Part shown: one piece after another, positions 1 to 64,000 of the stretch
How the letters are laid out: the number at the start of each line of letters is the position of its first letter
Numbering within the stretch: the first letter of the stretch is position 1
NCBI GenBank assembly: GCA_905178155.1
Contig: CAJINV010000019.1
Coordinates: forward strand, 440,475-504,474
DNA: 64,000 nt
Direction of reading: 5' to 3'
Source: Amoebophrya sp. A120
Lineage: Eukaryota; Protista; Dinoflagellata
Translations under genes and position numbers: made by a program
The notes under the pieces: generated by a model
Seen by the model: only the letters and a program-made list of their open reading frames with translations
Databases searched by the model: none
What the model was told of the DNA's origin: nothing

Positions 1-1509
1 GTCTCCCGCGTGATTACCGGCGTCCCTGAGTCCGCCCCACCCGCGGTTCGGTCTCGTTCATTGCGGAATTGCAACTGGCCCATCGACTGGTGTAAACTGG
101 CGCTCGAGGACGTTAGCTGACTGTAGATGCTGTGCATCAACGGGTCGCTCGTCAGCGACTTACCGAGGTGACTCGGGTACGATTTTTCGCACGTCTGCAC
201 CTGTTTCTTCAATTCGTCCGTGAATTGCCGGTAGTTCTGCTTCTGGCACTTTCGGGCGATATCGTTTTGCAGCTTGTCGAAAAATAAATGAAGCGGTGGG
301 GCGTTGAGCTTGTTTGCAGCCACTTGGTGCTGTTCCGATAGTGCCAGCTGTTCACCGTCCAGCCTCCTGAAATCCAGAATTATCGCGAGCACCTGCGTCT
401 GCATGGAGGTCAACGTGAAGAAATTCGCGTCGCGGTGTCTCGGACTGTTTCCGATGTCCGGGTGCAACGGGAAGATTTCGCAAATGAGTTTCGGTAGAAT
501 CTCGTGCTGGATGAACGCGAGCACGGCCTTCGGCGGTGCGTGATTATTCTGCATGTTGTTCCCGAACCCGGAGAGGCTCTGCCCAAATAATTGGTCCGCA
601 CCCCGTGCGGACCGGGGGGACGCTTGCTGGTAGCGCGGCGACTATCCTGATTAAAAACGTCGCCACACCAGAGTCCAGATGGGAAATCTGCTAGACAAAT
701 CAGCCAGCTTTGGTTGTTTGGCATGACAAGTCTGCCCTCGTGGTGTAATCCTGTTATGTTTAGCTAGTTCAGAAGCATCACAGATCTAGCACATCGTGCT
801 GATAGGAGCATGACAAATTCCAAAACACGAATAGAGCATGCTTCTCAGAGGGCTCCGCGTGAGAAACTTTTTTGGCATGCAGAATTGCATGACAACTATG
901 GGGTGGGGACGTCTTTACACGGGATAGCGATTGCGAGGGGTTCATCGACCCCCGTGGGGATTTGGTGCCCTCATTGTACAGGTTGTTCAACCCGTTGTTT
1001 TCCTTGCCCATTTGTTTGTTGAAATCGTGCTTGTACTTGGGGAACACCTGCACCATGAGAAACAGCGCAATCACGCGGATGTCAATGTGGTGCTGCGACT
1101 CCGGAATCAAATCGCTACTGCCGAAGTTGATGCTCTGTTGTTGCTCTTGCGTAGGAGAAGAGCAGGAGCTTGAACTGCCACCAGAACCAGAACCCAAAAG
1201 TCCCGCCTGTCCCGCAGCTCCGGAATTCTTGAAGCAGTTCAACGTCCCCAGGGTGGAAAACAGCACCCAGTAGCTCATGGCCACGTTCTGGGGGAATTTT
1301 TGGACCAGCTGCGCTACCTTCGGGGACTGGCAATACTCGTACCACTTTTCCTTGGAAATCCGGCCGGTTTTTTTCACGTCGGGGACGGAATTCACCATGT
1401 GCTCGACAAACGCAATCACTTTCTCCATATACTTGCTCGTGCCCCGCCACGACGGCTCACTGAAGTTGCACACGCCGTGCTCGATTATCTCCTGCCGCAC
1501 GTACAACAT
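1..1509 (-). CDS. 5' part of a gene of unknown function (weakly TBCCD1-like N-terminus); runs off the window edge
   Basis: ATG at 1509. Excising element 643-926 plus one direct repeat joins ...NPSQS to PRYQQ...AVLAFIQHEILPK..., which stays open to base 1. The family guess rests only on LYVRQE and IDIRVIALFLMVQ. Confidence 0.7.
643..926. mobile_element. Introner non-canonical intron (TATCCT..CCCCAC family)
   Basis: TAT...ATA TIRs; flanking direct repeats (DR) GCGAC/GCGAT; excision restores frame. Confidence 0.85.
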
Positions 1510-3606
1510 TTTGAAGTCCAGGACTTGAAAACTTGTTGAGATAAGTACACCAGCACTTCCGCGGTTTATTTCTATCTAACAATACTCTGGAGCGAAGGAC
1601 GAAACCCTGTATCAGGGGCGCAAGCAAAGCGAAATCCAAAGCAGAGTACCTCTTGCAACTGACGCTAGGACGACAAGTACGACTTCCAAGTAACTACATA
1701 TCCACAACGATGGGATGAAAGAACGATCATTTTTGACTTTTGAAAGCGTGCTAAACTTTATTGACGCATTTTTTCACTACCACGCGCTACTCTCTTGGAA
1801 ATAAGACGTGCGTGATATTGACAAAGTCGAACAGACACAGACCACCGCTGATTGGAAACGGTTAGACCCCCTTTTGTGGCCCCGGGCGGTGCGGCAAAGA
1901 CCCCGCTCGCTTTGTTCCTTTTTCGAGTGATAATTCTTTAGAGAGAGAGAGAGATAACCTACATAGTTGAACTAGGCAGGACAGTATACGACGAACATCA
2001 CACAGAAGAACGCTGGCCTTGCTCCCGTCCAACTGCTAGCGTGATGCCTCTCCGCCCACCTCGCAGCGCCTTCAGAAATGGCCCGGCTGACTACTCTCGG
2101 GTCGGATGCTGCTCGCGGATGCTGCTTGATGTGATCCTGTTGCCCTAGCCGAGGTTCTGCTTTCAGGTCGTACAGGCCTGGTAGAGGGCGACGAACTAGA
2201 CCGAAGACTAGAACGCCCCCCCGCTACCGCGAGGTTTTTAGTAGTCAGATTGCGTCAAGGCCGGCCGGAAGACACTGGGATAGTTTACCTGTGGCCTTGT
2301 AGCCCGAGTCTGATTCAAACCGTTCTACGCGCTGATGTCATCCTCCATGTCCGTGAAGAGTAAGGCGGCATGTTAAGGGGGAATTGAGATGACGGGGAAC
2401 TTAAAAAAAAAATAAAAGGCAATCGAAAGCAAACTAGTTCCCCGGCTCGACATGCGGCGACGCTGCTCTTCCACGCAGCGCCCCGGCGAGCAGTTGACGG
2501 GGCACTCACTCACTGGACAGGCCGTCTCCCGCTCAGCGGCGTGGCGCGGCTGTTCTACCAGGAAAGCACTACAGATAGCTTTGCCGCTACTATTTCTATA
2601 TTTTTCTTTCTATTATAGCTATTATTATTTAAGCTACTGCAGCGACGGACCTCGGCGGCGCATCCATCCGGTGAGCGAGTCAGGGCAGTTTGTGCTGGAC
2701 GCATATTGTTTGTGTTTTTTGACCGCCGTGTGTGTGTGTGTTTCTTCGTCAACGTCCTTATGTGTGCACCCATGTGAGACTAGCGCTACCGGGGGGCTCT
2801 TCCTGTCCCCCCGGGTCCTAATGTGTTTTGATTTGGAAAGGGGTAGTATCCGTTCTCAAACAAACGCAGGATCACACGCAGGATCACACGTACTGAGACG
2901 TACTTAAGATTGTCAATAAAATAAAAATTACGAGGACTTCTAAAGTTCTTCTGGTTCTTGCTTAGTCTTGGCTAACACACAACAAATTCAAGGATGCAAC
3001 ATATTTTCACTTTGTTCGTTTGTTTCCTGCTCTATGTGTTGATCGCGCGAAAGGTCCATACATTGCAACTCGATTTCGCCTAGAAATGCGAGAATCAAAT
3101 AAAAGTGGTTGCGATTGGTCTCGTGTGGATTATCTTTCTTGTGGTCCAGCTTCACGAGGTAGTCGACCCCACAATAGATTTCTATGGATCACATGATCCG
3201 GGAGTCACGACGACCTACAGATCTCCTGGTCTCGGAACATCGCCACGATTCATTAGTCATCGCCGAGTGATAATTCTTTAGATTCTTGAATTCTGAGTAG
3301 TTTTCCTCTTCATGATTCGGTGTTTCCTTCCCAACATATTTTCCATAGAGCCTTCTCAAAACGTCGATCCGGCTTGTTGCATCCAAATTCTATTCATCGT
3401 CTTCTTCACAGATTCTCTTCGCAGTAGACCTGCTCACGACGACGACTTCTAAAATTCAGATGATTACTCGTGTATGCTGGAATCGAGAAACACAACTTCC
3501 AAGTACAGATCTTCCAACAGGGTTGTACCACAGCCTCTTCCAGATGCTGTGGAAAACGAAAAGCAGCTCATGTTGTGGAGAAATGAGAGTATCATCCCAG
3601 CACCAC

Positions 3607-4498
3607 TTACACCTTGAAGCCACGGGACTTTCGGCGGCCGCGGGCCTGCTCGAACTTGCGTCCCTTGCGCTTGAGGTTGGTGGCCTTGCGGACGTACGGG
3701 CGGGTAGTGGAGTTCGGGACACCCGGAGCCTTTCCGAAGTACCGGTTCACGACGCGAGCCTTCACGGCGCCACGGAGGAGCACGCAGCCCTTGCCTGTTA
3801 TAATTGTAGAGGTAGGATAAGAGTTTGTCATGTGAAACAAGAATCATCGTCTGCTCATCAAACTATAGAAATCTGAAACTCTAAATTTTTCATGCTCGTC
3901 TACACAACAGGCAAACCGCGAGTGTAAAAATGCAAAAAACCACAAACAGCAAATACCGAGCGGGGTTGTCATGGCGAGCTGGTCAAAGGTCATGCACTGT
4001 CCGCCGGCCTTCTCGATGCGCTTGCGGGCGACTTCGGAGAAGCGCAGGGCGCACACCTTCAGGTTTTCCGGGGCATCCAGGAGGCGGACGTCGTTGGTGA
4101 TAGTTCCGACGACGACGGCGATCTTGTCTTCCTTACCCTGTTTTTTAAATTTGAGAGTGGATAATTTAGATTTTTAAACAGAGATAATGCCATGGGTTTC
4201 TAGGCAAAATCAAAACTTGCGAAACATCTATCACAATCTTGAGGCAAAACGAACTCGATGAGCAAAAAATCCAAGCACATACCTTCATGTGGTCGGCGAG
4301 CTTGGAGATGCTCATTGGGGCCTTCTGGACGCGGGTCATGCAGAGACGGTTGGCAATGACCTTGTTGAAGTTGGATTCCGTGCGGCGGGCCAGAAACTTG
4401 TAGGTCTTGACCAAGAGCTTCAGGTACGGGTTGTCGCCCTTCACCTCCGTGCGCTTGTTCACGGTCTTGCGACCGCCGGCCTTGATGTCGATACCCAT
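3607..4498 (-). CDS. RPL18: 60S ribosomal protein L18 (eL18), 3 exons
   Basis: [59 protein letters not shown] introns at 4138-4282 and 3795-3956. Confidence 0.97.
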
Positions 4499-5300
4499 TT
4501 TCCGAAAAGAATGGGAGAAACTACTACTCAGAAGAATCTAGAACTTAGAACTCTTCTAGGGTCCCTGTGGTGGAAAGAGAGGTGTAGAAAGATTGGTTTT
4601 GTAGTTTAGGATTTAGATTTGAAGAAGAGTATCACTACCCGTGTTTGCCGTAATATCTAAAGTTAGAGCTACGATTTCACGTTGGACTTCCAACTTCTAA
4701 ATTCGGAAAGAAGGAACGGTTTACGTTCGCGTCCAGATTTGCATTGGATCTTTAGATCGTTTTGACAGTGAACCAGGATCGCAATCTGCTGTTGCGGATT
4801 TAGATCGTGTGATCGGATTTTAGCAACCTTGCCAAAGATTGTTCCATTGAGCTCGACACGAGGATTTCGATCTCGCGATAAACTGCTGACCAACCGATAG
4901 ATCAAGATCTTTAGATCGCACTGCATAGTTTCACGAGAGTTTTTGCTCGATCAGTGTTGTATCTGCAGAAAGAACCGACTCTCCTTATTCGGAAGAGAGA
5001 AACACGCACCTCCCCCTGTACGTACCGTCGCTTCGCAATCTGCACAGCTGCCGACAGCGCAGTCTCGCGCACAACCAGTAGCGCGCTTCGTTCGTATAGT
5101 GAATCAGACTTGTAGAGCTACCAAACAAGGTTCACTTCCTCACCATCATCATTACATTGTTCCCGCTTGCCAGATTTTCACGAAGAAGGTTGTCCTCGTT
5201 CCTAAAACTAGACAAGCAACGTGTGTTCGTTGTAGATGGAAGTAGTAGTTGTGTAAAAAAGACCAAGTGTTTCGAAAAACCACACACAGATTCTCCCCTC

Positions 5301-6384
5301 TTAACGGTTGGCCTTGGCAACACGTTCGATCTCGTCCTTCTTCTTGATGGCGTAGCTGTTGGAGGATTCCTTGGCGCAGTTGACCAACTCGTCCGCCAAG
5401 CACTCGGCAATCGACTTGATGTTACGGAAGGCGGACAGGCGGGCTCCCGTGGTGATCAGGTGGATGGCCTCATTGACACGGCGGATCGGGGACACATCGA
5501 CGGCCTGGCGACGGACGGTACCAGAGGAACCGACCTTACAGGAGTCCTCACGCGGACCACCGTTCTTCACGGCATCGATCAAGACCTGGATGGGATTTTT
5601 AAAAGGGGATGTGGCCTTTAAATTGATTCAAAGGCGAAGTTCTCATGGACCAGACCTACAGTCTGGCAAACGCTCTCCTCAGGAACTCCTGCGGAAGATG
5701 CATGCGATGAAGGAAAACACAAACTCCTAAATCCTATACTCTCATTTCGTGCCAGCACACCTCTCAAAAGATGGCACGACTCAAACGTGGAGATACAAAT
5801 TTTTTCAAAGAAAAACTACACAGAATCATCACTCTGTAGCGAGACAGAAATTCACCAAGTTTATTCACCAGACCTAATCATCACTAAACTCCGCCCATAA
5901 TAAATACCTGGATCGGGTTCATTTCCGGGTTCAACAGGTGGATGATCTCCAGAGCCTGCTTGACGATGCGGACCGCCTTCAGCTTCTTTCCGTTGTTGCG
6001 TCCGTGCATCATCAGGGAGCAGGCCATGCGCTCGACGATCGGGCACAGAGCCTTGCGGAACCGCTTGGTCTGGTAGCGACCGGCCGTGTGCGGCACGTAG
6101 ATTCCGGAAGAGCTGGAGAAGCGGCCGGAAGAAGTCTTGATGTAATCCACGAGGGAAATCTCGGAGCCTGGAGTGATTTTTAGAAGGAGAAATTTAGAAA
6201 AAAATTTTGTCATGTCTTTGTCATGCGGAGTCGCGCATACGAAAACCTGTCTGTCATGCGAGACAACATCACGAATTGTAAACATCGTTTTAAACAAAAT
6301 TTCAGTACACATCAGGTCGGTGAACTCCCACTTTCCGAAGAGCTTGGGCTCCACGGCATTCTCGAAGGCAGCCTTGTTTTCCAT
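5301..6384 (-). CDS. RPS5: 40S ribosomal protein S5 (uS7), 3 exons
   Basis: [53 protein letters not shown] introns at 6168-6308 and 5586-5907. Confidence 0.97.
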
Positions 6385-7321
6385 TTTCTGTTGCGAAAGT
6401 CGATAGCTCTACAAGTTGTCTTTTTCACAACTTACACGTTTCCCTGTGGGTGAGTGAAAAATGATGGTAAAATATCATCGTAAAGCGAAGTCATATGTTT
6501 TTCCAAGTTAGTGCGAAAAGTTAAGAACCCGCGAATTTAGATTCTTCTTACTTTTTAGGTTTCCTTTCTCAAGATGTATTGCCACGGACTACAGAGATCC
6601 TCTTTCTCACGGTGTGAGCAGGTTTTTACATTTTAAGGATCGTTCTTTCTACAACTCACGGGACAACTTGATCGCGGATAAATTTGGAGCGCAATATTGA
6701 TCGTCTAGTGATTTTGCGATCTGTTGACAGTGCTCCTTGTGATCAAACAGGTGGATCCAAAGTTCCCTCTGAGATCTAAATCTTTTCTCATCTTCGCGCA
6801 TATGATCTTGATCACCAGCCACTCAATCGAAGCCATGCTAAGCAGCACGGGAATGAATTCTGTAGGATTTTTGCGTAGCACTACACCGCACTTCGGCTTC
6901 TTTTGCGTCGAAATCAAAGATGATAGTTACGATCACATGCACTGAATACCTGGGGTCCCGCGAACAGTACTCACAAATTGTAAACGAAACAGCACGCGCG
7001 TCCTTGCTCCAGCGCACTTTTCATCTGATCTTCATCTCCGTAGGGACAATTGCGTGACGCTGAAGGCGCCAGCGCCAATATATCGCATCTCGGAAAAATC
7101 TAAATTTGAGATCCTGAGAAGAGTTCAACAGATGAAATGGTCACTCGGGTTGTCTTTGGAAACACAGAGATAGCGCTGTGGCGAACCGACTACACCTCTT
7201 CATGGAAACGATCGAACCGTTACTACAGCTTCAAATCCTATGCGTGGAAAGAGCAGAAACCCGCTGCTCGCTCGGGAAAACAAAACATCACCACTCGAGC
7301 AAAATAAAGCGATTGAAAAGC

Positions 7322-8900
7322 TCAATCCAATCCGGGGCAAATTTTGCAGACCCCCTCGCACATCCGGCCGAGGTATTTCAGCCGCCAATCCGGCACCAGC
7401 TGCGCCTGCTGATCCCCACCCATCGCTTTCGGCTTCGCAACCCCGGGTCGCTGATCCCGATCCTGAAAAACTTGGTCAATCTTTGCGTCAAGCTCCGAAT
7501 CTACTTGAGCGGCCGCGTCCTGAGAGTGATAGTTTTCAGATGTTGGCTCTTTTGCATTTTTTCATGCAAGGCGACAAGAAAAATGAGAATCTAAATTTGC
7601 ACACAAATTAAAATCGATCATAGCACCATGTCGAATCTGATACGGAGAAAAAGAACGCCAACCCGAAGTAGCCCTAAACCAAACTAAACAATACCCCGCT
7701 GATTTCATCACGCACATGTCCTCCCGCCCCGCCATCCGCATTCAAACCCGTGCCCGACGCAATCCTCTTGCCGCGACTGCGTTTCCCCACGAGCTGTGGC
7801 GATCCGATGGGTTTCCCGTCGTCATCATAGGCCTCGCCAACCAAATCTGGTAACACCGTGTGCACCAACTCGTGCCGAACCAGTTCCGACTGGTTCTGGT
7901 ACTCACTCCGCGCGTCCCGGTCGGGGAAAAGTTGCGATATTTCCACCTCCAGTAACGGGTCCTTCCCGCTCGGCGCCGACGAAGTTGGCGTGGGCATGGA
8001 GCCCCGGATGTTTTGGCTCCGATTCAGCTGCGCGATCCGCTCCGGGTTCTTCGCCACGCGCTTCCCGCGGGACCGGCCCTTGATCTGCAGGCCAGAGACG
8101 TCGAGGAGTTTGCCCGTTTCATCATAAGCTTTCCCGATCAAATCCCGCCCCAGCACCTTGACCGCAATCTCTTTCTGCTTGATCCGCTTTTGCTGCGGAT
8201 TGTTGATCATGCTGTTGTTGTTGCCTAGAGTGGTCGGGGGCTGGTGTCTCATCATGTTGTGAGTAGGACTCCTGGTGCTGCCTTGCTGCGCTGTGGAGGA
8301 TGACATGGGTGTCGACAGTGGCGTGTTCGGCTGCGAGCTGTCCGGTGTGAGCAGCTTATTCTCCCCGATCGCTTGGATATTGCGAATTTGCAGTTTTTGA
8401 ACCACTCCTGGGGAAGCAGTTGGTGGAGATGAACCAACTTTGACGGTGGGCACGGTTAGACTCGGCGGAACCAGCGCTTTATTCACAGGCGCTGGATAAT
8501 TACTACTCGTACTACCCGCAGTAATTACAGTAGCACTGCCAAGCGCCGGCACGGACGCCGTGCCGCTAGTACTACTTTGCTGCCCTAAATAAATCGTGCG
8601 CAAGGATGGGAGTCCGAATGGCTGCTGCAATTGCCCCACGCCGAGCGTGTTTGTCGGCGCGCCATTTAACGCTGAAGGTGTTGCGCTATTGCATTTGTTC
8701 GTTCCCATTCCGGGCTGTTGCGGGGTTCGGATACCACTTAACACGATCGGGCGGATCCCGAGCTGCTGCTGTTGTTGCACTTCCTGCTTGGCCCGCGCCT
8801 GCAGACTCGGGGTGGTGTAGGGGTAGAGTTCCTGGGAGCCGTTGCCCGAGGTGTTGCCGGCATTTGAGGGTGGGGGGGAAGAGGACGGAGTAGACGACAT
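7322..8900 (-). CDS. Hypothetical protein with low-complexity N-terminus and two ~80-aa internal repeats
   Basis: 408-aa ORF plus GT-AG intron 7520-7715 leading to exon DAAAQVDSELDAKIDQVFQDRDQR...GLD*, which completes the second repeat. Confidence 0.75.
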
Positions 8901-9955
8901 CTTCTATTTCAGGTGCTCCACGTGAGTTTATTTGAGGGGGTATCGAAAAGGAATGTTCAACAAATTTGTGTGACTACGCGAATGAAGACGAGTACTACGG
9001 CGTAACAAGCACCAGAATGACGGTAGAAAATGTTTGTCGCGAGGCTCGCTACAGTGGAGACTGCTACCACAGCAACTGTGACAAAACTACAACTACACCG
9101 ATATTTGCTCGTCTTGGAGGGACAGTGGTAAAAATGGGTTCCTGGTTGATGAAGGCAAAATTTTGGTCATGGCTTCGCTACATGATGCTTCTTTTCTCAC
9201 GAGAAAAACCGACAAACCAATCCTTATCCTGTACGATCGTAGAAGACCGATGCCAGAGTAGAGAACTGAACGAGGACGTAGTGCACGTGCTGCGCACAAA
9301 TACCTTGCCTCTAATGGACGATTTGATTCTTCAATACCGAAACACGCTGCGAGCTGCGATTGTCCGAAGGAGCTGAGGAAGTCACGCACGACTAATGTGA
9401 ACCTTCCGCCTTGGCGAGTCAGTTCAGAACGCGAGCCTGGGTCTACGTGCTGCCTTTGTGCCAGCCTCGACACTACAAGCGTCTGTACGAAGACAACCGA
9501 CGAAGGCTGTCACGCTTGACTCACACAACCGAAGTCTGGGTAACGTCTCCTCACTGCCGCGCGTGCCAGCTGTGCAACCGATGGATAAGGCGCTTCTTTT
9601 CTTCAGAACAGGTTCGTTTGTTGTATTTTGCGGAGCGAGGTTTTCCCCCTTTTGCTGCTTCGCGCCCACCCTAGCCGAGCTAATGATTATTTCACAATTT
9701 CTAATGTACCCAAAATCTTCGACCTGAGCAATGCGATATGCATATGGTGAAGTAATGTACCAAAATTTCTACGAATAGGCATGGCGCTCTACTTAAAAAG
9801 GCGAATCGCATGCACGGAGACGGAGAAGCAAAAGTTGAAGTATAGAAAAAGCTTTCCCGCAAAGCATACAAAGCTGCACAGAAGTAGAGCCTGCTTTAAA
9901 CCACACGGTCACGAACCGTAGTTCCACCTACGAATGAACCTCCGTCCCTCTGCGT

Positions 9956-12283
9956 TCATTCCGCCTCCTGGGCGGCGCTGATTTTCAGCGTTTCAAACAC
10001 ATTCTGGCACTTCTGCACCTCCCGGTACCGGTATCTCGGTGGCGTATCCACCATTTCAATCTCTTTTCGGTAAATCCTCTCCGCCCCGTCCGTTGGGAGC
10101 GTGACAATCTCCGGGATGTGCAGGGCGTGTTGTTCTTGTTCATCCACCTGCGCATGACCTACTACTACTTGCGACGGAGGTATGGCTTTTTCTTTTGCTT
10201 TGAGATCCGAGAGACCACTTGTCCCCGTCGTAGAAAATGATACCGGCGAACTTGGATTCTGACCTGCTTGTCCCGTTACCGCCGGCGTAGTGTGTTTCTT
10301 GGCGCTCATCGGTAACACCGGGGCAGCAGTCCGCTGAAAAGGCGTGAGGGGGGTAAAGCCGTGCCGGCGGCCGCTAGTGTTCATGTGCATCTGACTGTAA
10401 AACGACCCGCCGGCGCGCTGAAAAAGCAGTGGCTGTGGGTCGTTGCTCATGAATCTTTGTGGCCGAGAGGGGTTTTCGAGCGCTGCACTCGTCTCCCGCG
10501 CCGCGTCGAATTCCCCATCATCTGCAACAGCTGAACCCAATGCCAATAGCTGCGCCTTGGCCACTTCTGGAAACACGGACGTCTTCTGCTTCGGCAATGG
10601 ACGACCAGCTCTCACGACCAGCGGAGATGAAATTCTATTATTTGTGGACCCAACTGCACGGAACCGCAGGTGGATGCTGTTCGGAAACAGCTCCCGCTCC
10701 CCGACCAAATCGCCGATAAACTGACGGGGGGAGAAGAAGGCGAGGTCTTCTACTGGCTCGACGAGATCCTCCCCTTGATGTTCCCGCGGCGTGTAGAAAA
10801 CATCTTCAAGGTCGGAACCACTAGGATTTCCTGCTTTCGTCACCAGTAGATCGGTGCGTGCTACCAAAGAAAGCCTTCTCGGATCAGCAAGTTCATCCTG
10901 ACAAAGGCCGCCAGAATCAGTATGATCATCCTGATCTGCTGCTGCACTCCCGGCCGCCTCCGACGAAAACAAGAACTGACGCGCGGTACTAGTGGTTTCG
11001 GTTCTACTTGATGTTCTGTCAACCCCATTTTTAGCAGGTGCTGCTGCTACTTGTCCTCCATCGCCATTTGCATTTTCTGAAGGCGGGTGCTCGGGGCCAG
11101 TAGACTTCTGTTCGTTGCTTGTGTCGTCCCACCGGTTTTGGTCGTCGCCAAAAGCGAATCGCAGTTTTTTGTAGCCATTATTGCACACCACCATCCCGCC
11201 CGGCACTGTGCTTGCAGTTACCGGCGCCACCAGGTCCGCGAGAACATCAAGTGTGGCGCAAGAATTTTCGCTCGCAAAATAACCACTACGGCTTTCATTC
11301 GAATTTTCATCTGCAGTTGGAACAATACTAGTTCGTTCGCGATGCATTTCGTCCTGTTCCAAAGACGCACTTCTTCTCCCAGCGATATCTACTGCTTCCG
11401 ATTGGCCCTGCTGCGGAGGTCCATCGCTTCCTTGAGTCTCGTCGTGCAGATCCAGCCCGAAGGTGCTATTGCCTGCTTGTTTTGGCATCACCTGAGCCGC
11501 CTCTGGTCGTTGATCCGCCTCGGCTCTGTCCACAGAGAGCGGCCTGTCGACCACTTGTTGTACTACAACAGCCTCAATACGACCGGTGGAGCCGATTGAG
11601 TTTTCCTCTTCGTCTTCGTGAAGACCTTTTGCTTTTGTATACAGTCGCTCGGTAGGAGCTTCATCCCCCGAAGAACTACGGCGTGTGGGAATCTTTAAAG
11701 CACAAGCAGGAGACGGGCTCTCCAGCAGCAGTGTCGTTTTATTGCTGTACTCCCCGCCGCCGGGGCTGTTCGTCTTCCCGTTCTGGAGATTCTTTTTCTT
11801 CCGCCTCAACCCGAGTTCCTGCAATAGCTCTTCTCGCCAGGTTTTCGGCGACGCACGCAGCTTCTTCAACAGGACCGCATGGTGCTCTCGCTTGATCATG
11901 CCATCTTTTCCTTTCTGCTCCTCCCCGCAGCCTTGTCTTCGTGGTGTGGTTCTCGTCATTTCTGCGCGAGTTTGTTTCCTTGCTCCGCTTTTGGATAAAG
12001 ATGAAGTGGCGTTTTTAGTGTAGTCGGCAGGTGGCCCAGTTTCTTCTTGCACACGAAGTAGACCACCTCGCTGTATGTCAGTATCGTGCCGGCCTTGAAG
12101 ACAAGTCGCCCTCGACTCCTGCGCACTACGTACTGCCACTAGCGGTCTCGCAATCGTAGTTTGCCGCCAAACTGAGATGGCGGGCTTTCTCTGTGCGGCC
12201 TCGACTCGCATTTTGCAAGTTCTACCCAGGAGGTGAGTTGTCTTGCTAGATGGGCGGCTATCAAGAAGCTGCGACACAAACAA
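9956..12283 (-). CDS. Hypothetical low-complexity protein (775-aa ORF; true start uncertain)
   Basis: Long stop-free ORF on the same strand as its neighbours; no recognisable domain. Confidence 0.65.
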   Translation of the reverse strand: MFVSQLLDSRPSSKTTHLLGRTCKMRVEAAQRKPAISVWRQTTIARPLVAVRSAQESRATCLQGRHDTDIQRGGLLRVQEETGPPADYTKNATSSLSKSGARKQTRAEMTRTTPRRQGCGEEQKGKDGMIKREHHAVLLKKLRASPKTWREELLQELGLRRKKKNLQNGKTNSPGGGEYSNKTTLLLESPSPACALKIPTRRSSSGDEAPTERLYTKAKGLHEDEEENSIGSTGRIEAVVVQQVVDRPLSVDRAEADQRPEAAQVMPKQAGNSTFGLDLHDETQGSDGPPQQGQSEAVDIAGRRSASLEQDEMHRERTSIVPTADENSNESRSGYFASENSCATLDVLADLVAPVTASTVPGGMVVCNNGYKKLRFAFGDDQNRWDDTSNEQKSTGPEHPPSENANGDGGQVAAAPAKNGVDRTSSRTETTSTARQFLFSSEAAGSAAADQDDHTDSGGLCQDELADPRRLSLVARTDLLVTKAGNPSGSDLEDVFYTPREHQGEDLVEPVEDLAFFSPRQFIGDLVGERELFPNSIHLRFRAVGSTNNRISSPLVVRAGRPLPKQKTSVFPEVAKAQLLALGSAVADDGEFDAARETSAALENPSRPQRFMSNDPQPLLFQRAGGSFYSQMHMNTSGRRHGFTPLTPFQRTAAPVLPMSAKKHTTPAVTGQAGQNPSSPVSFSTTGTSGLSDLKAKEKAIPPSQVVVGHAQVDEQEQHALHIPEIVTLPTDGAERIYRKEIEMVDTPPRYRYREVQKCQNVFETLKISAAQEAE

Positions 12284-13982
12284 GTGATTATTTCACACGA
12301 TGCCACCTACCGGCAGTAACAAGAGCAGGAGTGCATCTAGCCATGCCGGTGGAGAGATAAGAAGCAAGTACTTAATACACACTTACAGACCGGGTAAGCA
12401 TCTATTTTCAAAACCTGCTGCTCTCATTCATAGGTAATTCTTTTTAGTCGACCCATAAAACGATGAAGTAAAACGGGAACTACGGCTGAAGACGTGAATT
12501 AGACGATACAACGCAGGGGCTCTGTAGTCGCATCTGCAGGCACGATAAAGGACGAACAGTCGCCGACTAGAAGGCTTCAACAAAGACAACTGACACGGAC
12601 GAAGGTCACGGAACGAGCGAAACGGCGTACCAAGCGAGAGAGAACGGCAAGAGCAAACTGCTTTGCGCACTGGCGTGGAAAGAAGATACGATGATGAAGC
12701 CGCAGCTTTCTTGCATAGCATAGAACGACAACGAGAGATGGTAGATAATACAAACAAGAACTCTAGAAGAAGTACAAGACGACGAAAACAGCAACACCAC
12801 CAACGCGCTCGCCCGAAGCAGCAACTGTGTTTGTTTCAGAATAATTTGCATGGGGAACTGGTCATGTGAAGCGACGGCATACCGGGTTGCGGAATACCAG
12901 CGTCGTCTTCATCCGTCTTTCATCGGGCTCCGATCTGAATTCTTGGGTCGTCGGGGGGACTACAGAGTACGAAATCCTTTCTTGTCATTCTCCTGCATAA
13001 GGCAGATGTAGTTCTTCGGATTCCGCTTCTGTTTCATCCTCCACACGGACTGTTTTTTCATGCAACGTGGATCAGCAAGAAGCAACGTAGGGGACAAAAA
13101 GTTCTACGTTGTCTTCAAGCGGAAGCGTGGAAATAAATGTTGCATGAAACTCACGAGCTGTTCGCGCGGTATTCTCTGTGGGAAAGGGGGGGGGTTCATA
13201 ATGTACTAGCGGGTGCGGCGGGATGTCTGAGGTTGCTCGGGAATATTATGGGGGTGAAACTACGATTACGTTTACGAAAGATATTAATCACAGAGGGAAC
13301 AAGGCACATAACAACGGTTGATTTACATTCTCCTCTTCTTTCACCTAAATGCGCGAAAAAAAATTGTTACTGTAAAAAATGTGGATCTTAGTAAGTCTTT
13401 TCAGAAAGCAGTGCATGCGAAGTCTTGTTGTAATTGTGAACGTGCTGTTGAAAAAGCAGTTGCAACTGTGAAAAAAATTTGAAAGAGAAAAAAGCCAACG
13501 TACTATATTGAAAAGTGACACTGAAAAAAATGCGAAGAGTCATAGTGCGAGTTTTCTTACGTTTGTGCGGCATGTAAAAATGCTTAACTGTACAGCTTTC
13601 GTTTGTTCGAGTTGAAAAAACTTTTTCTTTCGAAAGAAGTTATAAACGGACTAAAGCGTGAAGCTCTAGAGAGAGCAGCTAGTTTTTGTCTGTTCTGCTT
13701 TTGCTTTTTGCTTCATGCCTAAAGCATGAAGCAAAAAAATTTTGTTCTCTTCTACTTTCTTCTTTCATCCCTCTCCGACAACGACGAGCATCTCAGCGTT
13801 AGCAGCATTGAAATTCCGGGGCTCGGTATCCATGAAAAAAACTATTGCGTAGTACATGCCTCAGGTTGATGCACACGTTAGGTCAACGCTTGGACTCCTG
13901 AAACAACGTCCAGCATAGCAGTACCGATTCAGTGTCCTGCGTCATCGGAGTTGATGTTGCAAGCTGTGGTGAGCACGAGTGA

Positions 13983-14219
13983 GAACAGGAAGCGGCGCGC
14001 CGGGCGGTAATAGAGAAAATATCCGGGAAAAAGTGGGAGCAGAACGGCAGGAACGGGTCGTCGTGGCGGGTGTTAGGCGATAACAGCGCAGAAGCGATCG
14101 ACTTTGTGGCGGACAGCACCTCCTTCTGTGAGAATACGGGCAAGGAAGAATGGAAAGGAGAGGGAGCCTGGTTTGCGAAGCAGGCTGATGGGACGTGGGA
14201 GGTTGTCAGGGGAGGTTAA
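13983..14219 (+). pseudogene. 5'-truncated ORF end in cassette A (EQEAARRAVIEKISGKKW...WEVVRGG*)
   Basis: Stop-free from just after repeat 1 to TAA at 14217-14219; no start codon. Confidence 0.4.
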
Positions 14220-15125
14220 CCCCAGCGCATCTCCTACTTCCCCAGAACAAGGGAACAACACACGCACAATCCACGACTTATCGAATTTGTCTCAGAGAGT
14301 TTTATTGTAACGAGACGAGGCGCGACTACAACATTGCGACGGACGTCCACCCCGCGTATTTCGCTAACGCGGTGACGCCCCCGGTGCAGACTAACAAACT
14401 AGGACCTGAAGAAAGAATAACTGGTCTGCGCGGCCTTGTCGCTAGCGTGGACAATCTCTTGCACAAGCCCGCGCACGTCATCGCGACGTGCATTGACGAC
14501 CGGGGCCAGGCCTTCAAAGTCGACATGGCTCGGGACGTGCACGGCAGCGACAACCTGGCGCGCATGTTGGATGCGCTCAAAAAGTACGAAGAGCACATCT
14601 TCAGATCCCGCATGCGACAATATTCGTCGAAGGCAAAATTTGAAGCGATGGCTGGAAACCCATCCTGGCGCGTGAGCCAGACGCCTACCGTGGAAGGAAG
14701 AAAACACCTGGCCAGGCTCTCCGAGCTCCTGGCTCAGCATTTTGCGCCGTTCGGCAACGCGCCAACCGTCAAGCCGTCGGTAATTATGGTCGGCTACACC
14801 CTGGCAACGGATATGTCTATGTCAAACGCGCTCTGGAACTCCATCGGGGCGCGCATCGGGTGGAGTAGAATCAAAGCCGAGCTGCAAGCGTGGGCGGCTT
14901 TGCGCCGCCTAACGGGGCCGGAGCTGCGGTTGCTGATTCTCTGGAGTTTTTTATCAGCTTCTTCATATTTCATGCCGCTGTGCGCGGCAGTATGGAATGA
15001 CAGGACTTGGTCCCGTTTCTGCTTTTTTCTAGGGCACTCCATCGCCGGTCTGATCGGCCTGGGGCCGGAGGAGTACAAGGCGCTGGCGTCGGCGAAGTTG
15101 ATGTTGCTCGGCAAGGTACTGGCGC
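14195..15125 (+). pseudogene. 3'-truncated ORF in cassette A, possibly an RNA-virus (toti-like) polymerase N-terminal fragment
   Basis: About 310 stop-free, intronless codons on the strand opposite to host genes, cut off by repeat 2. Viral identity is only an impression. Confidence 0.45.
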
Positions 15126-16905
15126 TGTCCTGCGTCATCGGAGTTGATGTTGCAAGCGATGGTGCGCACGAGCGCGCACTTCTATACGAGCGCGACCTGG
15201 GTTCCACGCCAACGAGGACCGATTTTTTTGCGAGGAGCATGTACGGTCAAAGAATTCCGAGTTGATTGACATGTCAAGCCTATGATTGACCGGAAAGGAA
15301 GCATATGACTGACCGGACAAGCCCAGGGGCCGGTCATCCGGGTGACTCCCAGGCATGACGGAGTGATGAATGCTGCGGCGGGATCACAGATGAAAACGGA
15401 GGCGAAATCGACCATGCCGTGCTGTCTGAAGAGGAACACTGTGCCGGTAGGGCACCCACCGAGTGGACGTAATCCAGGACCCGGGCAGGCGACACCTGGA
15501 TAAACCCCAGAAAGCAGTACGCTTACCGTCTACATTAGCGAACTAATAGGCTCGGCGGAGGTGGCATATGGGTTGCGAAAACCCGCCGGCTGCGCAGCGG
15601 AATTCCGATGAAGAAGGAACCACAGATCAGAAAAGATAGTGATACAAAGGCCGAGTGGCCCTGGGTGCCAGTGGTGCACAAAGAGCGGCCTGCCGCGCTG
15701 CAAGAAGTAGATGCAGCTGCATCAACAAGGGCAAGGCAGAGTGAGCAAACCGATGCTAGCAACGAAAGCGATCGGTAGCGTGGAATGAAAATTGCTACAA
15801 GATGTGCCTGTGCTGTTGTGATGCTGATGCCCAAGATCGCTGCACGACAATAAGAAGTTCCTCTTCGACGCGAGGACGTTTCGCGAGGCATGAATGGGGT
15901 AGGGGGTGGTTCCTTCGGGGTCCTGTTCGGGCCCACGAGCATACCAATTCAGTGTCCTGCGTCATCGGAGTTGATGTTGCAAGCTGTGGTGAGCACGATA
16001 CTAAGTGGAATTTTCTGGGAATTGGGAAAATTGAAAAAAAATCGTCCCTCCATCGCTGCCTCACTATATCAAGAAGCACCGTTGACACACGCTGCCCCGG
16101 CCGGATCTGTTCGCGCTGCAGGGAGGGCGTCTGGATGTCCTTCCTGGGAAGGCCGCCGCCCTGTAGGCGTGTTGCACCAAGCCAATGTTATACGACTAAA
16201 AGCCCGGGCAGCATGCGGCGGGGCGTCCCAGATTTAGCCCTTGCAATGGCTAGGGGTCGCTTTTACCTAGGGGCCCCACGCCCGGCCCCTGCGCCTTCCA
16301 ATATTTCGACGAATTGCCGAAGGAGCACCCTAGCGAAGATGCCACAGCCGACCTCAACTCAGGCACTTGGTTTGCCGCCTCAGGTGCGGTTTCAGATGAT
16401 TCACACCACCAATCACGATGGCTCTGCGCGTTTTCAATTTTCCGGGAAAACTCGGGAGGGGGGGGCGGAGGGGGGGTCCGGAGGGGCCCTGAATGGGGGG
16501 GCGGTTGGGGGGCTCCAAATCGTGTCCGTGCCGTCGTGCTTCCAATTTTCCGGGAAAACTCCGAGAAGCCCCCCCCGCGGGAGGGTCTGGGACGCCCCCC
16601 CCCCGGAGGCCTCCGGCCCAGAAAGTGGGCCACTTTCCATGCGAAAAAGTGGGGTCGAATGGGGTTCTTTAGCTCGTGCTTCGAATTTTCCGGGAAAATC
16701 CAAAAGGGGGCCAAAAGGGGGCCCGGCCGTGGCCGCCTGGCGCGCTCGAAAAGGCGCGCCCGAGAGGCCGCGTCCGCTCCTGCTAGGAATTTTCCGGGAA
16801 AAAAAAAGAGGGCGCAAACGCTGGCGAGTGCTAGCACCTTGGTGGAGCCGCGCTGCTGGTGTTTTTGAATTGCTGCAGCTGTGAGCTTTGCTAAGTTGCG
16901 CGCCC

Positions 16906-17134
16906 ACAAGGGAATCACCAATAAAATCATCATGAGAAATAGGAGTTGATGTCCTGCGTCTTCGGAGTTGATGTCCTGTCCCTTGACAAGGGAATCACCA
17001 ATAAAATCATCATGAGAAATAGGAGTTGATGTCCTGCGTCTTCGGAGTTGATGTCCTGTCCCTTGACAAGGGAATCACCAATAAAATCATCATGAGAAAT
17101 AGGAGTTGATGTCCTGCGTCTTCGGAGTTGATGT
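16906..17134 (+). repeat. 80-bp tandem repeat (~2.9 copies) built partly from the array repeat
   Basis: ACAAGGGAATCACCAATAAAATC... starts at 16906, 16986 and 17066. Confidence 0.95.
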
Positions 17135-17161
17135 TGCAAGCTGTGGTGAGCACGAGCACGA

Positions 17162-17183
17162 GCCGTAGCCATTTTGGCTCAAG
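17162..17183 (+). other. Exact dinoflagellate spliced-leader sequence (DinoSL relic)
   Basis: GCCGTAGCCATTTTGGCTCAAG matches DCCGTAGCCATTTTGGCTCAAG 22/22; followed by GA, not GT. Confidence 0.93.
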
Positions 17184-18064
17184 GAGCCAACTTAGTAGAA
17201 ACCCGTCGAGAGCGGGGCCCTCTGCACGGGGCCCCTGGAGAGTATGTGTAGGCAGCCGGGTGCAGCCGGCTGCGCCCTAGATTGTAAGAAAGGGAAAAAC
17301 AAGATGTAACAGTAGGGGTTTCTCCCCCTACTGCCGGTTTGACAATATTCTGCACGACACGCTGGCGGGCAGGTTGTGCGGGGTGGGAGCGTCAGTTCGG
17401 TAACTGGATGCCCTCTTTGTGTCGCGCGCGCGGTGGCGCGCCGAGATCTGCGCGTGAACGAGGGGAGGTTGCTAGTGCGCGCAGGGCACGGATGGACGAT
17501 ACCGCTAGGCAGGTGGAGGACCTGCAGCAAACCGCATCCGGTCAGCGTATGATATGATGTCATGGGTAGCGCTCTTGATTGGTGTAGAGACAAGCTAATG
17601 CGACACTGCAAGAGAATATGTAAATTTGCATGAGCACGAACTGCTGCGCAATTGCGGAGCTTTTGCGAAGTGTAGTTGAAGGCTTTAACCCGAGGCGCGA
17701 ACGCACGGCCTTGCTCACCTCGAAGCAACCAAGATAAATTTTAGACAGAACGGCCACCAGGGCGCGTTGCTCCATTTTTCTGGATCTTTGTTTGACCTTA
17801 TGAATTGCCTAGCTCGCATGCTATGATGGCCCTGGTGACTTAAAAAGGGCACAAAAAAGGGTCCCAAAAGTGCTATTTTTCTGTTTCTTCCGTCATCGGA
17901 GTTGATGTTGCAAGCGATGGTGCGCACGAGCGCGCATCTTTAGAAGTGAATGAATATTCATCACGGTCAGGTGGCGCGCGAAAAGGCTACGATTACAAAA
18001 GTGGTAGCTACACCTCACATGCCAAGTGTGCGGCTATTGAGGAACAAGCACAAGGTGCTGCGAG

Positions 18065-21000
18065 TTAATATAAAAGTGCTGCACCGACGTGACGATCCAT
18101 ACAAAGCTGGACTACACACAGTTTTTTTTTCTTGGTTACTGCACCGAGATTCTGCTCCCCACCAGCACCAGGGCCAGGTTGTTCCCCTCCTCCTCCTCCT
18201 CCGTCGACCACTTTCGCCGCCGGTGTAAATTTTGCTTCTTTGCAAAAAAGTACGCTCAGCGTTTCGTTGCCGGCAGCGGTGGGCGCGCTGTCGTACTGGG
18301 CTTGCGTGTGAAGTTTGCATTTCTCGTCCTCCGCCGAGTACGAAAAAACCGCACACTCCGGGCGCTTTGCGCCGCAAACAGTCGCGCACGAGTCGAGGTT
18401 CACCTGGCCGTCTGGGCTTGCCGCCATGTGCTCACTCGGGCTTCTCGTATCCACTGCAAATAAGGATGTCTATTGGGTCTGTGAATAGGGAAGGATTTGG
18501 CATGCCTGGCGGGCACGTGGTCTCTTCTAGATGCATCTGTCATGCCTGCATGCCTGCTTCCGAAAAGCGCAATCCTGTTTTTTTTTTATCATGCAGCTTG
18601 TCAAACACGCCACAATTCATCACGCTTGCCGGTGTATTAATGTTGAAGTTGAAGTGACGAATTAGGATTAGCCTCATAACAACATTTTTTCAGACCCAGA
18701 GGACAAGTAATTTGCAATGAATATTTCGCCTCCACGATTTTCTCGTAGGTCACGGTGCCGGTAGCAACCTCGGTTGGCGTATGCACTGCAAATCTGTCTG
18801 GGTCTGGAAGGTTCTGAAACATGTCATGCACGTTTTGCATTAGCCATGGTGTCAGTGATGCACGCCCTAGCATCACAGATTTTTTGAGGGCTTCTTGATG
18901 CCTATTCCGCATGACAAATGCCCTCTCCACATAGCAAAAATTACACTCCCTTATTGCTGCTCATGCAATACAGATTTTTTTGGAATCCGAACGCTGCATC
19001 ACAAGTTGCCTTCTTCCAGACCCAGACATATTTGCATTTGATATGGCGCAGACGGGCACTCGGGCGTCACGGTGCTCACAACAGTATGCAGTTCAAATAC
19101 CGATCAGGACTCTCGAAGCGGATTCGAATTTATTTGAAGATCGCTGCTTGTACATAATCTAGTACAACTTCATGTAGATTTTCAACAAATCTGAAAATCG
19201 TCCCGACAAGTAGATCGGCGGAGAGGAGTGAGCAGTGAGAGAATGACTTATCCACCAACTGACGGGATCATTACTAGCGGGAACAATCTGTAGATGATGC
19301 GTCTATTTAAGTATTTATAATTTATCCCAATGGCCCTAATCTCCTATTTGCATTGCATAATCAACAGTGGTGCTTGAGGTGTCGGTTGTGTTGTTCCCAG
19401 TCGTGTTCGTCCCAGTCGTGTATCCTGATTCAAAACATCGTCCCCACCCTATTTCTCTTGTACGTTCTTCTGCTACACACAATTTATCAAGTGGAATCAA
19501 GAAGGTCAGTACGCAGAGCAAGTCTGGGTCCGCAGCGTGGCAGCGCCTCGCTCGCGCGGCCGCAGCACTACCTTGCGTCCTCGTTTTTGACTTGATTTAT
19601 TTTGGGACAACATACGACCCCTAGAAGTTGAAGTACTTCTCTGGGCAAACGACACCCCAGCTGGCCTCGTCTCGTGAGGATCTAGTACTATTCTAAGTTC
19701 CGCATGAAAGGAGCAGTAAGTTCTGGTGGGCCGCGTGACGCAATACCAACGAGAACGATGAACAACCTATACTAGGAAATAGACTGGCGGGGACGTTTAT
19801 TTCATGGGGGATACGGTTCCGTCGCTTGGCTCCGGGGTCGCAGGAGGCGCGGCCGTAGAAGTTGATATCAAATGCAAATGCGTCTGGGTCTGAAAGATTG
19901 CAGCTGTTTGTAATGCCGCTTTTGCATGCCCAAAAAAGTCTGGTATGCAAGCACTAGTGCCACAGTTCGCTCTACCTCTGCAAGAGCTGTACGATTTTAC
20001 GCCGCATGAGCATTCCGCTCGCAGCGTGGCCAAAAATTCCGGCCTTTTGCTCGTCTTCGTCATGCATGTTGACAGATCTGTATTTTTCTGTCATCGGCAG
20101 AGAGCACCACAAGTTTGCACCTTTCAAAACCCAGACAGCTGCACATTTGCAATGCATAGTTGGACAGGCCCCACAGTAGCGGCTGATGCCCTTCCAGTCC
20201 CCCGCATGGCCGACCTTTTTCGAAAGAGTCAGGCTGTTCCCGTTTGCGAAGTCGTCAGCTTCACCAGCCGCGGAGCTGTACAGGGCGCAGGAGCGCTTCC
20301 CGGCTGGATTGTTTTCCCGGGGTTCGTACTCCGCAAACCCGACACAGTTTGGCGCCCCTGTGCACAAAGCTTTGCATTCATCGTGCGCTTTGTCTGGAGC
20401 GTATTGAGGGCTGAGCAGAACCAAATCGGCGAACGCGGGACTGATTTTCACCCAGCAGTTCTGGTCTTCGCCGTCGGCCAGCAACGTCTTAAATGTCCCG
20501 CAGTCCTCAACACCTCCTGCCCCGCACTCCGGCAGCCAGACGCTGCTTTTTTCTGCGCACGTGTCCTCCGCCGCCGAACAGGTCCCGCAGTACCGACTGA
20601 TGCCCTTCCACTCGTACGGGGACGTAGCGGAGGGTACCAGTTGGAGGTCGTTCCCCGATGTGATTGCATTGTTCGCATCATTGGTCCTCAGCACGCCGCA
20701 CAGGTCCGCACCGTACTGCACGATGCCGGCGCACTCGTCGCCCAGCTCGACGCAGGCGGCCTCGCAGCCTTCGCGAGAGTGCTGGGACCATCCTGTAGCG
20801 GTCGCCGCGGGAGGCACAGTCAGTCCGCTTTGGGTCACGTCAACCATGCATTGGTTGCTCTCTCCCAGGTCACTCATATCCATGAACGTGCCGCAGTCGA
20901 CGTCGGACCCGCCGCAGCTCGGCAGCCAGCCGTTGCTGTTTGCAACGCATGGCTCGATGCACTCGTATATCGCGTCGCAGGGGGAAATGCCTCTGTCTTG

Positions 21001-21814
21001 CTGTGCTATTTGCTGGAGCTTGGCTTCGTCTGCAGCAACATTTTGGCACTTTTGATAATCAGCGGAATCTTCCATTACAGTGCACGCCTTGTAGAGCGTG
21101 CACCGGCTGTCCGCTTCATCGTCGTACTTCGAAACCCAAAAAAACTTGCACTCGCTGTCTTGATTTCATATCCTCTGCAAAAATGTCCGGATCGGGAAGA
21201 ACAGAAAATACGGGATGCTCGGCGTACGTACTTGTTAGCCAAGCGGCACGATAGACTATGCATCGACTTACCAAGTGACGACTACTTGTTAGCCGCGGCG
21301 CCGCATCCATTTCTCAACTCGAGCAACGTAGTTATATTCATGCATTGTGGAGTGGCCTCATCAAGATTGGCCCTTGGAAAAGCCACAGAACGGCAAAACA
21401 AGCTTCCCGCGTTTTCTGAAACCCGCCTGACAAATGGCAGACGACATGATCATCTTTTTTGCGTTTTATATCGCATTGCCTCCGGCACCAATTGTAACCT
21501 CCGGAGCTTCCGCGTCGCAGAAATTCCCCGTTGCCTGCGCAGCTACCCTTGCTATGCGCCAACAACCTTCCCGTTGCGCAGTGTCCTAGGGCGGCTTGAG
21601 TCCGTTGCGCGCCGGTGCGCGCCATCGTTTCCGCTCGTCTGCTTTTCTGCTGCAGCTGCAGTGCCCGCACCAAGACCCCATTCTGCTGGTTCAATATGCC
21701 ATCGAGATCCGAAACAATCACGCTCGGCTGCAGGAGGCACCCCAACCGTGCCGCAAGAACGGCGCGGCGAAAATTGCCGGCTCGCTTGCTCTTGTCGGGT
21801 GTTGCAGACAACAT
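18065..21814 (-). CDS. Cys-rich protein with PAN/apple-like modules and a Thr/Pro-rich linker, split by 6 introner introns
   Basis: CRRQC.QDSECKFF, CEAACVELGDECAG, CKALCTGAPNCVGF, CATVCGAKRPECAVFSY; duplicated WLP.CG...DCGTF and WKGISRYCG. All six excisions keep the frame. Confidence 0.75.
18448..18723. mobile_element. Introner non-canonical intron (family A-like)
   Basis: DR TCTCG/TTTCG; frame restored. Confidence 0.8.
18780..19043. mobile_element. Introner non-canonical intron (family A, TGCAAAT.TGTCTGGGTCTGGAAG TIR)
   Basis: Perfect DR TGGCG; frame restored. Confidence 0.92.
19085..19359. mobile_element. Introner non-canonical intron (degenerate)
   Basis: DR AACAG/ATCAA; frame restored. 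Confidence 0.7.
19421..19813. mobile_element. Introner non-canonical intron (TATCCT family, degenerate)
   Basis: DR TCGTG/CGGTT; frame restored. Confidence 0.7.
19866..20158. mobile_element. Introner non-canonical intron (family A)
   Basis: DR GTTGA/GTTGG; frame restored. Confidence 0.88.
21169..21470. mobile_element. Introner non-canonical intron (family A-like)
   Basis: DR TTTCA/TCGCA; joins ORFs 21338..21814 and 19972..21075 in frame. Confidence 0.78.
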
Positions 21815-23945
21815 GACAGAACCTCCGGTCTTTTGCGTGTTTCCTTACCACTGTCTACTCGCTTTCCAAAAAGCGAACAGAGAAAACAACGTACGCAGGG
21901 GTTTTTTCTACCGCTCTAATGCTGCCCCCAGCGGATTCGTTCCACACGTCTGTGGCGCGCAAGAAGTAAAGAAGTACAGCACTTCAACTTCTGCTGTCAA
22001 ATAGATCTCCCGATGAACAGTGGGAACGAAGACAAAAAAAGCTTTAAAAAAGAAGCGCGTCGCGAAGGAGATCTTCTAGTAAGTTTACATCAGTCGTCGT
22101 CGTCGTCCTTCGCTGTGGGATCTTTGCTCCTAGTGATGGCTGGTGATTATTACGTACTTCTACTTTCTGACTACGCGTGAACAAATAAGTAAATTGAGAC
22201 AACGTACGTATTTATTACGTATTTAGGGGAAGGGAAGGCACACTCCCAGTGAGGTGGAACTGGAAGTAGAGACAAACTGAGACCAGGTGGCTGAGAATGG
22301 AATAGGTGTACGACTTGCACTTTCCCGTGCGAAATGACGGATAAACTCTTCGGGCGCGAGGTAGTTGCGCTGGTCATTGAATATCTATGCGACACGACGA
22401 CGTCTGAATATTTTTCTTCAGGACGAACGACTCAGATTTCTGATTGCACGAAGGAAATGGACGCCAAGTGCGAATGAATGTTGAACGACATACGACGAGA
22501 CAGGGCGCGGACGTGCGAAACAATGCCTCTTGATCTTCTGCAACAGCATGATAAACTGTTTATTTTCTAAACGGCAAGAATGAACGAGGTTGCCACTCGT
22601 ATCTTGAACACTTTTTTTGCCAAATGGTGAATCTTGACCAAGCTACTTAAGTCATTTCTGCACGTCGTGCTGCTCCTTTTTCTTTCCGTGTCGCTTTTCA
22701 AAACTTTGGTTTGATGGCTATGGCACGACCATTTTTATTGTAGCCGGGACTCCACCACAGCTGCAGTGCCACCTGCTGTATAGCAGCAATATTGTCTCGT
22801 GACACATGATTTTCAGCGCAGCAGCTGCAACTGCACCATCCAGAGAAACTCGGCTCGCGTATCATGAGGAAAAAACCCAGTCCCCCAGACTCAATGAAAG
22901 GAAGTAGATCTGTTGATTGTATATATTTCTGCAAAATAATTTGTCCCGACAGGTCCTGCTGCGACGCTGCAATGGATTTGTGATGACAAATTTCCTCAAC
23001 ATGAAAAATAAAATTTGTACAGAACGGTACGCGCTGAGGCCCAGAATTATTTGCACTACCATCGTGATTGGGGTCAAACCTTGCGTATATACCCGGGCGC
23101 GGTGCCCTCGTGGAACGGCTTTTGTTACACTGCGAAATTATAAGGATCTCAGTAGCCTACGCGCGCCATACCATGCGGGTTGGCCCTTCAAAGTCTTCTG
23201 GTTTTTGCTTTTGTCTTTTACTCACGCCTTTCCGGAATCCCGGGATTTCCCGAATCCCGGGATTTGTCGTGAAACTGGTGAAAATCGTGCAAAAGTTGCT
23301 TTGTTTTCTATGCTAATCGCGATGGTAGGACCTCTTTTGCACGAGTTTTTGCACCGTGCAAAAAATCGCGCAAAAGCCTAACACTTGTGTCGCGAATCGC
23401 GCTACTACGGGCCCTGTTTGCGGAGTTGCTTTTTCCTGGTTTTCCGCGATATTTCGCACAAGTCGCGCAGCCGAATCACGACGGCACGGCCTTTTTTTCA
23501 CGATGTGTCTCGCCGTGACACAAATCGGAACAAGCGCTGCGGTTTTATCTCGAATCGCGATGGTACGCGCCGGCTTTCGACCGGAGTCGGTTTCCGTGGT
23601 TTGTCGGTCGCGACCGCAACGTTTGGGAATCGCGACCCGCACCGCGGCACATGTGGGCAGTGTTTCCGCTTATCGCCCGCGCGCGTGTCTACTTTTACCT
23701 TGGCTGCCCTCGCCGACGCGGGTCGGAGTCCGCACGTCCTAACAGCACGGCGCCGACTGCTCAGCGCACTGCGTGCCCTGGCACATGGTGGCGCCAGCGT
23801 CTGCAGTCAATATCTTCCCGCGCGCGTAGTGCGCGCGGCGGCGCATGCGGGCAGTATTCCCCACCGCACTGCTGGTCTTTGCCTGTCGCGCGGAATGTCT
23901 CTCGGGTTCTTGTGGTTGTCACTGTGCGCCATATACATACTGTCG

Positions 23946-24246
23946 TGGTTGGTTGTCAATACGCCAGAACGACAACTCCTTCGCGTGGCGCCAACAACGG
24001 GCGCGGGGCAAATCCAAACCCCACCCGAAACAAGACAAGCCCTGTGCGTAAAATCGTATGGCGCTGGGAATTGCGATACGCTACAAGAGCGGTGGCTACA
24101 GTTTGTGGTAGCTAGGGAGCTAAAATCCTGCATGCGTGTCCTCCACGCGGGCGGCTCCTTGTTTCGGGTGGGGTTTGGATTTGCCCCGCGCCCGTTGTTG
24201 ACGCCACGCGAAGGAGTTGTCGTTCTGGCGTATTGACAACCAACCA
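23946..24246. repeat. 89-bp near-perfect inverted repeat with 123-bp spacer
   Basis: 23946-24034 is the reverse complement of 24158-24246 with one mismatch. Confidence 0.9.
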
Positions 24247-24889
24247 AACCATCTTGACAACTGCCGTATTGGCAACCAATCACCCAGCCCGCCTTCGCAA
24301 TACAATATTGCCAACGCCCCACTCTTTCCCTTCAGCCTGCGCAACAACCCTACTGCTGGGCACGCTTTCACGCCCGTCGGCGCCGCGCGCGGGCGCCCCG
24401 CCCAGTGCGGTTGCGGCCCCCCGGGAGGACGAGCGGACCACTTCCAGAACAGTCACCAACGAGGGGACCGGCCAGCCGCCCAACAGAAGCAGGCAGCGCA
24501 GTGGTTAGGTCCGTGGTGAGGCCCGCGGGCGCAATAGCTGTGCCCAACACACACAAGCCCCGCACTGGTTAGGTCCGTGTTGAGGCCCGCGGGCACAATA
24601 GCTCCAGTTCCGCCACCCCCTCGCGATACATAGCGGACCAGCGGGCAACCCACAACACTCCCCCCCCCCCAACCACCCATGCGGGCGGGGCCCGAGAGCC
24701 GGGCGCGCCGCAAGTGGGCGGCCCCTTGCGTGCCCGCGGCGAAAAACGGGCGGAGTCGGCCAGCAAGGCAGCAACCATCCAAACGAACAGGACATCCAAA
24801 CGAGCAGGACAATGGGCCCCCACCAAACTTTCCCCTTTCAGGCAGGTAACTAAGAAGGCGGAGGCCCGTTCCGGACCTGATACGGCGGA

Positions 24890-25510
24890 AGTGGGGGCCC
24901 CCTTCGGGCGGGGGCGGCAGGGAGGCGGAGCCCCCGTGTGGGCAAGAAGGGCCGCGGGGGCCCCCCGCGGGAGGGCAGGAGACCGCTTTTGGCCGGCAGC
25001 CCGCAGGAGGCGGGGGGGCCTCCTGCGCGCAAGCAAGGAGGCGGGGGCCCCCCTGCACGAGCGGTACCCAGCGGCCGGAAGGGCGGGAGCCGGGGGGCCC
25101 CCCTGCAGGCGGGCCCCCAACGGGCGAAAGGGTGTGAGGGGGGACGGGCAAGGGGGCGTCGGCCCCCTGCGCGTGAGCGGTGAAAGAAGGAAGCGGGGGC
25201 CCCCTGTAGGCAGGATACCCCCTGCGGGCGGGAGCCGGGGACGGGGGCCCCCCTGCAGGGGCGCGGGAAGTGAAAGAAGGAGGCATGGGCCCCCCTGCAG
25301 GCGCGGTACCAGCGGTCGGCGCCCCGCGATGCCCAGCTGGCGAAAGGTTGTGTGGGGGGGCGATCAAGGAGGCGGGGGCCCCCTGTAAGTGGGCAGTGAA
25401 AGACGGAGGCGGGGCCCCCCTGCGGGCGGGAGGGCGGGAGTCGGGGACGGGGGCCCCCTTGTGGGGAGGCTACCGAGCGGGCGAGAGGCGGGAGGGCGGG
25501 GGCCCCCTGT
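24890..25510. repeat. G-rich degenerate satellite (GGGGGCCCCCC motifs)
   Basis: More than ten GGGG(G)CCCC(C) palindromes at irregular spacing. Confidence 0.7.
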
Positions 25511-25997
25511 TTTCCCCGAGGGTATGCTCGACGCTAAAAATATAACCTTCACCGTGCCGTCGTGTTTCAAAGTCTGGGCCTCAGCACGTACCGGTCTCAA
25601 TTTGTAATGCGGATTTGCCTTCAGATAAAGATTTGTAATGCATGACTGCAATGTCAGTACTCACTCTGGGGTTCTTGGATTTTTCAAATCTCGATATCGC
25701 AAGCTCGCGTCGGTTTCGAAGAGCCCGGTGTAAAAACTGGTTGACGTGCGGCACCCTATCAAAGTGAAAACCCAACGAAATAAAACCTTCTTGTACTTCT
25801 TTGAATTTGATTTTATCAATTTTGACTCCTCATTTCTGTTGTGGTAGTAAGTTCTGCACTACGTTCGTTCAATACCTGTTGTTTCGCAACAAAGCAGCGC
25901 GGGTCGAAGGAGGGGAAGTTGCATTCGATTTCCTAATCCTAGTTCGGAATCGACATGACCATGAGACGGGCTTTTTGCACGGAGGTTCTCAACTTTG

Positions 25998-28561
25998 ATA
26001 CAGGTGACCGCCTTTGCTCCTCGGGCGCACATGCACGTGTGCAGCGCATGCGTGAACAAGACCGCGACGCCCGTGTTGGAGGAAATTATCACAGTCAATA
26101 CGCACCAGGTTTTCACTAACGTACTACCAACGAAGTAGACTCATCTGCCCTGCAGTACGGGAAACATGCAAAAACGTGTGCAATGAACAACCGCTCTTCA
26201 AAAAGGTGGAGCCTTTAAGTATCCCCCGCCTGCTGCAAAATTCTGAAAAGTCACTCCTTGTTCAGTACATCATCATGAGCTTGCTAGCATCGAGGGAGGG
26301 GGCTAGCATTGGGGGAGCGGCAATGCTATGGGCTATGGAGCGTTTTTCGTGTATGACACGAGTAAATGTCATCTGATACGCTTTAGCAAAACCTCGCTTG
26401 TCCTCTGTGATAGAAGTCTTGTCTGCAGAAGAGGACTCCACCTCTTCGCTTTCTACTGTGGGCGATCCGTTCAACACCTCCGGGCTCGTAGCTGAGGGCG
26501 AGGCTTTCGTGGAAAACTGGTCGCTTCCGTCACAACTCGTCGATATAGAAGTGAGAGGTGCGAAGGGAGATCCTCACTGTGACTACAGGTGGAAAGACTA
26601 CTTCGTTCTAGTATTGCGCTGTTGTTCTTGCAACATCATCAAGAACGTCTTCATTGCATGCTGTTCGAGTTCGACACCAGGGTAGGTGTAAAACTAAAAA
26701 GCCAGTTCGCAACAAATCCTTATGCTGCTACGTTTAAGCAGCTGGGACGATCATTTCTAATGAATTTTCATCATGCATATGCAAGTCATTCTTCGTCCTG
26801 TTCCCACCTCACTAAGGACTTCCCAGCGGGGGAATGATTTCTTTCATAGTCGACGGCGGTCGGGTCGAGTCTACGCTCGATGTCACACTAGTTGCGGAAA
26901 GCTCACTGCGGGCGTCCTTGTCCTTTTCTTTCTCCTCCGTTTCGCGACTAAATGCAGTCTGATGTTGTAGCGCCTGCTTTTTGATGAAAGCAAAGTTGTC
27001 AAGTGGCGCCTGCTGTTGGGCTGCTTCACCTCCCCTCTGTGCAGTCAGTTTCGCCCCCGTTTTATTTGTTGAAGCGTCGGAAAGAGCATTGGCCGTGCCC
27101 GTGATGATGGAAGAAGATGAACCCACTGCAGCTCCTGCTTCAGCACGAGCGCGCTTTCTCAAAACGCCGCGACTACCCACCGCTTCGGCCACCGCGAGGC
27201 CAATGTCTTTCGTCAGTCGTTCCTGCACCTGTAGCCGCTTGGCATACATCTCGCAGATCTTGGGCACCTTGGACAACCCCAACACCTTGTCGTGGACCAG
27301 AATCCCAACGTGGACCCGCCCGGTGAAGGGCAGAAGATGATGCTCGCAGATGGAGGACACCGCGATGTCGGTCAAGACCACCATGTTGTGTTGACTTTTC
27401 TGCTCGGAGAAAGGTCCGCCGGACGAGGAGGCGGAGGTGGAGAGTACTCTTGAGGAGCAGGAGTTGTTTGTTGCGACGCCGTAGTTCATCCCGCCCGACG
27501 GCGCTGAAAAAGAAGAATCAGGTAGTTGGTCTCGGCTAGGACTTCTGTCGTGATCATACCTCCGGTAGTTCCGGGCTGCATGGTTGAAGGTTCCTCTCTC
27601 GTCTTTCATGATTGGGTCCTCCTCAATCGCAGAAGACCACCTCCGCCCCTGGATGACTTTTTGGTCGCGGAGTTTGTTCTGCAAATCTTGGTTGTCATCG
27701 TTTCCGTCGTACTTCTGCTGGACAACTCCTCGCTTTTCTTCTTCGTCCACACGGTCTTCGAGATCGAAAGACTATGCAGTGGAAAGCACTTTGCATTCTG
27801 AGTGTCTGGAAGGTACTAGTTTCTTCGGGAGCGTAAACTCGTGTGGAAAACAAAAAAAGCATAAAACAGGAAGCGAACTTTATAGCCAGAACTGGCGCTG
27901 CTCTTCGGTCCACGTCGACAAAAAACATTTTTTTTGACGATGACGGGCCGCTATAGCAGCAAATAAACGAGTAAGTAGTTCAAAATCATACAAACTTTCT
28001 GTATGCAAAAATTACAACTCACAACGTCCGGTCACGAGTCAAAACGCCACTACACTTTAGAGCTTTCCCAAAGCGTAGCACCGCGTCGTTGACAATTTCG
28101 GCCAAATTCTCCCGGTACCCGCTCGTCATCTCCAACCAGGCCTTCGCCACCCGCTCCGGGGTCTTTTGCAGCCCCTCGCGGTCGGGGTCTTCCCCAAGCA
28201 GGTGCAGCAGCTCCTTGGTCAGTGCCGCAATCCGCGCTTTCTTCTCGTCTGATGTGACGGTCGTCACAGGGGTCGGACTCGACGGGTGAAAAGTGACTTC
28301 ATCTCGACCGTCTTTGCCGCGCGTGGCCGCGGAGGTGGTCGTACTAGTTGTCAGCAAGGTACAATTTTGGGGCGTCGTCGATCTCCCGTTGTTGTGCGGC
28401 CCACCCGGCGCAGTAGAAGTTCTGGGTGGGAGCTGTTTTACCACCGCCGTTTTAGCAGTGGCACTTTGTAGCACGGGCTTGCAGAAAAGCGCCGCCTCTT
28501 GTTCCTCGTCGCTGGTGCGAGGTTGCACGGGAGGGTCGAACTCATTCAGAATCTCGATCAT
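25998..28561 (-). CDS. GCH1: GTP cyclohydrolase I with large low-complexity insertions (3' junctions unresolved)
   Basis: [53 protein letters not shown], and C-terminal [12 protein letters not shown] at about 26010-26075. Confidence 0.9.
27773..28077. mobile_element. Degenerate introner in GCH1 (also has a GT-AG option)
   Basis: TIR TAYGC..TGGAAAGC.CT; DR decayed; frame restored. Confidence 0.6.
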
Positions 28562-29399
28562 GTTTCGATTTCGCTCTTCTCGAAGTTTTTGGTATCCACC
28601 TCGGTCAACATTTTAGTCGGCAATTTTTTACTGCCTGAAATAGAATTCAAAAGAAATGGGTCGCCAACAATATCATGGAAACTTTAGTTACAACAAAAGT
28701 GAAATCGCAGTTTATCTTCTGAACAATATCGTAGCACGAAAAAGCAAAAGGCGCAGCGAGGCTGCCACCTCAAGAAATGATCTGTGTGCATCTTCTTTTG
28801 TCTGAGCAAAAAAAAAAACAGTAACCCTGATCGGCAAGTGATCAGACAATCGAAATTCTTTTCTTTTTTTAAAAGCTATCTTTACAAAACAAAGGGAGTG
28901 ATTTTTTATTGCAAGAAAAAAAGCAAAAGAGGTCCTGTTGCAATTTGTGGGTTACAATTACATCTCCAGTCGCGGTCAGCTGCTTCGGCCGATTTTGGAC
29001 AGTGGGATGAAAAAAGAAGGCACAGTAGCAAAACTTTTTCCTTGATCCGCACGAAAAGTACTTCCTTCTCTTCCAAAACAGAAAACGCTCATCGAAGCCA
29101 TCGCTCGCTTTTTTTTTGCGCATTTGCGAAACAACTGTGAGTCGGCCACTACTTAGCGCTGGTGGGGTGTAAGACTAAAAACTCCGGACAGCTGAAACGA
29201 CTTTCCAAAACTTCTTCGCTTTCGTGCTAGGATATTGCCGCCCTCAGGCGTGAGTTTCATTTTTTCTGATTTTTCATTCTTTAAGAATATACTTTTTCAG
29301 TTCATCAAATTCCGCTTCGCATCGGAGAAAAAAATTGTACAAGACATTCATGATTTTTGCTCATGAGATATTATGAAGATCGCGCCCGGAGGGCGATAT

Positions 29400-30832
29400 T
29401 GGTAACCAAATGCGTGCGCGAAAATCTAACCAGCGCGAAAGGCAAACCAGCCGCGCGGCGAAAGCGCGGCCCTGCGGGCCGCGCTTTCGCCGCGCGGCTG
29501 CCACCACCATTTCTTCTTCTTCTTCTAATCTAGAATCCCACTTCTTCTTCTTGAGCCGCGGGCCGCAGTTTGCGGTCGCGGCCCTAAAGGGCCGCGAGCA
29601 CAAAGGGCCGCGGACAACTACTGTCGCCCGCGGCGGCCCGCAGGCTCCTGCGATAAGCTTTGAAGGCGAAATCCGGTCTGCTATTTCGCAGCGGGGCATC
29701 CTTTCTAGCCCCCTGCATGACAAACTGGCCTCCTGGCCAAGAAGGTATGCGGAAAGCCGAATCTCCGCGGACCCTTCCGGGCCACCAAAATCGGGCATTT
29801 CAGACGCGGCGGAGGTGCAGGATTTGTGCCCACAAACCAGGGCAAATAGGGATTTTGTGACATCCCTCCGCCCGCTTCTAATGCGTTTTTTTTTTCACAA
29901 TCCCGATGGTATGGCGCGACCACGCGCCCGCCGGACCGCCCTTGGCGGCCAGTTTGTAAGCCTGCCGAGGGTTCTCGGTTTTTTTCAATTTTCGCTCTTT
30001 TTTGTGGTTCTTAGGTGGCCGAAGGGCTCCGGACATTTTCACCGACCGCAGCTGCCTGGCAGTTTCGGAGCCTGCGGAGGGATTGCGCTTTTGCGCATTT
30101 TTTTCTCTTTTTCTGGTTTCCAAGTGGCCCGGGCGACCTGGACATTTTTACCGCCCGCATCTCCCTGGCAGTTTTGAAGCCTGCGGAGGGATTGCGCTTT
30201 TGCGCAATTTTTCATCTTTTTTCATTTTCCAAGTGGCCCCAGCGACCTGCACATTTTTACCGCCCGCATCTGCCTGGCAGTTTTGAAGCCTGCGGAAGGG
30301 TTGCGCTTTTGCGCAATTTCTCATCTTTTCTCATTTTCCAAGTGGCCCGGGTGATCTGGACAAAATCCGACGATTGCTTCCGCCCACGTTATGAAGCAAA
30401 TTTTTGCCATTTTTTTCCAACTTTTTCCAGTTACGAAGCGGCCCAAGGCTTCCGGACAGGTCGCGGGCCTGCTTCTCCAACGCAGCTGCCCAGCGGGCGG
30501 AGCAAAAAACAGTCCGTCTCTTTTTCAGCTATCAAGTGGGCCAAACCGCAAAAATGCTCTTTTTTCACCTTCTCCCGCTTGGTTTCTGCCGTTTTTGCGA
30601 CATTTTTGCCCTCCTGGACATTTTCCTATCTGGTCCGCTTTTTTTCCCTTCTCCCGCTTCATTTCTGGCCATTTCCCTGACCTTCACGCCTCCCGGCGGT
30701 TGCCCTATATGGTAACGGCAACTGCCTTCGCGCTGCGTTTGCTAAGCAATATCGCAAGCGCGCAGAGCGCGCGCGCCGGCTTCGTGGGCCGGCGCGCGCT
30801 CTGCGCGCGCGCGCGCACGCATTTGGTTACCA
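29400..30832. mobile_element. Non-autonomous DNA transposon with 21-bp TIRs and internal 109-bp tandem repeat
   Basis: TGGTAACCAAATGCGTGCGCG at 29400-29420 with perfect inverse at 30812-30832; ~3 units starting 30032, 30141 and 30250. Confidence 0.8.
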
Positions 30833-31430
30833 GATCAACACATGTACTATTACTGAGTGATGAAAAAAAGTTAGGATTCTGAAAAAAAGTGCGACTACAA
30901 AGTAAGTTTACTCCCCGCGCAGCACGCCAACCCCACCGCCGTTCTACTTCTCACCCCTCTCCGTCCAGCTGTTTCGCCCACCGCGCAGCTTGCCTCCTCT
31001 GTGGAGGCGTCAGAGTTTTATTAACACTTCTTGCGGCCTTTATTTGAAAAACTGTGCGGCTTGGGGGTCAGAATTTTTGCACTGGGGCTGTTCTTACAGC
31101 TTGTTGTCTCAAGTTCGAAAAAAAATGGTCCAAGCTGATCTACTCTGTATTGCTTCGCATTTTTCACGCATAGTAAAACGCTTTCAGTATCAATTGCCGG
31201 ACCCTACTTTTCGTAGTTTGTTCCAAGATTGTAGTAAAGCGTCCTGTCCGTCGTCTCTGGACGTCTTGCAATAATGTTGATCTAGATAAAATAAAACGGT
31301 ATTTGTTCAAGATTTCTGGTTTTAATCCAAAGTTATGTGCTCGTTGTAAGTAGCTGCGCGCATGATATTGAGTAGCGTGCTTGCTGCACCTCCCAGCAGA
31401 CCTCCTCGGTAGTTGTAATGGTATCTAACA

Positions 31431-34400
31431 TCATATGATCCCCTTGGGCAGGTCCTTGCCGGGAATCTTGTGCAACTCGATTGTTACCACGTCCGAGTCC
31501 GAAAAGTCCTCCCCGTCTTCGTTCCAGCTCATCTGGTATGCATTGCAAATCTGTCTGGGTGGTCTGGAAACTTGTGATGCAAGGAAGGGAATAATCACCA
31601 CACCGTTATGCGCTCCCCAGCGTGACAAGTTTTTCCCTGGTTCAGAGTTGCGTACTCCGCATGAGAAACTGCGTTTTTCGATGACAGACAAGAGGAGCTC
31701 TTCGCGGGCACGCAATACAGAGCTCAGAGTCAACGTCAAGCCAGACTAGCATGACAAATCCCGCAATCTCCCAAAGGCCCAGACATATTTGCAGTTCATA
31801 TCTGCAACCCCGCGCTCGGCCGTCTCTCCGTGCTGGATCCCTTCTCCAGAAAACTCCGCCTTCCGCTCGTGCTTCCGGCTTTGAAACCCCGCGCAGACCG
31901 CTTTATGCACGAGAATTCGAAATCGCAATACAAGACGCTGTTGGTACCATAGTGATACCGGACATTGCATGACAACCCAGACTGCTTTGCTCAGCTGGCA
32001 TGAGAGGTTTCATTGTATTCGCTATTCCGGAGCCAATTACTATTACTCATTCTCCTTGGAAAAAGGTTCTCAGCTGTAAGTTTTTCATGCAGGATACCGG
32101 CGAACAGCGTGTGCGACTGCAATGGTGTAACTCCACGGCATACTCTGTGCGAAAGCCGCGAACCCAAACTCGTCTCGGTAGTACTGGTGATCTAGCTTGT
32201 ATCCAAGAGAAATAACCTGTCACGCAGAAAATTGTAGTTGTCATGCGGGTCACGAATGGTCAGATCCATCTAGTTATTCATCTTCGCATGTGTACTATTG
32301 CAAGAAACAGCATAAGCACAGTATCAGCGAGAGGTTTTTTCTTGGATAGATCGCTGGTTCCAAATTTCTCGGCGGCGATATCGTCGGTGGAAGTAGACTA
32401 TCAACTGCAAAAATGTCTGGGTCTGGAAGGATGCAAGGTTTGTCATGCATATTTTGCATGACCCATGATGTCTGTGATGCATGCTCTAGCATCACATATT
32501 TTTAGAGGCCTTCCTGATGCCTATCCCGCATGACAAATGACCTCCCCGCGTAGCACAAACTGGGCTCGTCTTGCTGGTCATGCAATACAGATTTTTTTAG
32601 AGTTTCAAAGTTAGCACCACAAGTTCCAAACTTCCAGACCCAGACATATTTGCAATGCATATAGACAAGCTGTCCGTATTGCCGTCAACCAGCTGGTGTT
32701 GTATGGAAGCGTCAGGTTTGAAATCGTCAAAGTTGAAATAATTTGTAATGCATAAAAGTACATGACCCGAGGCGCGTGTGTTACAGAGCAGGCAAGTGAG
32801 GCCGATTGTAAGCCTGTTTGGGGTTACAGCTCGAGCTGCTAAAGTAGCATGAGAAAATCACTCTTCTTTGCCTAAACAGCATGAGAAACTGGATTTAGGA
32901 ACCGCCGAAATTTGTCATGCGCCACTTGGAAACTGGGTTCCAACTAGCATCCATTTTATGCACGACAAATTATTTCAACTTGGTCGATTTCAACTCTGAC
33001 ACATCCATATGTTGCTGTCCACCCGCATCGGCCCCGCCGGTGCTAGTATCGGCCAAACCGCTCGCGTATGCATTGCAAATGTGTCTGGGTCTGGAAGGTT
33101 GCTGCAAAGAACTCTGTCATGCTTGGGTGCTATGAATCTGAGCTCTGTCATGCGAGGTAGCGCATGGCTCCGCTTGTATGCTTGTCGTGGAAAAACGCAG
33201 TAGCACAACTTTGTCATGAATTATACGCACCGCACAGGCGTGACTAAAATTTGCCATGCTTGGCTGTGCATAAGAAGCGCTTGTGGTTCAGGATCTTTCC
33301 AAACTTGCATGACAACTTTCCAGACCTCAGCATCTTTGCATTTGATATCGGGGAGCGCATCATCCCGGCCATCAGTGGGACGACCTCGATCGGATCGTTG
33401 GAAGCCTTTTTCGATCTCCAGTGTAAAAACGCACCTCCCATGTCGCCAGAGTTCTCATGACACAGTCACAGAGTTGCATACTTAAAGAAAATTTAATATC
33501 AGGCGCATCGTCTCCGCCAACATAATGCAGGTCATATTTGTACTCGTGTTCAGTAGAAATCTCTCAACAAGAAGTCGCGTCTTGACTTCTATCATGGGTA
33601 GATGAGTTTTTACGTAGCATATTCGACGATGAAGCGGAGTCAGAGCTCGACAGCAGCGTGGGTGCGCGAAAATCTTCTCCTCGGGTGTAGGTCCCGTCCC
33701 CGAGCATTATCGACAGAAAAAATCCCCCCTCCCCATATCAAAGCGGAATCGCTGATGCTGGATTTGTGTACACACGTCAGCGCTGTATTGCAGGAAGGCA
33801 CTGCGGCCAGATCCCAAGGCTAGGTAGGGGCGTATGGGTGTAGTTGTTCAGCATGGCAAGCGGCTCCTTTTTGGGCCCAACAGCATGGCAAATTGCTTCC
33901 ATAATGGGGCGGAAGCTTCTGCCCTTGTCTTCTTGCAAGACAAATGCGATTTGTGACCTCAAGCCAGCAATACAAATTTTCGGAAACATACCTTTTCAAT
34001 ATGGGGAGAGGGGACTTTTCCTTTTGATAAGCGTCGTTTGTCGCGGAATCAGCGGACTGGGCCCCATATCAAAAGCAAATATGTCTGGGTGATGCTAACT
34101 TTGAATTCAAAAAAATCTGTATTGCATGACCAGCAAGTCAAGTCCAGTTTGTGCTACGGGGGGAGGGCATTTGCCATGCGGAATAGGCATCAAGAAGCGC
34201 TCATAAAATCTGTGTTGCTAGGGAATACATCACAGATGTCGCGGGTCGTGTAAAATCTGCATGACAAGTTGCAACCTTCCAGACCCAGACATATTTGCAT
34301 TTGATACCCCATCGGGGCGGGCTCGTCGGTCAGCAGCGCAGAGATGGCGTTTTTCGACATTTCACCCTGGGCTATGGCGAATCCCACCCGCATTTTCCTC

Positions 34401-37400
34401 TTGTCGAAGGCCGTGACGAACCTGTCATTGTTTTCGGCGTGGAATTATGACTTGCATTTCATCCTACATAGAAGCACTTCTTCGGGTTTTGTGTCCAAAG
34501 TCAAAGAATCAATGCGCCAACTTGCGTGATAAATTATACCTTCTCAAAAACGGATCCCCGAAAATAAACAGCGGGCCTTTTGGCGGTGGCACTTATCAAG
34601 CCAAACGGCGTTTAAGTCAAGCACGTCGTCCATTGGACTTTCGGTTTCGTCTTCTTTAAGTCTCGCTTTGGCATGGTTGCTGCATTTTTGCCCCTCTTCA
34701 ACAATTCGTTCTACTTTTGGATTCTGCTTTTCGTAATACTAATATCACTGCTGCATCACAAACAATAATTTTCTTTTTTCTCTAAAAACGCCTTTTGTCT
34801 TGATAACACATCCAGGGTCATGATGCTCATGGTGCAGTACTCTTTCTATCACGTGAAAAAAACGTGGCCCATCATTATACTTTTTTTTCTCAACCGAATT
34901 GCCATCAGTTCATCAGAAAATTAGGGTTTGTAAAGATGATGCTTTCGCGCATCCTAATCCTATCGTCCTTTTCCTTTATACACTGTTCCTTCTGCATGGG
35001 AGATAAGTACTTACTCTGATGCGCCGTGTGTTTTCTCAACGTGATACTCCCTTATCGTTGTCCACGTATTCCTCTGGCCGCAAGTTCAGCACTTTGTCCC
35101 CTACTGCGAGGATATGCATGGCAAAAACGAAAGAACCTGCCGCTACCGTGCTGCACCATTTCGGCTTGTGGGAGGAATTTGCATAGCACGACCTGCACTT
35201 ATTTGCGAATCATGCTCAGAGAGACCGCAAATTTTTCCCAATGCTAAAAGAAACATTCCTGGAACACGAAGAATCTGCACGACTTGGAACTACTTTTGCT
35301 CTAAAAATTGTTTGCACTCCATAGAACCCAATGTTCGGCAAGTTCGCGTAATTGGAACAGTCGCTGGCCACATTCACTCTCCTCGACAGCTCCTGGATCA
35401 AGCTCGTTGGTCATGATAGTGCACAGCTACTCCCCTTCATCCCCATTTGTCATGTTCGAATTTTTTCAACATCCTATCTTGGCCTTCTCGCCGTGTTTAC
35501 ATGACACGGTCTGTAAGCCGAAGCTGCTGCACCGGTCCGGGCCTAGATTTGTCACGTACTCAAGGCGCCATTTTGCAGCTAGGTTGTTTGTGATGCTAGT
35601 AGACATGCTCTACTAATGAGGTGGGCGAGGGGGAGTTGTATTTGTGCACTCCCATAGGGGTCTATCCAAGAAAAAAACATTGTAGGTGTACCTTTTTTGC
35701 TGGAGGAACAGCATTACAAATCTGTCGGGCATGACAGCAAAAAACTGTCATGTGCAGCTAGTACGTGAAAACGCCCTTCAATGAGCCCTAAAATGCATGC
35801 CAAGCATGACAGACGCAATTGTCTTGCATCTTGCGCTAACAAGGTTTTTTTCTTGGATAGGGTCCAGCCAGCATGCTGGTTCCGGTGTCCACCGCGACTT
35901 GGCAGCCCTCGTTCGGACAGAGCTGCGTTTTTCGGTTGTTCAGTATCAAATGCACATATGTCTGGGTCTGGAAGGGTGCAAGGTTTGTCATGCTTGTCTG
36001 GCATGACTGAAAAGTCTGTGATGCGTGTCCAAGAAATGACCCTTTTGGTTGTCATTCAAAAACGCAGTTTGTCATGCGGAAAACGCAACACGAAGCCCCG
36101 CAAATATTTCTCATGCTTGGCTGTGCATTGCAGGAAATTCACTATTCACAACTCAGCATTACAAGTTTCCAGACCCAGACATATTTGCAATGCATATTCA
36201 GCGTAATGTCACCAACGCGGATCTGCCAGTAACTCGGGTACGTCACCGGTGCCCACACCATCGGGGATGCGCACAGCTCACGGCGGTAGCCACCTGTTGG
36301 GAATAAAGGCAAGAGGGATTAAAGCTGTGAACAATTTTTTGGACCACGTGCGGCGAGATTTTTCATCAGTCTCGAAGAGGACACGAAGGACGACAGCCGT
36401 CCGCTGCACAAGCTGTCCCTCGGTTTTTCTTTTTATGCACCACCATCCTTTCAAGGAAAAAAACTTGAACTTCCAACAACTCCGTGTCAAAAAATCACAC
36501 TACCAAATGTCAAGGAGCTCGGCCCTTCGTCGGTGAGCGCGAAGGAAATAATCCCGTTGGGCACCGTTCTCTGCAGGTCGTCCAGTATGTTAAACCCGTC
36601 GCCCATCGACAAATCTCGAAACCCCAGGCCCAGGATGCCGTCGAACGGGGTCGCGGCGAAGGGCTCCGCCGACTGGGAGACTGACGCAATGAAGTTCACG
36701 TCCGAACAGATGCGACCGAGTATTACAGAGAAAAGTGCCCCCCACCCCTGAAATTGCAAAAATTTGTGATGCGAGGTTTCCAAATGAAAACTTTTTGTCA
36801 TGCATGAAAGCAGTATGAATCTTTCTGATGCAGAGTCTAGGCGTGTATCGCATCGCTTGCATAACAAGCGCCGCTCTTGCTGGGGTCTTTTGCAATACAA
36901 ATTTTTGCTATTCACGACTGGAAACCTGTGATTGTGATAGATGCAAGAGAGCGAATGTTTCGTTTGGAAAGGTTTGCAATACAAATGGGGTCGTGGGGGC
37001 ATTTTTCATTGTAATACCGAGACACAGCTTGTCCCGGACAAACCGGCCCTCTATGTCCCCTGTGCCGAAGCTGATCTGCGCCTCGCTTTGCCCCTGGTCG
37101 TTGGTCACGAACTGGGCGTCCGGGTTGGTTTGCTGGTTCAGATCGTACTTCCGGTGCCGGTCGCACCCGGCGCCGTGGCACAGCGAAGACGGGAGGATCA
37201 TGTTGCCGCTCCCAGTGTCAAAAATCACGTTGAAAAACTGTTGTTTATCCGGGTGCGATCCCAGTGCGATCTGGCCCCAGTACGCGGTCTTGTGGACAGT
37301 GGTCACCCCGGACATGTACCGCTTCGTGGTGAACAGCAGACTGTTCTGCGACATCGCCATGCCCGCGCGCCTCTTCTTCCCGTAAACCGACGTCGGTGCC

Positions 37401-37462
37401 GTGCCGGGGTTGAAGAGCCCGACGAGAACTAGAGCCGCACCAGTAGTTGTAAGGACCTTCAT
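31431..37462 (-). CDS. Pepsin-family (A1) aspartic protease with signal peptide and long C-terminal extension; 16 introner and 2 canonical introns
   Basis: FNVIFDTGSGN, FDGILGLGF, YWQI, VAVDTGTSMLAGP, LDVPPPKGPLFIFGDPFLRRF, RVGFA. GT-AG introns at 36294-36503 and 34422-34539. Frame continuous to TGA at 31431. Confidence 0.93.
31537..31800. mobile_element. Introner non-canonical intron (family A)
   Basis: DR TCTGG/TCTGC. Confidence 0.88.
31963..32096. mobile_element. Introner non-canonical intron
   Basis: DR CCGGA/CCGGC; frame restored. Confidence 0.7.
32200..32348. mobile_element. Introner non-canonical intron (TATCCAAG family)
   Basis: TIR TATCCAAGA; DR GCTTG/GATCG. Confidence 0.75.
32399..32661. 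mobile_element. Introner non-canonical intron (family A)
   Basis: Perfect DR TAGAC. Confidence 0.92.
32702..33009. mobile_element. Introner non-canonical intron with ~55-bp imperfect TIR
   Basis: Perfect DR TGTTG. Confidence 0.88.
33067..33347. mobile_element. Introner non-canonical intron (family A)
   Basis: DR TCGCG/TCGGG. Confidence 0.88.
33415..33621. mobile_element. Introner non-canonical intron
   Basis: Perfect DR TTCGA; TIR core GTAAAAAC.CA.CT.CCATG. Confidence 0.8.
33708..34029. mobile_element. Introner non-canonical intron (CTCCCCATA family)
   Basis: DR AGCAT/AGCGT. Confidence 0.85.
34067..34306. mobile_element. Introner non-canonical intron (family A, inverted orientation)
   Basis: Perfect DR CCCCA; internal sequence is the reverse complement of the 32399 copy. 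Confidence 0.92.
34594..34805. mobile_element. Introner non-canonical intron
   Basis: TIR TATCAAG.CAAA.GGCGTTT; DR GCACT/ACACA; restores LDVPPP. Confidence 0.85.
34847..35046. mobile_element. Introner non-canonical intron
   Basis: TIR TATCACGT; DR CTTTC/CTCCC. Confidence 0.8.
35113..35323. mobile_element. Introner non-canonical intron (degenerate)
   Basis: DR GAGGA/GAACC; restores LPNIGFAVGDKVLNLRPEEYV. Confidence 0.75.
35412..35656. mobile_element. Introner non-canonical intron
   Basis: TIR AGTGCACA...ACTCCCC; DR TTGGT/GGGGT. Confidence 0.78.
35663..35859. mobile_element. Introner non-canonical intron (TATCCAAG family)
   Basis: Perfect DR GGGTC. Confidence 0.9.
35944..36196. mobile_element. 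Introner non-canonical intron (family A)
   Basis: Perfect DR TTCAG. Confidence 0.92.
36721..37016. mobile_element. Introner non-canonical intron
   Basis: TIR TATTACA.GAAAA.TGCCCC; perfect DR CCGAG. Confidence 0.9.
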
Positions 37463-40153
37463 ATTGTTGTTTGCCGCGAGTGGTTGTAGAAATCGCCTGG
37501 TCGTCCGACGTTGATTTTTGGTAGATGGAAAGGGATGGTGCCAGGTGCTCAGCTGCAAGCACGTCGTTCTCACGACCGCGGCGACTAGTTGCAATAGGAA
37601 ACGCGCTTCTTTTTACCCCCACGGCTGCGATCCAAGGGCGGACTGCCTCTGGCTTCCAACCGGCGCCGGGAAAATTGGCACTGCAACTACTTCGGCTGTT
37701 GAACCGGCCGCGGGGTTTCGTTCCCTGTGCGAGACGAGAGGGTGTCCAGGTGCTACATGGCGTCACCTTCAGCTTTTAACCAGGGGGGCGGCATCTTGTC
37801 GATTTGGGAACTCAATACTTTCTTGCAGTACGGCGGTTTTTTTGCTTTGCAAGAGGACTCTCTGGCGCGAACACTCCCTCTCCTGCGCGAGAGTCTCATG
37901 ATATGGCGCGATTAAACGCCTCTCGTTACTATCTCTCATGTTCATCAATGACCATATTCTCAGCCATCTCAACGCACTCTTGACCCCCGTCGCACCAGAC
38001 GGCTTGTTGCGCTCGCGTTTGTTCAACTCTTCCTCCCGACCTCATGCCCTCACGTCGGCAAGAAGAACGCTAGCCTGCTCTACTAAGCCTCGAGTGAAAG
38101 GGACACTTGCCGGACTGGTGCCGCTTCATCTGACTACTTTCTCCGCGAATTCCACTTCACGCGACACGCACCAAGGGCAAACTCGGCCAATGGGCCGGCC
38201 CTACGACGGAGGGTGGGGCCTGTAACATTGCAGCGGGCGGAGCAGCGCGGCCGCGCAGGGCAAAAAGGCGCAATCGTGCCGCCTCCTTGAGGGGCTTTGC
38301 GTCTCGGCGCAAGGCCTTGGCGCGGCAAGGGCCAGGGCTGCAGCTGAAGGCGCCACTGCGGGCGCGCCAGCGAATGAAGCCGCCACCGGGCCGGTTGGCC
38401 CGGTAGGCAGGCGCGTTGCCCCGCGCCCTCCCCAAATGGCGACGCTGCCTCGGGGGCGCTGCCTCGCAAAGTAAAGCACCCCGCAGGCCGGGCCCCTCTG
38501 ACTTGAAACTTCGCGGCAAGCTCGCGCCGCGCGCTCTCTGGGAGGCCCGGCAAAGCGGGGCCGTCTCGGGCGGATTGAGGCGGATTTGCCGTCACCCACG
38601 TCCCCCATGTTGCGCACGTAACTCATTAGGGCGCACGTCCTCGCCAAGGCGTCGCTGTGCAGTGCTATGGCCGCAGCAGGGCCGCTCCGGTGAAGGATGC
38701 CACACCAGAGGACCCCCGCGCGCCGCGCTTCCCGCGTTACGGAACGCTTTGGCCGCCTCCAGACCCCTTGCAAATGTCGGCCGCCCCGGTCGCCATGGCC
38801 ATGAACTGAAACTGCTGGCGGGCCCCTTCGCCCGCGCGCGCCGCGGCGGTGGCCCCCTATTGCGGTGGCTTCCTGGAGCGGAGCTGGCCGGGCGGTCCCC
38901 ATGGTAGCTCCGCGGGGGTTCGGAGCCAAGCGGCTCGCTGCGCAGGTACAGCACACGATCCATCCACTCCGGCGACCCGCCTGATGCCCTCCAGCACTTT
39001 CGCTGCCGACGAATCATCCGGCGCCATCTTTATTAATACAAGGTGTCCAGTTACAATCGATCTCTACTGGGTGCGCACACGGTGCCCTTTCAGTGGTGCT
39101 GCGGCAGTCGCATGACTGCTGTCAACACTGGCCAACTTTTTCTCGTCGTCTATATTAAGCAACAGAAAAGCCGCAGTCCCACTCACAGCTCAACACACGC
39201 TCACAACACGCAGGCACAACGTAGAAATGATTTCGGTAGTCTGCTCCCTGTAGTAAACAGAAATTATGCTCCAGAACGTAGCTAAACACCAAGACACGCA
39301 ACCCTCTCTGCTCCTTTCTCTCCTTTGTGCCGAAAGCAGCAAAACGGAGAAACCCCGCGACTCTCTGCTGCGAAAGCCATTCCAACGAACCCCCATACCA
39401 GAACTTCATGCGGCCATAAGATTACTACACAGGAACAAGGAGCACGAAAGACTGGCGCGTCGTGCGGTCCTCGTTTATTGAGACCTACTAGTTGACGATG
39501 CTGCATTTGCGGATTCTACATTTCCATTTTCTACATTTCGCACGACGTTTGCATTCTCAAAAGAAGCACAACAGACAAATCTGCAGTGTAATATCAACAA
39601 GGATGCAGCACACAAATGGAGGTTTTCGTACAGTTTTAATTCAAGGCGTTCTGTGCGGGCGTTGGTACATAGTAGGTCGTGTACTACTTATCAACAACAT
39701 TTCAAAAATTATCCGTTCGCGGCTCTACTTCGGGCCGCCGTCGTGATGAAACGGACCTTTCGTTAAACAAATCGCTAAAAATGCAATCAAGAGATGCTCG
39801 TATAAGATAAATTTCGTAGCTGAAAGATTACTGGAGTAGTACTTTCCTCGTGCAAATCCAGAAGATCTTCTACCTGTCTTCACACAGGAGGTGCTTGGTG
39901 CTGAAATCCTCATGTTGCAAATTTACATACTGGCTAGTACTGGCGTCGAATCAGTTTTTCGTACAATTCGGACGCTCGTTGTCTTATGGTGATTTCCAAA
40001 TCGAAGGAGCCGGTATCCTCCCTCGTCTCCAGAGTTGGAATAATTCCACAAACAACTTCTCCTCTCCACACACACACAACTACACGGCGCACACGGTGCG
40101 CGAGGGAGTTCTTCTTGTAATCCTGCACCGCTGCAGGAATGAGTAACAACTCC

Positions 40154-43100
40154 CTACGAGTTTCCGCTCTCCCCGCCGGCCATGTTCAGCGTGCTCCTTG
40201 GTCCCTGCTGCTGCGCCGCGGCTCGGGTCACTTCTAAGAGCAAGGAGGGCACGCTGGACAACTCTTCAAACGTGCTGGTTTTCGCGACCGCTTCAAAGTG
40301 CTTCAGTAGATAGCTCATGCAGTGCTTCTTCAAATTTCGCGCCATGTGGCGGTCGGCAATCTTCAGCAAGTGGCAGCAATTGTCGATCTCGACATCGTGG
40401 ATCAAAATGTTCTCGCACATATCAAATGCAAATATGTCTGGGCCGGGAAGAATGCAGGAGTTTGTCATGCAGATTTTGCGTGACCCATGAGGTCTGTGAT
40501 GCATGCCCTAGCATCAGAGATTCTGCGCGAGCTGTCTAATGCTCATGCCGCATGAGAAATGCCCTCTCCGCGTGGCACAAATTGCGCCTCTTTTGTTGTT
40601 CATGCAATACAGATTTCATGTAGAGTCCAGAGGTAGCGTCACAAGTTGCATCTTTCCAGACCCAGACATATTTGCAATGCATAGCACACGTGCTGCAACG
40701 AATCCAGGGTGTACCTGGGATCAAAAATCATTGTGGACGTATCAGAACATCCATCCAGCAACAGGATCATCTCGGTTCTAATTTCTTGCCACGTGCATTC
40801 AATCAAGAAGTGGCACATCTTTACAAAAAGATACTGTCGGCACGACAGCGCAACAGAGAGCCACTACGAAACAATCACGCGAGCCTCGACCGACTCAGTT
40901 TACACCCGCGTAATTATGTGTAAAAAGTGGTAACTGCAGTAGAACCGGCCGCTTTTTTGAGTTTGTTCTACGCTGTCAATCTTTCTGGTCTCCCACGTAC
41001 TCTTGGTTTGGGGCAATAAAACGTGTGACCCCCTGTCATGGAAAGAAATTTGAGGCAGTAGGAGAACTTCTCCTACCGGTCACCGGTGACAGGCGATTGC
41101 GCGATAAAATCGGAACATCTATCTTTCGCTTCGAATCATCAGCAGTACTTCCATCATGTACAAATTGAAATTTTACACCAAATGCTTAGGATAAAAAAAT
41201 CAATATAGCAATACTGATCTGCCAATCCGAGCACTTCTGTCATGTGGTGCACTGGGAGGTCTTGCGGTACTCTGCCCGTGTAAATCCACTCCAACAAAGC
41301 TAGAAACGCCACTTCGCCCCAGCCTTCTATTATTATCTCCTTCTCGATACCTTGGGAATTGATGTTGGCAGCTGTCTTTTCAATTTGCAAAGAAAAGACA
41401 AAAAGCGAGCAATGCATGACAAAAACCTGCATTTCCAGTGTTCATTTGTTTCTTCTTTCTACTTGCACATGAGGTTCTTGCACGTAAAGCCAAGAGAAAA
41501 AGTACTTGAAGTACTTTCTTTCATCCCTGCACTGAATAGCGCCTTGAAGTGCGGACACTGTGCGATCAAGATGGCTCGGTGCGCGTAGATTTTTCTTCCC
41601 TGCACCGTGAAAGTCACGTCAGAAAACTCCGGATTGTTGAGAAGCTGTGGAATTTTCATTTTTTTCTCGAGTTTCGCATATTTTTTGCATTCCCGCATTT
41701 CTTGCCACATGATGTGCGCGCATGACAATAATGATTTTCTGACAAACATAGTACTCAACCGCCTATATTATTCAGTACCCCTTTCAGATTTTGTATCAGG
41801 GTGTGCACGCTGGTTGTTTCCAAATCGTTCTCCTCCATTCTGCCAACGTCCAAAACGTGCAGGTTTATCCCGTGCAAAAGTATCGCACTCGTCGAGTACC
41901 AATGGGAACCATGCATGACAAGTGTAGTCCATTTCAGGCCAGACTGGCATGAGAAACTTCTCATTAGTCACGCTGAGCAGCTCTGTGAAGATCATGCAAT
42001 GACTACCAAATGCAACATACTTTTGCAATCCATATGATCCTGAAGCCACCTGTTTCCGTCGAACCCACCAAAGATGTAAATCCGCTTCGATCCGATCAAA
42101 CTCGCGCTGTGTCGCTGTCGGCCCGGCGTATGGATTGCAGAAGTAGCGCACGACTACTAGTAGTAATTGCATGCAATACAAGTTGGCTCAGCATGTTGAC
42201 ACCAAATGAAGTTCTTTGTCATGCGGATTCAGCTTTGGAAATGGAAAATCTGTCACAACTTGCATGAAAATTGCTACCACCACGAGAAGTTGATGTACGG
42301 TACTTGTGCAATTATGGATACGGTGGGGTCTGCGGCGATTCGGACGGCCAGGTGGGCCGCAGCCATTTCCGCTCCTGGGCGTCGAGGATGTAGAGTTCGT
42401 TTGTCCTGCCCTTCTATCAAATGCAAAAGTGTCTGGGTCTGGAATGTTGCAGGGTTTGTCATGCATATTTTGCACGACCCATGATGTCTGCAATGCACGA
42501 CCTAGCATCACAGATTTTTAGAGGGTTTCCTGATGCCTGCTCCGCATGACAAATGCCCTCCGCGCGTAGCACAAACTCGACTCCTCTTGCTGGTCATGCA
42601 ATACAAAGCTTTTTAGAGTACAAAGTTAGCATGACAAGTTCCAACCTTCCAGACCCAGACATTTTTGCATTTGATACCTTCCCGTCGTAGCCGCCGAAGA
42701 GCAAGATCTTGTGCCCAATCAGCGTGGCGGTGTGGCCCCGCAGGCCCGGGGGCGGGGTGCCCAGGATTTTATTGTGAGGAAAAATCCCCCCTCCCCATAC
42801 CAAAGCGGGACACTTGTGGAGATTTGTGATGCTGATTTGTGGCCACAAATCGTCTCTGTATTGCAAGACGGCAAACCAAAAAACCCCGCCGCGTTATGCA
42901 GGCAATTTGTAATGCTGTATGGCCTGCAGCGAATGCGCCTGCCTTGCTAGGTGCCTACACCAAAACGCTCCGACTCAGGTTCTGTATCTGGCTGCAGTCC
43001 TCTACTGCAAGTTTGTATACACAAATTCCGCATCACAAATTTCCATTTCGATATGGGGAGGGGAGATTTTTCTTCTTGATAGATTTCGGGCTGCGACCAC

Positions 43101-44656
43101 TGGAGCTTGGTGGTGTCGAAGATGTGGAGATCGGTTAGATGCTTGTTACCGGAGTGACCACCAAACAGGTACAGGTGCACGCCGATTACCTGTATGTTGC
43201 GACAAGGGAGCGGTTTCATTTGCATGTCGTTCTGCTTTTCTCGCCGCGTCATGGGAAAAAAAGCGAATATCATGCAAAATATTTTGGCGCATTCTATACT
43301 GCATGGCAAAACTTCAAGTGGTACTCGGATTTGAGGTCTAGAAAAGCCTGCACATTACTGTCATCGTGTGCGCGTTCCTTGCTTGCGGGAGGGTTCCAGC
43401 TAGTGTTGGGTGCATCCAGGTCATGGTTTCTAGATCCAAAATGTCCATGTCATTGAAACACTTGCTCCCGTCGTACCTGATTAGATTTCATTTTATTATC
43501 GTATTGCAAAACGGGAATGATCACAGCCTGATCTTTCTCGTTCTGTCAATACATTATCGAACTGCAGTAAAAATAAAACGGTACTTGCAAAAATCACATC
43601 AATTACCCGCCAAACATGTAAAGCTTCCAGCCTAGTCTTGTCAAAGTGTGACAAGCGCGCGCTGCCGGTGGTTGCCCGCTGGTGTTCGCTTTTTGCCACC
43701 TGAGCTTCTCGTACATGCCGTCTACATTCGTGTCCAGAACGTACCTGATAGAAATGGGTGCATGATGCATTTCTTTTTCTTTCAGTAGCTACGACGCGCA
43801 TGATGACACCTAAACGCACCTCCGAAAAAATCCACACGCCAACATCGCAGCAAATCGAAACAATAAATCCACTATTGCTAAATCGTACATGTCTGCCAGC
43901 CACTTGTTGCCGTCGTGCCCTCCGTGCACCATCAATTTCTGGTCTACAACCGCTGTTGTATCCTATGTAAAAACATCCCCACCCCGGAGTTGTCATGCAG
44001 ATTTGCAATGACAAGAACATTTGTGATGCGCATCCCGATGATGGGCATTTCCAGTCGTGTCTTGGTGGAATTTGTAATGCTGTAAACAGGATACGCATCT
44101 CGATTTGTAATACGGCTGTCCTTGCTAACCTGCACTACACTACGGGCTGCAACTTGTCATGCGTGGCGTCCAAAACTCCTGGATCTGTGTTGCAGAGATC
44201 CCAACTTAACTATGGGGTGTTTTATGTACTGGAAAAGACCAAAATTAAAGCACAGAGAAGTTTTGAACTTTGTTGAAGTTAAAAGAGAGAGAATGACGTA
44301 GGTGAAATACGTAAATATGAATAATGTGGCCACATATCAATCTAGACTACTGCGATGCGCGTATTGTGGGGGCTGAGGACTTCTGCCCTCGGGGTCCCGC
44401 AGGCTCGGGGATTGGGGTGGGGACATTTTTACACAGGATATGTTGAGTGGTTATTTCTCGCGGACGGCGCATCGGCGTTTGGGAGAACCTCCGTCCAGAG
44501 GTTACTGGAGACGGACAGGATGTTCAGATCGTTGAGCGCTTTTTTCCCGTTCCAACCGCCAAACACGTACAACTTCATGTCGATCACATCGCAGCTGTGC
44601 GCCGCCCGGGGACCCGGGCAGGACTGGGTCGTGGGAGTGGTCCAGAACGTGTACAT
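40154..44656 (-). CDS. Kelch-repeat plus C-terminal BTB/POZ protein (LZTR1-like architecture)
   Basis: Six kelch repeats (YVFGGWNG, VHGGHDG, MFGGYDG, LFGGHSG, LFGGYDG, IFGGFDG), then FSDVTFTVQGRKIYAHRAIL..FLALLEWIYTG. Six introner and several GT-AG introns. Confidence 0.9.
40420..40683. mobile_element. Introner non-canonical intron (family A)
   Basis: Perfect DR GCACA. Confidence 0.92.
41866..42034. mobile_element. Introner non-canonical intron
   Basis: TIR TAT....TGCAAAAGTAT; DR AGGTT/TGATC; restores WLQDLHVLD. Confidence 0.78.
42129..42320. mobile_element. Introner non-canonical intron
   Basis: DR CGGCG/CGGTG. Confidence 0.82.
42415..42676. mobile_element. Introner non-canonical intron (family A)
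   Basis: Perfect DR CCTTC. Confidence 0.92.
42770..43081. mobile_element. Introner non-canonical intron (CTCCCCATA family)
   Basis: Perfect DR GATTT. Confidence 0.9.
43959..44440. mobile_element. Introner non-canonical intron (TATCCT family, 482 bp)
   Basis: Perfect DR TGTTG; TIR TATCCT.TGTAAAAA..TCCCCACCCC. Confidence 0.9.
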
Positions 44657-47600
44657 AGTGTTGTGATTTTTGGTTGTTTGTTCACGTGCAGAGGATGATC
44701 AGGTTTGGTTTCAATATAGTATTAAGCGTCCCTGCGCTCGTCCACCGTTTCCTGGCGGTGCAGCCGCGTCAGCGCACGGAGAGCTGTTCGAGAACTTCCT
44801 GCGTCGTCGCTGGTGCGGGCTTGGTATTCCAATAGTCTGGATGTTGAACAGAAATGCCTTGGAAGTAGAGTTCCTACTTCACACGACGTTTGACGCTGCG
44901 AAAGAAGCACCGCGGCAGGAGTCGTGTATGCCACGCCCGGTTGAACAAACTTGTTCCGTGGTGCTGTGCGAAGCAGGTGAAATCGGCTACGACGTCTTGC
45001 AGAAAGACCCAGCTCTTCCGTTCTCCCGGTCGTGTCTGAAATCGCTAACAGTGTCGCGATGAGTTTCCTTTGCAATCGCTTGTTCTGATGAACCGGCAGA
45101 ATTTCCGGTCGTGTCCGGGTGGAAACTTGTTGGGCTGTAGTACTTTTTATTCCGCACGAACACTGACCGATCCCCGCGTGTGCCTGTCCGCCTGCTGGAC
45201 AGGTAGTTTTGCAGGAGCTTGGTATTCGTACCTACCGCACGCTCGGATCGCTGCTCTTCGCCACTGTCACGCGGCTCTCTTGCTTCCGGCAGCGAACGGC
45301 AAGTCGCCCTCGCCGGTGTCGGCCGAGCGAGTCCTTCTTTCCCACTTCTCTTGCTGGAGGCAACTTGCACGCTGGAGGCAACTTGCACGCCGGTCCGTGT
45401 ACGAGTACTCCAACAGGGTGTGCAGCGCTTGCGGCTGAGAAACACTCACAGATTCTGCCCGGTCCGTCGGTCAAGACGCGACTCCGTCGATGCACGGTGA
45501 TGCTGGAGCAATTTTTTCCTTCCTAGCCGTTTTTATTTGCTATACTCTTCTGCGGATAAGAAAGTGCACGGAACAGTGGTGCTCCACGAAATAGCTACAG
45601 GGTACGCTAGCGGACAGCTCTCTTGCTTTGCCTCGACTTGCTTCCGGAGTATTGATCGCGCCGCAGTTCATGCTCGCAATTGATCTACTTCTTCAGCCAA
45701 CTCAGTCTCAAAAGTAAAACGCTGCATCTGGAGGGGATCACGCTGCCGGCGTTTGAAGTGCTCTCCGAAAAAAAAAACTCTCATGCACCACTGTGTGTGC
45801 CACGTGCCAGTCCAGCCTGTGCAAGCCAGCACCTGCTGGGGATTAAAACACTAAAAACAAAGGCGCAAAAAGGTGCATGCGCAAAACGCTGCCGTGAGAA
45901 ACATCGCGCGCATGCAGTGTCAGTTGTCTGTCATGATGGAGCAACAGGGCCGCTGGAGAAAAGCGCCAAGAAAGGTCAAGCCGGCGGAGTGGCGCTCCGC
46001 TGGCGAACGCGCTTGCGACCGCGCAAGCGCCGGGTGGGCCCACGCCCTGGGGGCCAGGCCGCGGGAATCCAAAAGGCGGAGGCGTAACGGCGCAACGAGA
46101 GGGCCGCCCTTTTTGCCAGGGGGGCCGGGGTTGTGACAGCACGGCGCCACCGCCGCACTGCTTCGGCGGCGCGCCGAGGCGCGCGGCCCGCGTGCATGCT
46201 TCGGATTCGGCCGGCCGCTCCGCGTCCTCCTTCGCTGGTCACTTCATCAAGACGCGGCGGCGCTTGCGGTGAAACCGCGCAACGTGCGCCGCTTTGGTCC
46301 GCCTTTGCGGCCGCCCCGACGGGCGCGCTTCCTTGCCGTCCGCAGACGAGCAAAACGGACAAAGCGCGCGCCCGCCCGAACTAATGAAGCGGCAGGCGGG
46401 CGGCAGGCGGGCCCGCTATGTGCCGCGCCTTGGCCTAACCGCCCGGGGCCCCCCTGCTGGCCCGGCCGTGAAACAGCCCCGCGGCGCCTCCCGCGCTAGC
46501 AGAAAACACCGGGCGGGCCGCCGAGGCCCCTGACTCTGGCCTGCGGGCCTTTTGACGGGGGCGGCCGGCGGAGGGCCGGCCTGGCGCGGGGGCCTTGCCG
46601 GCTAGGCCGGCGGCCTCCAAAGGGGCGCGGGGCTCGGCGAGCTCCTCTTTTCCAGCTCGGTGGACCGCGCGCGCTGAGTGGCCCAGCGGAGAAGCCCACG
46701 CCACGAGGGCGCGCCAAGCTTCTTGGAGAGGCTGGGCACCAGCAGGGCCCGCAAGCGGCGCAACTGCTCGAGCGCCTCCAGCTGCTTCGGGCGCGGATCC
46801 ATTCGCGCCGCTGCCGCTATTCCCTGCGCAACCTCGCGTCACCCGGCAGCGGCGGCCCGTTCGGGCACGCGTTTTCTTACTGCGTACGGCATCGGACCGG
46901 CATAAACTCTGGCCTCTCAGTAGCACTTTTGAACCAAAAAGCGGCCCGCCGCTCAGTAGAACATCCACAAACGCCAAACGGCCCACATAAGTTGAACCAA
47001 AGTCCGCAGCTCCTGCCTTATGAATCTTGTCGAGTTTCATCAAGTCGCGACTTTTCTTTTCAGTTCCAGTTCTGCTCGACCGGCAGAGTTTTCGTACAAG
47101 GGTAGAATCAATTCACATTCTTGCTCTTCAGAGTGGTCATTCTGGAAGGGAAACAAGGGATATCAAAGCTTGAAATAGAAGTAGTCCTTTTACAGTTCAG
47201 ACGGCGGCAGACGACCACAATGCATTCTGCTGCTCAGAAGTCGCCGCCCCCGTAAGCACTTTGTAGAAGCAAGAGGTAGCTATCGGAAAATTGGTTTGTA
47301 GAAAGTTCATCCAGCAAACAGCGATAGAAATACAGTTCGGGGGATTTCTATTTTCATTACAAAAGCATTATTTGTAGGCGTGCTGCTCCTGTTTTTTTTT
47401 CCCGATGCTTATCCCGCTCCACGTTTTTCTTCTCCCGACAGCTACACGCGTCTTTCTACATACTGGGAAACAACTTAGTCACGAATTCTAGGATTTTGTC
47501 AACTTATCACCAATTGTAAACAACTTTGCTTTGACAAAGTGAGGAAAGCTGAGCGATCTAGCGGAAACGTATTTTTGAAAATTACAGGTAAAAGAATTGC

Positions 47601-48026
47601 TGGGATTGCTAGTTCTGGCGAGAAGCAAGCGGAGAGGCGCAGCAATCTCGAAGATATCAATCTACGTAATCATCAGACTGCCAATCTGCCTCCCGCTGCT
47701 CCTCTTTTTGCGCGGGGTGGCCGGCCCCGCGCGGAGTAGTGCTAGATGAATTTCGGCTCTATCTTTAGATGAATTCTTGGTACAAGCCGGTCAAGGCCGG
47801 AAGAATAAGTGTCTTCTCACCGGCAAAAGTTCTAGGAGTTCTAACTGAGCGTAAATCAATGCGAAACCTCGAAACCTGCTGGTACTAGCTTAGAGTCCTC
47901 GAAACCTACTACTTTGCTTTTGGATAAGTATTGGATTGTTGCGTAAACGAAAACGAAAATTTGGATAATATTGGGTTGCTTTCACCAAATGCTCCTCGAA
48001 GTAGAAAATCCATCGAGCAGACATGT

Positions 48027-51000
48027 TTACTGTTCCCAGTCCCTAGATCGGGGGAGCGAAAAAGTGGTCGCTCGTCGCCCACCGATCCTCGTCCCGACTT
48101 GGTCGTCGGTGGGACAAAATTTCCCGACTCAAGGGTCTACCGCGCAAACCGTACCCGTCCCTGCTGTGACTGTAGTGCCCGCCGCCAACTGAAATTTTGT
48201 TTGTGTCACTTCTTTATACGCACATGACATCAAGATTTGCTCGCGACGTATGGGTTAAACTTAAACTTGAATCAATTTCATGCTCGCCTGCATGACAAAA
48301 TAAATCTATACGTCCATCCCGACTGGTGACGCCGTCCCGGCTGGACAGAATGGCGTGGTTCAGATCCCGGGTTTATCGTGTGTAAATGAGTCCCCATCCC
48401 AGAGTTCGGCGTCATGCAAAAGTGAATACCTAAAAACTTTCGCGTGCGCAGTTCCAAGAGAAGCACTTTCTACTAGTGGAGTTCTGCAATTTGTCATGCA
48501 CTAATCAGGAAAAATATATCCAAACACGGCTACTTACAATAGGTGTCCAAATTTGTCATGCGGGGCGCGTAAATTTTTCTGGATTTGTGTGGGGCAAAAA
48601 ATCTATTTTTCTATTGACTTTTGGTTGCCATCATCTTGATTACAAAGTCGTCGTGGGGACATTTTTACAAAGGATAGGCTTGGCGGCAGGGAGTAGAGTG
48701 GCTGATTTGCCTGCAAATTCGACCAGTGATCATCCCAATCGTTTCCGCTGTTCCCCGATTCTTGTCCCAGCATGCCGGGATGGTTTCCCCCAATCCGGTT
48801 TCGCCCATGCTGGTCGATGTGGGGCAGGACCCGGTTGCCCGGATTGCTACTGCTGTCTCGGTATCAACTGCAAAAAAATCGACGCACGCGTCCAAGAAAT
48901 TATTGCAGACACGGCATGACAGACATCGTTTCTTTATCTTTCCTCAACCTCATCCAGCATAATGCAACTTCTCATAAGTTGAGAAACGAACTTGCTATGC
49001 AACCCCTCCTAGATGTGCGATTCTTTTGATGCAATGCATACTCGGTAGGGCAGCGGGTAGGAGTTGGGATTGGAGTCCAGGTTGTGGTTGCCCAAATCGT
49101 GGTGCCCGAAATTGTTGCTGTTCAGATTCGGGTCCCCGCGCATGAGCATCTGCTCCTTCTGCAAGTAGTGCGCGGCCGACTTGTTGCTGGACTGCACGTT
49201 CATAGCGGAGAGATGGGAGTTCGGATGGTTGCTGTTCGAGTTGCTGTTTATGTTCCCGAAATCGTGGTTCCTGGTTGACCGCAGATGTGAATTCGCGTTG
49301 GAGAGATTCGAAATCTTCTTCGATTTGCTCCCGCGACTAGAACTGGAGGACGGCTGGGCGCCGCCGTGGCCGTCGTTGTCCATCAGGTTGTCGGTGTCCG
49401 CCATCAGATTGGTGGTTCTTCGCGACGATTTCTTCGGGTTTTTCGATTTCCGCAAGACGGTCTGGGTTTGCGACTGCGAGGGGCCGCTGGACCCGGTGCC
49501 CACCCCCGGAACGCCGCTGTCGGCGTTGCTGCTCTGCAGGCCGAAGGCGTTTTGCCCGGCGCGGCTGGTCGAGCTCATCTGCTGATGCACAATGTTCGGT
49601 GGGTGCATCGGCTGGTGCCCCGAGGGCTTCAGCGGCATCGAACTGCTCGTTTCAACGTGCGCCCCCGGGCCGCCGCCGGTATTCGCGTTCGCGTCGTGCT
49701 GTGCTGCGGGGTTCCCGGTGCCGTAGGGGAAGGGCGGCTCGGTCGGGAACATCGGCCCACCGCCGGTGCCCCCGTCGAAATCCTCCGTGTTGCTGCCGCC
49801 GTAGGGGTATTCGAAAGGAGCTGTTTTTTGGGTGGAGTGTTTGAGGAAAATTTTTCGGGAACTTTCATCATCATCTTCTGCACGTTGACAAAATGCAACG
49901 AAATCATACGTGTCAATCATGCAAGACAAACTTGTCGCAGCATCACCAGCATTCTGCAAATTTTTAGTACTTCCGTCGAACTTCTGGGCGTTGCCATGGC
50001 CGTGGCTCGTGCTTGGGTTACTCCTGCTGTATGGGACTTCAAAGGCTTCTCGTCCGTAGTATGCGTCGCTTCCCTTTGCACCGCCGGCCTTGTGCGCGGC
50101 GTGGCCCTGCGGCATTTCATTTGCACAATTATTTTTGATTCGTCCAAAAATCGAGGCTTGTTATGCTCGCGGCTTGTTCTTCTTCCTATATCGCTACCAA
50201 AACCGGTACGACGAAATCTTCCCTGTAAAAGTAAATGTACAGCTCCCGCGTGACAGACCAAAGCAAAGCACAAGAAAACACAGTACATGCGAGGCCGCGT
50301 TGCCTTGCGGATAGAAGCCACTGCTGGTTGCCGCCATTCCCGGCTCCTGAAACTGAAACTTCTTTTTCGAGCCCGATGTTGTTTTTGTTCGTTCTCTTTC
50401 TGGCGAGTCCATTACCGTCATCTTGGAAGATTTCGGTCGCAGTTCGTCGAACCTGTTGTGAGAAAAGACTGTTGCCATGCAAATTTCTTTCGCTATCAGA
50501 CAGAAGCTGTAAGAATCGCACTTATGTACAGTGGCTAAACAAATTCTGCTGAGATGAAACAGCACCGACTATTTTTTACATTGGGTGCGCAACCGCCTGT
50601 GCCCCGTCGAGTCGGTCCCTTGGCTCCACACTATGGATCAGAAAAATTCCGAGTTGGAGTTCAAACTGATGCACAAACACAATCTGTCGAAAAAAGAAAA
50701 ACCACCTTTGTCATGCTGGAATGGATAAGCCACATCTGAAAAAGCCTCCTTTGTTATGCACAGAGCTACTGACACGACACGCGTTTGCACTTTGATGACT
50801 TCCAACCCAGACTTTTTCCTGCGTACATCTTCAATACGCACTTCATAAAGTTCATCCAGGACCGTTTTGGTATCTTGCCAACGTACCTAATTTCAAAAGG
50901 CCCAAATTTGTAAGATTTGCAAAGCAATATACCGCATCTAGACAAAAACTGGCCTACGCAAAAAAAGATGCTCTGCATTTTCGTACATTAATATGCATCA

Positions 51001-52261
51001 AAAACGACCCCACATCAACAATCAGTATACCTCTTTTCCAGGGTCTCTGGCTTGCTCATGTCCGGGAACTTCAATCCCATGAAGCGTGGATTCCGCATGA
51101 ACATTTCCATTTGTTCCGGTGTAATTGCGCCCAGCATCTTCTGGATGATGAACAACTGGTCTATTTCTGTCTCGCCGGGGAACAAGGGCTGCCCGTCGAG
51201 AATCTCCCCCATAATGCACCCGATCGCCCAGATGTCCACGGGTTTCCCGTAGCGGGTCGACCCCAGCAACAGCTCGGGGGCGCGGTACCACCTTCGATTG
51301 ATCATTTGACAATAAACTTGATAAACTTCGGATGCAACGAGAAAGAGAAACTGCAATTAATTATAACTTGGTCTCGGTAATAAACGCACTTGTGCATCAT
51401 CATCTTTGGGTTTGTCCTAGAACATCACAAAAGAGTCGGTACTGCTCCAGCTCACAAAACAACAAGTACCTTGTCGCTACGTAATCTGTTAACTCGCTGC
51501 TACTGGTCTTGCTCATTGTTCGGGCGAACCCGAAGTCGCACAGCTTCAAAGACCGGTCTTCCATGTTCATGAGCAAATTCTCCGGCTTGATGTCACGGTG
51601 TATCACGTCGTGCGCGTGGCAGTACTCTATTGCCTTTACCAGTTGCCAGACGATCAGCGTGACGGTTTCCGGCTCGATACCGTTGGGAAACATTTCCAGC
51701 ACCTCCAGCAGATTTTTGTCTACGAACTCGAAAACCAGATACCTGTTTAGTTTTTTGCAGAAGCGACTCGGTTACGAATCTTCTTCCGGAGCATGACAAA
51801 GTTCGAGACCAGCATGATCTCTACTTCCCGTCATTTTGATGTTGAGCAAATATGCATGACAAAAAACCACTCTTCTACAGTTTCCCCTTTCGTCTGAACG
51901 CCTCCTTCAGCTGCACGATGTTTTCTTGCCGCAGCATCCGGAGCATCTTCACCTCCCGCAGCGTCGTTTTCCGCACGATGTCATCGTCTTCGGACTCTTT
52001 GAACTTCTTAATCGCGACGAGTTCCCCCGTCTCCTTGTTTTATGCAATACAAATTTCCCGCACATGTACAAGATGCATCACAAATTTTACCAATTTAGGG
52101 CGTAGCACTTGTCGTGCTAAACTAGGTTCGGCGCCAAGTTTTGCCATGCAGAGACCGCATTTGTACGCGTACGGGAAATTTACTGTGGATATGTTTTGGC
52201 ACTTCAGCACGACACCGTAGGCGCCCTCGCCCACCACGCCGACCACCTCGTACTTGTTCAT
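48027..52261 (-). CDS. Cyclin-dependent kinase-like (CDKL5/LF5-type) kinase with long disordered tail
   Basis: [57 protein letters not shown]. 3' end approximate and one tail junction unresolved. Confidence 0.92.
48374..48676. mobile_element. Introner non-canonical intron (TATCCT family)
   Basis: DR GGGTT/GGCTT. Confidence 0.85.
48862..49040. mobile_element. Introner non-canonical intron
   Basis: Perfect DR CTCGG. Confidence 0.87.
50632..50825. mobile_element. Introner non-canonical intron (degenerate)
   Basis: DR CACAC/CATCT; restores LKMEPRDRL. Confidence 0.72.
52041..52191. mobile_element. Introner non-canonical intron
   Basis: Perfect DR TGTTT; restores [16 protein letters not shown]. 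Confidence 0.9.
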
Positions 52262-55200
52262 CTTGGACGACTCTGGCGGGGGTGGAGGGATTTGTTCAAA
52301 AGAAGTGGCGGTTCTTTATTTGCAGTCCTTGTCCTCACACCTCTCTGTCGTGCTAGTGGAGCGAAAAATCGTCAACCAGTAGGTCGTTGCAAAAGTAGCT
52401 CCAGCTGCTGGGTTTTTGAACCTGCAGGGTTGTTCTCGTAATTCCGGCTGGACGTGCGGGCAGCTGCTTCTGGGCGGGGGCAGCTAAAATGCTGACGGGT
52501 ACAAAGCGAACTCGGTCATTGCTTTCAATAAATTAGGATGAACAGACTGGCAGCTGGTATTTTTCTTCTGTCATTATGCTGCTCTGCCCGTACTTGCGAT
52601 TATATTTCATGAGTAGGCTCGTCGCTCTTTAGGGACGAGAAGTCAGTCTGCTTCTTCTGGAGAAACTTTGATTCAAGAATACGCATTAACTCGATAGTGC
52701 GCAACAATGTCGAGGATAACTTTCCGATTGTTCCGATAGAGACAACGGCCGGGCGCCGACGAGTCTGCTTTGTTCGACAGTGTCTCAAACGACGGACAGC
52801 AACGAAGACGAAGAGACACACGAACGCAGAAAACGAAAACTCACTCAACAAAGTTCCGATATTTGCGCTCAAGAACCAGTCTCCGTTTCCAACAGGCTGC
52901 TCATTGGCGTCTTCACTCATCCGTGGTAGCACGACGCGCACACAGAAAAACTCGCTATTCATTGCGCAGATGTACATCGATTTACACCTGCTCAACATCT
53001 TCCATTGTGGTCGAACACTACTTGCGATCTTCGTCCAGCTTCTGCTGCGATTTCTGCTTGTGCAAACTGTACAACCGAACAAGCACCGCAACATCGAATA
53101 TCAATCATTTGAAACTAGTGCTCGACCTTGAAGACAACTACTGCTCCGCGTATGGTTTTCCTCGGTTTATTTGGTAGTGCACCAAGTACAAGAAGCCACT
53201 TCTCCTTCTCTTCCGATAGAAAAATGTTGTAGCCCATGGACCTATCGGTGGTTCTCCGTGGACCTGTTCAGGCGAAAATTGATTTTTTTCCGCGTAGCAA
53301 CTACTGGCGGCGTTAATCTGAATCACCAACATAATTTTGCGCTTGTTTCTTTTAAATACTTACGAGGGGCCATGCGATCGCCTTAAGTGCAGATGTCAGT
53401 GCGTAAAAGTGCCGCGAGAACACCATGCCCGTGCTGTGGAGCAACGGCAACACAGAAGGACTTTTCAAGTGCAGTCGTCATCTGTCACCACGCGTCTGCT
53501 TCTGCTATTTGCCACAGAAGGTCGTACCATCTGCCACCAATCCGGAAGCTTGTGCATAACATTCTTCGACACCTCCACCAGGTATCCGCTCCACCCGTTC
53601 TCCACGATTCCCGGCTTCTCCACGCAGCACAGAGCCTCCTCGCCCGGGCACCCGATTTCCGCGGGCTGAGGGAGGGCGTTAGCGATGCCTTTCGTCAGCC
53701 GCGGCGCGTTGTCATTTGCCTTCGCCTGGCCGGTGGCGGTTTGTCCCCCGGTGCAGGCCGGCGGTGAGCCCGTTGGACTTCTTGTGTCTTCGACTGCGTG
53801 TTGCGTCCAGAACGTCGTCTTCGCCCGATCGTCAAGAGGTGGCTTTTGCTACACGTACCATCAAGCGTTGCGCATGACAAGTTGGGGCCTGCAGTGTCGT
53901 CCTGTTTCAAAAAGCTAGCGCTGCTATATCATCATCATCATTTATCCTGCACTAGGGGGGACGTGCGGAGGGGTATCCTGATTCTGCCACGACAAACTGC
54001 CAGACCGCATCACGAAAAGGTCCTCATGCACGACATCGTGACCAAAAAGCGCACCGTCTTCGACTCCACGGCGCAAACGGCTTCGGTAGAGTCCTTCATC
54101 AACAGCCCAGGCCTAGTAGAATCAGGAGCGGCAGAAGCAATTGGCCCCGATGGAGTTGCGTCGGAATTTTCTTTCCTGCCCTTGGCGGGGCGACGGAAAC
54201 CGGACGCATAATCATGAGCAGCGCGCTTCCCGGCGCTATGTCTCTGCGGGTCGCGGAGCCAGCCCCGCGAGGACCTTTATGGCCCCCGCGGCAGAGTTTC
54301 GGTGAACGGATACCGCCCAGGCAGCCCTAATCCGCCCGCAACGACGGCGAAGGAAGGCACATGACCACTGCCCGGGCCTCCAGAAGGCTCCCCATCGGGC
54401 ATCGGGGCCCCGCCGTCGCCGTCGCCTATGTCCAATATAAAATATTTTAGGAAGTCCTTAAAAATCCAGCCGAAATCTGCCCGCGTTTCTCCCATCGGCT
54501 TTCCGTGGTCGGAAGAGGATGATCAGGCCTTAACAGAGCTTCCCACAGAATGAGAATCAGCCAAACTTCTGAGCTAGAGCACCCATACAAGTATCAGCTT
54601 CGCTCATACAATTTCCATATTTTCTGGAATTGAGAAAAATTGTGCTACACTGGGTCTAATTGAAGTTGGCTGATGGAGAGATACAGCATAGCTATGATAT
54701 ACTCCGCTACAATTGATTGACTATGCTCCTTCATTATGCATATTCACCACATTGAAAAAAATAGGACTTTTTTCGTTTTTTTCCATGTCTGAGATTTTTC
54801 ATAAAATTAGTTGCATAATTTGCACAAGCCATGACAGTTGACCACGATACTGTATTCCGTTGCATTGTATTGATTTTCAAGCTGATGCCCGTTGAATTTT
54901 TATCAGTTTTCAATAAAGTCAATTTTTTGTGATTTTTTTGAGTTTTTCCATGTTTGGAAAAATTCGCAAAATTTAATGACTTTCAATGTTACAATTAAAC
55001 AAAATGCAGCAGTTGGCTTCATTGTGACAAATCATCTTGCTTAATTTGCATCTTTTCTGGGTTGATTTCCACGCAGAAGAAATTTTGTACTTTTTTTGAT
55101 TTTTTGCAATTTGAGAGAATTTACTCATTTTTGCAAAATCTATGATGTTCAATAGCAACATCACAAAAAGATCTTAAAGAATATAGGTGAGCTTTCAGAT

Positions 55201-57259
55201 TTGATAAATTTTCTCCGAACATCCACCACTCAGCACGCCACACCTCTCAAGATTTTTTTTTGATTTTTTCCAGTATTTGGAGCTTCTTGTGATTATTTCA
55301 ATAGAGAGCACTTGTGTAATACAAGAAAAGGATAATAATATGCAAACTGATCCAATTTATACTCCTTTTAGATTGGCTGCATGCGCGTGAGCCTGCCGAA
55401 TGCGCGGGGTTTGATTGGCCCAGGCGTGGCCAAGGTCGCGGCCGTCTGGTGTGCTGGGTGGGCCTGCGGGGTCGCAGGGGCGGGCACACTTGCCCGGGGC
55501 GGAGGGCCGCCGCTGGGGCGGTCCGCGGAAGGCGTTCGGAGGGTGCAGCCCCTCCTGTTCCAGGCGTGCCGCATGCGGCTGCCCCGATTTGCCTGTAGGG
55601 GCATGCCAGGCTCCATCCCTGGTTGCCAGGGTGCGGCCTTGGCATCTTGTTGCGATCCGGTCGCTCCGTGCCACACGGAAGCGCGACCGCCGGCCGTCCA
55701 GGCCTGTGGTCTGGCGGCGGTTTTGTATGTTTGGGCAGCAGGGAAAGCTGCTCCTGGGACACTGGTTTGTGCCCAGGACGGTTTTCTTGGTAGGGATTCG
55801 CCTCCCTCCCCCACTGCAGGCGCCGGTCTATTGTGCAAAGACCGGAAGGGGCGGTACGTTCATGAGGAACGCGCCCCCGTCGTTGGTTGATTGGCTGTAG
55901 CATCGGCGCGACGATGCGGCTGATCGCTCCTATGCGTTGGAGCCCCCCGGTGCGATGGGGATTTTTGTGCGTTATGCGTCTGTGGTAGACGCGCCTCGCT
56001 TCGAGGCTTCGCAGCCCAAGGTAGGCTTGCGTCGATTTCGGGCTCCGGTCTGATGCAGCTTGCGCTGCTTGCGGCGCCGCGCGCGCATGATTTGCAGCCT
56101 GTGGTAGGCTTGCGGTGATTTCTGCCTCCGGGCCGAGGCTTGTGCGATGCCTGCGCCGCTTGCAGCGTGTGGTAGGCGGACGCCGGTTCGTTGCTCCGGT
56201 GCGAATCTCGAGCGGCTTCCTGCATGCTGGTAATGTGTACAGCCTATGACAGGCGTGCGTCGGCTTTTGCCTTCGGATCGGGGCTTGTGCGGCGGCTTGT
56301 AGTCCGCTTGCACGGTTGCGCACAGGTGCTGCCGATGAGAGGGATGCAAGGCACCCGCCAATTTGCGACCGGGCCCTTTTCGCGCATCCGGTTCGTGGCT
56401 ACTCTAGTCTGCCCGGGGCTGGCATTGATTTCCGCCTCCGGCCTAAGGCCGGCGCCACTCGCGGGCAGGTTGTGTACGGCGGCCCGGCGCCCGGCGATGA
56501 GAGCAATGGATGCGTGCACGAGAATGCCCGCGTGCGGCCTCGGCTATTCGACCCGCTCGCCCCGCGCGGCGACGGTGCTCTGCTTTACGTGGTTGCGCAG
56601 CATCTTGGCGCTGCGTTCAGGTTTCGTCGGCCCGGGACGGCCATGAAGCTTAGTCGCGCCTCTGGCCGGCGACTGCTTCTGCTTCTGGCCATGCCGCGTG
56701 ATGCGGATGGCGCGGCTTGGTGGCGACGAGCGTCGCTCCCGAGGTGGGTCGGTCGGGCTCGGCTCAGGCCGGGCTCACCCCACGCGGGCGCGCGGCGTTT
56801 GCGCTTCGGTGCGAAGCTGTTGCGACCGACCTACGTCGGGAGCGGCACTTCGTCGCCACCTTGCCTTGCTCCTGCGCCCACCTGCTTTGGAAGGGCTTCT
56901 CGGTTGGCGCAGATAGCACTCCCGGCGTTGCTGCTGATGCTGCCACTGCTCCCAAGGTGGGGGCCCGCTGTACGTACGGCGCCAGGGCACTGTGCCTGTT
57001 GTAGTTGCGCGGCAGCGCTGCAGGCATCGGATGGCACTGCATATCGCGGCACCGCAGCGGCGGGTCCGCGGGAGATTGGGTTCGGAGATGCAGTGTTGCT
57101 CTCCCCCCGACGTTTACGTGTCCGTAGGGTGTGCCTGGTGCGCCCCTGCGGATAGCGATTGCGCCACTCGCTTTCCGCGCCGGCGGCGAGAATGAGTGGA
57201 TCCAGTTTGCTGACATTGCAAGGTGCGCCGTCGCATGCGCGCAGGTTGTCTGGGTTGGC

Positions 57260-58920
57260 GACGAGCTCCGCTTCCGAGGCGGGTCGGTCGGGTTCAGCTC
57301 CGGCTGAACTCACCCCGCACGGTTGCTGGTGCTTGGTCGCGAGGACGCCTCGCGTGGCCTGCTTCGGAAGCGACGCTTCGTCGCCATCGCTTTGGGCGCG
57401 CGCATGCGAAGCGCGCGGCGCGCACTTTGCTTGTCGCACTAGGAAGGTGCTATGGCTGCCAGTTGATGGCAGCCGCTGCCACGATCGATCTTTTGACGAG
57501 CACTTCCGCCCGGAAGAGCGTGGTGGCGGTGGGGTGTCGGGGGCTCGGCCGCCCCCCTCTTCCGTTCGGAAGAGCTCGGTGGCTATGGTTCCCCACCGCC
57601 GGGTCGCGGCCGCTGAAGCCGCTCCGGCCTCTGGTGTTCGCGTTCGGGCGAGCGCGATCTCGCTTCGGCGACGCCTTCGGGCGCTGTGCTCTTTTGGGAC
57701 CAGACGGTCCTGCGACTGGCTCAAGGCTGGAGCCAATAAAATATACTGGTCGTTCATAGGGAGGTACCTATAGGCAAAGTTTTGGGATGTTTGTCAAAAG
57801 CAGCCTCTTTTTCATCTCAATGGTTGTGCTTAATCTGGGCGATGAAAAACCACTGCAAAACCAGTGCTAGGCTGGTTGCCAATGATATTTTTTATCAGCT
57901 TTTGGGGCCTGGGCACCGCCGCCGCCGTCCGTGTATGCCGTCGGTTTTCGGAGGTGGTAAGACCTGGGGGGCCGCTTCAGGCGTTTCTCACCAGCTTCGC
58001 CCGTCTGGGCGGTGGAAAACCACTGCAAAACCAGTGCTGGGCTGGTTATCAGTGCTATTCTCTATCAGCTTTGGGGGCCTGGGCACCGCCGCCGCCGTCT
58101 TTGCAGGCCGCCGGTTGTCGGAGGTGGTAAGACCCGGGAAGGGGGGCCGCTCTCCAGGCGTTTCTCACCCGCTTCGCGCGATCGCAACAGGGTGCAAGAC
58201 CACTACTAAAAGGGCGCTGGTTGCTTTTTTTTTTACCCGACCCGGGGGCCGTGCCGCGGCGGGCCAGGTGCGCGATTTCCTCGGTGTTTTTAAAGTTGGG
58301 CCCTTGGGATGCACCTTGGCGGTTTTTGTAGCCCTTCCGCGCGTGTTGATGGGCACAAGACCCTACGCAACGCGCCCCACTGCGTGGCGGGCTACCCTGT
58401 GCGTGCGCCTTATCACCACCGGCCAGAAGAGCCGCGGAAGCTTCATTGGGTCCGGCCCCGGCAAACTCGTCCGCCGGGCCGCCTTGTCCCGAGCGAGCAC
58501 AACGCAGGAAGGCAGCACCGACGCGCAGTCTCGGCTGCCCGAACGATAGCACGCGAAGGCCTGGAGGATACAGAGGCGCTTGCCGGCGGTGGGGCACTAT
58601 AGCCGGCGACCTCATGCGCACAGAGAACAGAGGCGGCCCAGCCCCACCGCCGCTACGCTCGTGCGGGTGGAAGTTCTTGGCGCACGTGCAAGCGCAGGTG
58701 CAAAGCCACGATTGCCGACGGTGTGCGATCTGCTGCCGTCACGGCAACACCCAGCAACCCGGAATAGACAGCGAGGCCTTTCGGCCGCAGAGGAGGCGAC
58801 GCAGCCTCACTGCCGATCCCGGGGCCGTTGCCGACCGGAACTTGGCGAGCACAGGCGCTAGCAACAGTGTCGGGTGAGTCCAGCCTGGGCTGGACACGAC
58901 TGGCCCATCTCGGAAGCCAA
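57260..58920. repeat. Degenerate ~370-bp inverted arms enclosing a ~170-bp direct duplication
   Basis: About 57260-57630 is an imperfect inverse of about 58555-58920; AAAACCACTGCAAAACCAGTGCT...GGAGGTGGTAAGACC occurs at ~57846 and ~58016. Confidence 0.65.
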
Positions 58921-59593
58921 CGCCCGTCGATGATCACCGTCGACTGCCTTCGTACGAGCGCAAGCTTATGTCGCAACGCACCGGCCCCAAGCCCGGCACT
59001 TGCAGATTATTGACAAGGGCGGGGAGCATCGAAAGCCCGCACCTATGGGCTTGGGTGGAACTCTCGCTTGACGCGGCGCCGGATCTTTAAACGGATCAGA
59101 TGATGATGAAGCACTGCGATCGTGATCCTGTCCTCGTTAGATGGCAACTATGACGATGATGATATACGCACGTGCTCTTTTGTTTTTCATCACTTTGCGC
59201 CTCGCCCTCCGAAGATCTTTTGACTTAGAAAAGGCGAACGGCCAAGACCAAGATCTAAAAACAAGGAAAGAAGCCACGTACGGCGTGTCGTATTCGATTA
59301 GTACTAATAAGCCTCGCTGATAAGCCTCAGTGCTGGCCCGCGGTCTCTTTCAAACGGGGCGACTTTCTTCTCAAGTTCAATTTTGACGCTTTGTACCCCC
59401 GGATCTTCACTTTGACACATTTGGCGCGTACATCGCCCTACACTCCATAAAATTTTTGTTGCACCTCCAGTGAGTTTCTTGACGCGGTGCACGCTGCATT
59501 TGTTTGTTGTTAAAGGCAAACGCCTCACAGTTTACTGAACTGCACTTGATGATCATCTCCATGCAAATTTACACCTTATACTTCTTATAGTGA

Positions 59594-62500
59594 ATGTGTT
59601 ATCCAAAATTAGATTTTGCGCAACAAGAAAGTAATCGTATAGAAACTGCGGCTCGGCCTTACCTGGAGGACGGCCACCTGCTCACCGCTGCACAGCACGC
59701 GGTAGGAGCCGGCGCCGGCGTAAAAACAATGACAGAAATGCAAGAACCACTGCAACCAAGAAATAGTCCGCCACCGGCGGATGTCGCCGCGCCCCGCCGC
59801 GGCGGTCCTGCTACCACAAAACTCCGGGTCCTTTTCGCGTTGACCGGCGCAGCCGCCGTGTTTCCGAGCGCGAGCAGCAGTTCCGTCGTTCCGCAGAAGG
59901 CGCTGCTGGCGCGCCAGCGAACCCTGTCGGATGGGGAACTCAGCGCGCTCTCCACCTCCGCCGGATCCGTTTTGTCGTCGCCGCAACAGACTCTCTCCAC
60001 GGAAGGGTCTCTGCCAAGTTTGGCGGCTGGTGCATCGCGGCGCGGCAGTAAGACTCACTATTCCGCGTCGCCGCCGGGTTCGACCTTCGGCTCACCCGCC
60101 CAGCAGTTTTCGAATTCGCCCCCACAACGGTTCTCTGGTTCCTCGTCGCTTTCCCCACCGTGGTGCAAGGAGCACGAGAGCTCCTACAGCGCTGCGGAGT
60201 TCGACGAGCTGCAGGCATTCCGCTTGGAGGCGGGATGTGACGTGGGTCCGGGGGAGGAAGAAAAAGACGACTACAGCGGAAGGTGTAACGCCGCTGGACA
60301 AGAACCCAGCGCCGGGGGTGAGGAAGATACAACTACCGAACAAGCGGCATCGCTTTCGCGATGCAAAAGCTCATTTTTCTTTCCCAGCACACCCCTCGAA
60401 CAGCCACAGCCGCAGCGGTATTCCGGTATCGTGCCGCTGCTGTGGAGGACTTTTACACCCCCGCCGGCGCATGGTAGTATTGATACCTCGTCGGGAACTT
60501 CTACTTCTGGTTCCTCTTCCGCCAGTGCGCAGTCCCGAGCGAGCTCGACGTCCTCCTTTCCGCATGGCAGCGAGGAAGACCTACAGATGACGATCAGACG
60601 GGCCGCGGCAGGAGAACAACTACGCAACACTTTTTCCACTCCAAGCCATAGCCAGTCCGGTACTTCTATATCAACGGGTGGAAGCAAGAGAACTGCACGA
60701 GAACTCGCACCACCGTACCCACAAACCGCTCTGACGCCGCCCAGTCTAACACTATCGGGCTTGAAAGACAAGCGCGTCGCTAGTTGCCCGGGAGGTCTGG
60801 ATTGCATGGAAACTATCGATGATGTGGAGGAGAGGCGATTTTACCGTACTAACAGCGAGGGACGATCGACCACACCAGCTGACGTTCCATCACCCGCGAC
60901 GCTACCCGTCCTGGTGTTCAAGCGCAGCAGCAGTGTCGGTTCCAGCCCAACGCTGAAACCACTGTCGGCGCCGACAATTTTCTACCCGCAGGCTAGGCGG
61001 GGGGAAGAGTTGCAGCTATCTAGGTCGTCGACGCCCGCGTTTGGGGCGGGTCGAAGTTCTTGTTCATCTTTAAAAACGTCCTCGGGGAGCGACGAACTTG
61101 GACTGCACAGGAATACGTCGTGCGGGGGTCTTGAGGACAAGGAAGAACGAAGACCGCCTCGGCAGCGTGCTCACTCGGATCCCTGGAGCAGCTTGGGCCG
61201 GATGCCGTTTGCCAAACCTGAATCAGGCCCTGATATTGAAGATGCAAACGTCGACCAACAGACGTTGTTAACGACTTCCCGCGCCCAACTTCATGACACG
61301 CATCTTCGCGGAAACCAGACTATTCCGGGCGTGTGCGGGCGACCCGACAGGGAGCGTCTGGACCACTTTTATCACGGGCGAAAAGGGACAAGTTCTTTGG
61401 GGACGTCGAGCAAGTCCTCTTCCTCACACCTGCGCGTGCCGAACGTGAGCAGCTGCCCGGCGGGGCTGAATTGCATTTTGGAAGACGTCGAAGCGAGTGA
61501 GGAGCAGAAAACCCCCTGGGAGCTCGAACAGGAGGCTCGGCTCGCGGCGGAGGTGACCGGACGTGGGAAGATGGTGGAAACGGGTGGTGCCACAGTAGAC
61601 ACAGCAGCACCACAGATGCACGAAAACGAAAATAAACCTGTTGTCCCGACGGGTTTCGCGTCGCAACTTTTGCGCCGGATCTACCGCGACGCGTGTGCAG
61701 TCACGCGGAGCAAGCGAGGCGCAGCGCTGACGGTGGAGTCGGTTGATATTGGTTCCACTGGCAATAAAGCCGCTCCAAATTCTTCTTGCCCGGATGTGGA
61801 AGCTGCTGCTCCTGCGATTTTTGGTAACAATAGTACAAGAACGCAGCAGGGGGCGCCACTGTCTTCACCACTCCACCATGCGCACAGTTGCCCAGCCATG
61901 CTGAATCGGATAGCAGAGATCGATGAGGAAGATGAATGTGAGTTGACCCGAGCTGGTGAAGCACTACCTCCGCAAGGTCGTGCAACGGGATTCTTATTCG
62001 CAGGAGGGGACGATGAACACGCGTCGCCGACGCAAGTTTTTCAAAGCTGGCCCGTCGACGGTGAGTTCCAACAGGACACAGCCGACGACGACCTCCTGCT
62101 CGACCAGGAATTGCTTGGAATGCTGAATGGCACTGCTTCAACATCCCGTGGTGATTCTTGCACTAACTCGCCCACGCCTTTTCACAACTACACGCCCCAG
62201 TTTTATTCCCTCTCCAGGCAATCGACGGAGGAAAGCCAAAGATCTTCGAGTTCAAGCTCCGGCCTGCTCGGTAGGGTCAAGCACGTGCAGTCTTGCCCCG
62301 CGGATCTGTACCGCATTGTAGAGGATGTGGAGGAACTGGAACAAGACGCGGATTTCCCCCACCCCGGAGCCACTGGTGCGTATCCACAAATTTGTCAACT
62401 CGAATCCGATGCGACTCCGATCGTTGAGGACGCGCGGCTCCGTGCCCGCTTGCAACAGTCCGGCAAATCGTTTCTGTGCAGCAACTTCAGTCCGGAATGC

Positions 62501-63610
62501 GGGCGGGATGGCTACTGCTATTGCCGCGAAGGGGCGGATACGGGTGGTGAAGAAAGGATGATGTTGGCGAATGACACAAGTCCTGCGTCAGATCATGGAG
62601 TTGTCAAAGATGTTGCCGAGGAGGATTCTTCTATGTTGCAGGCGAGAGGGGAGGATGCAGCGGGAGGTGCAGATGGGGAGTTTGACACACCGAAGCCCGA
62701 CGAGCAGGCTGACCAGGTCCAAGAACTCGAGAAGCTCCGGCAAACGCTTTCGCAGCGACTCAGCCGTGGCTCGATGCGGAGCTGTTTGTCTTACTCCGGC
62801 CCGAGCTCCCCCGTGTTGGCACGGCAGCAGAGCGGGGGAAGCGATCATGGAGAAATTATTGGCACGACGGACGGAGTGCTACCGACCGCCGCGATGTCGG
62901 CTACTACTCCGTCAATCGCGTTGGCGGAAGAGATTTCCGGCGACACCTCCACTTTTCTCCACAAAAGCATGAGCAACGTATCCAGCGAGTTTTCGTTTAC
63001 CCGCCAGTCCAGCCACAGCGAACCCACCTTCTCCCGCCAGACCAGCAGTGGGAGCGGCAGTTTTGCCCTGAACGCTTGTTCGAAACGTCAGGTATCCACC
63101 AAATCAAAAGCACAGTCCGCGCCGGTGAGCAGGCAGGGGAGCCGGCAGGCGTCGAAGGAAGCGTGCGGAAGAAGTAGGCGATACAATCTTTCCACCTCGC
63201 AGAGCGGTTCATCTGCCATAGTGGTGGGGCAACAAGGAGAAAATAGTAGAACTGGCACTTCAACTTCTACGGCCATCGTGCCGCACCAACACAACTCCGG
63301 CGTTTCAACAACATCCCGCGGCCTCCCCTTCTCCGGCCACAAAAAGTTTGCCTGCGCGGTCGGCGCGGCCGCGGTGTTGGGCGGGCTGTCGCGCGCTTGC
63401 GTCCGGCAACCGAATCCGCAGCAAAAGACTTCGGACGGGGCAAGAGCCTCGGCTTCCGCCTTCGTGCCTATTCCAGGAGAAAAAGAACGCAGCGGGAAAA
63501 GCGTGGCGGTGCCGAAAAAACAGGTCGACCATGGGTTGGGACCAGTGGGGGAGCGAGGGTACTTTAGGGTTTTGTACTACTGCGTGCGGACGATTTTTGC
63601 TAATGCATGA
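59594..63610 (+). CDS. Hypothetical Ser-rich 1338-aa protein with repeated SCPxxL motif
   Basis: 4-kb stop-free ORF; hydrophobic stretches near both ends; may be spliced further. Confidence 0.8.
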   Translation: MCYPKLDFAQQESNRIETAARPYLEDGHLLTAAQHAVGAGAGVKTMTEMQEPLQPRNSPPPADVAAPRRGGPATTKLRVLFALTGAAAVFPSASSSSVVPQKALLARQRTLSDGELSALSTSAGSVLSSPQQTLSTEGSLPSLAAGASRRGSKTHYSASPPGSTFGSPAQQFSNSPPQRFSGSSSLSPPWCKEHESSYSAAEFDELQAFRLEAGCDVGPGEEEKDDYSGRCNAAGQEPSAGGEEDTTTEQAASLSRCKSSFFFPSTPLEQPQPQRYSGIVPLLWRTFTPPPAHGSIDTSSGTSTSGSSSASAQSRASSTSSFPHGSEEDLQMTIRRAAAGEQLRNTFSTPSHSQSGTSISTGGSKRTARELAPPYPQTALTPPSLTLSGLKDKRVASCPGGLDCMETIDDVEERRFYRTNSEGRSTTPADVPSPATLPVLVFKRSSSVGSSPTLKPLSAPTIFYPQARRGEELQLSRSSTPAFGAGRSSCSSLKTSSGSDELGLHRNTSCGGLEDKEERRPPRQRAHSDPWSSLGRMPFAKPESGPDIEDANVDQQTLLTTSRAQLHDTHLRGNQTIPGVCGRPDRERLDHFYHGRKGTSSLGTSSKSSSSHLRVPNVSSCPAGLNCILEDVEASEEQKTPWELEQEARLAAEVTGRGKMVETGGATVDTAAPQMHENENKPVVPTGFASQLLRRIYRDACAVTRSKRGAALTVESVDIGSTGNKAAPNSSCPDVEAAAPAIFGNNSTRTQQGAPLSSPLHHAHSCPAMLNRIAEIDEEDECELTRAGEALPPQGRATGFLFAGGDDEHASPTQVFQSWPVDGEFQQDTADDDLLLDQELLGMLNGTASTSRGDSCTNSPTPFHNYTPQFYSLSRQSTEESQRSSSSSSGLLGRVKHVQSCPADLYRIVEDVEELEQDADFPHPGATGAYPQICQLESDATPIVEDARLRARLQQSGKSFLCSNFSPECGRDGYCYCREGADTGGEERMMLANDTSPASDHGVVKDVAEEDSSMLQARGEDAAGGADGEFDTPKPDEQADQVQELEKLRQTLSQRLSRGSMRSCLSYSGPSSPVLARQQSGGSDHGEIIGTTDGVLPTAAMSATTPSIALAEEISGDTSTFLHKSMSNVSSEFSFTRQSSHSEPTFSRQTSSGSGSFALNACSKRQVSTKSKAQSAPVSRQGSRQASKEACGRSRRYNLSTSQSGSSAIVVGQQGENSRTGTSTSTAIVPHQHNSGVSTTSRGLPFSGHKKFACAVGAAAVLGGLSRACVRQPNPQQKTSDGARASASAFVPIPGEKERSGKSVAVPKKQVDHGLGPVGERGYFRVLYYCVRTIFANA

Positions 63611-64000
63611 CAGAAGATGTTGGTTCTTGATAATGCATTGTAGCATCAATAAACGAGAAGTTGAAGTGAATATTATATTGGAAGAAAACCGACCAAATCA
63701 GGCCTGCACTGGCCGACTTGAGCAAAATTGGGCTGCCAGTATCGCAGCAACCGCTAGAGAAAGACCGGGCGTGCCGGACGAAGCTGTGCGGGCCGGTGAC
63801 CAAGCGCGGTAGCCGGTTGAAACGCGAAAACGCAAAATGCTCCATCACCTCGGACACTGGTTTGATGATTCGCGCCACGAGCGGCGTCTTGGCGGGCAGG
63901 TTGATTCGACAGGTACTGTTATTTTGTCAGATAGATGAAACTGGCTTTGTTACCGTAGTTCCTTGTGATGCATTGTTCCTGCACCAGTAGGCTACTTCGG

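Follow-up and report, generated by a model that had tools for sequence, protein, structure and literature searches.

The question raised by this locus is how 35 inserted elements (149-482 bp, spanning 643..52191), which do not as a class carry the GT or GC donor and AG acceptor of canonical U2 introns, are taken out of the messages of the six minus-strand genes whose reading frames contain them. The window, by which we mean the whole 64,000-nucleotide stretch of DNA analyzed, has exons 100% identical to proteins labelled Amoebophrya sp. A120, and P0088 maps exactly, exon by exon. These protein matches and the end grammar make it almost certain that the elements are the published Amoebophrya introner elements (IEs) of Farhat 2021 (PMC7789003), as the first-pass annotation had proposed. 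That paper describes A120 IEs as having inverted repeats of 8-20 nt (TAT, 7 variable nt and at least three A) and a 3-5 nt direct repeat that overlaps the exon-intron borders; it also remarks on their likeness to MITEs, proposes a hairpin and "alternate splicing," and reports that U1 snRNA is missing and that many introner families are mixed with GT-AG introns and scarce in ribosomal protein genes. The window elements resemble these IEs in organism label, end grammar, direct repeats, many families, mixing with GT-AG introns, and scarcity in ribosomal protein genes, and they show no difference in kind from what that text describes. Since the shared end grammar is already there, it is not new, and with both elements and grammar published the finding as first stated adds nothing in kind. 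What is new relative to the papers searched is a probable single cut register, the use of both orientations, an internal motif across unrelated families, and an implied 1-nt exon. The text of PMC7789003 is silent on a fixed register, on orientation independence, and on the internal motif (its supplementary figures S19-S25 may show part of this), and none of the papers searched, a set outside which the subscription papers Roy 2023 and Henriet 2019 fell, gives a cut register or the internal motif.

The features are as follows, with the matching positions of each 5-bp direct repeat. Register -1 denotes an intron from 1 nt before TAT to 4 nt after ATA (N-TAT...ATA-NNNN), and F1 is one family.

643..926, minus: element in a gene of unknown function (ORF ~1-1509); repeat 4/5; same family as 43959
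12403..12717, minus: weak candidate outside the 35; 13/20 end bases, repeat 4/5
18140-21814, minus: gene P0097, Cys-rich, weak PAN match below cut-off
18448..18723, minus: element in P0097; repeat 4/5; registers -1 and 0 possible
18780..19043, minus: element in P0097; F1; repeat 5/5
19085..19359, minus: element in P0097; repeat 3/5; registers -1 and 0 possible
19421..19813, minus: element in P0097; repeat 2/5; registers -5..-1 possible
19866..20158, minus: element in P0097; F1-like; repeat 4/5
21169..21470, minus: element in P0097; repeat 3/5; registers -1 and 0 possible; end pairing not predicted
25757..26000, minus: element in the GTP cyclohydrolase I (GCH1) gene; repeat 2/5; either +5 or a GT-AG option at element+2
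26087..26412, minus: element in GCH1; repeat 4/5
27773..28077, minus: element in GCH1, decayed; begins TAC; repeat 1/5; GT-AG of exact length at -4
31434-37462, minus: gene P0001, aspartic protease
31537..31800, minus: element in P0001; F1; repeat 4/5
31904..32142, minus: element in P0001; repeat 3/5
32200..32348, minus: shortest element (149 bp), in P0001; repeat 3/5; registers -1 and 0 possible
32399..32661, minus: element in P0001; F1; repeat 5/5
32702..33009, minus: element in P0001; separate family; repeat 5/5
33067..33347, minus: element in P0001; F1-like; repeat 4/5
33415..33621, minus: element in P0001; ends AGA, not ATA; repeat 5/5; exact-length GT-AG at -6
33708..34029, minus: element in P0001; repeat 4/5; family of 42770, opposite orientation
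34067..34306, minus: element in P0001; F1, inverted relative to 18780/32399/40420/42415; repeat 5/5
34594..34805, minus: element in P0001; repeat 3/5; orthologue-conserved residues permit -4..-1
34847..35046, minus: element in P0001; repeat 3/5; -2..0 possible
35113..35323, minus: element in P0001; repeat 2/5; orthologue-conserved residues permit -2..0; end pairing not predicted
35412..35656, minus: element in P0001, second half of a compound intron; ends ATG; repeat 3/5
35663..35859, minus: element in P0001, inserted at the left repeat of the 35412 element; repeat 5/5
35944..36196, minus: element in P0001; F1; repeat 5/5
36721..37016, minus: element in P0001; separate family; repeat 5/5
40157-44656, minus: gene P0088, kelch-BTB
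40420..40683, minus: element in P0088; F1; repeat 5/5
41866..42034, minus: element in P0088; repeat 2/5; orthologue-conserved residues permit -4..-1; end pairing not predicted
42129..42320, minus: element in P0088; repeat 4/5
42415..42676, minus: element in P0088; F1; repeat 5/5; GT-AG at register -1
42770..43081, minus: element in P0088; repeat 5/5
43959..44440, minus: longest element (482 bp), in P0088; repeat 5/5
48374..48676, minus: element in the CDK-like kinase gene (~48100-52261); repeat 4/5
48862..49040, minus: element in the CDK-like kinase gene; repeat 5/5
52041..52191, minus: element in the kinase domain; repeat 5/5; removal of element+5 nt gives an uninterrupted kinase N-lobe

The first-pass annotation had counted 34 elements of 134-482 bp over this span; the span and upper bound stand, whereas we find 35 elements and none of 134 bp. 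Its grammar, mostly TAT-N7-AAA...TTT-N7-ATA, holds, as TAT..ATA is present at both ends of 32/35 elements and the full form in 22/35. The 5-bp direct repeats that it described are perfect in only 14 and match at 4/5 in nine, 3/5 in seven, 2/5 in four, and 1/5 in one, that is, at 3/5 or better in 30/35. Fourteen TAT..ATA pairs in the window combined a length of no more than 600 bp, a perfect 5-bp direct repeat, and 10 or more complementary end bases out of 16, compared with 0-1 in each of 20 block shuffles; longer pairings spanning neighboring elements were rejected as cross-matches. On other contigs, where overlapping candidates were ranked by 5-bp match and elements up to 900 bp were covered, the repeat was exact in 236 of 347 elements. 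The claim that all lie in coding sequence was borne out for 35/35; the weak candidate at 12403-12717 is in no assignable frame, upstream of ORF 9956-12292 (UTR or intergenic).

Short, non-coding, present in high copy number, and flanked by TIRs and a fixed-length target duplication, the elements have the hallmarks of MITEs and likely arose as miniature DNA transposons. No Pfam transposase was matched in the 22 window ORFs scanned (a subset of 117 ORFs of at least 130 aa), no ORF-bearing copy was found among the elements scanned (up to 900 bp), and no F1 ends were found in viral contigs. By interior sequence, at least seven multi-copy families (clusters of 3-159 members) include window elements, in keeping with the at least six unrelated TIR families claimed earlier, and 20 window elements are singletons in the clustered sample; their mixing with GT-AG introns in the same genes is likewise supported. 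Relative to the called transcript strand, F1 copies on other contigs lie 29 one way and 24 the other, and the window also holds opposite-orientation copies within families. Unrelated families have in common an internal GCATGACAA-type motif, with no match in 12/35 elements, two matches in 1.6 kb of canonical introns, and none in 17.4 kb of exon; as this pattern was picked after sequence inspection, other contigs and an unselected 8-mer count (14/34 segments, 0 in exons) are the fairer tests.

Removal of the element plus 5 nt, as had been proposed, reproduces the annotated proteins at 26 of the 27 testable junctions (those with annotated proteins, leaving out the GCH1 and kinase genes); the remaining junction spans a compound intron made of two elements. 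On other contigs, a coding-like frame is obtained at +5 in 276 of 312 junctions, against 180-189 at +0, +3, +4, and +6. Diverged repeats further point to where the cuts would fall. Register -1 is compatible with 27/27 junctions and five other registers with 14-24, 14 junctions being informative (P ~3e-4, or 1.2e-3 for any common register, assuming independent uniform registers); this support comes mainly from annotated proteins, that is, gene models built from BLAT-aligned transcripts (PMC7789003), not junction reads. Orthologue-conserved residues by themselves (three junctions and the GCH1 Val-Phe) narrow the register to -2 or -1. A single fixed inner register is probable, and that it is exactly -1 is somewhat favored. 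In the compound at 35412/35663, two cuts at -1 imply a 1-nt exon at 35658. With register -1, T at +2 and A at +3 are present in 35/35 elements, and +3 A is found in 17 of 19 canonical donors. In Table S4 of PMC7789003, 9/9 predominant A120 non-canonical motifs begin N-T and 9/9 A25 motifs begin TT, motifs for which the source aligner may favor near-canonical ends; in the Fig. 3 legend there, splice-site position with respect to the hairpin is described as "variable" and the border as "unknown." A base-composition test on other contigs (52/76 imperfect repeats) gave no support for register -1: the right copy was richer in G/C at positions 1-3, the left copy at positions 4-5, a pattern that fits no register under the prior assumption and fits -2 with the assumption reversed. 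Codon scores summed across registers on other contigs were flat (386-393). In a Rab-family gene (locus L033) with a diverged repeat, the left copy encodes Ala and the right copy Asp; Ala, presumably the correct residue in this family, would call for a cut at register -1 or 0, and a structure search for this residue gave no confirmation.

A reading in which RNA processing never removes the elements at these ends, and cryptic GT-AG sites nearby, DNA excision, or dead genes account for the locus, is very improbable. GCH1 had been named as the sole GT-AG exception, and there are exceptions beyond it, because exact-length GT-AG is available near the ends of 3/35 elements (27773, 33415, and 42415), and 15/35 have a GY-AG alternative that keeps the frame and differs in length by 3 or 6 nt in either direction. 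The in-frame alternatives would suit cryptic splicing, but 17/35 elements have neither kind within the 12 nt tested, exact-length options are confined to the 3/35, removal of element+5 nt rebuilds a kelch-BTB protein that hardly differs from the orthologues of other strains, and more than 60% of introns are non-canonical among RNA-seq-supported junctions (PMC7789003). At 27773, GT-AG at -4 would give Ser where GCH1 homologues carry Val/Ile; the repeat of 42415 supplies GT-AG at register -1; and 33415 possibly represents conversion to a canonical intron. Terminal dinucleotides are otherwise arbitrary, with 27 pairs among the 35 elements and +1, -1, and -2 unconstrained.

Pairing between the first and last 25 nt is predicted at 8.9 or more expected base pairs in 31/35 elements, compared with 1.7 or fewer in 16/19 canonical introns. 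The hairpin might nonetheless be a transposon by-product, pairing being unneeded and linear motifs being read instead (T-A at +2/+3 and TTT-N7-ATA near the 3' end), perhaps aided by a protein bound to the GCATGACAA-type motif. We consider this improbable. The four elements whose ends lack predicted pairing are still absent from the annotated or inferred proteins, the motif is sparse in canonical introns and absent from exon, and G-U oppositions do not exceed A-C ones in stems, either in the window (34 versus 32) or on other contigs (103 versus 94); isolated stem mismatches in the window were 20 G-U and 10 A-C (P=0.049 in one of a set of ten tests of this kind). Across 67 F1 copies, private substitutions reached 1.2% in the ends and 1.1% in the motifs, no lower than the 0.95% found elsewhere. 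Against linear reading, however, old single-copy elements retain element-specific complementarity in the variable seven bases, 4 of the 9 terminal variants in 166 elements (small numbers) retain a G-U pair in transcript orientation, and about a third of the elements lack a motif match.

Structure-guided recognition of the ends, as the first-pass annotation proposed, fits orientation independence, arbitrary terminal dinucleotides, and predicted end pairing. Its separate second cutting system fares less well: the proposed register aligns with the GTA donors of this genome, which suits a modified spliceosome at least equally, and selection tests on RNA pairing were mostly negative. We tentatively prefer, at a little short of even chances, the reading that a modified spliceosome without U1 excises the elements from pre-mRNA, finding both ends through the predicted hairpin; we hold spliceosomal chemistry as such with the same reserve. 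A transposase or integrase encoded elsewhere would insert the elements with a 5-bp duplication, using the shared ends and internal motif. The ends would then pair in the transcript, and cuts falling 1 nt upstream and 4 nt downstream of the stem base would remove exactly one duplication's worth, leaving the gene scarless; if only elements with a 5-bp duplication pass this filter, unrelated families would for that reason share one geometry. Because the ends mirror each other, an element in either orientation would present adenosines at -7 and -5 together with U-A at intron +2/+3, the latter matching the GTA donors of this genome; a spliceosome relaxed for +1 G and terminal AG could therefore act. 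Three points tell against a spliceosome in particular: +1, -1, and -2 are unconstrained, the candidate adenosines sit within the stem and very close to the 3' end, and the transposon end by itself may account for T-A at +2/+3.

Ranked behind this hairpin-guided spliceosome is a spliceosome-independent nuclease and ligase that would recognize the hairpin, make the staggered cut (1 nt/4 nt), and join the exons, in the manner of SOS splicing made precise or of the pathway that removes euglenid nonconventional introns. It is a serious though less probable possibility, to which the arbitrary ends (GT-AG at -1 in 1/35 window elements and 6/231 oriented elements on other contigs), both orientations, and the compound intron, which needs two separate removals because a single -1/+4 cut shifts the frame, all lend weight. 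Precedents exist in SOS splicing, triggered by inverted-repeat pairing and requiring RTCB (PMC12779559), and in euglenid nonconventional introns, whose paired ends leave full-length circles (PMC11282704). SOS splicing is, however, described as imprecise while removal here is exact in length, and such a system leaves unexplained the T at intron +2 in both strains (A120 and A25) and the missing U1 where these introns occur. More doubtful still is a precise, orientation-blind RNA excision machine, not a spliceosome, measuring 1 nt and 4 nt from the base of the transposon-end hairpin; it would delete exactly one 5-bp duplication, need neither GT nor AG, and make any insertion of this transposon superfamily scarless. 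Such a machine would be to SOS splicing a precise equivalent, with tens of thousands of introns as its substrates.

For the removal mechanism, the target duplications whose two copies have diverged favor a single place of cutting (N-TAT...ATA-NNNN). A fixed register, if true, would indicate where lariats or circles are to be sought and would help to tell a relaxed spliceosome from a nuclease-ligase, and either outcome bears on transposon-to-intron conversion and U1-less splicing.

Several known systems invite comparison. The nonconventional introns of euglenids and diplonemids (PMC12501133, PMC11282704, PMC12621601) likewise lack GT-AG, have paired ends at a fixed splice-site offset and direct repeats that make junctions slide, and coexist with canonical introns, but they belong to a different lineage, and euglenid pairing involves CAG/CTG at +4..6 and -8..-6 rather than, as the putative register would have it here, U-A-U/A-U-A at +2..4 and -7..-5. 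SOS splicing (PMC12779559) also removes DNA transposons from mRNA upon terminal inverted repeat pairing; it is imprecise, leaving indels, and has been shown, with AKAP17A, CAAP1, and RTCB as its factors, in worm and human cells, whereas removal here is at element+5 at 26/27 junctions in gene models that show the main isoform only. The MITE-derived introns of Fritillaria borealis (PMC11282704) share TIR/TSD and the lack of GT-AG and are attributed to an adapted U2 spliceosome, but they prefer AG-AC and AG-AT ends, whereas the window elements fix only +2 T and +3 A. Sharing the strain label is a Ginger-like family of TIR-flanked, intron-generating elements in Amoebophrya A120 (PMC12130899), which has LTR-integrase-like ORFs and is a candidate source of the mobilizing enzyme.

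The introner elements of this window, small transposon-like TAT...ATA inserts with inverted-repeat ends and a 5-bp flanking direct repeat, and their end grammar (TAT-N7-AAA...TTT-N7-ATA) are already known from Farhat et al. 2021 (PMC7789003), because passages of that paper state that non-canonical introns exceed 60% of those supported by RNA-seq in strains A25 and A120, many with inverted repeats of 8 to 20 nt and direct repeats of 3 to 5 nt, that the A120 inverted repeats open with TAT, followed by seven variable bases and then three or more A, that the repeat-bearing introns resemble MITEs, and that no U1 snRNA was detected in either strain, an alternate mechanism being considered likely. 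The first-pass annotation had named this identity, and it is borne out by that description and by database proteins carrying the label Amoebophrya sp. A120, which match the exons of two genes at 100%, a third mapping exon by exon. The interest of the case lies less in the elements themselves than in a testable cut register. A figure legend in the same paper terms the splice position relative to the hairpin variable and unknown, and our literature search, with figures and subscription papers outside its reach, found no paper giving a register or the internal motif described below.

When the window was scanned for TAT...ATA pairs whose ends are complementary and whose 5-bp flanking repeat is perfect, 14 matches came up, against 0 to 1 per shuffle (20 shuffles). 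Gene-by-gene curation gave 35 elements of 149 to 482 bp (9.2 kb in total), correcting an earlier count of 34 of 134 to 482 bp, and all six genes that bear them lie on the minus strand.

Elements per host gene in the window
Aspartic protease gene, minus strand: 16 elements
Cys-rich gene, minus strand: 6 elements
Kelch-BTB gene, minus strand: 6 elements
GTP cyclohydrolase I gene, minus strand: 3 elements
CDK-like kinase gene, minus strand: 3 elements
Gene of unknown function, minus strand: 1 element

TAT and ATA stand at both ends of 32/35 elements, while the full grammar, said to be predominant, occurs in 22/35 and the 5-bp repeat is perfect in 14/35. The placement of all elements in coding sequence agrees with the 35 curated along genes, but a weak candidate (12403-12717) lies outside any assignable reading frame. 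As to the autonomous transposases that the annotation proposed to look for, a Pfam scan of 22 window ORFs found no transposase domain; a TIR family with integrase-like ORFs, reported in A120 in PMC12130899, offers a lead only.

Three annotated proteins, fitted without splice signals, cover 27 element-bearing junctions, and at 26 of these the element plus 5 nt is removed, the remaining one taking out two adjacent elements. Orthologues in other strains are near-identical to the kelch-BTB protein across its six elements, and the removal length is therefore not based on annotation alone; the claim that such removal restores conserved proteins stands. It is very improbable that the elements are not removed at these ends. 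The asserted lack of GT-AG ends save in the GCH1 case is true of most elements, but an exact-length GT-AG near the ends is possible in 3/35, and 15/35 have an in-frame GY-AG alternative that differs in length by 3 or 6 nt. Of the three elements in which the TAT/ATA end is broken, two (33415-33621, 27773-28077) have the exact-length option, against 1/32 others, and these two may represent a path by which hairpin introns turn into canonical ones.

Where the repeat copies have diverged, as at 14 of the 27 junctions, the protein reveals which copy is retained. Register -1, in which the intron starts 1 nt before TAT and ends 4 nt after ATA, is the sole one compatible with 27/27 junctions, five others fitting 14 to 24 (P ~3e-4 for register -1 and 1.2e-3 for any common register, under a null of independent uniform registers). 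This evidence comes from annotated proteins of transcript-based gene models, which PMC7789003 describes as built from BLAT-aligned transcripts; orthologue-conserved residues alone, including the GCH1 Val-Phe, narrow the register to -2 or -1. Register -1 predicts T in second place, as in 9/9 predominant A120 motifs in Table S4 of that paper. A composition test in other contigs (52/76 imperfect repeats) gave no support for -1, and fits -2 only with its assumption reversed post hoc. At 35412-35859 an element is inserted at another's repeat. Cutting twice at -1 reproduces the peptide of the annotation, with a 1-nt exon left over, whereas one cut alone throws the reading out of frame. Judging from sequence, the elements probably share one fixed inner cut register, and we lean, less firmly, toward its being exactly -1.

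A pattern derived from F1, the commonest element family, matched at least 151 stretches in metagenome_contigs; the F1 end was not found in viral contigs. Among the matches listed, 149 loci (413 kb) hold 347 TAT...ATA elements; the 5-bp repeat is exact in 236 of them, a count on which the ranking of overlapping candidates by 5-bp match bears; other repeat lengths are at chance. Since 0/149 loci overlap the window at ≥93% identity, their strain may be the same or another. Removal with 5 nt leaves a coding-like frame at 276/312 junctions (repeat at least 3/5), against 180 to 189 in four out-of-frame controls. One locus (L033, 1550-3260) carries what is by eye a Rab-family GTPase gene of ~230 codons, interrupted by four elements and by two or more GT-AG introns.

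Window elements are present in 7 multi-copy clusters, and 300 other-contig elements group into 27; this agrees with the six or more TIR families claimed earlier, but these "unrelated" families look like one superfamily, because an internal motif recurs across them. Counting either direction, the window has 60 copies of this GCATGACAA-type motif in its element interiors (8.2 kb), 2 in canonical introns (1.6 kb) and none in exon (17.4 kb); in other contigs 776 copies compare with 3 in shuffles and 0 in flanks (18.5 kb), and 25/27 clusters carry it. F1 copies lie in both orientations in the window and 29 vs 24 in other contigs (strand called by codon model). Between F1 sub-lineages the motifs and ends are less variable, yet show no such drop in private substitutions, a pattern suggesting that they serve transposition, not splicing.

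GT-AG introns also occur in the window, as had been noted (n=19; 8 from annotated proteins, 11 placed by hand). Their donors read GTA(C/T)T, with T at +5 in 13/19 and G in 1/19, and their 3' ends are A-rich without a pyrimidine tract, a pattern that would fit U1 loss and a changed U6. Two ribosomal protein genes (3609-4497, L18 by eye; 5300-6383, S5 by Pfam) have GT-AG introns only, in agreement with the fewer elements in ribosomal genes mentioned in PMC7789003. GTP cyclohydrolase I (25660-28561) appears to have a long N-terminal extension and two long low-complexity in-frame insertions within its conserved fold. Intergenic features include 29397-30836 (~1.4 kb, a ~20-bp inverted repeat at its borders and tandem repeats inside), which looks like another non-autonomous element; a repeat-rich block at 13900-17950 with several copies of a ~30-bp unit, a plus-strand ORF (14189-15265) that gave no Pfam match and, near 16905-17135, a tandem repeat of 58 bp; and a long near-perfect inverted repeat pair at 23980-24240, followed by GC-rich degenerate repeats to ~25500. 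An element-free plus-strand ORF of 1338 codons (59594-63610), opposite to the minus-strand gene block, likewise has no Pfam match.

The structure-guided second system inferred by the first-pass annotation finds partial support, with end pairing predicted in 31/35 elements vs 3/19 canonical introns, but as catalyst we tentatively prefer a modified spliceosome to a separate nuclease-ligase. We do so because U-A stands at +2/+3 under register -1, as in 17/19 canonical donors of the window, because A25 motifs likewise have T at +2 (Table S4, PMC7789003), and because U1 is reported as absent from both strains with these introns but as present in a relative whose introns are GT-AG. Mirror-image ends give such intron-end signals both ways round, so that orientation independence is compatible with a spliceosome. 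Cuts set 1 and 4 nt from the hairpin would remove the exact 5-bp duplication, and this measure may screen transposons for those that can turn into harmless introns.

Terminal dinucleotides are arbitrary in the window, and GT-AG falls at register -1 in 6/231 oriented other-contig elements. Signs of selection on RNA pairing were looked for with mostly negative results (G-U vs A-C 34:32 in the window, 103:94 in other contigs), the terminal variants (9 in 166 elements) being too few for such a test; a reading of linear motifs with no pairing required seems unlikely. Removal by a separate nuclease-ligase is a less probable but serious alternative to the modified spliceosome, and has precedents in SOS splicing (PMC12779559) and euglenid introns (PMC11282704). 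SOS splicing is, however, imprecise, whereas the elements here are removed at the exact +5 length at 26/27 junctions.

Follow-up and report, generated by a model that had tools for sequence, protein, structure and literature searches.

A repeat-punctuated array of unrelated cassettes in Amoebophrya sp. A120, possibly formed by serial LINE-type insertion

Organization of the repeat array

The window analyzed here, a 64,000-nucleotide stretch of Amoebophrya sp. A120 DNA, contains five co-oriented copies of a 46-bp repeat with four unrelated cassettes, A to D, between them (Table 1). The array sits amid minus-strand genes and gene orientation is unbroken across the block; the long flanking ORFs thus run opposite to cassettes A and D, in agreement with the preliminary description of this locus. 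The cassettes are also mutually unrelated by blastn and tblastx, as had been proposed, except for one 15-bp motif that recurs in cassette C and is found once (13/15) near the start of cassette A. No terminal inverted repeats are present on the block and no outer duplication of at least 4 bp is found at its ends, the longest word common to the flanks being six bases and non-terminal. Other G+C-rich repeat inserts are also present in the window.

Table 1. Coordinates and strands of the features in and around the array (positions in the window)
Feature	Position	Strand	Remarks
Left flanking host ORF	9956..12292	-	778 aa, without Pfam family
Repeat copy 1	13922..13978	+	Long 5' form (11 extra bases), alpha allele
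Cassette A	13979..15125	+	Internal fragment of divergent LINE-like ORF2, without poly(A)
Degenerate repeat-like stretch, end of A	15080..15125	+	28/46, exact tandem register with copy 2; joint best non-copy score
Repeat copy 2	15126..15178	+	Beta allele with short 5' form; TG-to-CA length 53 bp; shares 46 identical bp with copy 5
Cassette B	15179..15941	+	Without protein or RNA family match
Repeat copy 3	15942..15998	+	Alpha allele with long 5' form; 56/57 bases as in copy 1
Cassette C	15999..16905	+	G+C-rich, four copies of 15-bp motif
Exact 80-bp tandem, 2.9 copies	16906..17134	+	100% identical; partial repeat copies, 7-bp fold-back at junction; continues into copy 4
Repeat copy 4	17110..17155	+	Short 5' form, alpha allele; private A-to-T change common to 80-bp tandem
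Second copy of last 6-8 repeat bases	17154..17161	+	Matches 15991-15998; 6-bp duplication 17156-17161
Cassette D	17162..17890	+	Non-coding, structured
Spliced leader, dinoflagellate-type, 22 nt	17162..17183	+	Starts at first base of cassette D
Repeat copy 5	17891..17936	+	Shortest 5' form, beta allele plus 7 shared bases
Right flanking host gene pieces	18065..21165	-	PAN domains; last ORF ends ~130 bp from copy 5

An ungapped scan with the 46-mer (both strands, 127,910 positions) scored the five copies at 42-46/46, the next three matches at 28/46 and the background of the window at 26/46 at most, which bears out the described layout of five repeats separating four cassettes. That the repeat is absent elsewhere in the window holds for full copies; the three 28/46 matches are two partial copies within the 80-bp tandem and the degenerate copy at 15080-15125. 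All five copies carry the 3' end reported as fairly fixed, GCACGA, which terminates at 13978, 15171, 15998, 17155 and 17929. Their 5' ends are not simply ragged, as was thought, and come in paired forms: copies 1 and 3 share 11 additional bases, copies 2 and 4 have the same start base (TG), and copy 5 begins seven bases later, with 8 of the 12 bases directly upstream matching the repeat too.

Two alleles can be distinguished, alpha (copies 1, 3 and 4) and beta (copies 2 and 5), the latter with seven further common bases. The 5' and 3' states are coupled in a pattern that is permitted by 4 of 100 arrangements, a post hoc figure based on five copies. TG and CA delimit both ends of copy 2 only, TG being present in copies 1, 3 and 4 and CA in copy 5; an exact TG start occurs at two independent junctions and an exact CA end at two, for which the expected dinucleotide-frequency product is 0.005 (post hoc). 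The core dyad is weak (7/10, equalled by 79 of 2000 shuffles), folding of the repeat is no better than that of shuffles (z -1.9 to +1.5, seven folds) and the repeat matches no Rfam family.

Pfam searches covering 17 ORFs plus 24 cassette frames revealed no recombinase and, in these frames, no protein family match for cassettes B to D. Given spacers of 730-1150 bp and no Cas family among the 17 scanned ORFs (Pfam), a CRISPR array is rejected. An Rfam scan of positions 12500-19500, which divergent Amoebophrya RNAs may escape, gave nothing above noise and no ribozyme at the array, and no tRNA was found there. Poly(A) is absent before the repeats, the longest A run in the last 100 bases being 2-7 and never terminal.

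Contents of the cassettes

Cassette A has an open frame from 14189 onward and shows homology to its relatives over 14324-15094; its 5' 350 bp have no assignment. Nine homologous proteins were retrieved among 1.84 billion (E 3.5e-27 to 4.6e-5), eight of which are named Amoebophrya. The profile homology covers positions 950-1202 of 1739, and the coding fragment cut at both ends that had been noted here can be specified as an internal piece of a LINE-like ORF2. No other part of the element is present in the window, and a collinear six-residue match of the 5' part of A to positions 860-869 of relative P0003 does not reach significance (equalled in 127 of 500 shuffles).

The relatives, 1,400-1,740 aa in length, combine a putatively APE-like N-terminus with a region of predicted LINE-1/R2 RT-like fold, and cassette A carries Cys-Ile-Asp-Asp at the RT catalytic position (14489-14500). 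In a Foldseek search with a model of the corresponding region of L001, a full-length relative, ten of the 11 highest rows were LINE-1 or R2 RT (best probability 0.98, E 5.6e-3), the models being of low confidence (mean pLDDT 57.7) and no row reaching E ≤ 0.001; with VIA, the top four rows for this region were LINE-1/R2 RT (Z 7.7-8.8, rmsd 4.2-5.4, 243-305 aligned). Cassette A aligns to the modelled RT region of the relative, with the Asp-Asp pair kept. The Pfam family RVT_1 found no match in the relatives, a PDB sequence search gave none, and cassette A folded alone yielded no RT match. Exo_endo_phos_2, the endonuclease-RT Pfam family, scored on the N-termini of P0003 (E 0.017) and L001 (E 0.091), in both cases below the curated cut-off. 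Based on the modelled RT domain, we assign the source family of cassette A, with moderate confidence, to the ORF2 of non-LTR retrotransposons (LINEs). Independently of how the array arose, this LINE-like family is too divergent for the Pfam RT model, and its members carry no annotation beyond that of unnamed proteins.

The earlier view that neither RT nor integrase is encoded at the locus is thus to be amended for the RT, of which A is a LINE-like fragment, and stands for recombinases within the 17 ORFs. As cassette A is without endonuclease and N-terminal RT motifs, it cannot be the active enzyme; its reading as an autonomous element is rejected, the profile homology being confined to 14324-15094. 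L001, the sole full-length relative with DNA, is 33% identical at the protein level and lies outside any array. Its 3' region resembles the repeat no better than shuffles do (66-96 of 300 reach the score); against the repeat plus 30 bases of cassette D, 1 of 300 shuffles did so, yet the opposite strand came close (34 vs 36). No full-length element ending in the array repeat was found.

Cassette B is probably an older spacer of a repeat-B-repeat scaffold. Cassette C has a 13-mer in common with two sites in inverted arrangement (23477-23489 and 25552-25564), so that it probably represents part of a host repeat family. The private change of copy 4 also occurs in the tandem at the end of C, suggesting that copy 4 arrived with C. 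An 8-mer (15991-15998 and 17154-17161) flanks the unit of C plus copy 4, the sole flanking duplication among 10 candidate units, and is a candidate target-site duplication, although slippage at the 5' junction of D could have produced it instead. At the A and D units, a target-site duplication would be merged with the tail. The cassettes had been described as intron-free. This does not speak for a cDNA origin, as LINE ORFs lack introns in any case and B to D have no protein family match.

Cassette D starts, as first reported, at the first base of a sequence recognizable from the DinoSL consensus as a spliced leader, the only full 22-nt leader in the window. Behind the leader come GA in place of GT and an inverted copy, 7 bp long, of the leader's 3' part. 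The junction closes a 7-bp hairpin, which 42 of 20,000 random downstream sequences also do. A chain of four perfect hairpins (17174-17190, 17214-17235, 17252-17273 and 17310-17333) was matched by none of 1000 shuffles, and loops 2 and 3 are complementary over six bases; no Rfam family was found for the cassette. This hairpin chain, the 80-bp tandem, the 6-bp duplication and the degenerate copy were absent from the preliminary description. GA donors are known in dinoflagellate introns (PMC7789003) and SL RNA transcripts of ~56-83 nt have been described (PMC3101222). Within 100 bases 3' of the exon no T tract is found, and cassette D is rejected as a short SL RNA gene with a T-tract end, for which a leader-headed structured RNA could be mistaken.

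Origin of the array

The array is most likely a by-product of retrotransposition. More specifically, we give an even chance to its being a stack of separate, self-targeting insertions of LINE type, each of an unrelated, repeat-tailed RNA, a model built on one locus and five repeat copies. The ancestral locus would have read target-B-target, with a target of 64 bp made up of 11 additional bases on the 5' side, the alpha 46-mer and seven additional bases on the 3' side; copy 1 presumably represents the left part of this form at the first native site. A trans-acting APE-RT LINE, of the same family as the source of A, would nick at the hexamer ending the 46-mer, after which the repeat tail of an RNA would pair with the nicked strand and prime reverse transcription, the repeat itself serving as tail in place of poly(A). 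In this way A (beta tail) would have entered the first target, and D (beta tail) followed by C (variant alpha tail) the second, each bringing its own terminal repeat copy, placed at the 3' end of the resident repeat. The cargo would consist of a LINE RNA cut internally, a transcript of a host repeat and a structured RNA headed by the leader, travelling as SINE-like passengers. Because every insertion would leave a fresh repeat copy, the site would be regenerated and the array would grow in an R1-like manner with mixed cargo. The allele coupling, permitted by 4 of 100 arrangements (post hoc), fits a scaffold with three inserts, and both A (28/46) and D (8/12) are repeat-like at their inner ends. 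Serial insertion does not explain the degenerate copy beside copy 2 or the TG..CA ends.

The coupling fits equally well if beta is native and alpha was carried on repeat-flanked circles that re-entered the repeats by crossover in a 25-32-bp core, in the manner of integron stacking. Such circles would be DNA, or circular cDNA of a tyrosine-recombinase retroelement, and their products attL/attR-like chimeras with the long 5' form and alpha on the left and the short 5' form and beta on the right; owing to this resemblance, the att-like recombinase version offered in the preliminary description survives. The A and D units without flanking duplication and the imperfect core dyad are in line with it as well. 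Nevertheless, we judge crossover rather unlikely, as the 17 scanned ORFs contain no recombinase, the identifiable cargo is a LINE RT, and the hexamer at 17156-17161 together with the exact start of D at the leader require an RT step regardless. The RT origin initially suggested is strengthened by the LINE RT fragment in A, the leader start of D and the duplication around C. In its original form, however, an adaptor RNA alternates with unrelated RNAs in a single run of template jumping and the concatemer is inserted at once. This fits less well than serial insertion because it does not predict the coupled repeat states and because the block as a whole has no flanking duplication, unlike the 14-bp repeats of a fungal chimera. 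The leader of D does adjoin the 3' end of the repeat with a short duplication, as a jump from the 5' end of one RNA to the 3' end of another predicts, and double jumps by a LINE RT have been described; yet approximately eight jumps would be required versus the two documented in that report (PMC2104539). We consider a single run very improbable.

The TG and CA junctions invite a reading of the repeat as a 53-bp mini-LTR, the array then being an LTR-sharing tandem of a TRIM-like non-autonomous element whose internal regions were swapped for captured RNAs; tandem arrays of TRIM and Cassandra elements do exist (PMC7215508). We hold the chance of this to be equally slim. No TGG primer-site start lies within six bases of any of the five copies on either strand, no purine tract adjoins, no LTR-bounded unit shows a 4-6-bp duplication, no relationship links the internal regions and the CA end is missing from the alpha copies. 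Wholesale copying of an ordinary composite transposon to many loci, or misassembly of this region, would accommodate the perfect identity of the 80-bp tandem and the further G+C-rich repeat inserts in the window. Against these stand the missing terminal inverted repeats and outer duplication, linked allele differences that are hard to obtain by collapse or chimera, and the continuous gene orientation, leaving them improbable.

The proposal of a viral-RNA archive or defence locus found no support, as no cassette matched the phage, plasmid and viral-contig collections and the identifiable cargo is transposon-like. A wider and, in our estimation, unlikely reading is that of a eukaryotic RT-driven cassette array, in which a divergent LINE logs unrelated RNAs at a self-regenerating 46-bp site across many arrays that exchange cassettes, and antisense read-through from the host gene block silences matching elements. 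The logged RNAs would then be the message of the LINE itself, repeats of the host and, as a new kind of SINE, a structured RNA headed by the spliced leader. If the model of serial LINE-type insertion is right, LINE passengers would be selected and placed by pairing with a common 46-base end, not by poly(A), so that one site could gather unrelated RNA copies in order. This would constitute a natural, repeatable route of site-directed insertion and a testable origin of transposon-trap loci in a lineage in which retroposition is reported to be rare (PMC6482013).

Relation to known systems

Serial insertion at a regenerated site recalls the R1 elements of Drosophila 28S rDNA, site-specific non-LTR elements of APE type. 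R1 arrays are extended when a new copy inserts into the duplication that a previous one has left, and the target sequence carried by R1 RNAs anneals to the site (PMC2718515). Both systems have head-to-tail, co-oriented inserts with a short separator and variation concentrated at the 5' junction of the insert; re-targeting of the separator and annealing of RNA ends to the target would likewise be common to both. In R1 arrays, however, a single element is stacked repeatedly at an rRNA duplication of 14 bp (PMC2718515), whereas the present inserts are unrelated and their 46-57-bp separators carry donor-linked alleles. Unrelated RNAs, including a LINE fragment and non-coding RNA, are likewise joined in LINE template-switch chimeras such as WEIRD/Mg-SINE/MGL of Magnaporthe (PMC2104539) and U6-L1 (PMC4476161); these are described as two or three directly fused parts with an outer duplication, in contrast to four repeat-punctuated parts without one.

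Small passengers carried by an APE-RT LINE are known from trans-splicing protists in the form of RIME, NARTc and SIDER, partners of the INGI clade that have poly(A) tails and a common 5' signature (PMC12278014); the array cassettes lack poly(A). CRE, SLACS and CZAR provide a comparable link between retroelements and the spliced leader, but the endonuclease of CRE elements is of the RLE type and their insertion site is the SL gene (PMC12278014), while here the leader heads cassette D. Terminons of bdelloid rotifers share the head-to-tail arrays, the punctuation by a 3'-terminal motif and the captured host sequence in between; they differ in having a Penelope-type RT, a hammerhead motif and a telomeric location (PMC6431247), as opposed to a LINE-like RT, no Rfam ribozyme and an intergenic site. 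As in dinoflagellate relict-leader retrogenes (PMC7789003, PMC3101222), a DNA copy of the leader heads a reinserted sequence, but cassette D, unlike those retrogenes, is a structured non-coding sequence that pairs with the leader at its start.

Repeat copies and a proposed insertion history

In an ungapped scan with the 46-mer across 127,910 positions, the five co-oriented repeat copies of the block score 42-46 matches, against at most 26 elsewhere in the window, in line with the array reported in the preliminary description. Its claim that the repeat is confined to these copies stands for the sequence outside the block; inside it, the next score (28) belongs to two partial copies within an exact 80-bp tandem and to a degenerate stretch. 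The four cassettes between the copies (A-D) are, as described initially, mutually unrelated by blastn and tblastx, except for one 15-bp motif with four occurrences in C and a single one, carrying two mismatches, close to where A starts.

At their 5' ends, copies 1 and 3 have 11 extra bases in common, copies 2 and 4 begin at the same TG, and copy 5 begins 7 bases later. Three linked positions separate an allele alpha (copies 1, 3 and 4) from an allele beta (copies 2 and 5), and the beta copies share 7 further bases ending in CA. After each alpha copy comes a cassette with a short copy at its end (A, C, D), after each beta copy either B or the right flank; this coupling is satisfied by 4 of 100 arrangements in a post hoc test. 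Given this coupling of alleles and 5' ends, the simplest reading of the sequence would be an older scaffold, target-B-target with targets of 64 bp, that received three inserts carrying their own repeat tails. Consistent with three inserts, a change private to copy 4 recurs in the tandem that closes C, and an extra hexamer yields an 8-mer duplicated on both sides of the unit formed by C and copy 4, the sole such case among 10 candidate units.

Coordinates of features in the window and in L001, the DNA locus of one full-length relative of cassette A
Feature	Coordinates	Remark
Repeat copies 1-5, ends	13978, 15171, 15998, 17155, 17929	same orientation
Cassettes A, B, C, D	13979-15125, 15179-15941, 15999-16905, 17162-17890	plus strand
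Left-flank hairpin	13705-13737	perfect, 14 bp
78-aa open frame	13983-14219	start of A
Nine-protein profile match	14324-15094	only match in window
Degenerate repeat stretch	15080-15125	28 matches
Box C-like and box D-like motifs	15359-15430	in B, 72 bases apart
Tetraloop hairpin	15905-15941	end of B, small
Extra hexamer	17156-17161	
G+C-rich inserts	23100-25570, 29400-30820, 57834-58177	repeat arrays inside, with periods of 109 and 170 bp
Inverted pair with 13-mer of C	23.5-25.6 kb	flanks G+C-rich insert
GTP cyclohydrolase I gene	26812-27771	minus strand, host gene
Aspartyl protease gene	36908-37612	minus strand, host gene
~260-bp TIR family	18780-19044, 32398-32662, 34089-34311, 35944-36196, 40420-40683, 42414-42677	window
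Second ~260-bp family	626-932, 43959-44219	window
Second ~260-bp family	L001:3466-3749, 6239-6511	
LINE-like locus	L001:7887-13103 (JACKZZ010003054.1)	full 1,738-aa ORF, no array there

Cassette A and its LINE-like relatives

Cassette A found nothing in Pfam or by word-indexed search. HMMER, run in full over 1.84 billion representatives, returned 9 matches (E 3.5e-27 to 4.6e-5), the longest of 1,430-1,738 aa; members of this family (P0002-P0010) are annotated solely as unnamed proteins, mostly of Amoebophrya. A profile of the nine proteins maps to a single stretch of the window, within A, and the relatives run several hundred residues past the end of A. An Asp-Asp pair kept by A is conserved in all aligned rows covering that position. 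One relative, P0004, is a predicted fusion to a SNARE-domain exon.

The matching region of the L001 protein (671 aa) was modelled with a mean pLDDT of 57.7. With this model, 10 of the top 11 Foldseek rows are LINE-1 ORF2p or R2 and the remaining one is telomerase (best probability 0.98, E 5.6e-3; no row at E ≤ 0.001). The top 4 rows of VIA are likewise LINE-1 ORF2p or R2, with Z of 8.8, 8.1, 7.7 and 7.7, values under 8 being common according to the tool's own warning. The N-termini of the relatives give sub-threshold endonuclease-RT Pfam matches. The family matches neither Pfam RVT_1 nor PDB sequences; A folded alone yields no RT match, with telomerase at rank 35 (E 1.7), and an Atlas search with A gave only matches under 0.9. 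Word-indexed search with the RT region recovered P0002 and P0003 only, and a three-protein alignment found no relatives among 142 candidate stretches of viral contigs and 1 locus among 274 from metagenomes. We take the source family of A to be a very divergent APE-RT LINE.

The preliminary description held that no RT is encoded here. A does appear to be a fragment of a predicted LINE ORF; judging from its sequence, it cannot be an active enzyme, since the endonuclease and the upstream RT motifs are missing. The 78-aa open frame at its start has a natural-looking composition and is without matches by word-indexed search; its strongest local alignment with P0003 lies immediately upstream of the region of homology and is not significant.

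Cassettes B, C and D

None of 24 reading frames from B, C, D and the 5' part of A reached the Pfam cut-off, and Rfam gave only sub-threshold matches on the block region, D and B, naming no family for D. As first described, D begins at base 1 of a spliced leader, the sole full one in the window; by its consensus, this 22-nt leader is of the dinoflagellate type. The first 184 bases of D hold four perfect hairpins (shuffle mean 0.08; four reached in 0 of 1000), a density of at least four found in one 200-base segment in D and six elsewhere across the 64 kb. Folding of the first 399 bases gives z of -2.4 (plus) and -3.8 (minus), and loops 2 and 3 show six-base complementarity. The leader pairs with the next seven bases, as happens in 42 of 20,000 random downstream sequences. 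Such self-pairing makes an ordinary trans-spliced mRNA unlikely, and suggests either an RNA that folds its leader into its structure or synthesis by fold-back during insertion. D could also be an SL RNA gene: PMC7789003 reports that each genome has one complete leader-like copy and that dinoflagellate introns can have GA donors. Against this, the donor of D is GA and no T tract follows the leader, SL RNAs being described as about 56-83 nt with T-tract ends (PMC3101222).

An exact 13-mer of C recurs as an inverted pair on either side of a G+C-rich insert (3 matches against 0.15 expected), so C is likely, by sequence, to be part of a host repeat family. In B, the box C/D-like stretch scored E 0.14 with Rfam snoR35, far under the gathering score. 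The end of B has the small tetraloop hairpin and a stretch that resembles a tRNA 3' end, but neither ARAGORN nor Rfam called a tRNA.

Setting of the block and its proposed assembly

No cassette has a poly(A) terminus, and the inner ends of A and D resemble the repeat (28/46 and 8/12), which may mean that tail joining was guided by base pairing with the repeat. The anatomy of the block is observed; we infer that an enzyme nicked the site, that RNA intermediates took part and how the events were ordered, the evidence being this single locus plus relatives. We give about even chances to a model in which a LINE of A's family, acting in trans, built the block by serial target-primed reverse transcription, with priming through base pairing and with the site regenerated each time. 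The three inserts would have split the 64-bp target at its terminal hexamer, each bringing its own repeat tail; this tail of the RNA would pair with the nicked genomic copy and prime reverse transcription, and every insertion would renew the site. The left flank could be an additional cassette ending in copy 1. An element with this repeat at its end was not found, the weak point of the model; the match of the L001 3' region is no better than shuffles. Exact searches with the repeat core were negative in viral and metagenome contigs.

Crossover of repeat-bearing circles, the main rival, would yield the same allele coupling, but the dyad in the repeat core is weak and we consider this rival unlikely. 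The exact boundaries point to a 53-bp unit compatible with a TG..CA mini-LTR, which, lacking primer site, purine tract and duplication, seems very improbable. We hold equally strong doubts about template jumping in one pass: about eight jumps would be required and the outer duplication is absent, whereas the precedent, in PMC2104539, comprises two jumps with outer duplication. An ordinary composite or a misassembly is quite unlikely.

R1 tandem arrays are the closest precedent: according to PMC2718515, they grow through insertion into the duplication left by the previous copy, and R1 RNAs bear target sequence annealing to the site. With LINE passengers (PMC12278014), relict leaders and Terminon arrays with captured sequence (PMC6431247), each separate ingredient has precedent. 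Searches of open-literature listings turned up nothing on an array of this kind, on this LINE family or on a SINE derived from a leader, nor anything that combines the ingredients by stacking unrelated cargo, free of poly(A), at a single site that is regenerated.

The viral cargo proposed initially found no backing, as searches with the cassettes were negative in viral contigs, phages and plasmids, and the block as a whole gave no blastn match to phages and plasmids. The antisense orientation of A and D relative to the flanking genes holds, so read-through of the block would give antisense RNA against the LINE. Nothing in this analysis shows a defence role, and it is rather unlikely that RT-driven cassette arrays form a system across the genome that serves in silencing.

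Several differences between repeat copies are synonymous in one frame, yet five differences are too few to argue for coding, and on inspection of the alignment the peptide is absent from all relatives. Interpreting the repeat or D as a hammerhead, an SRP-like RNA or a telomerase RNA, on motifs judged by eye, lacks Rfam support. The final 7 bases of the repeat, which we took to resemble the end of a cDNA-cloning adaptor, lie within the naturally varying 46-mer, and this origin was rejected.

The window is from an Amoebophrya-like dinoflagellate: its long ORFs lie mostly on one strand and Amoebophrya is the named source of 8 of the 9 relatives of A. The block sits between minus-strand genes, and a PAN-domain ORF ends ~130 bp away from it; the left flank of the block is A+T-rich, with a hairpin at z about -4.9. 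The window also carries families of ~260-bp inverted-repeat elements. Those of the first, with terminal inverted repeats, are MITE or introner-like and 66-88% identical to one another; the second has copies in L001 as well as in the window, with identity of up to 80% between the two, and one of its L001 copies sits between two ORFs.
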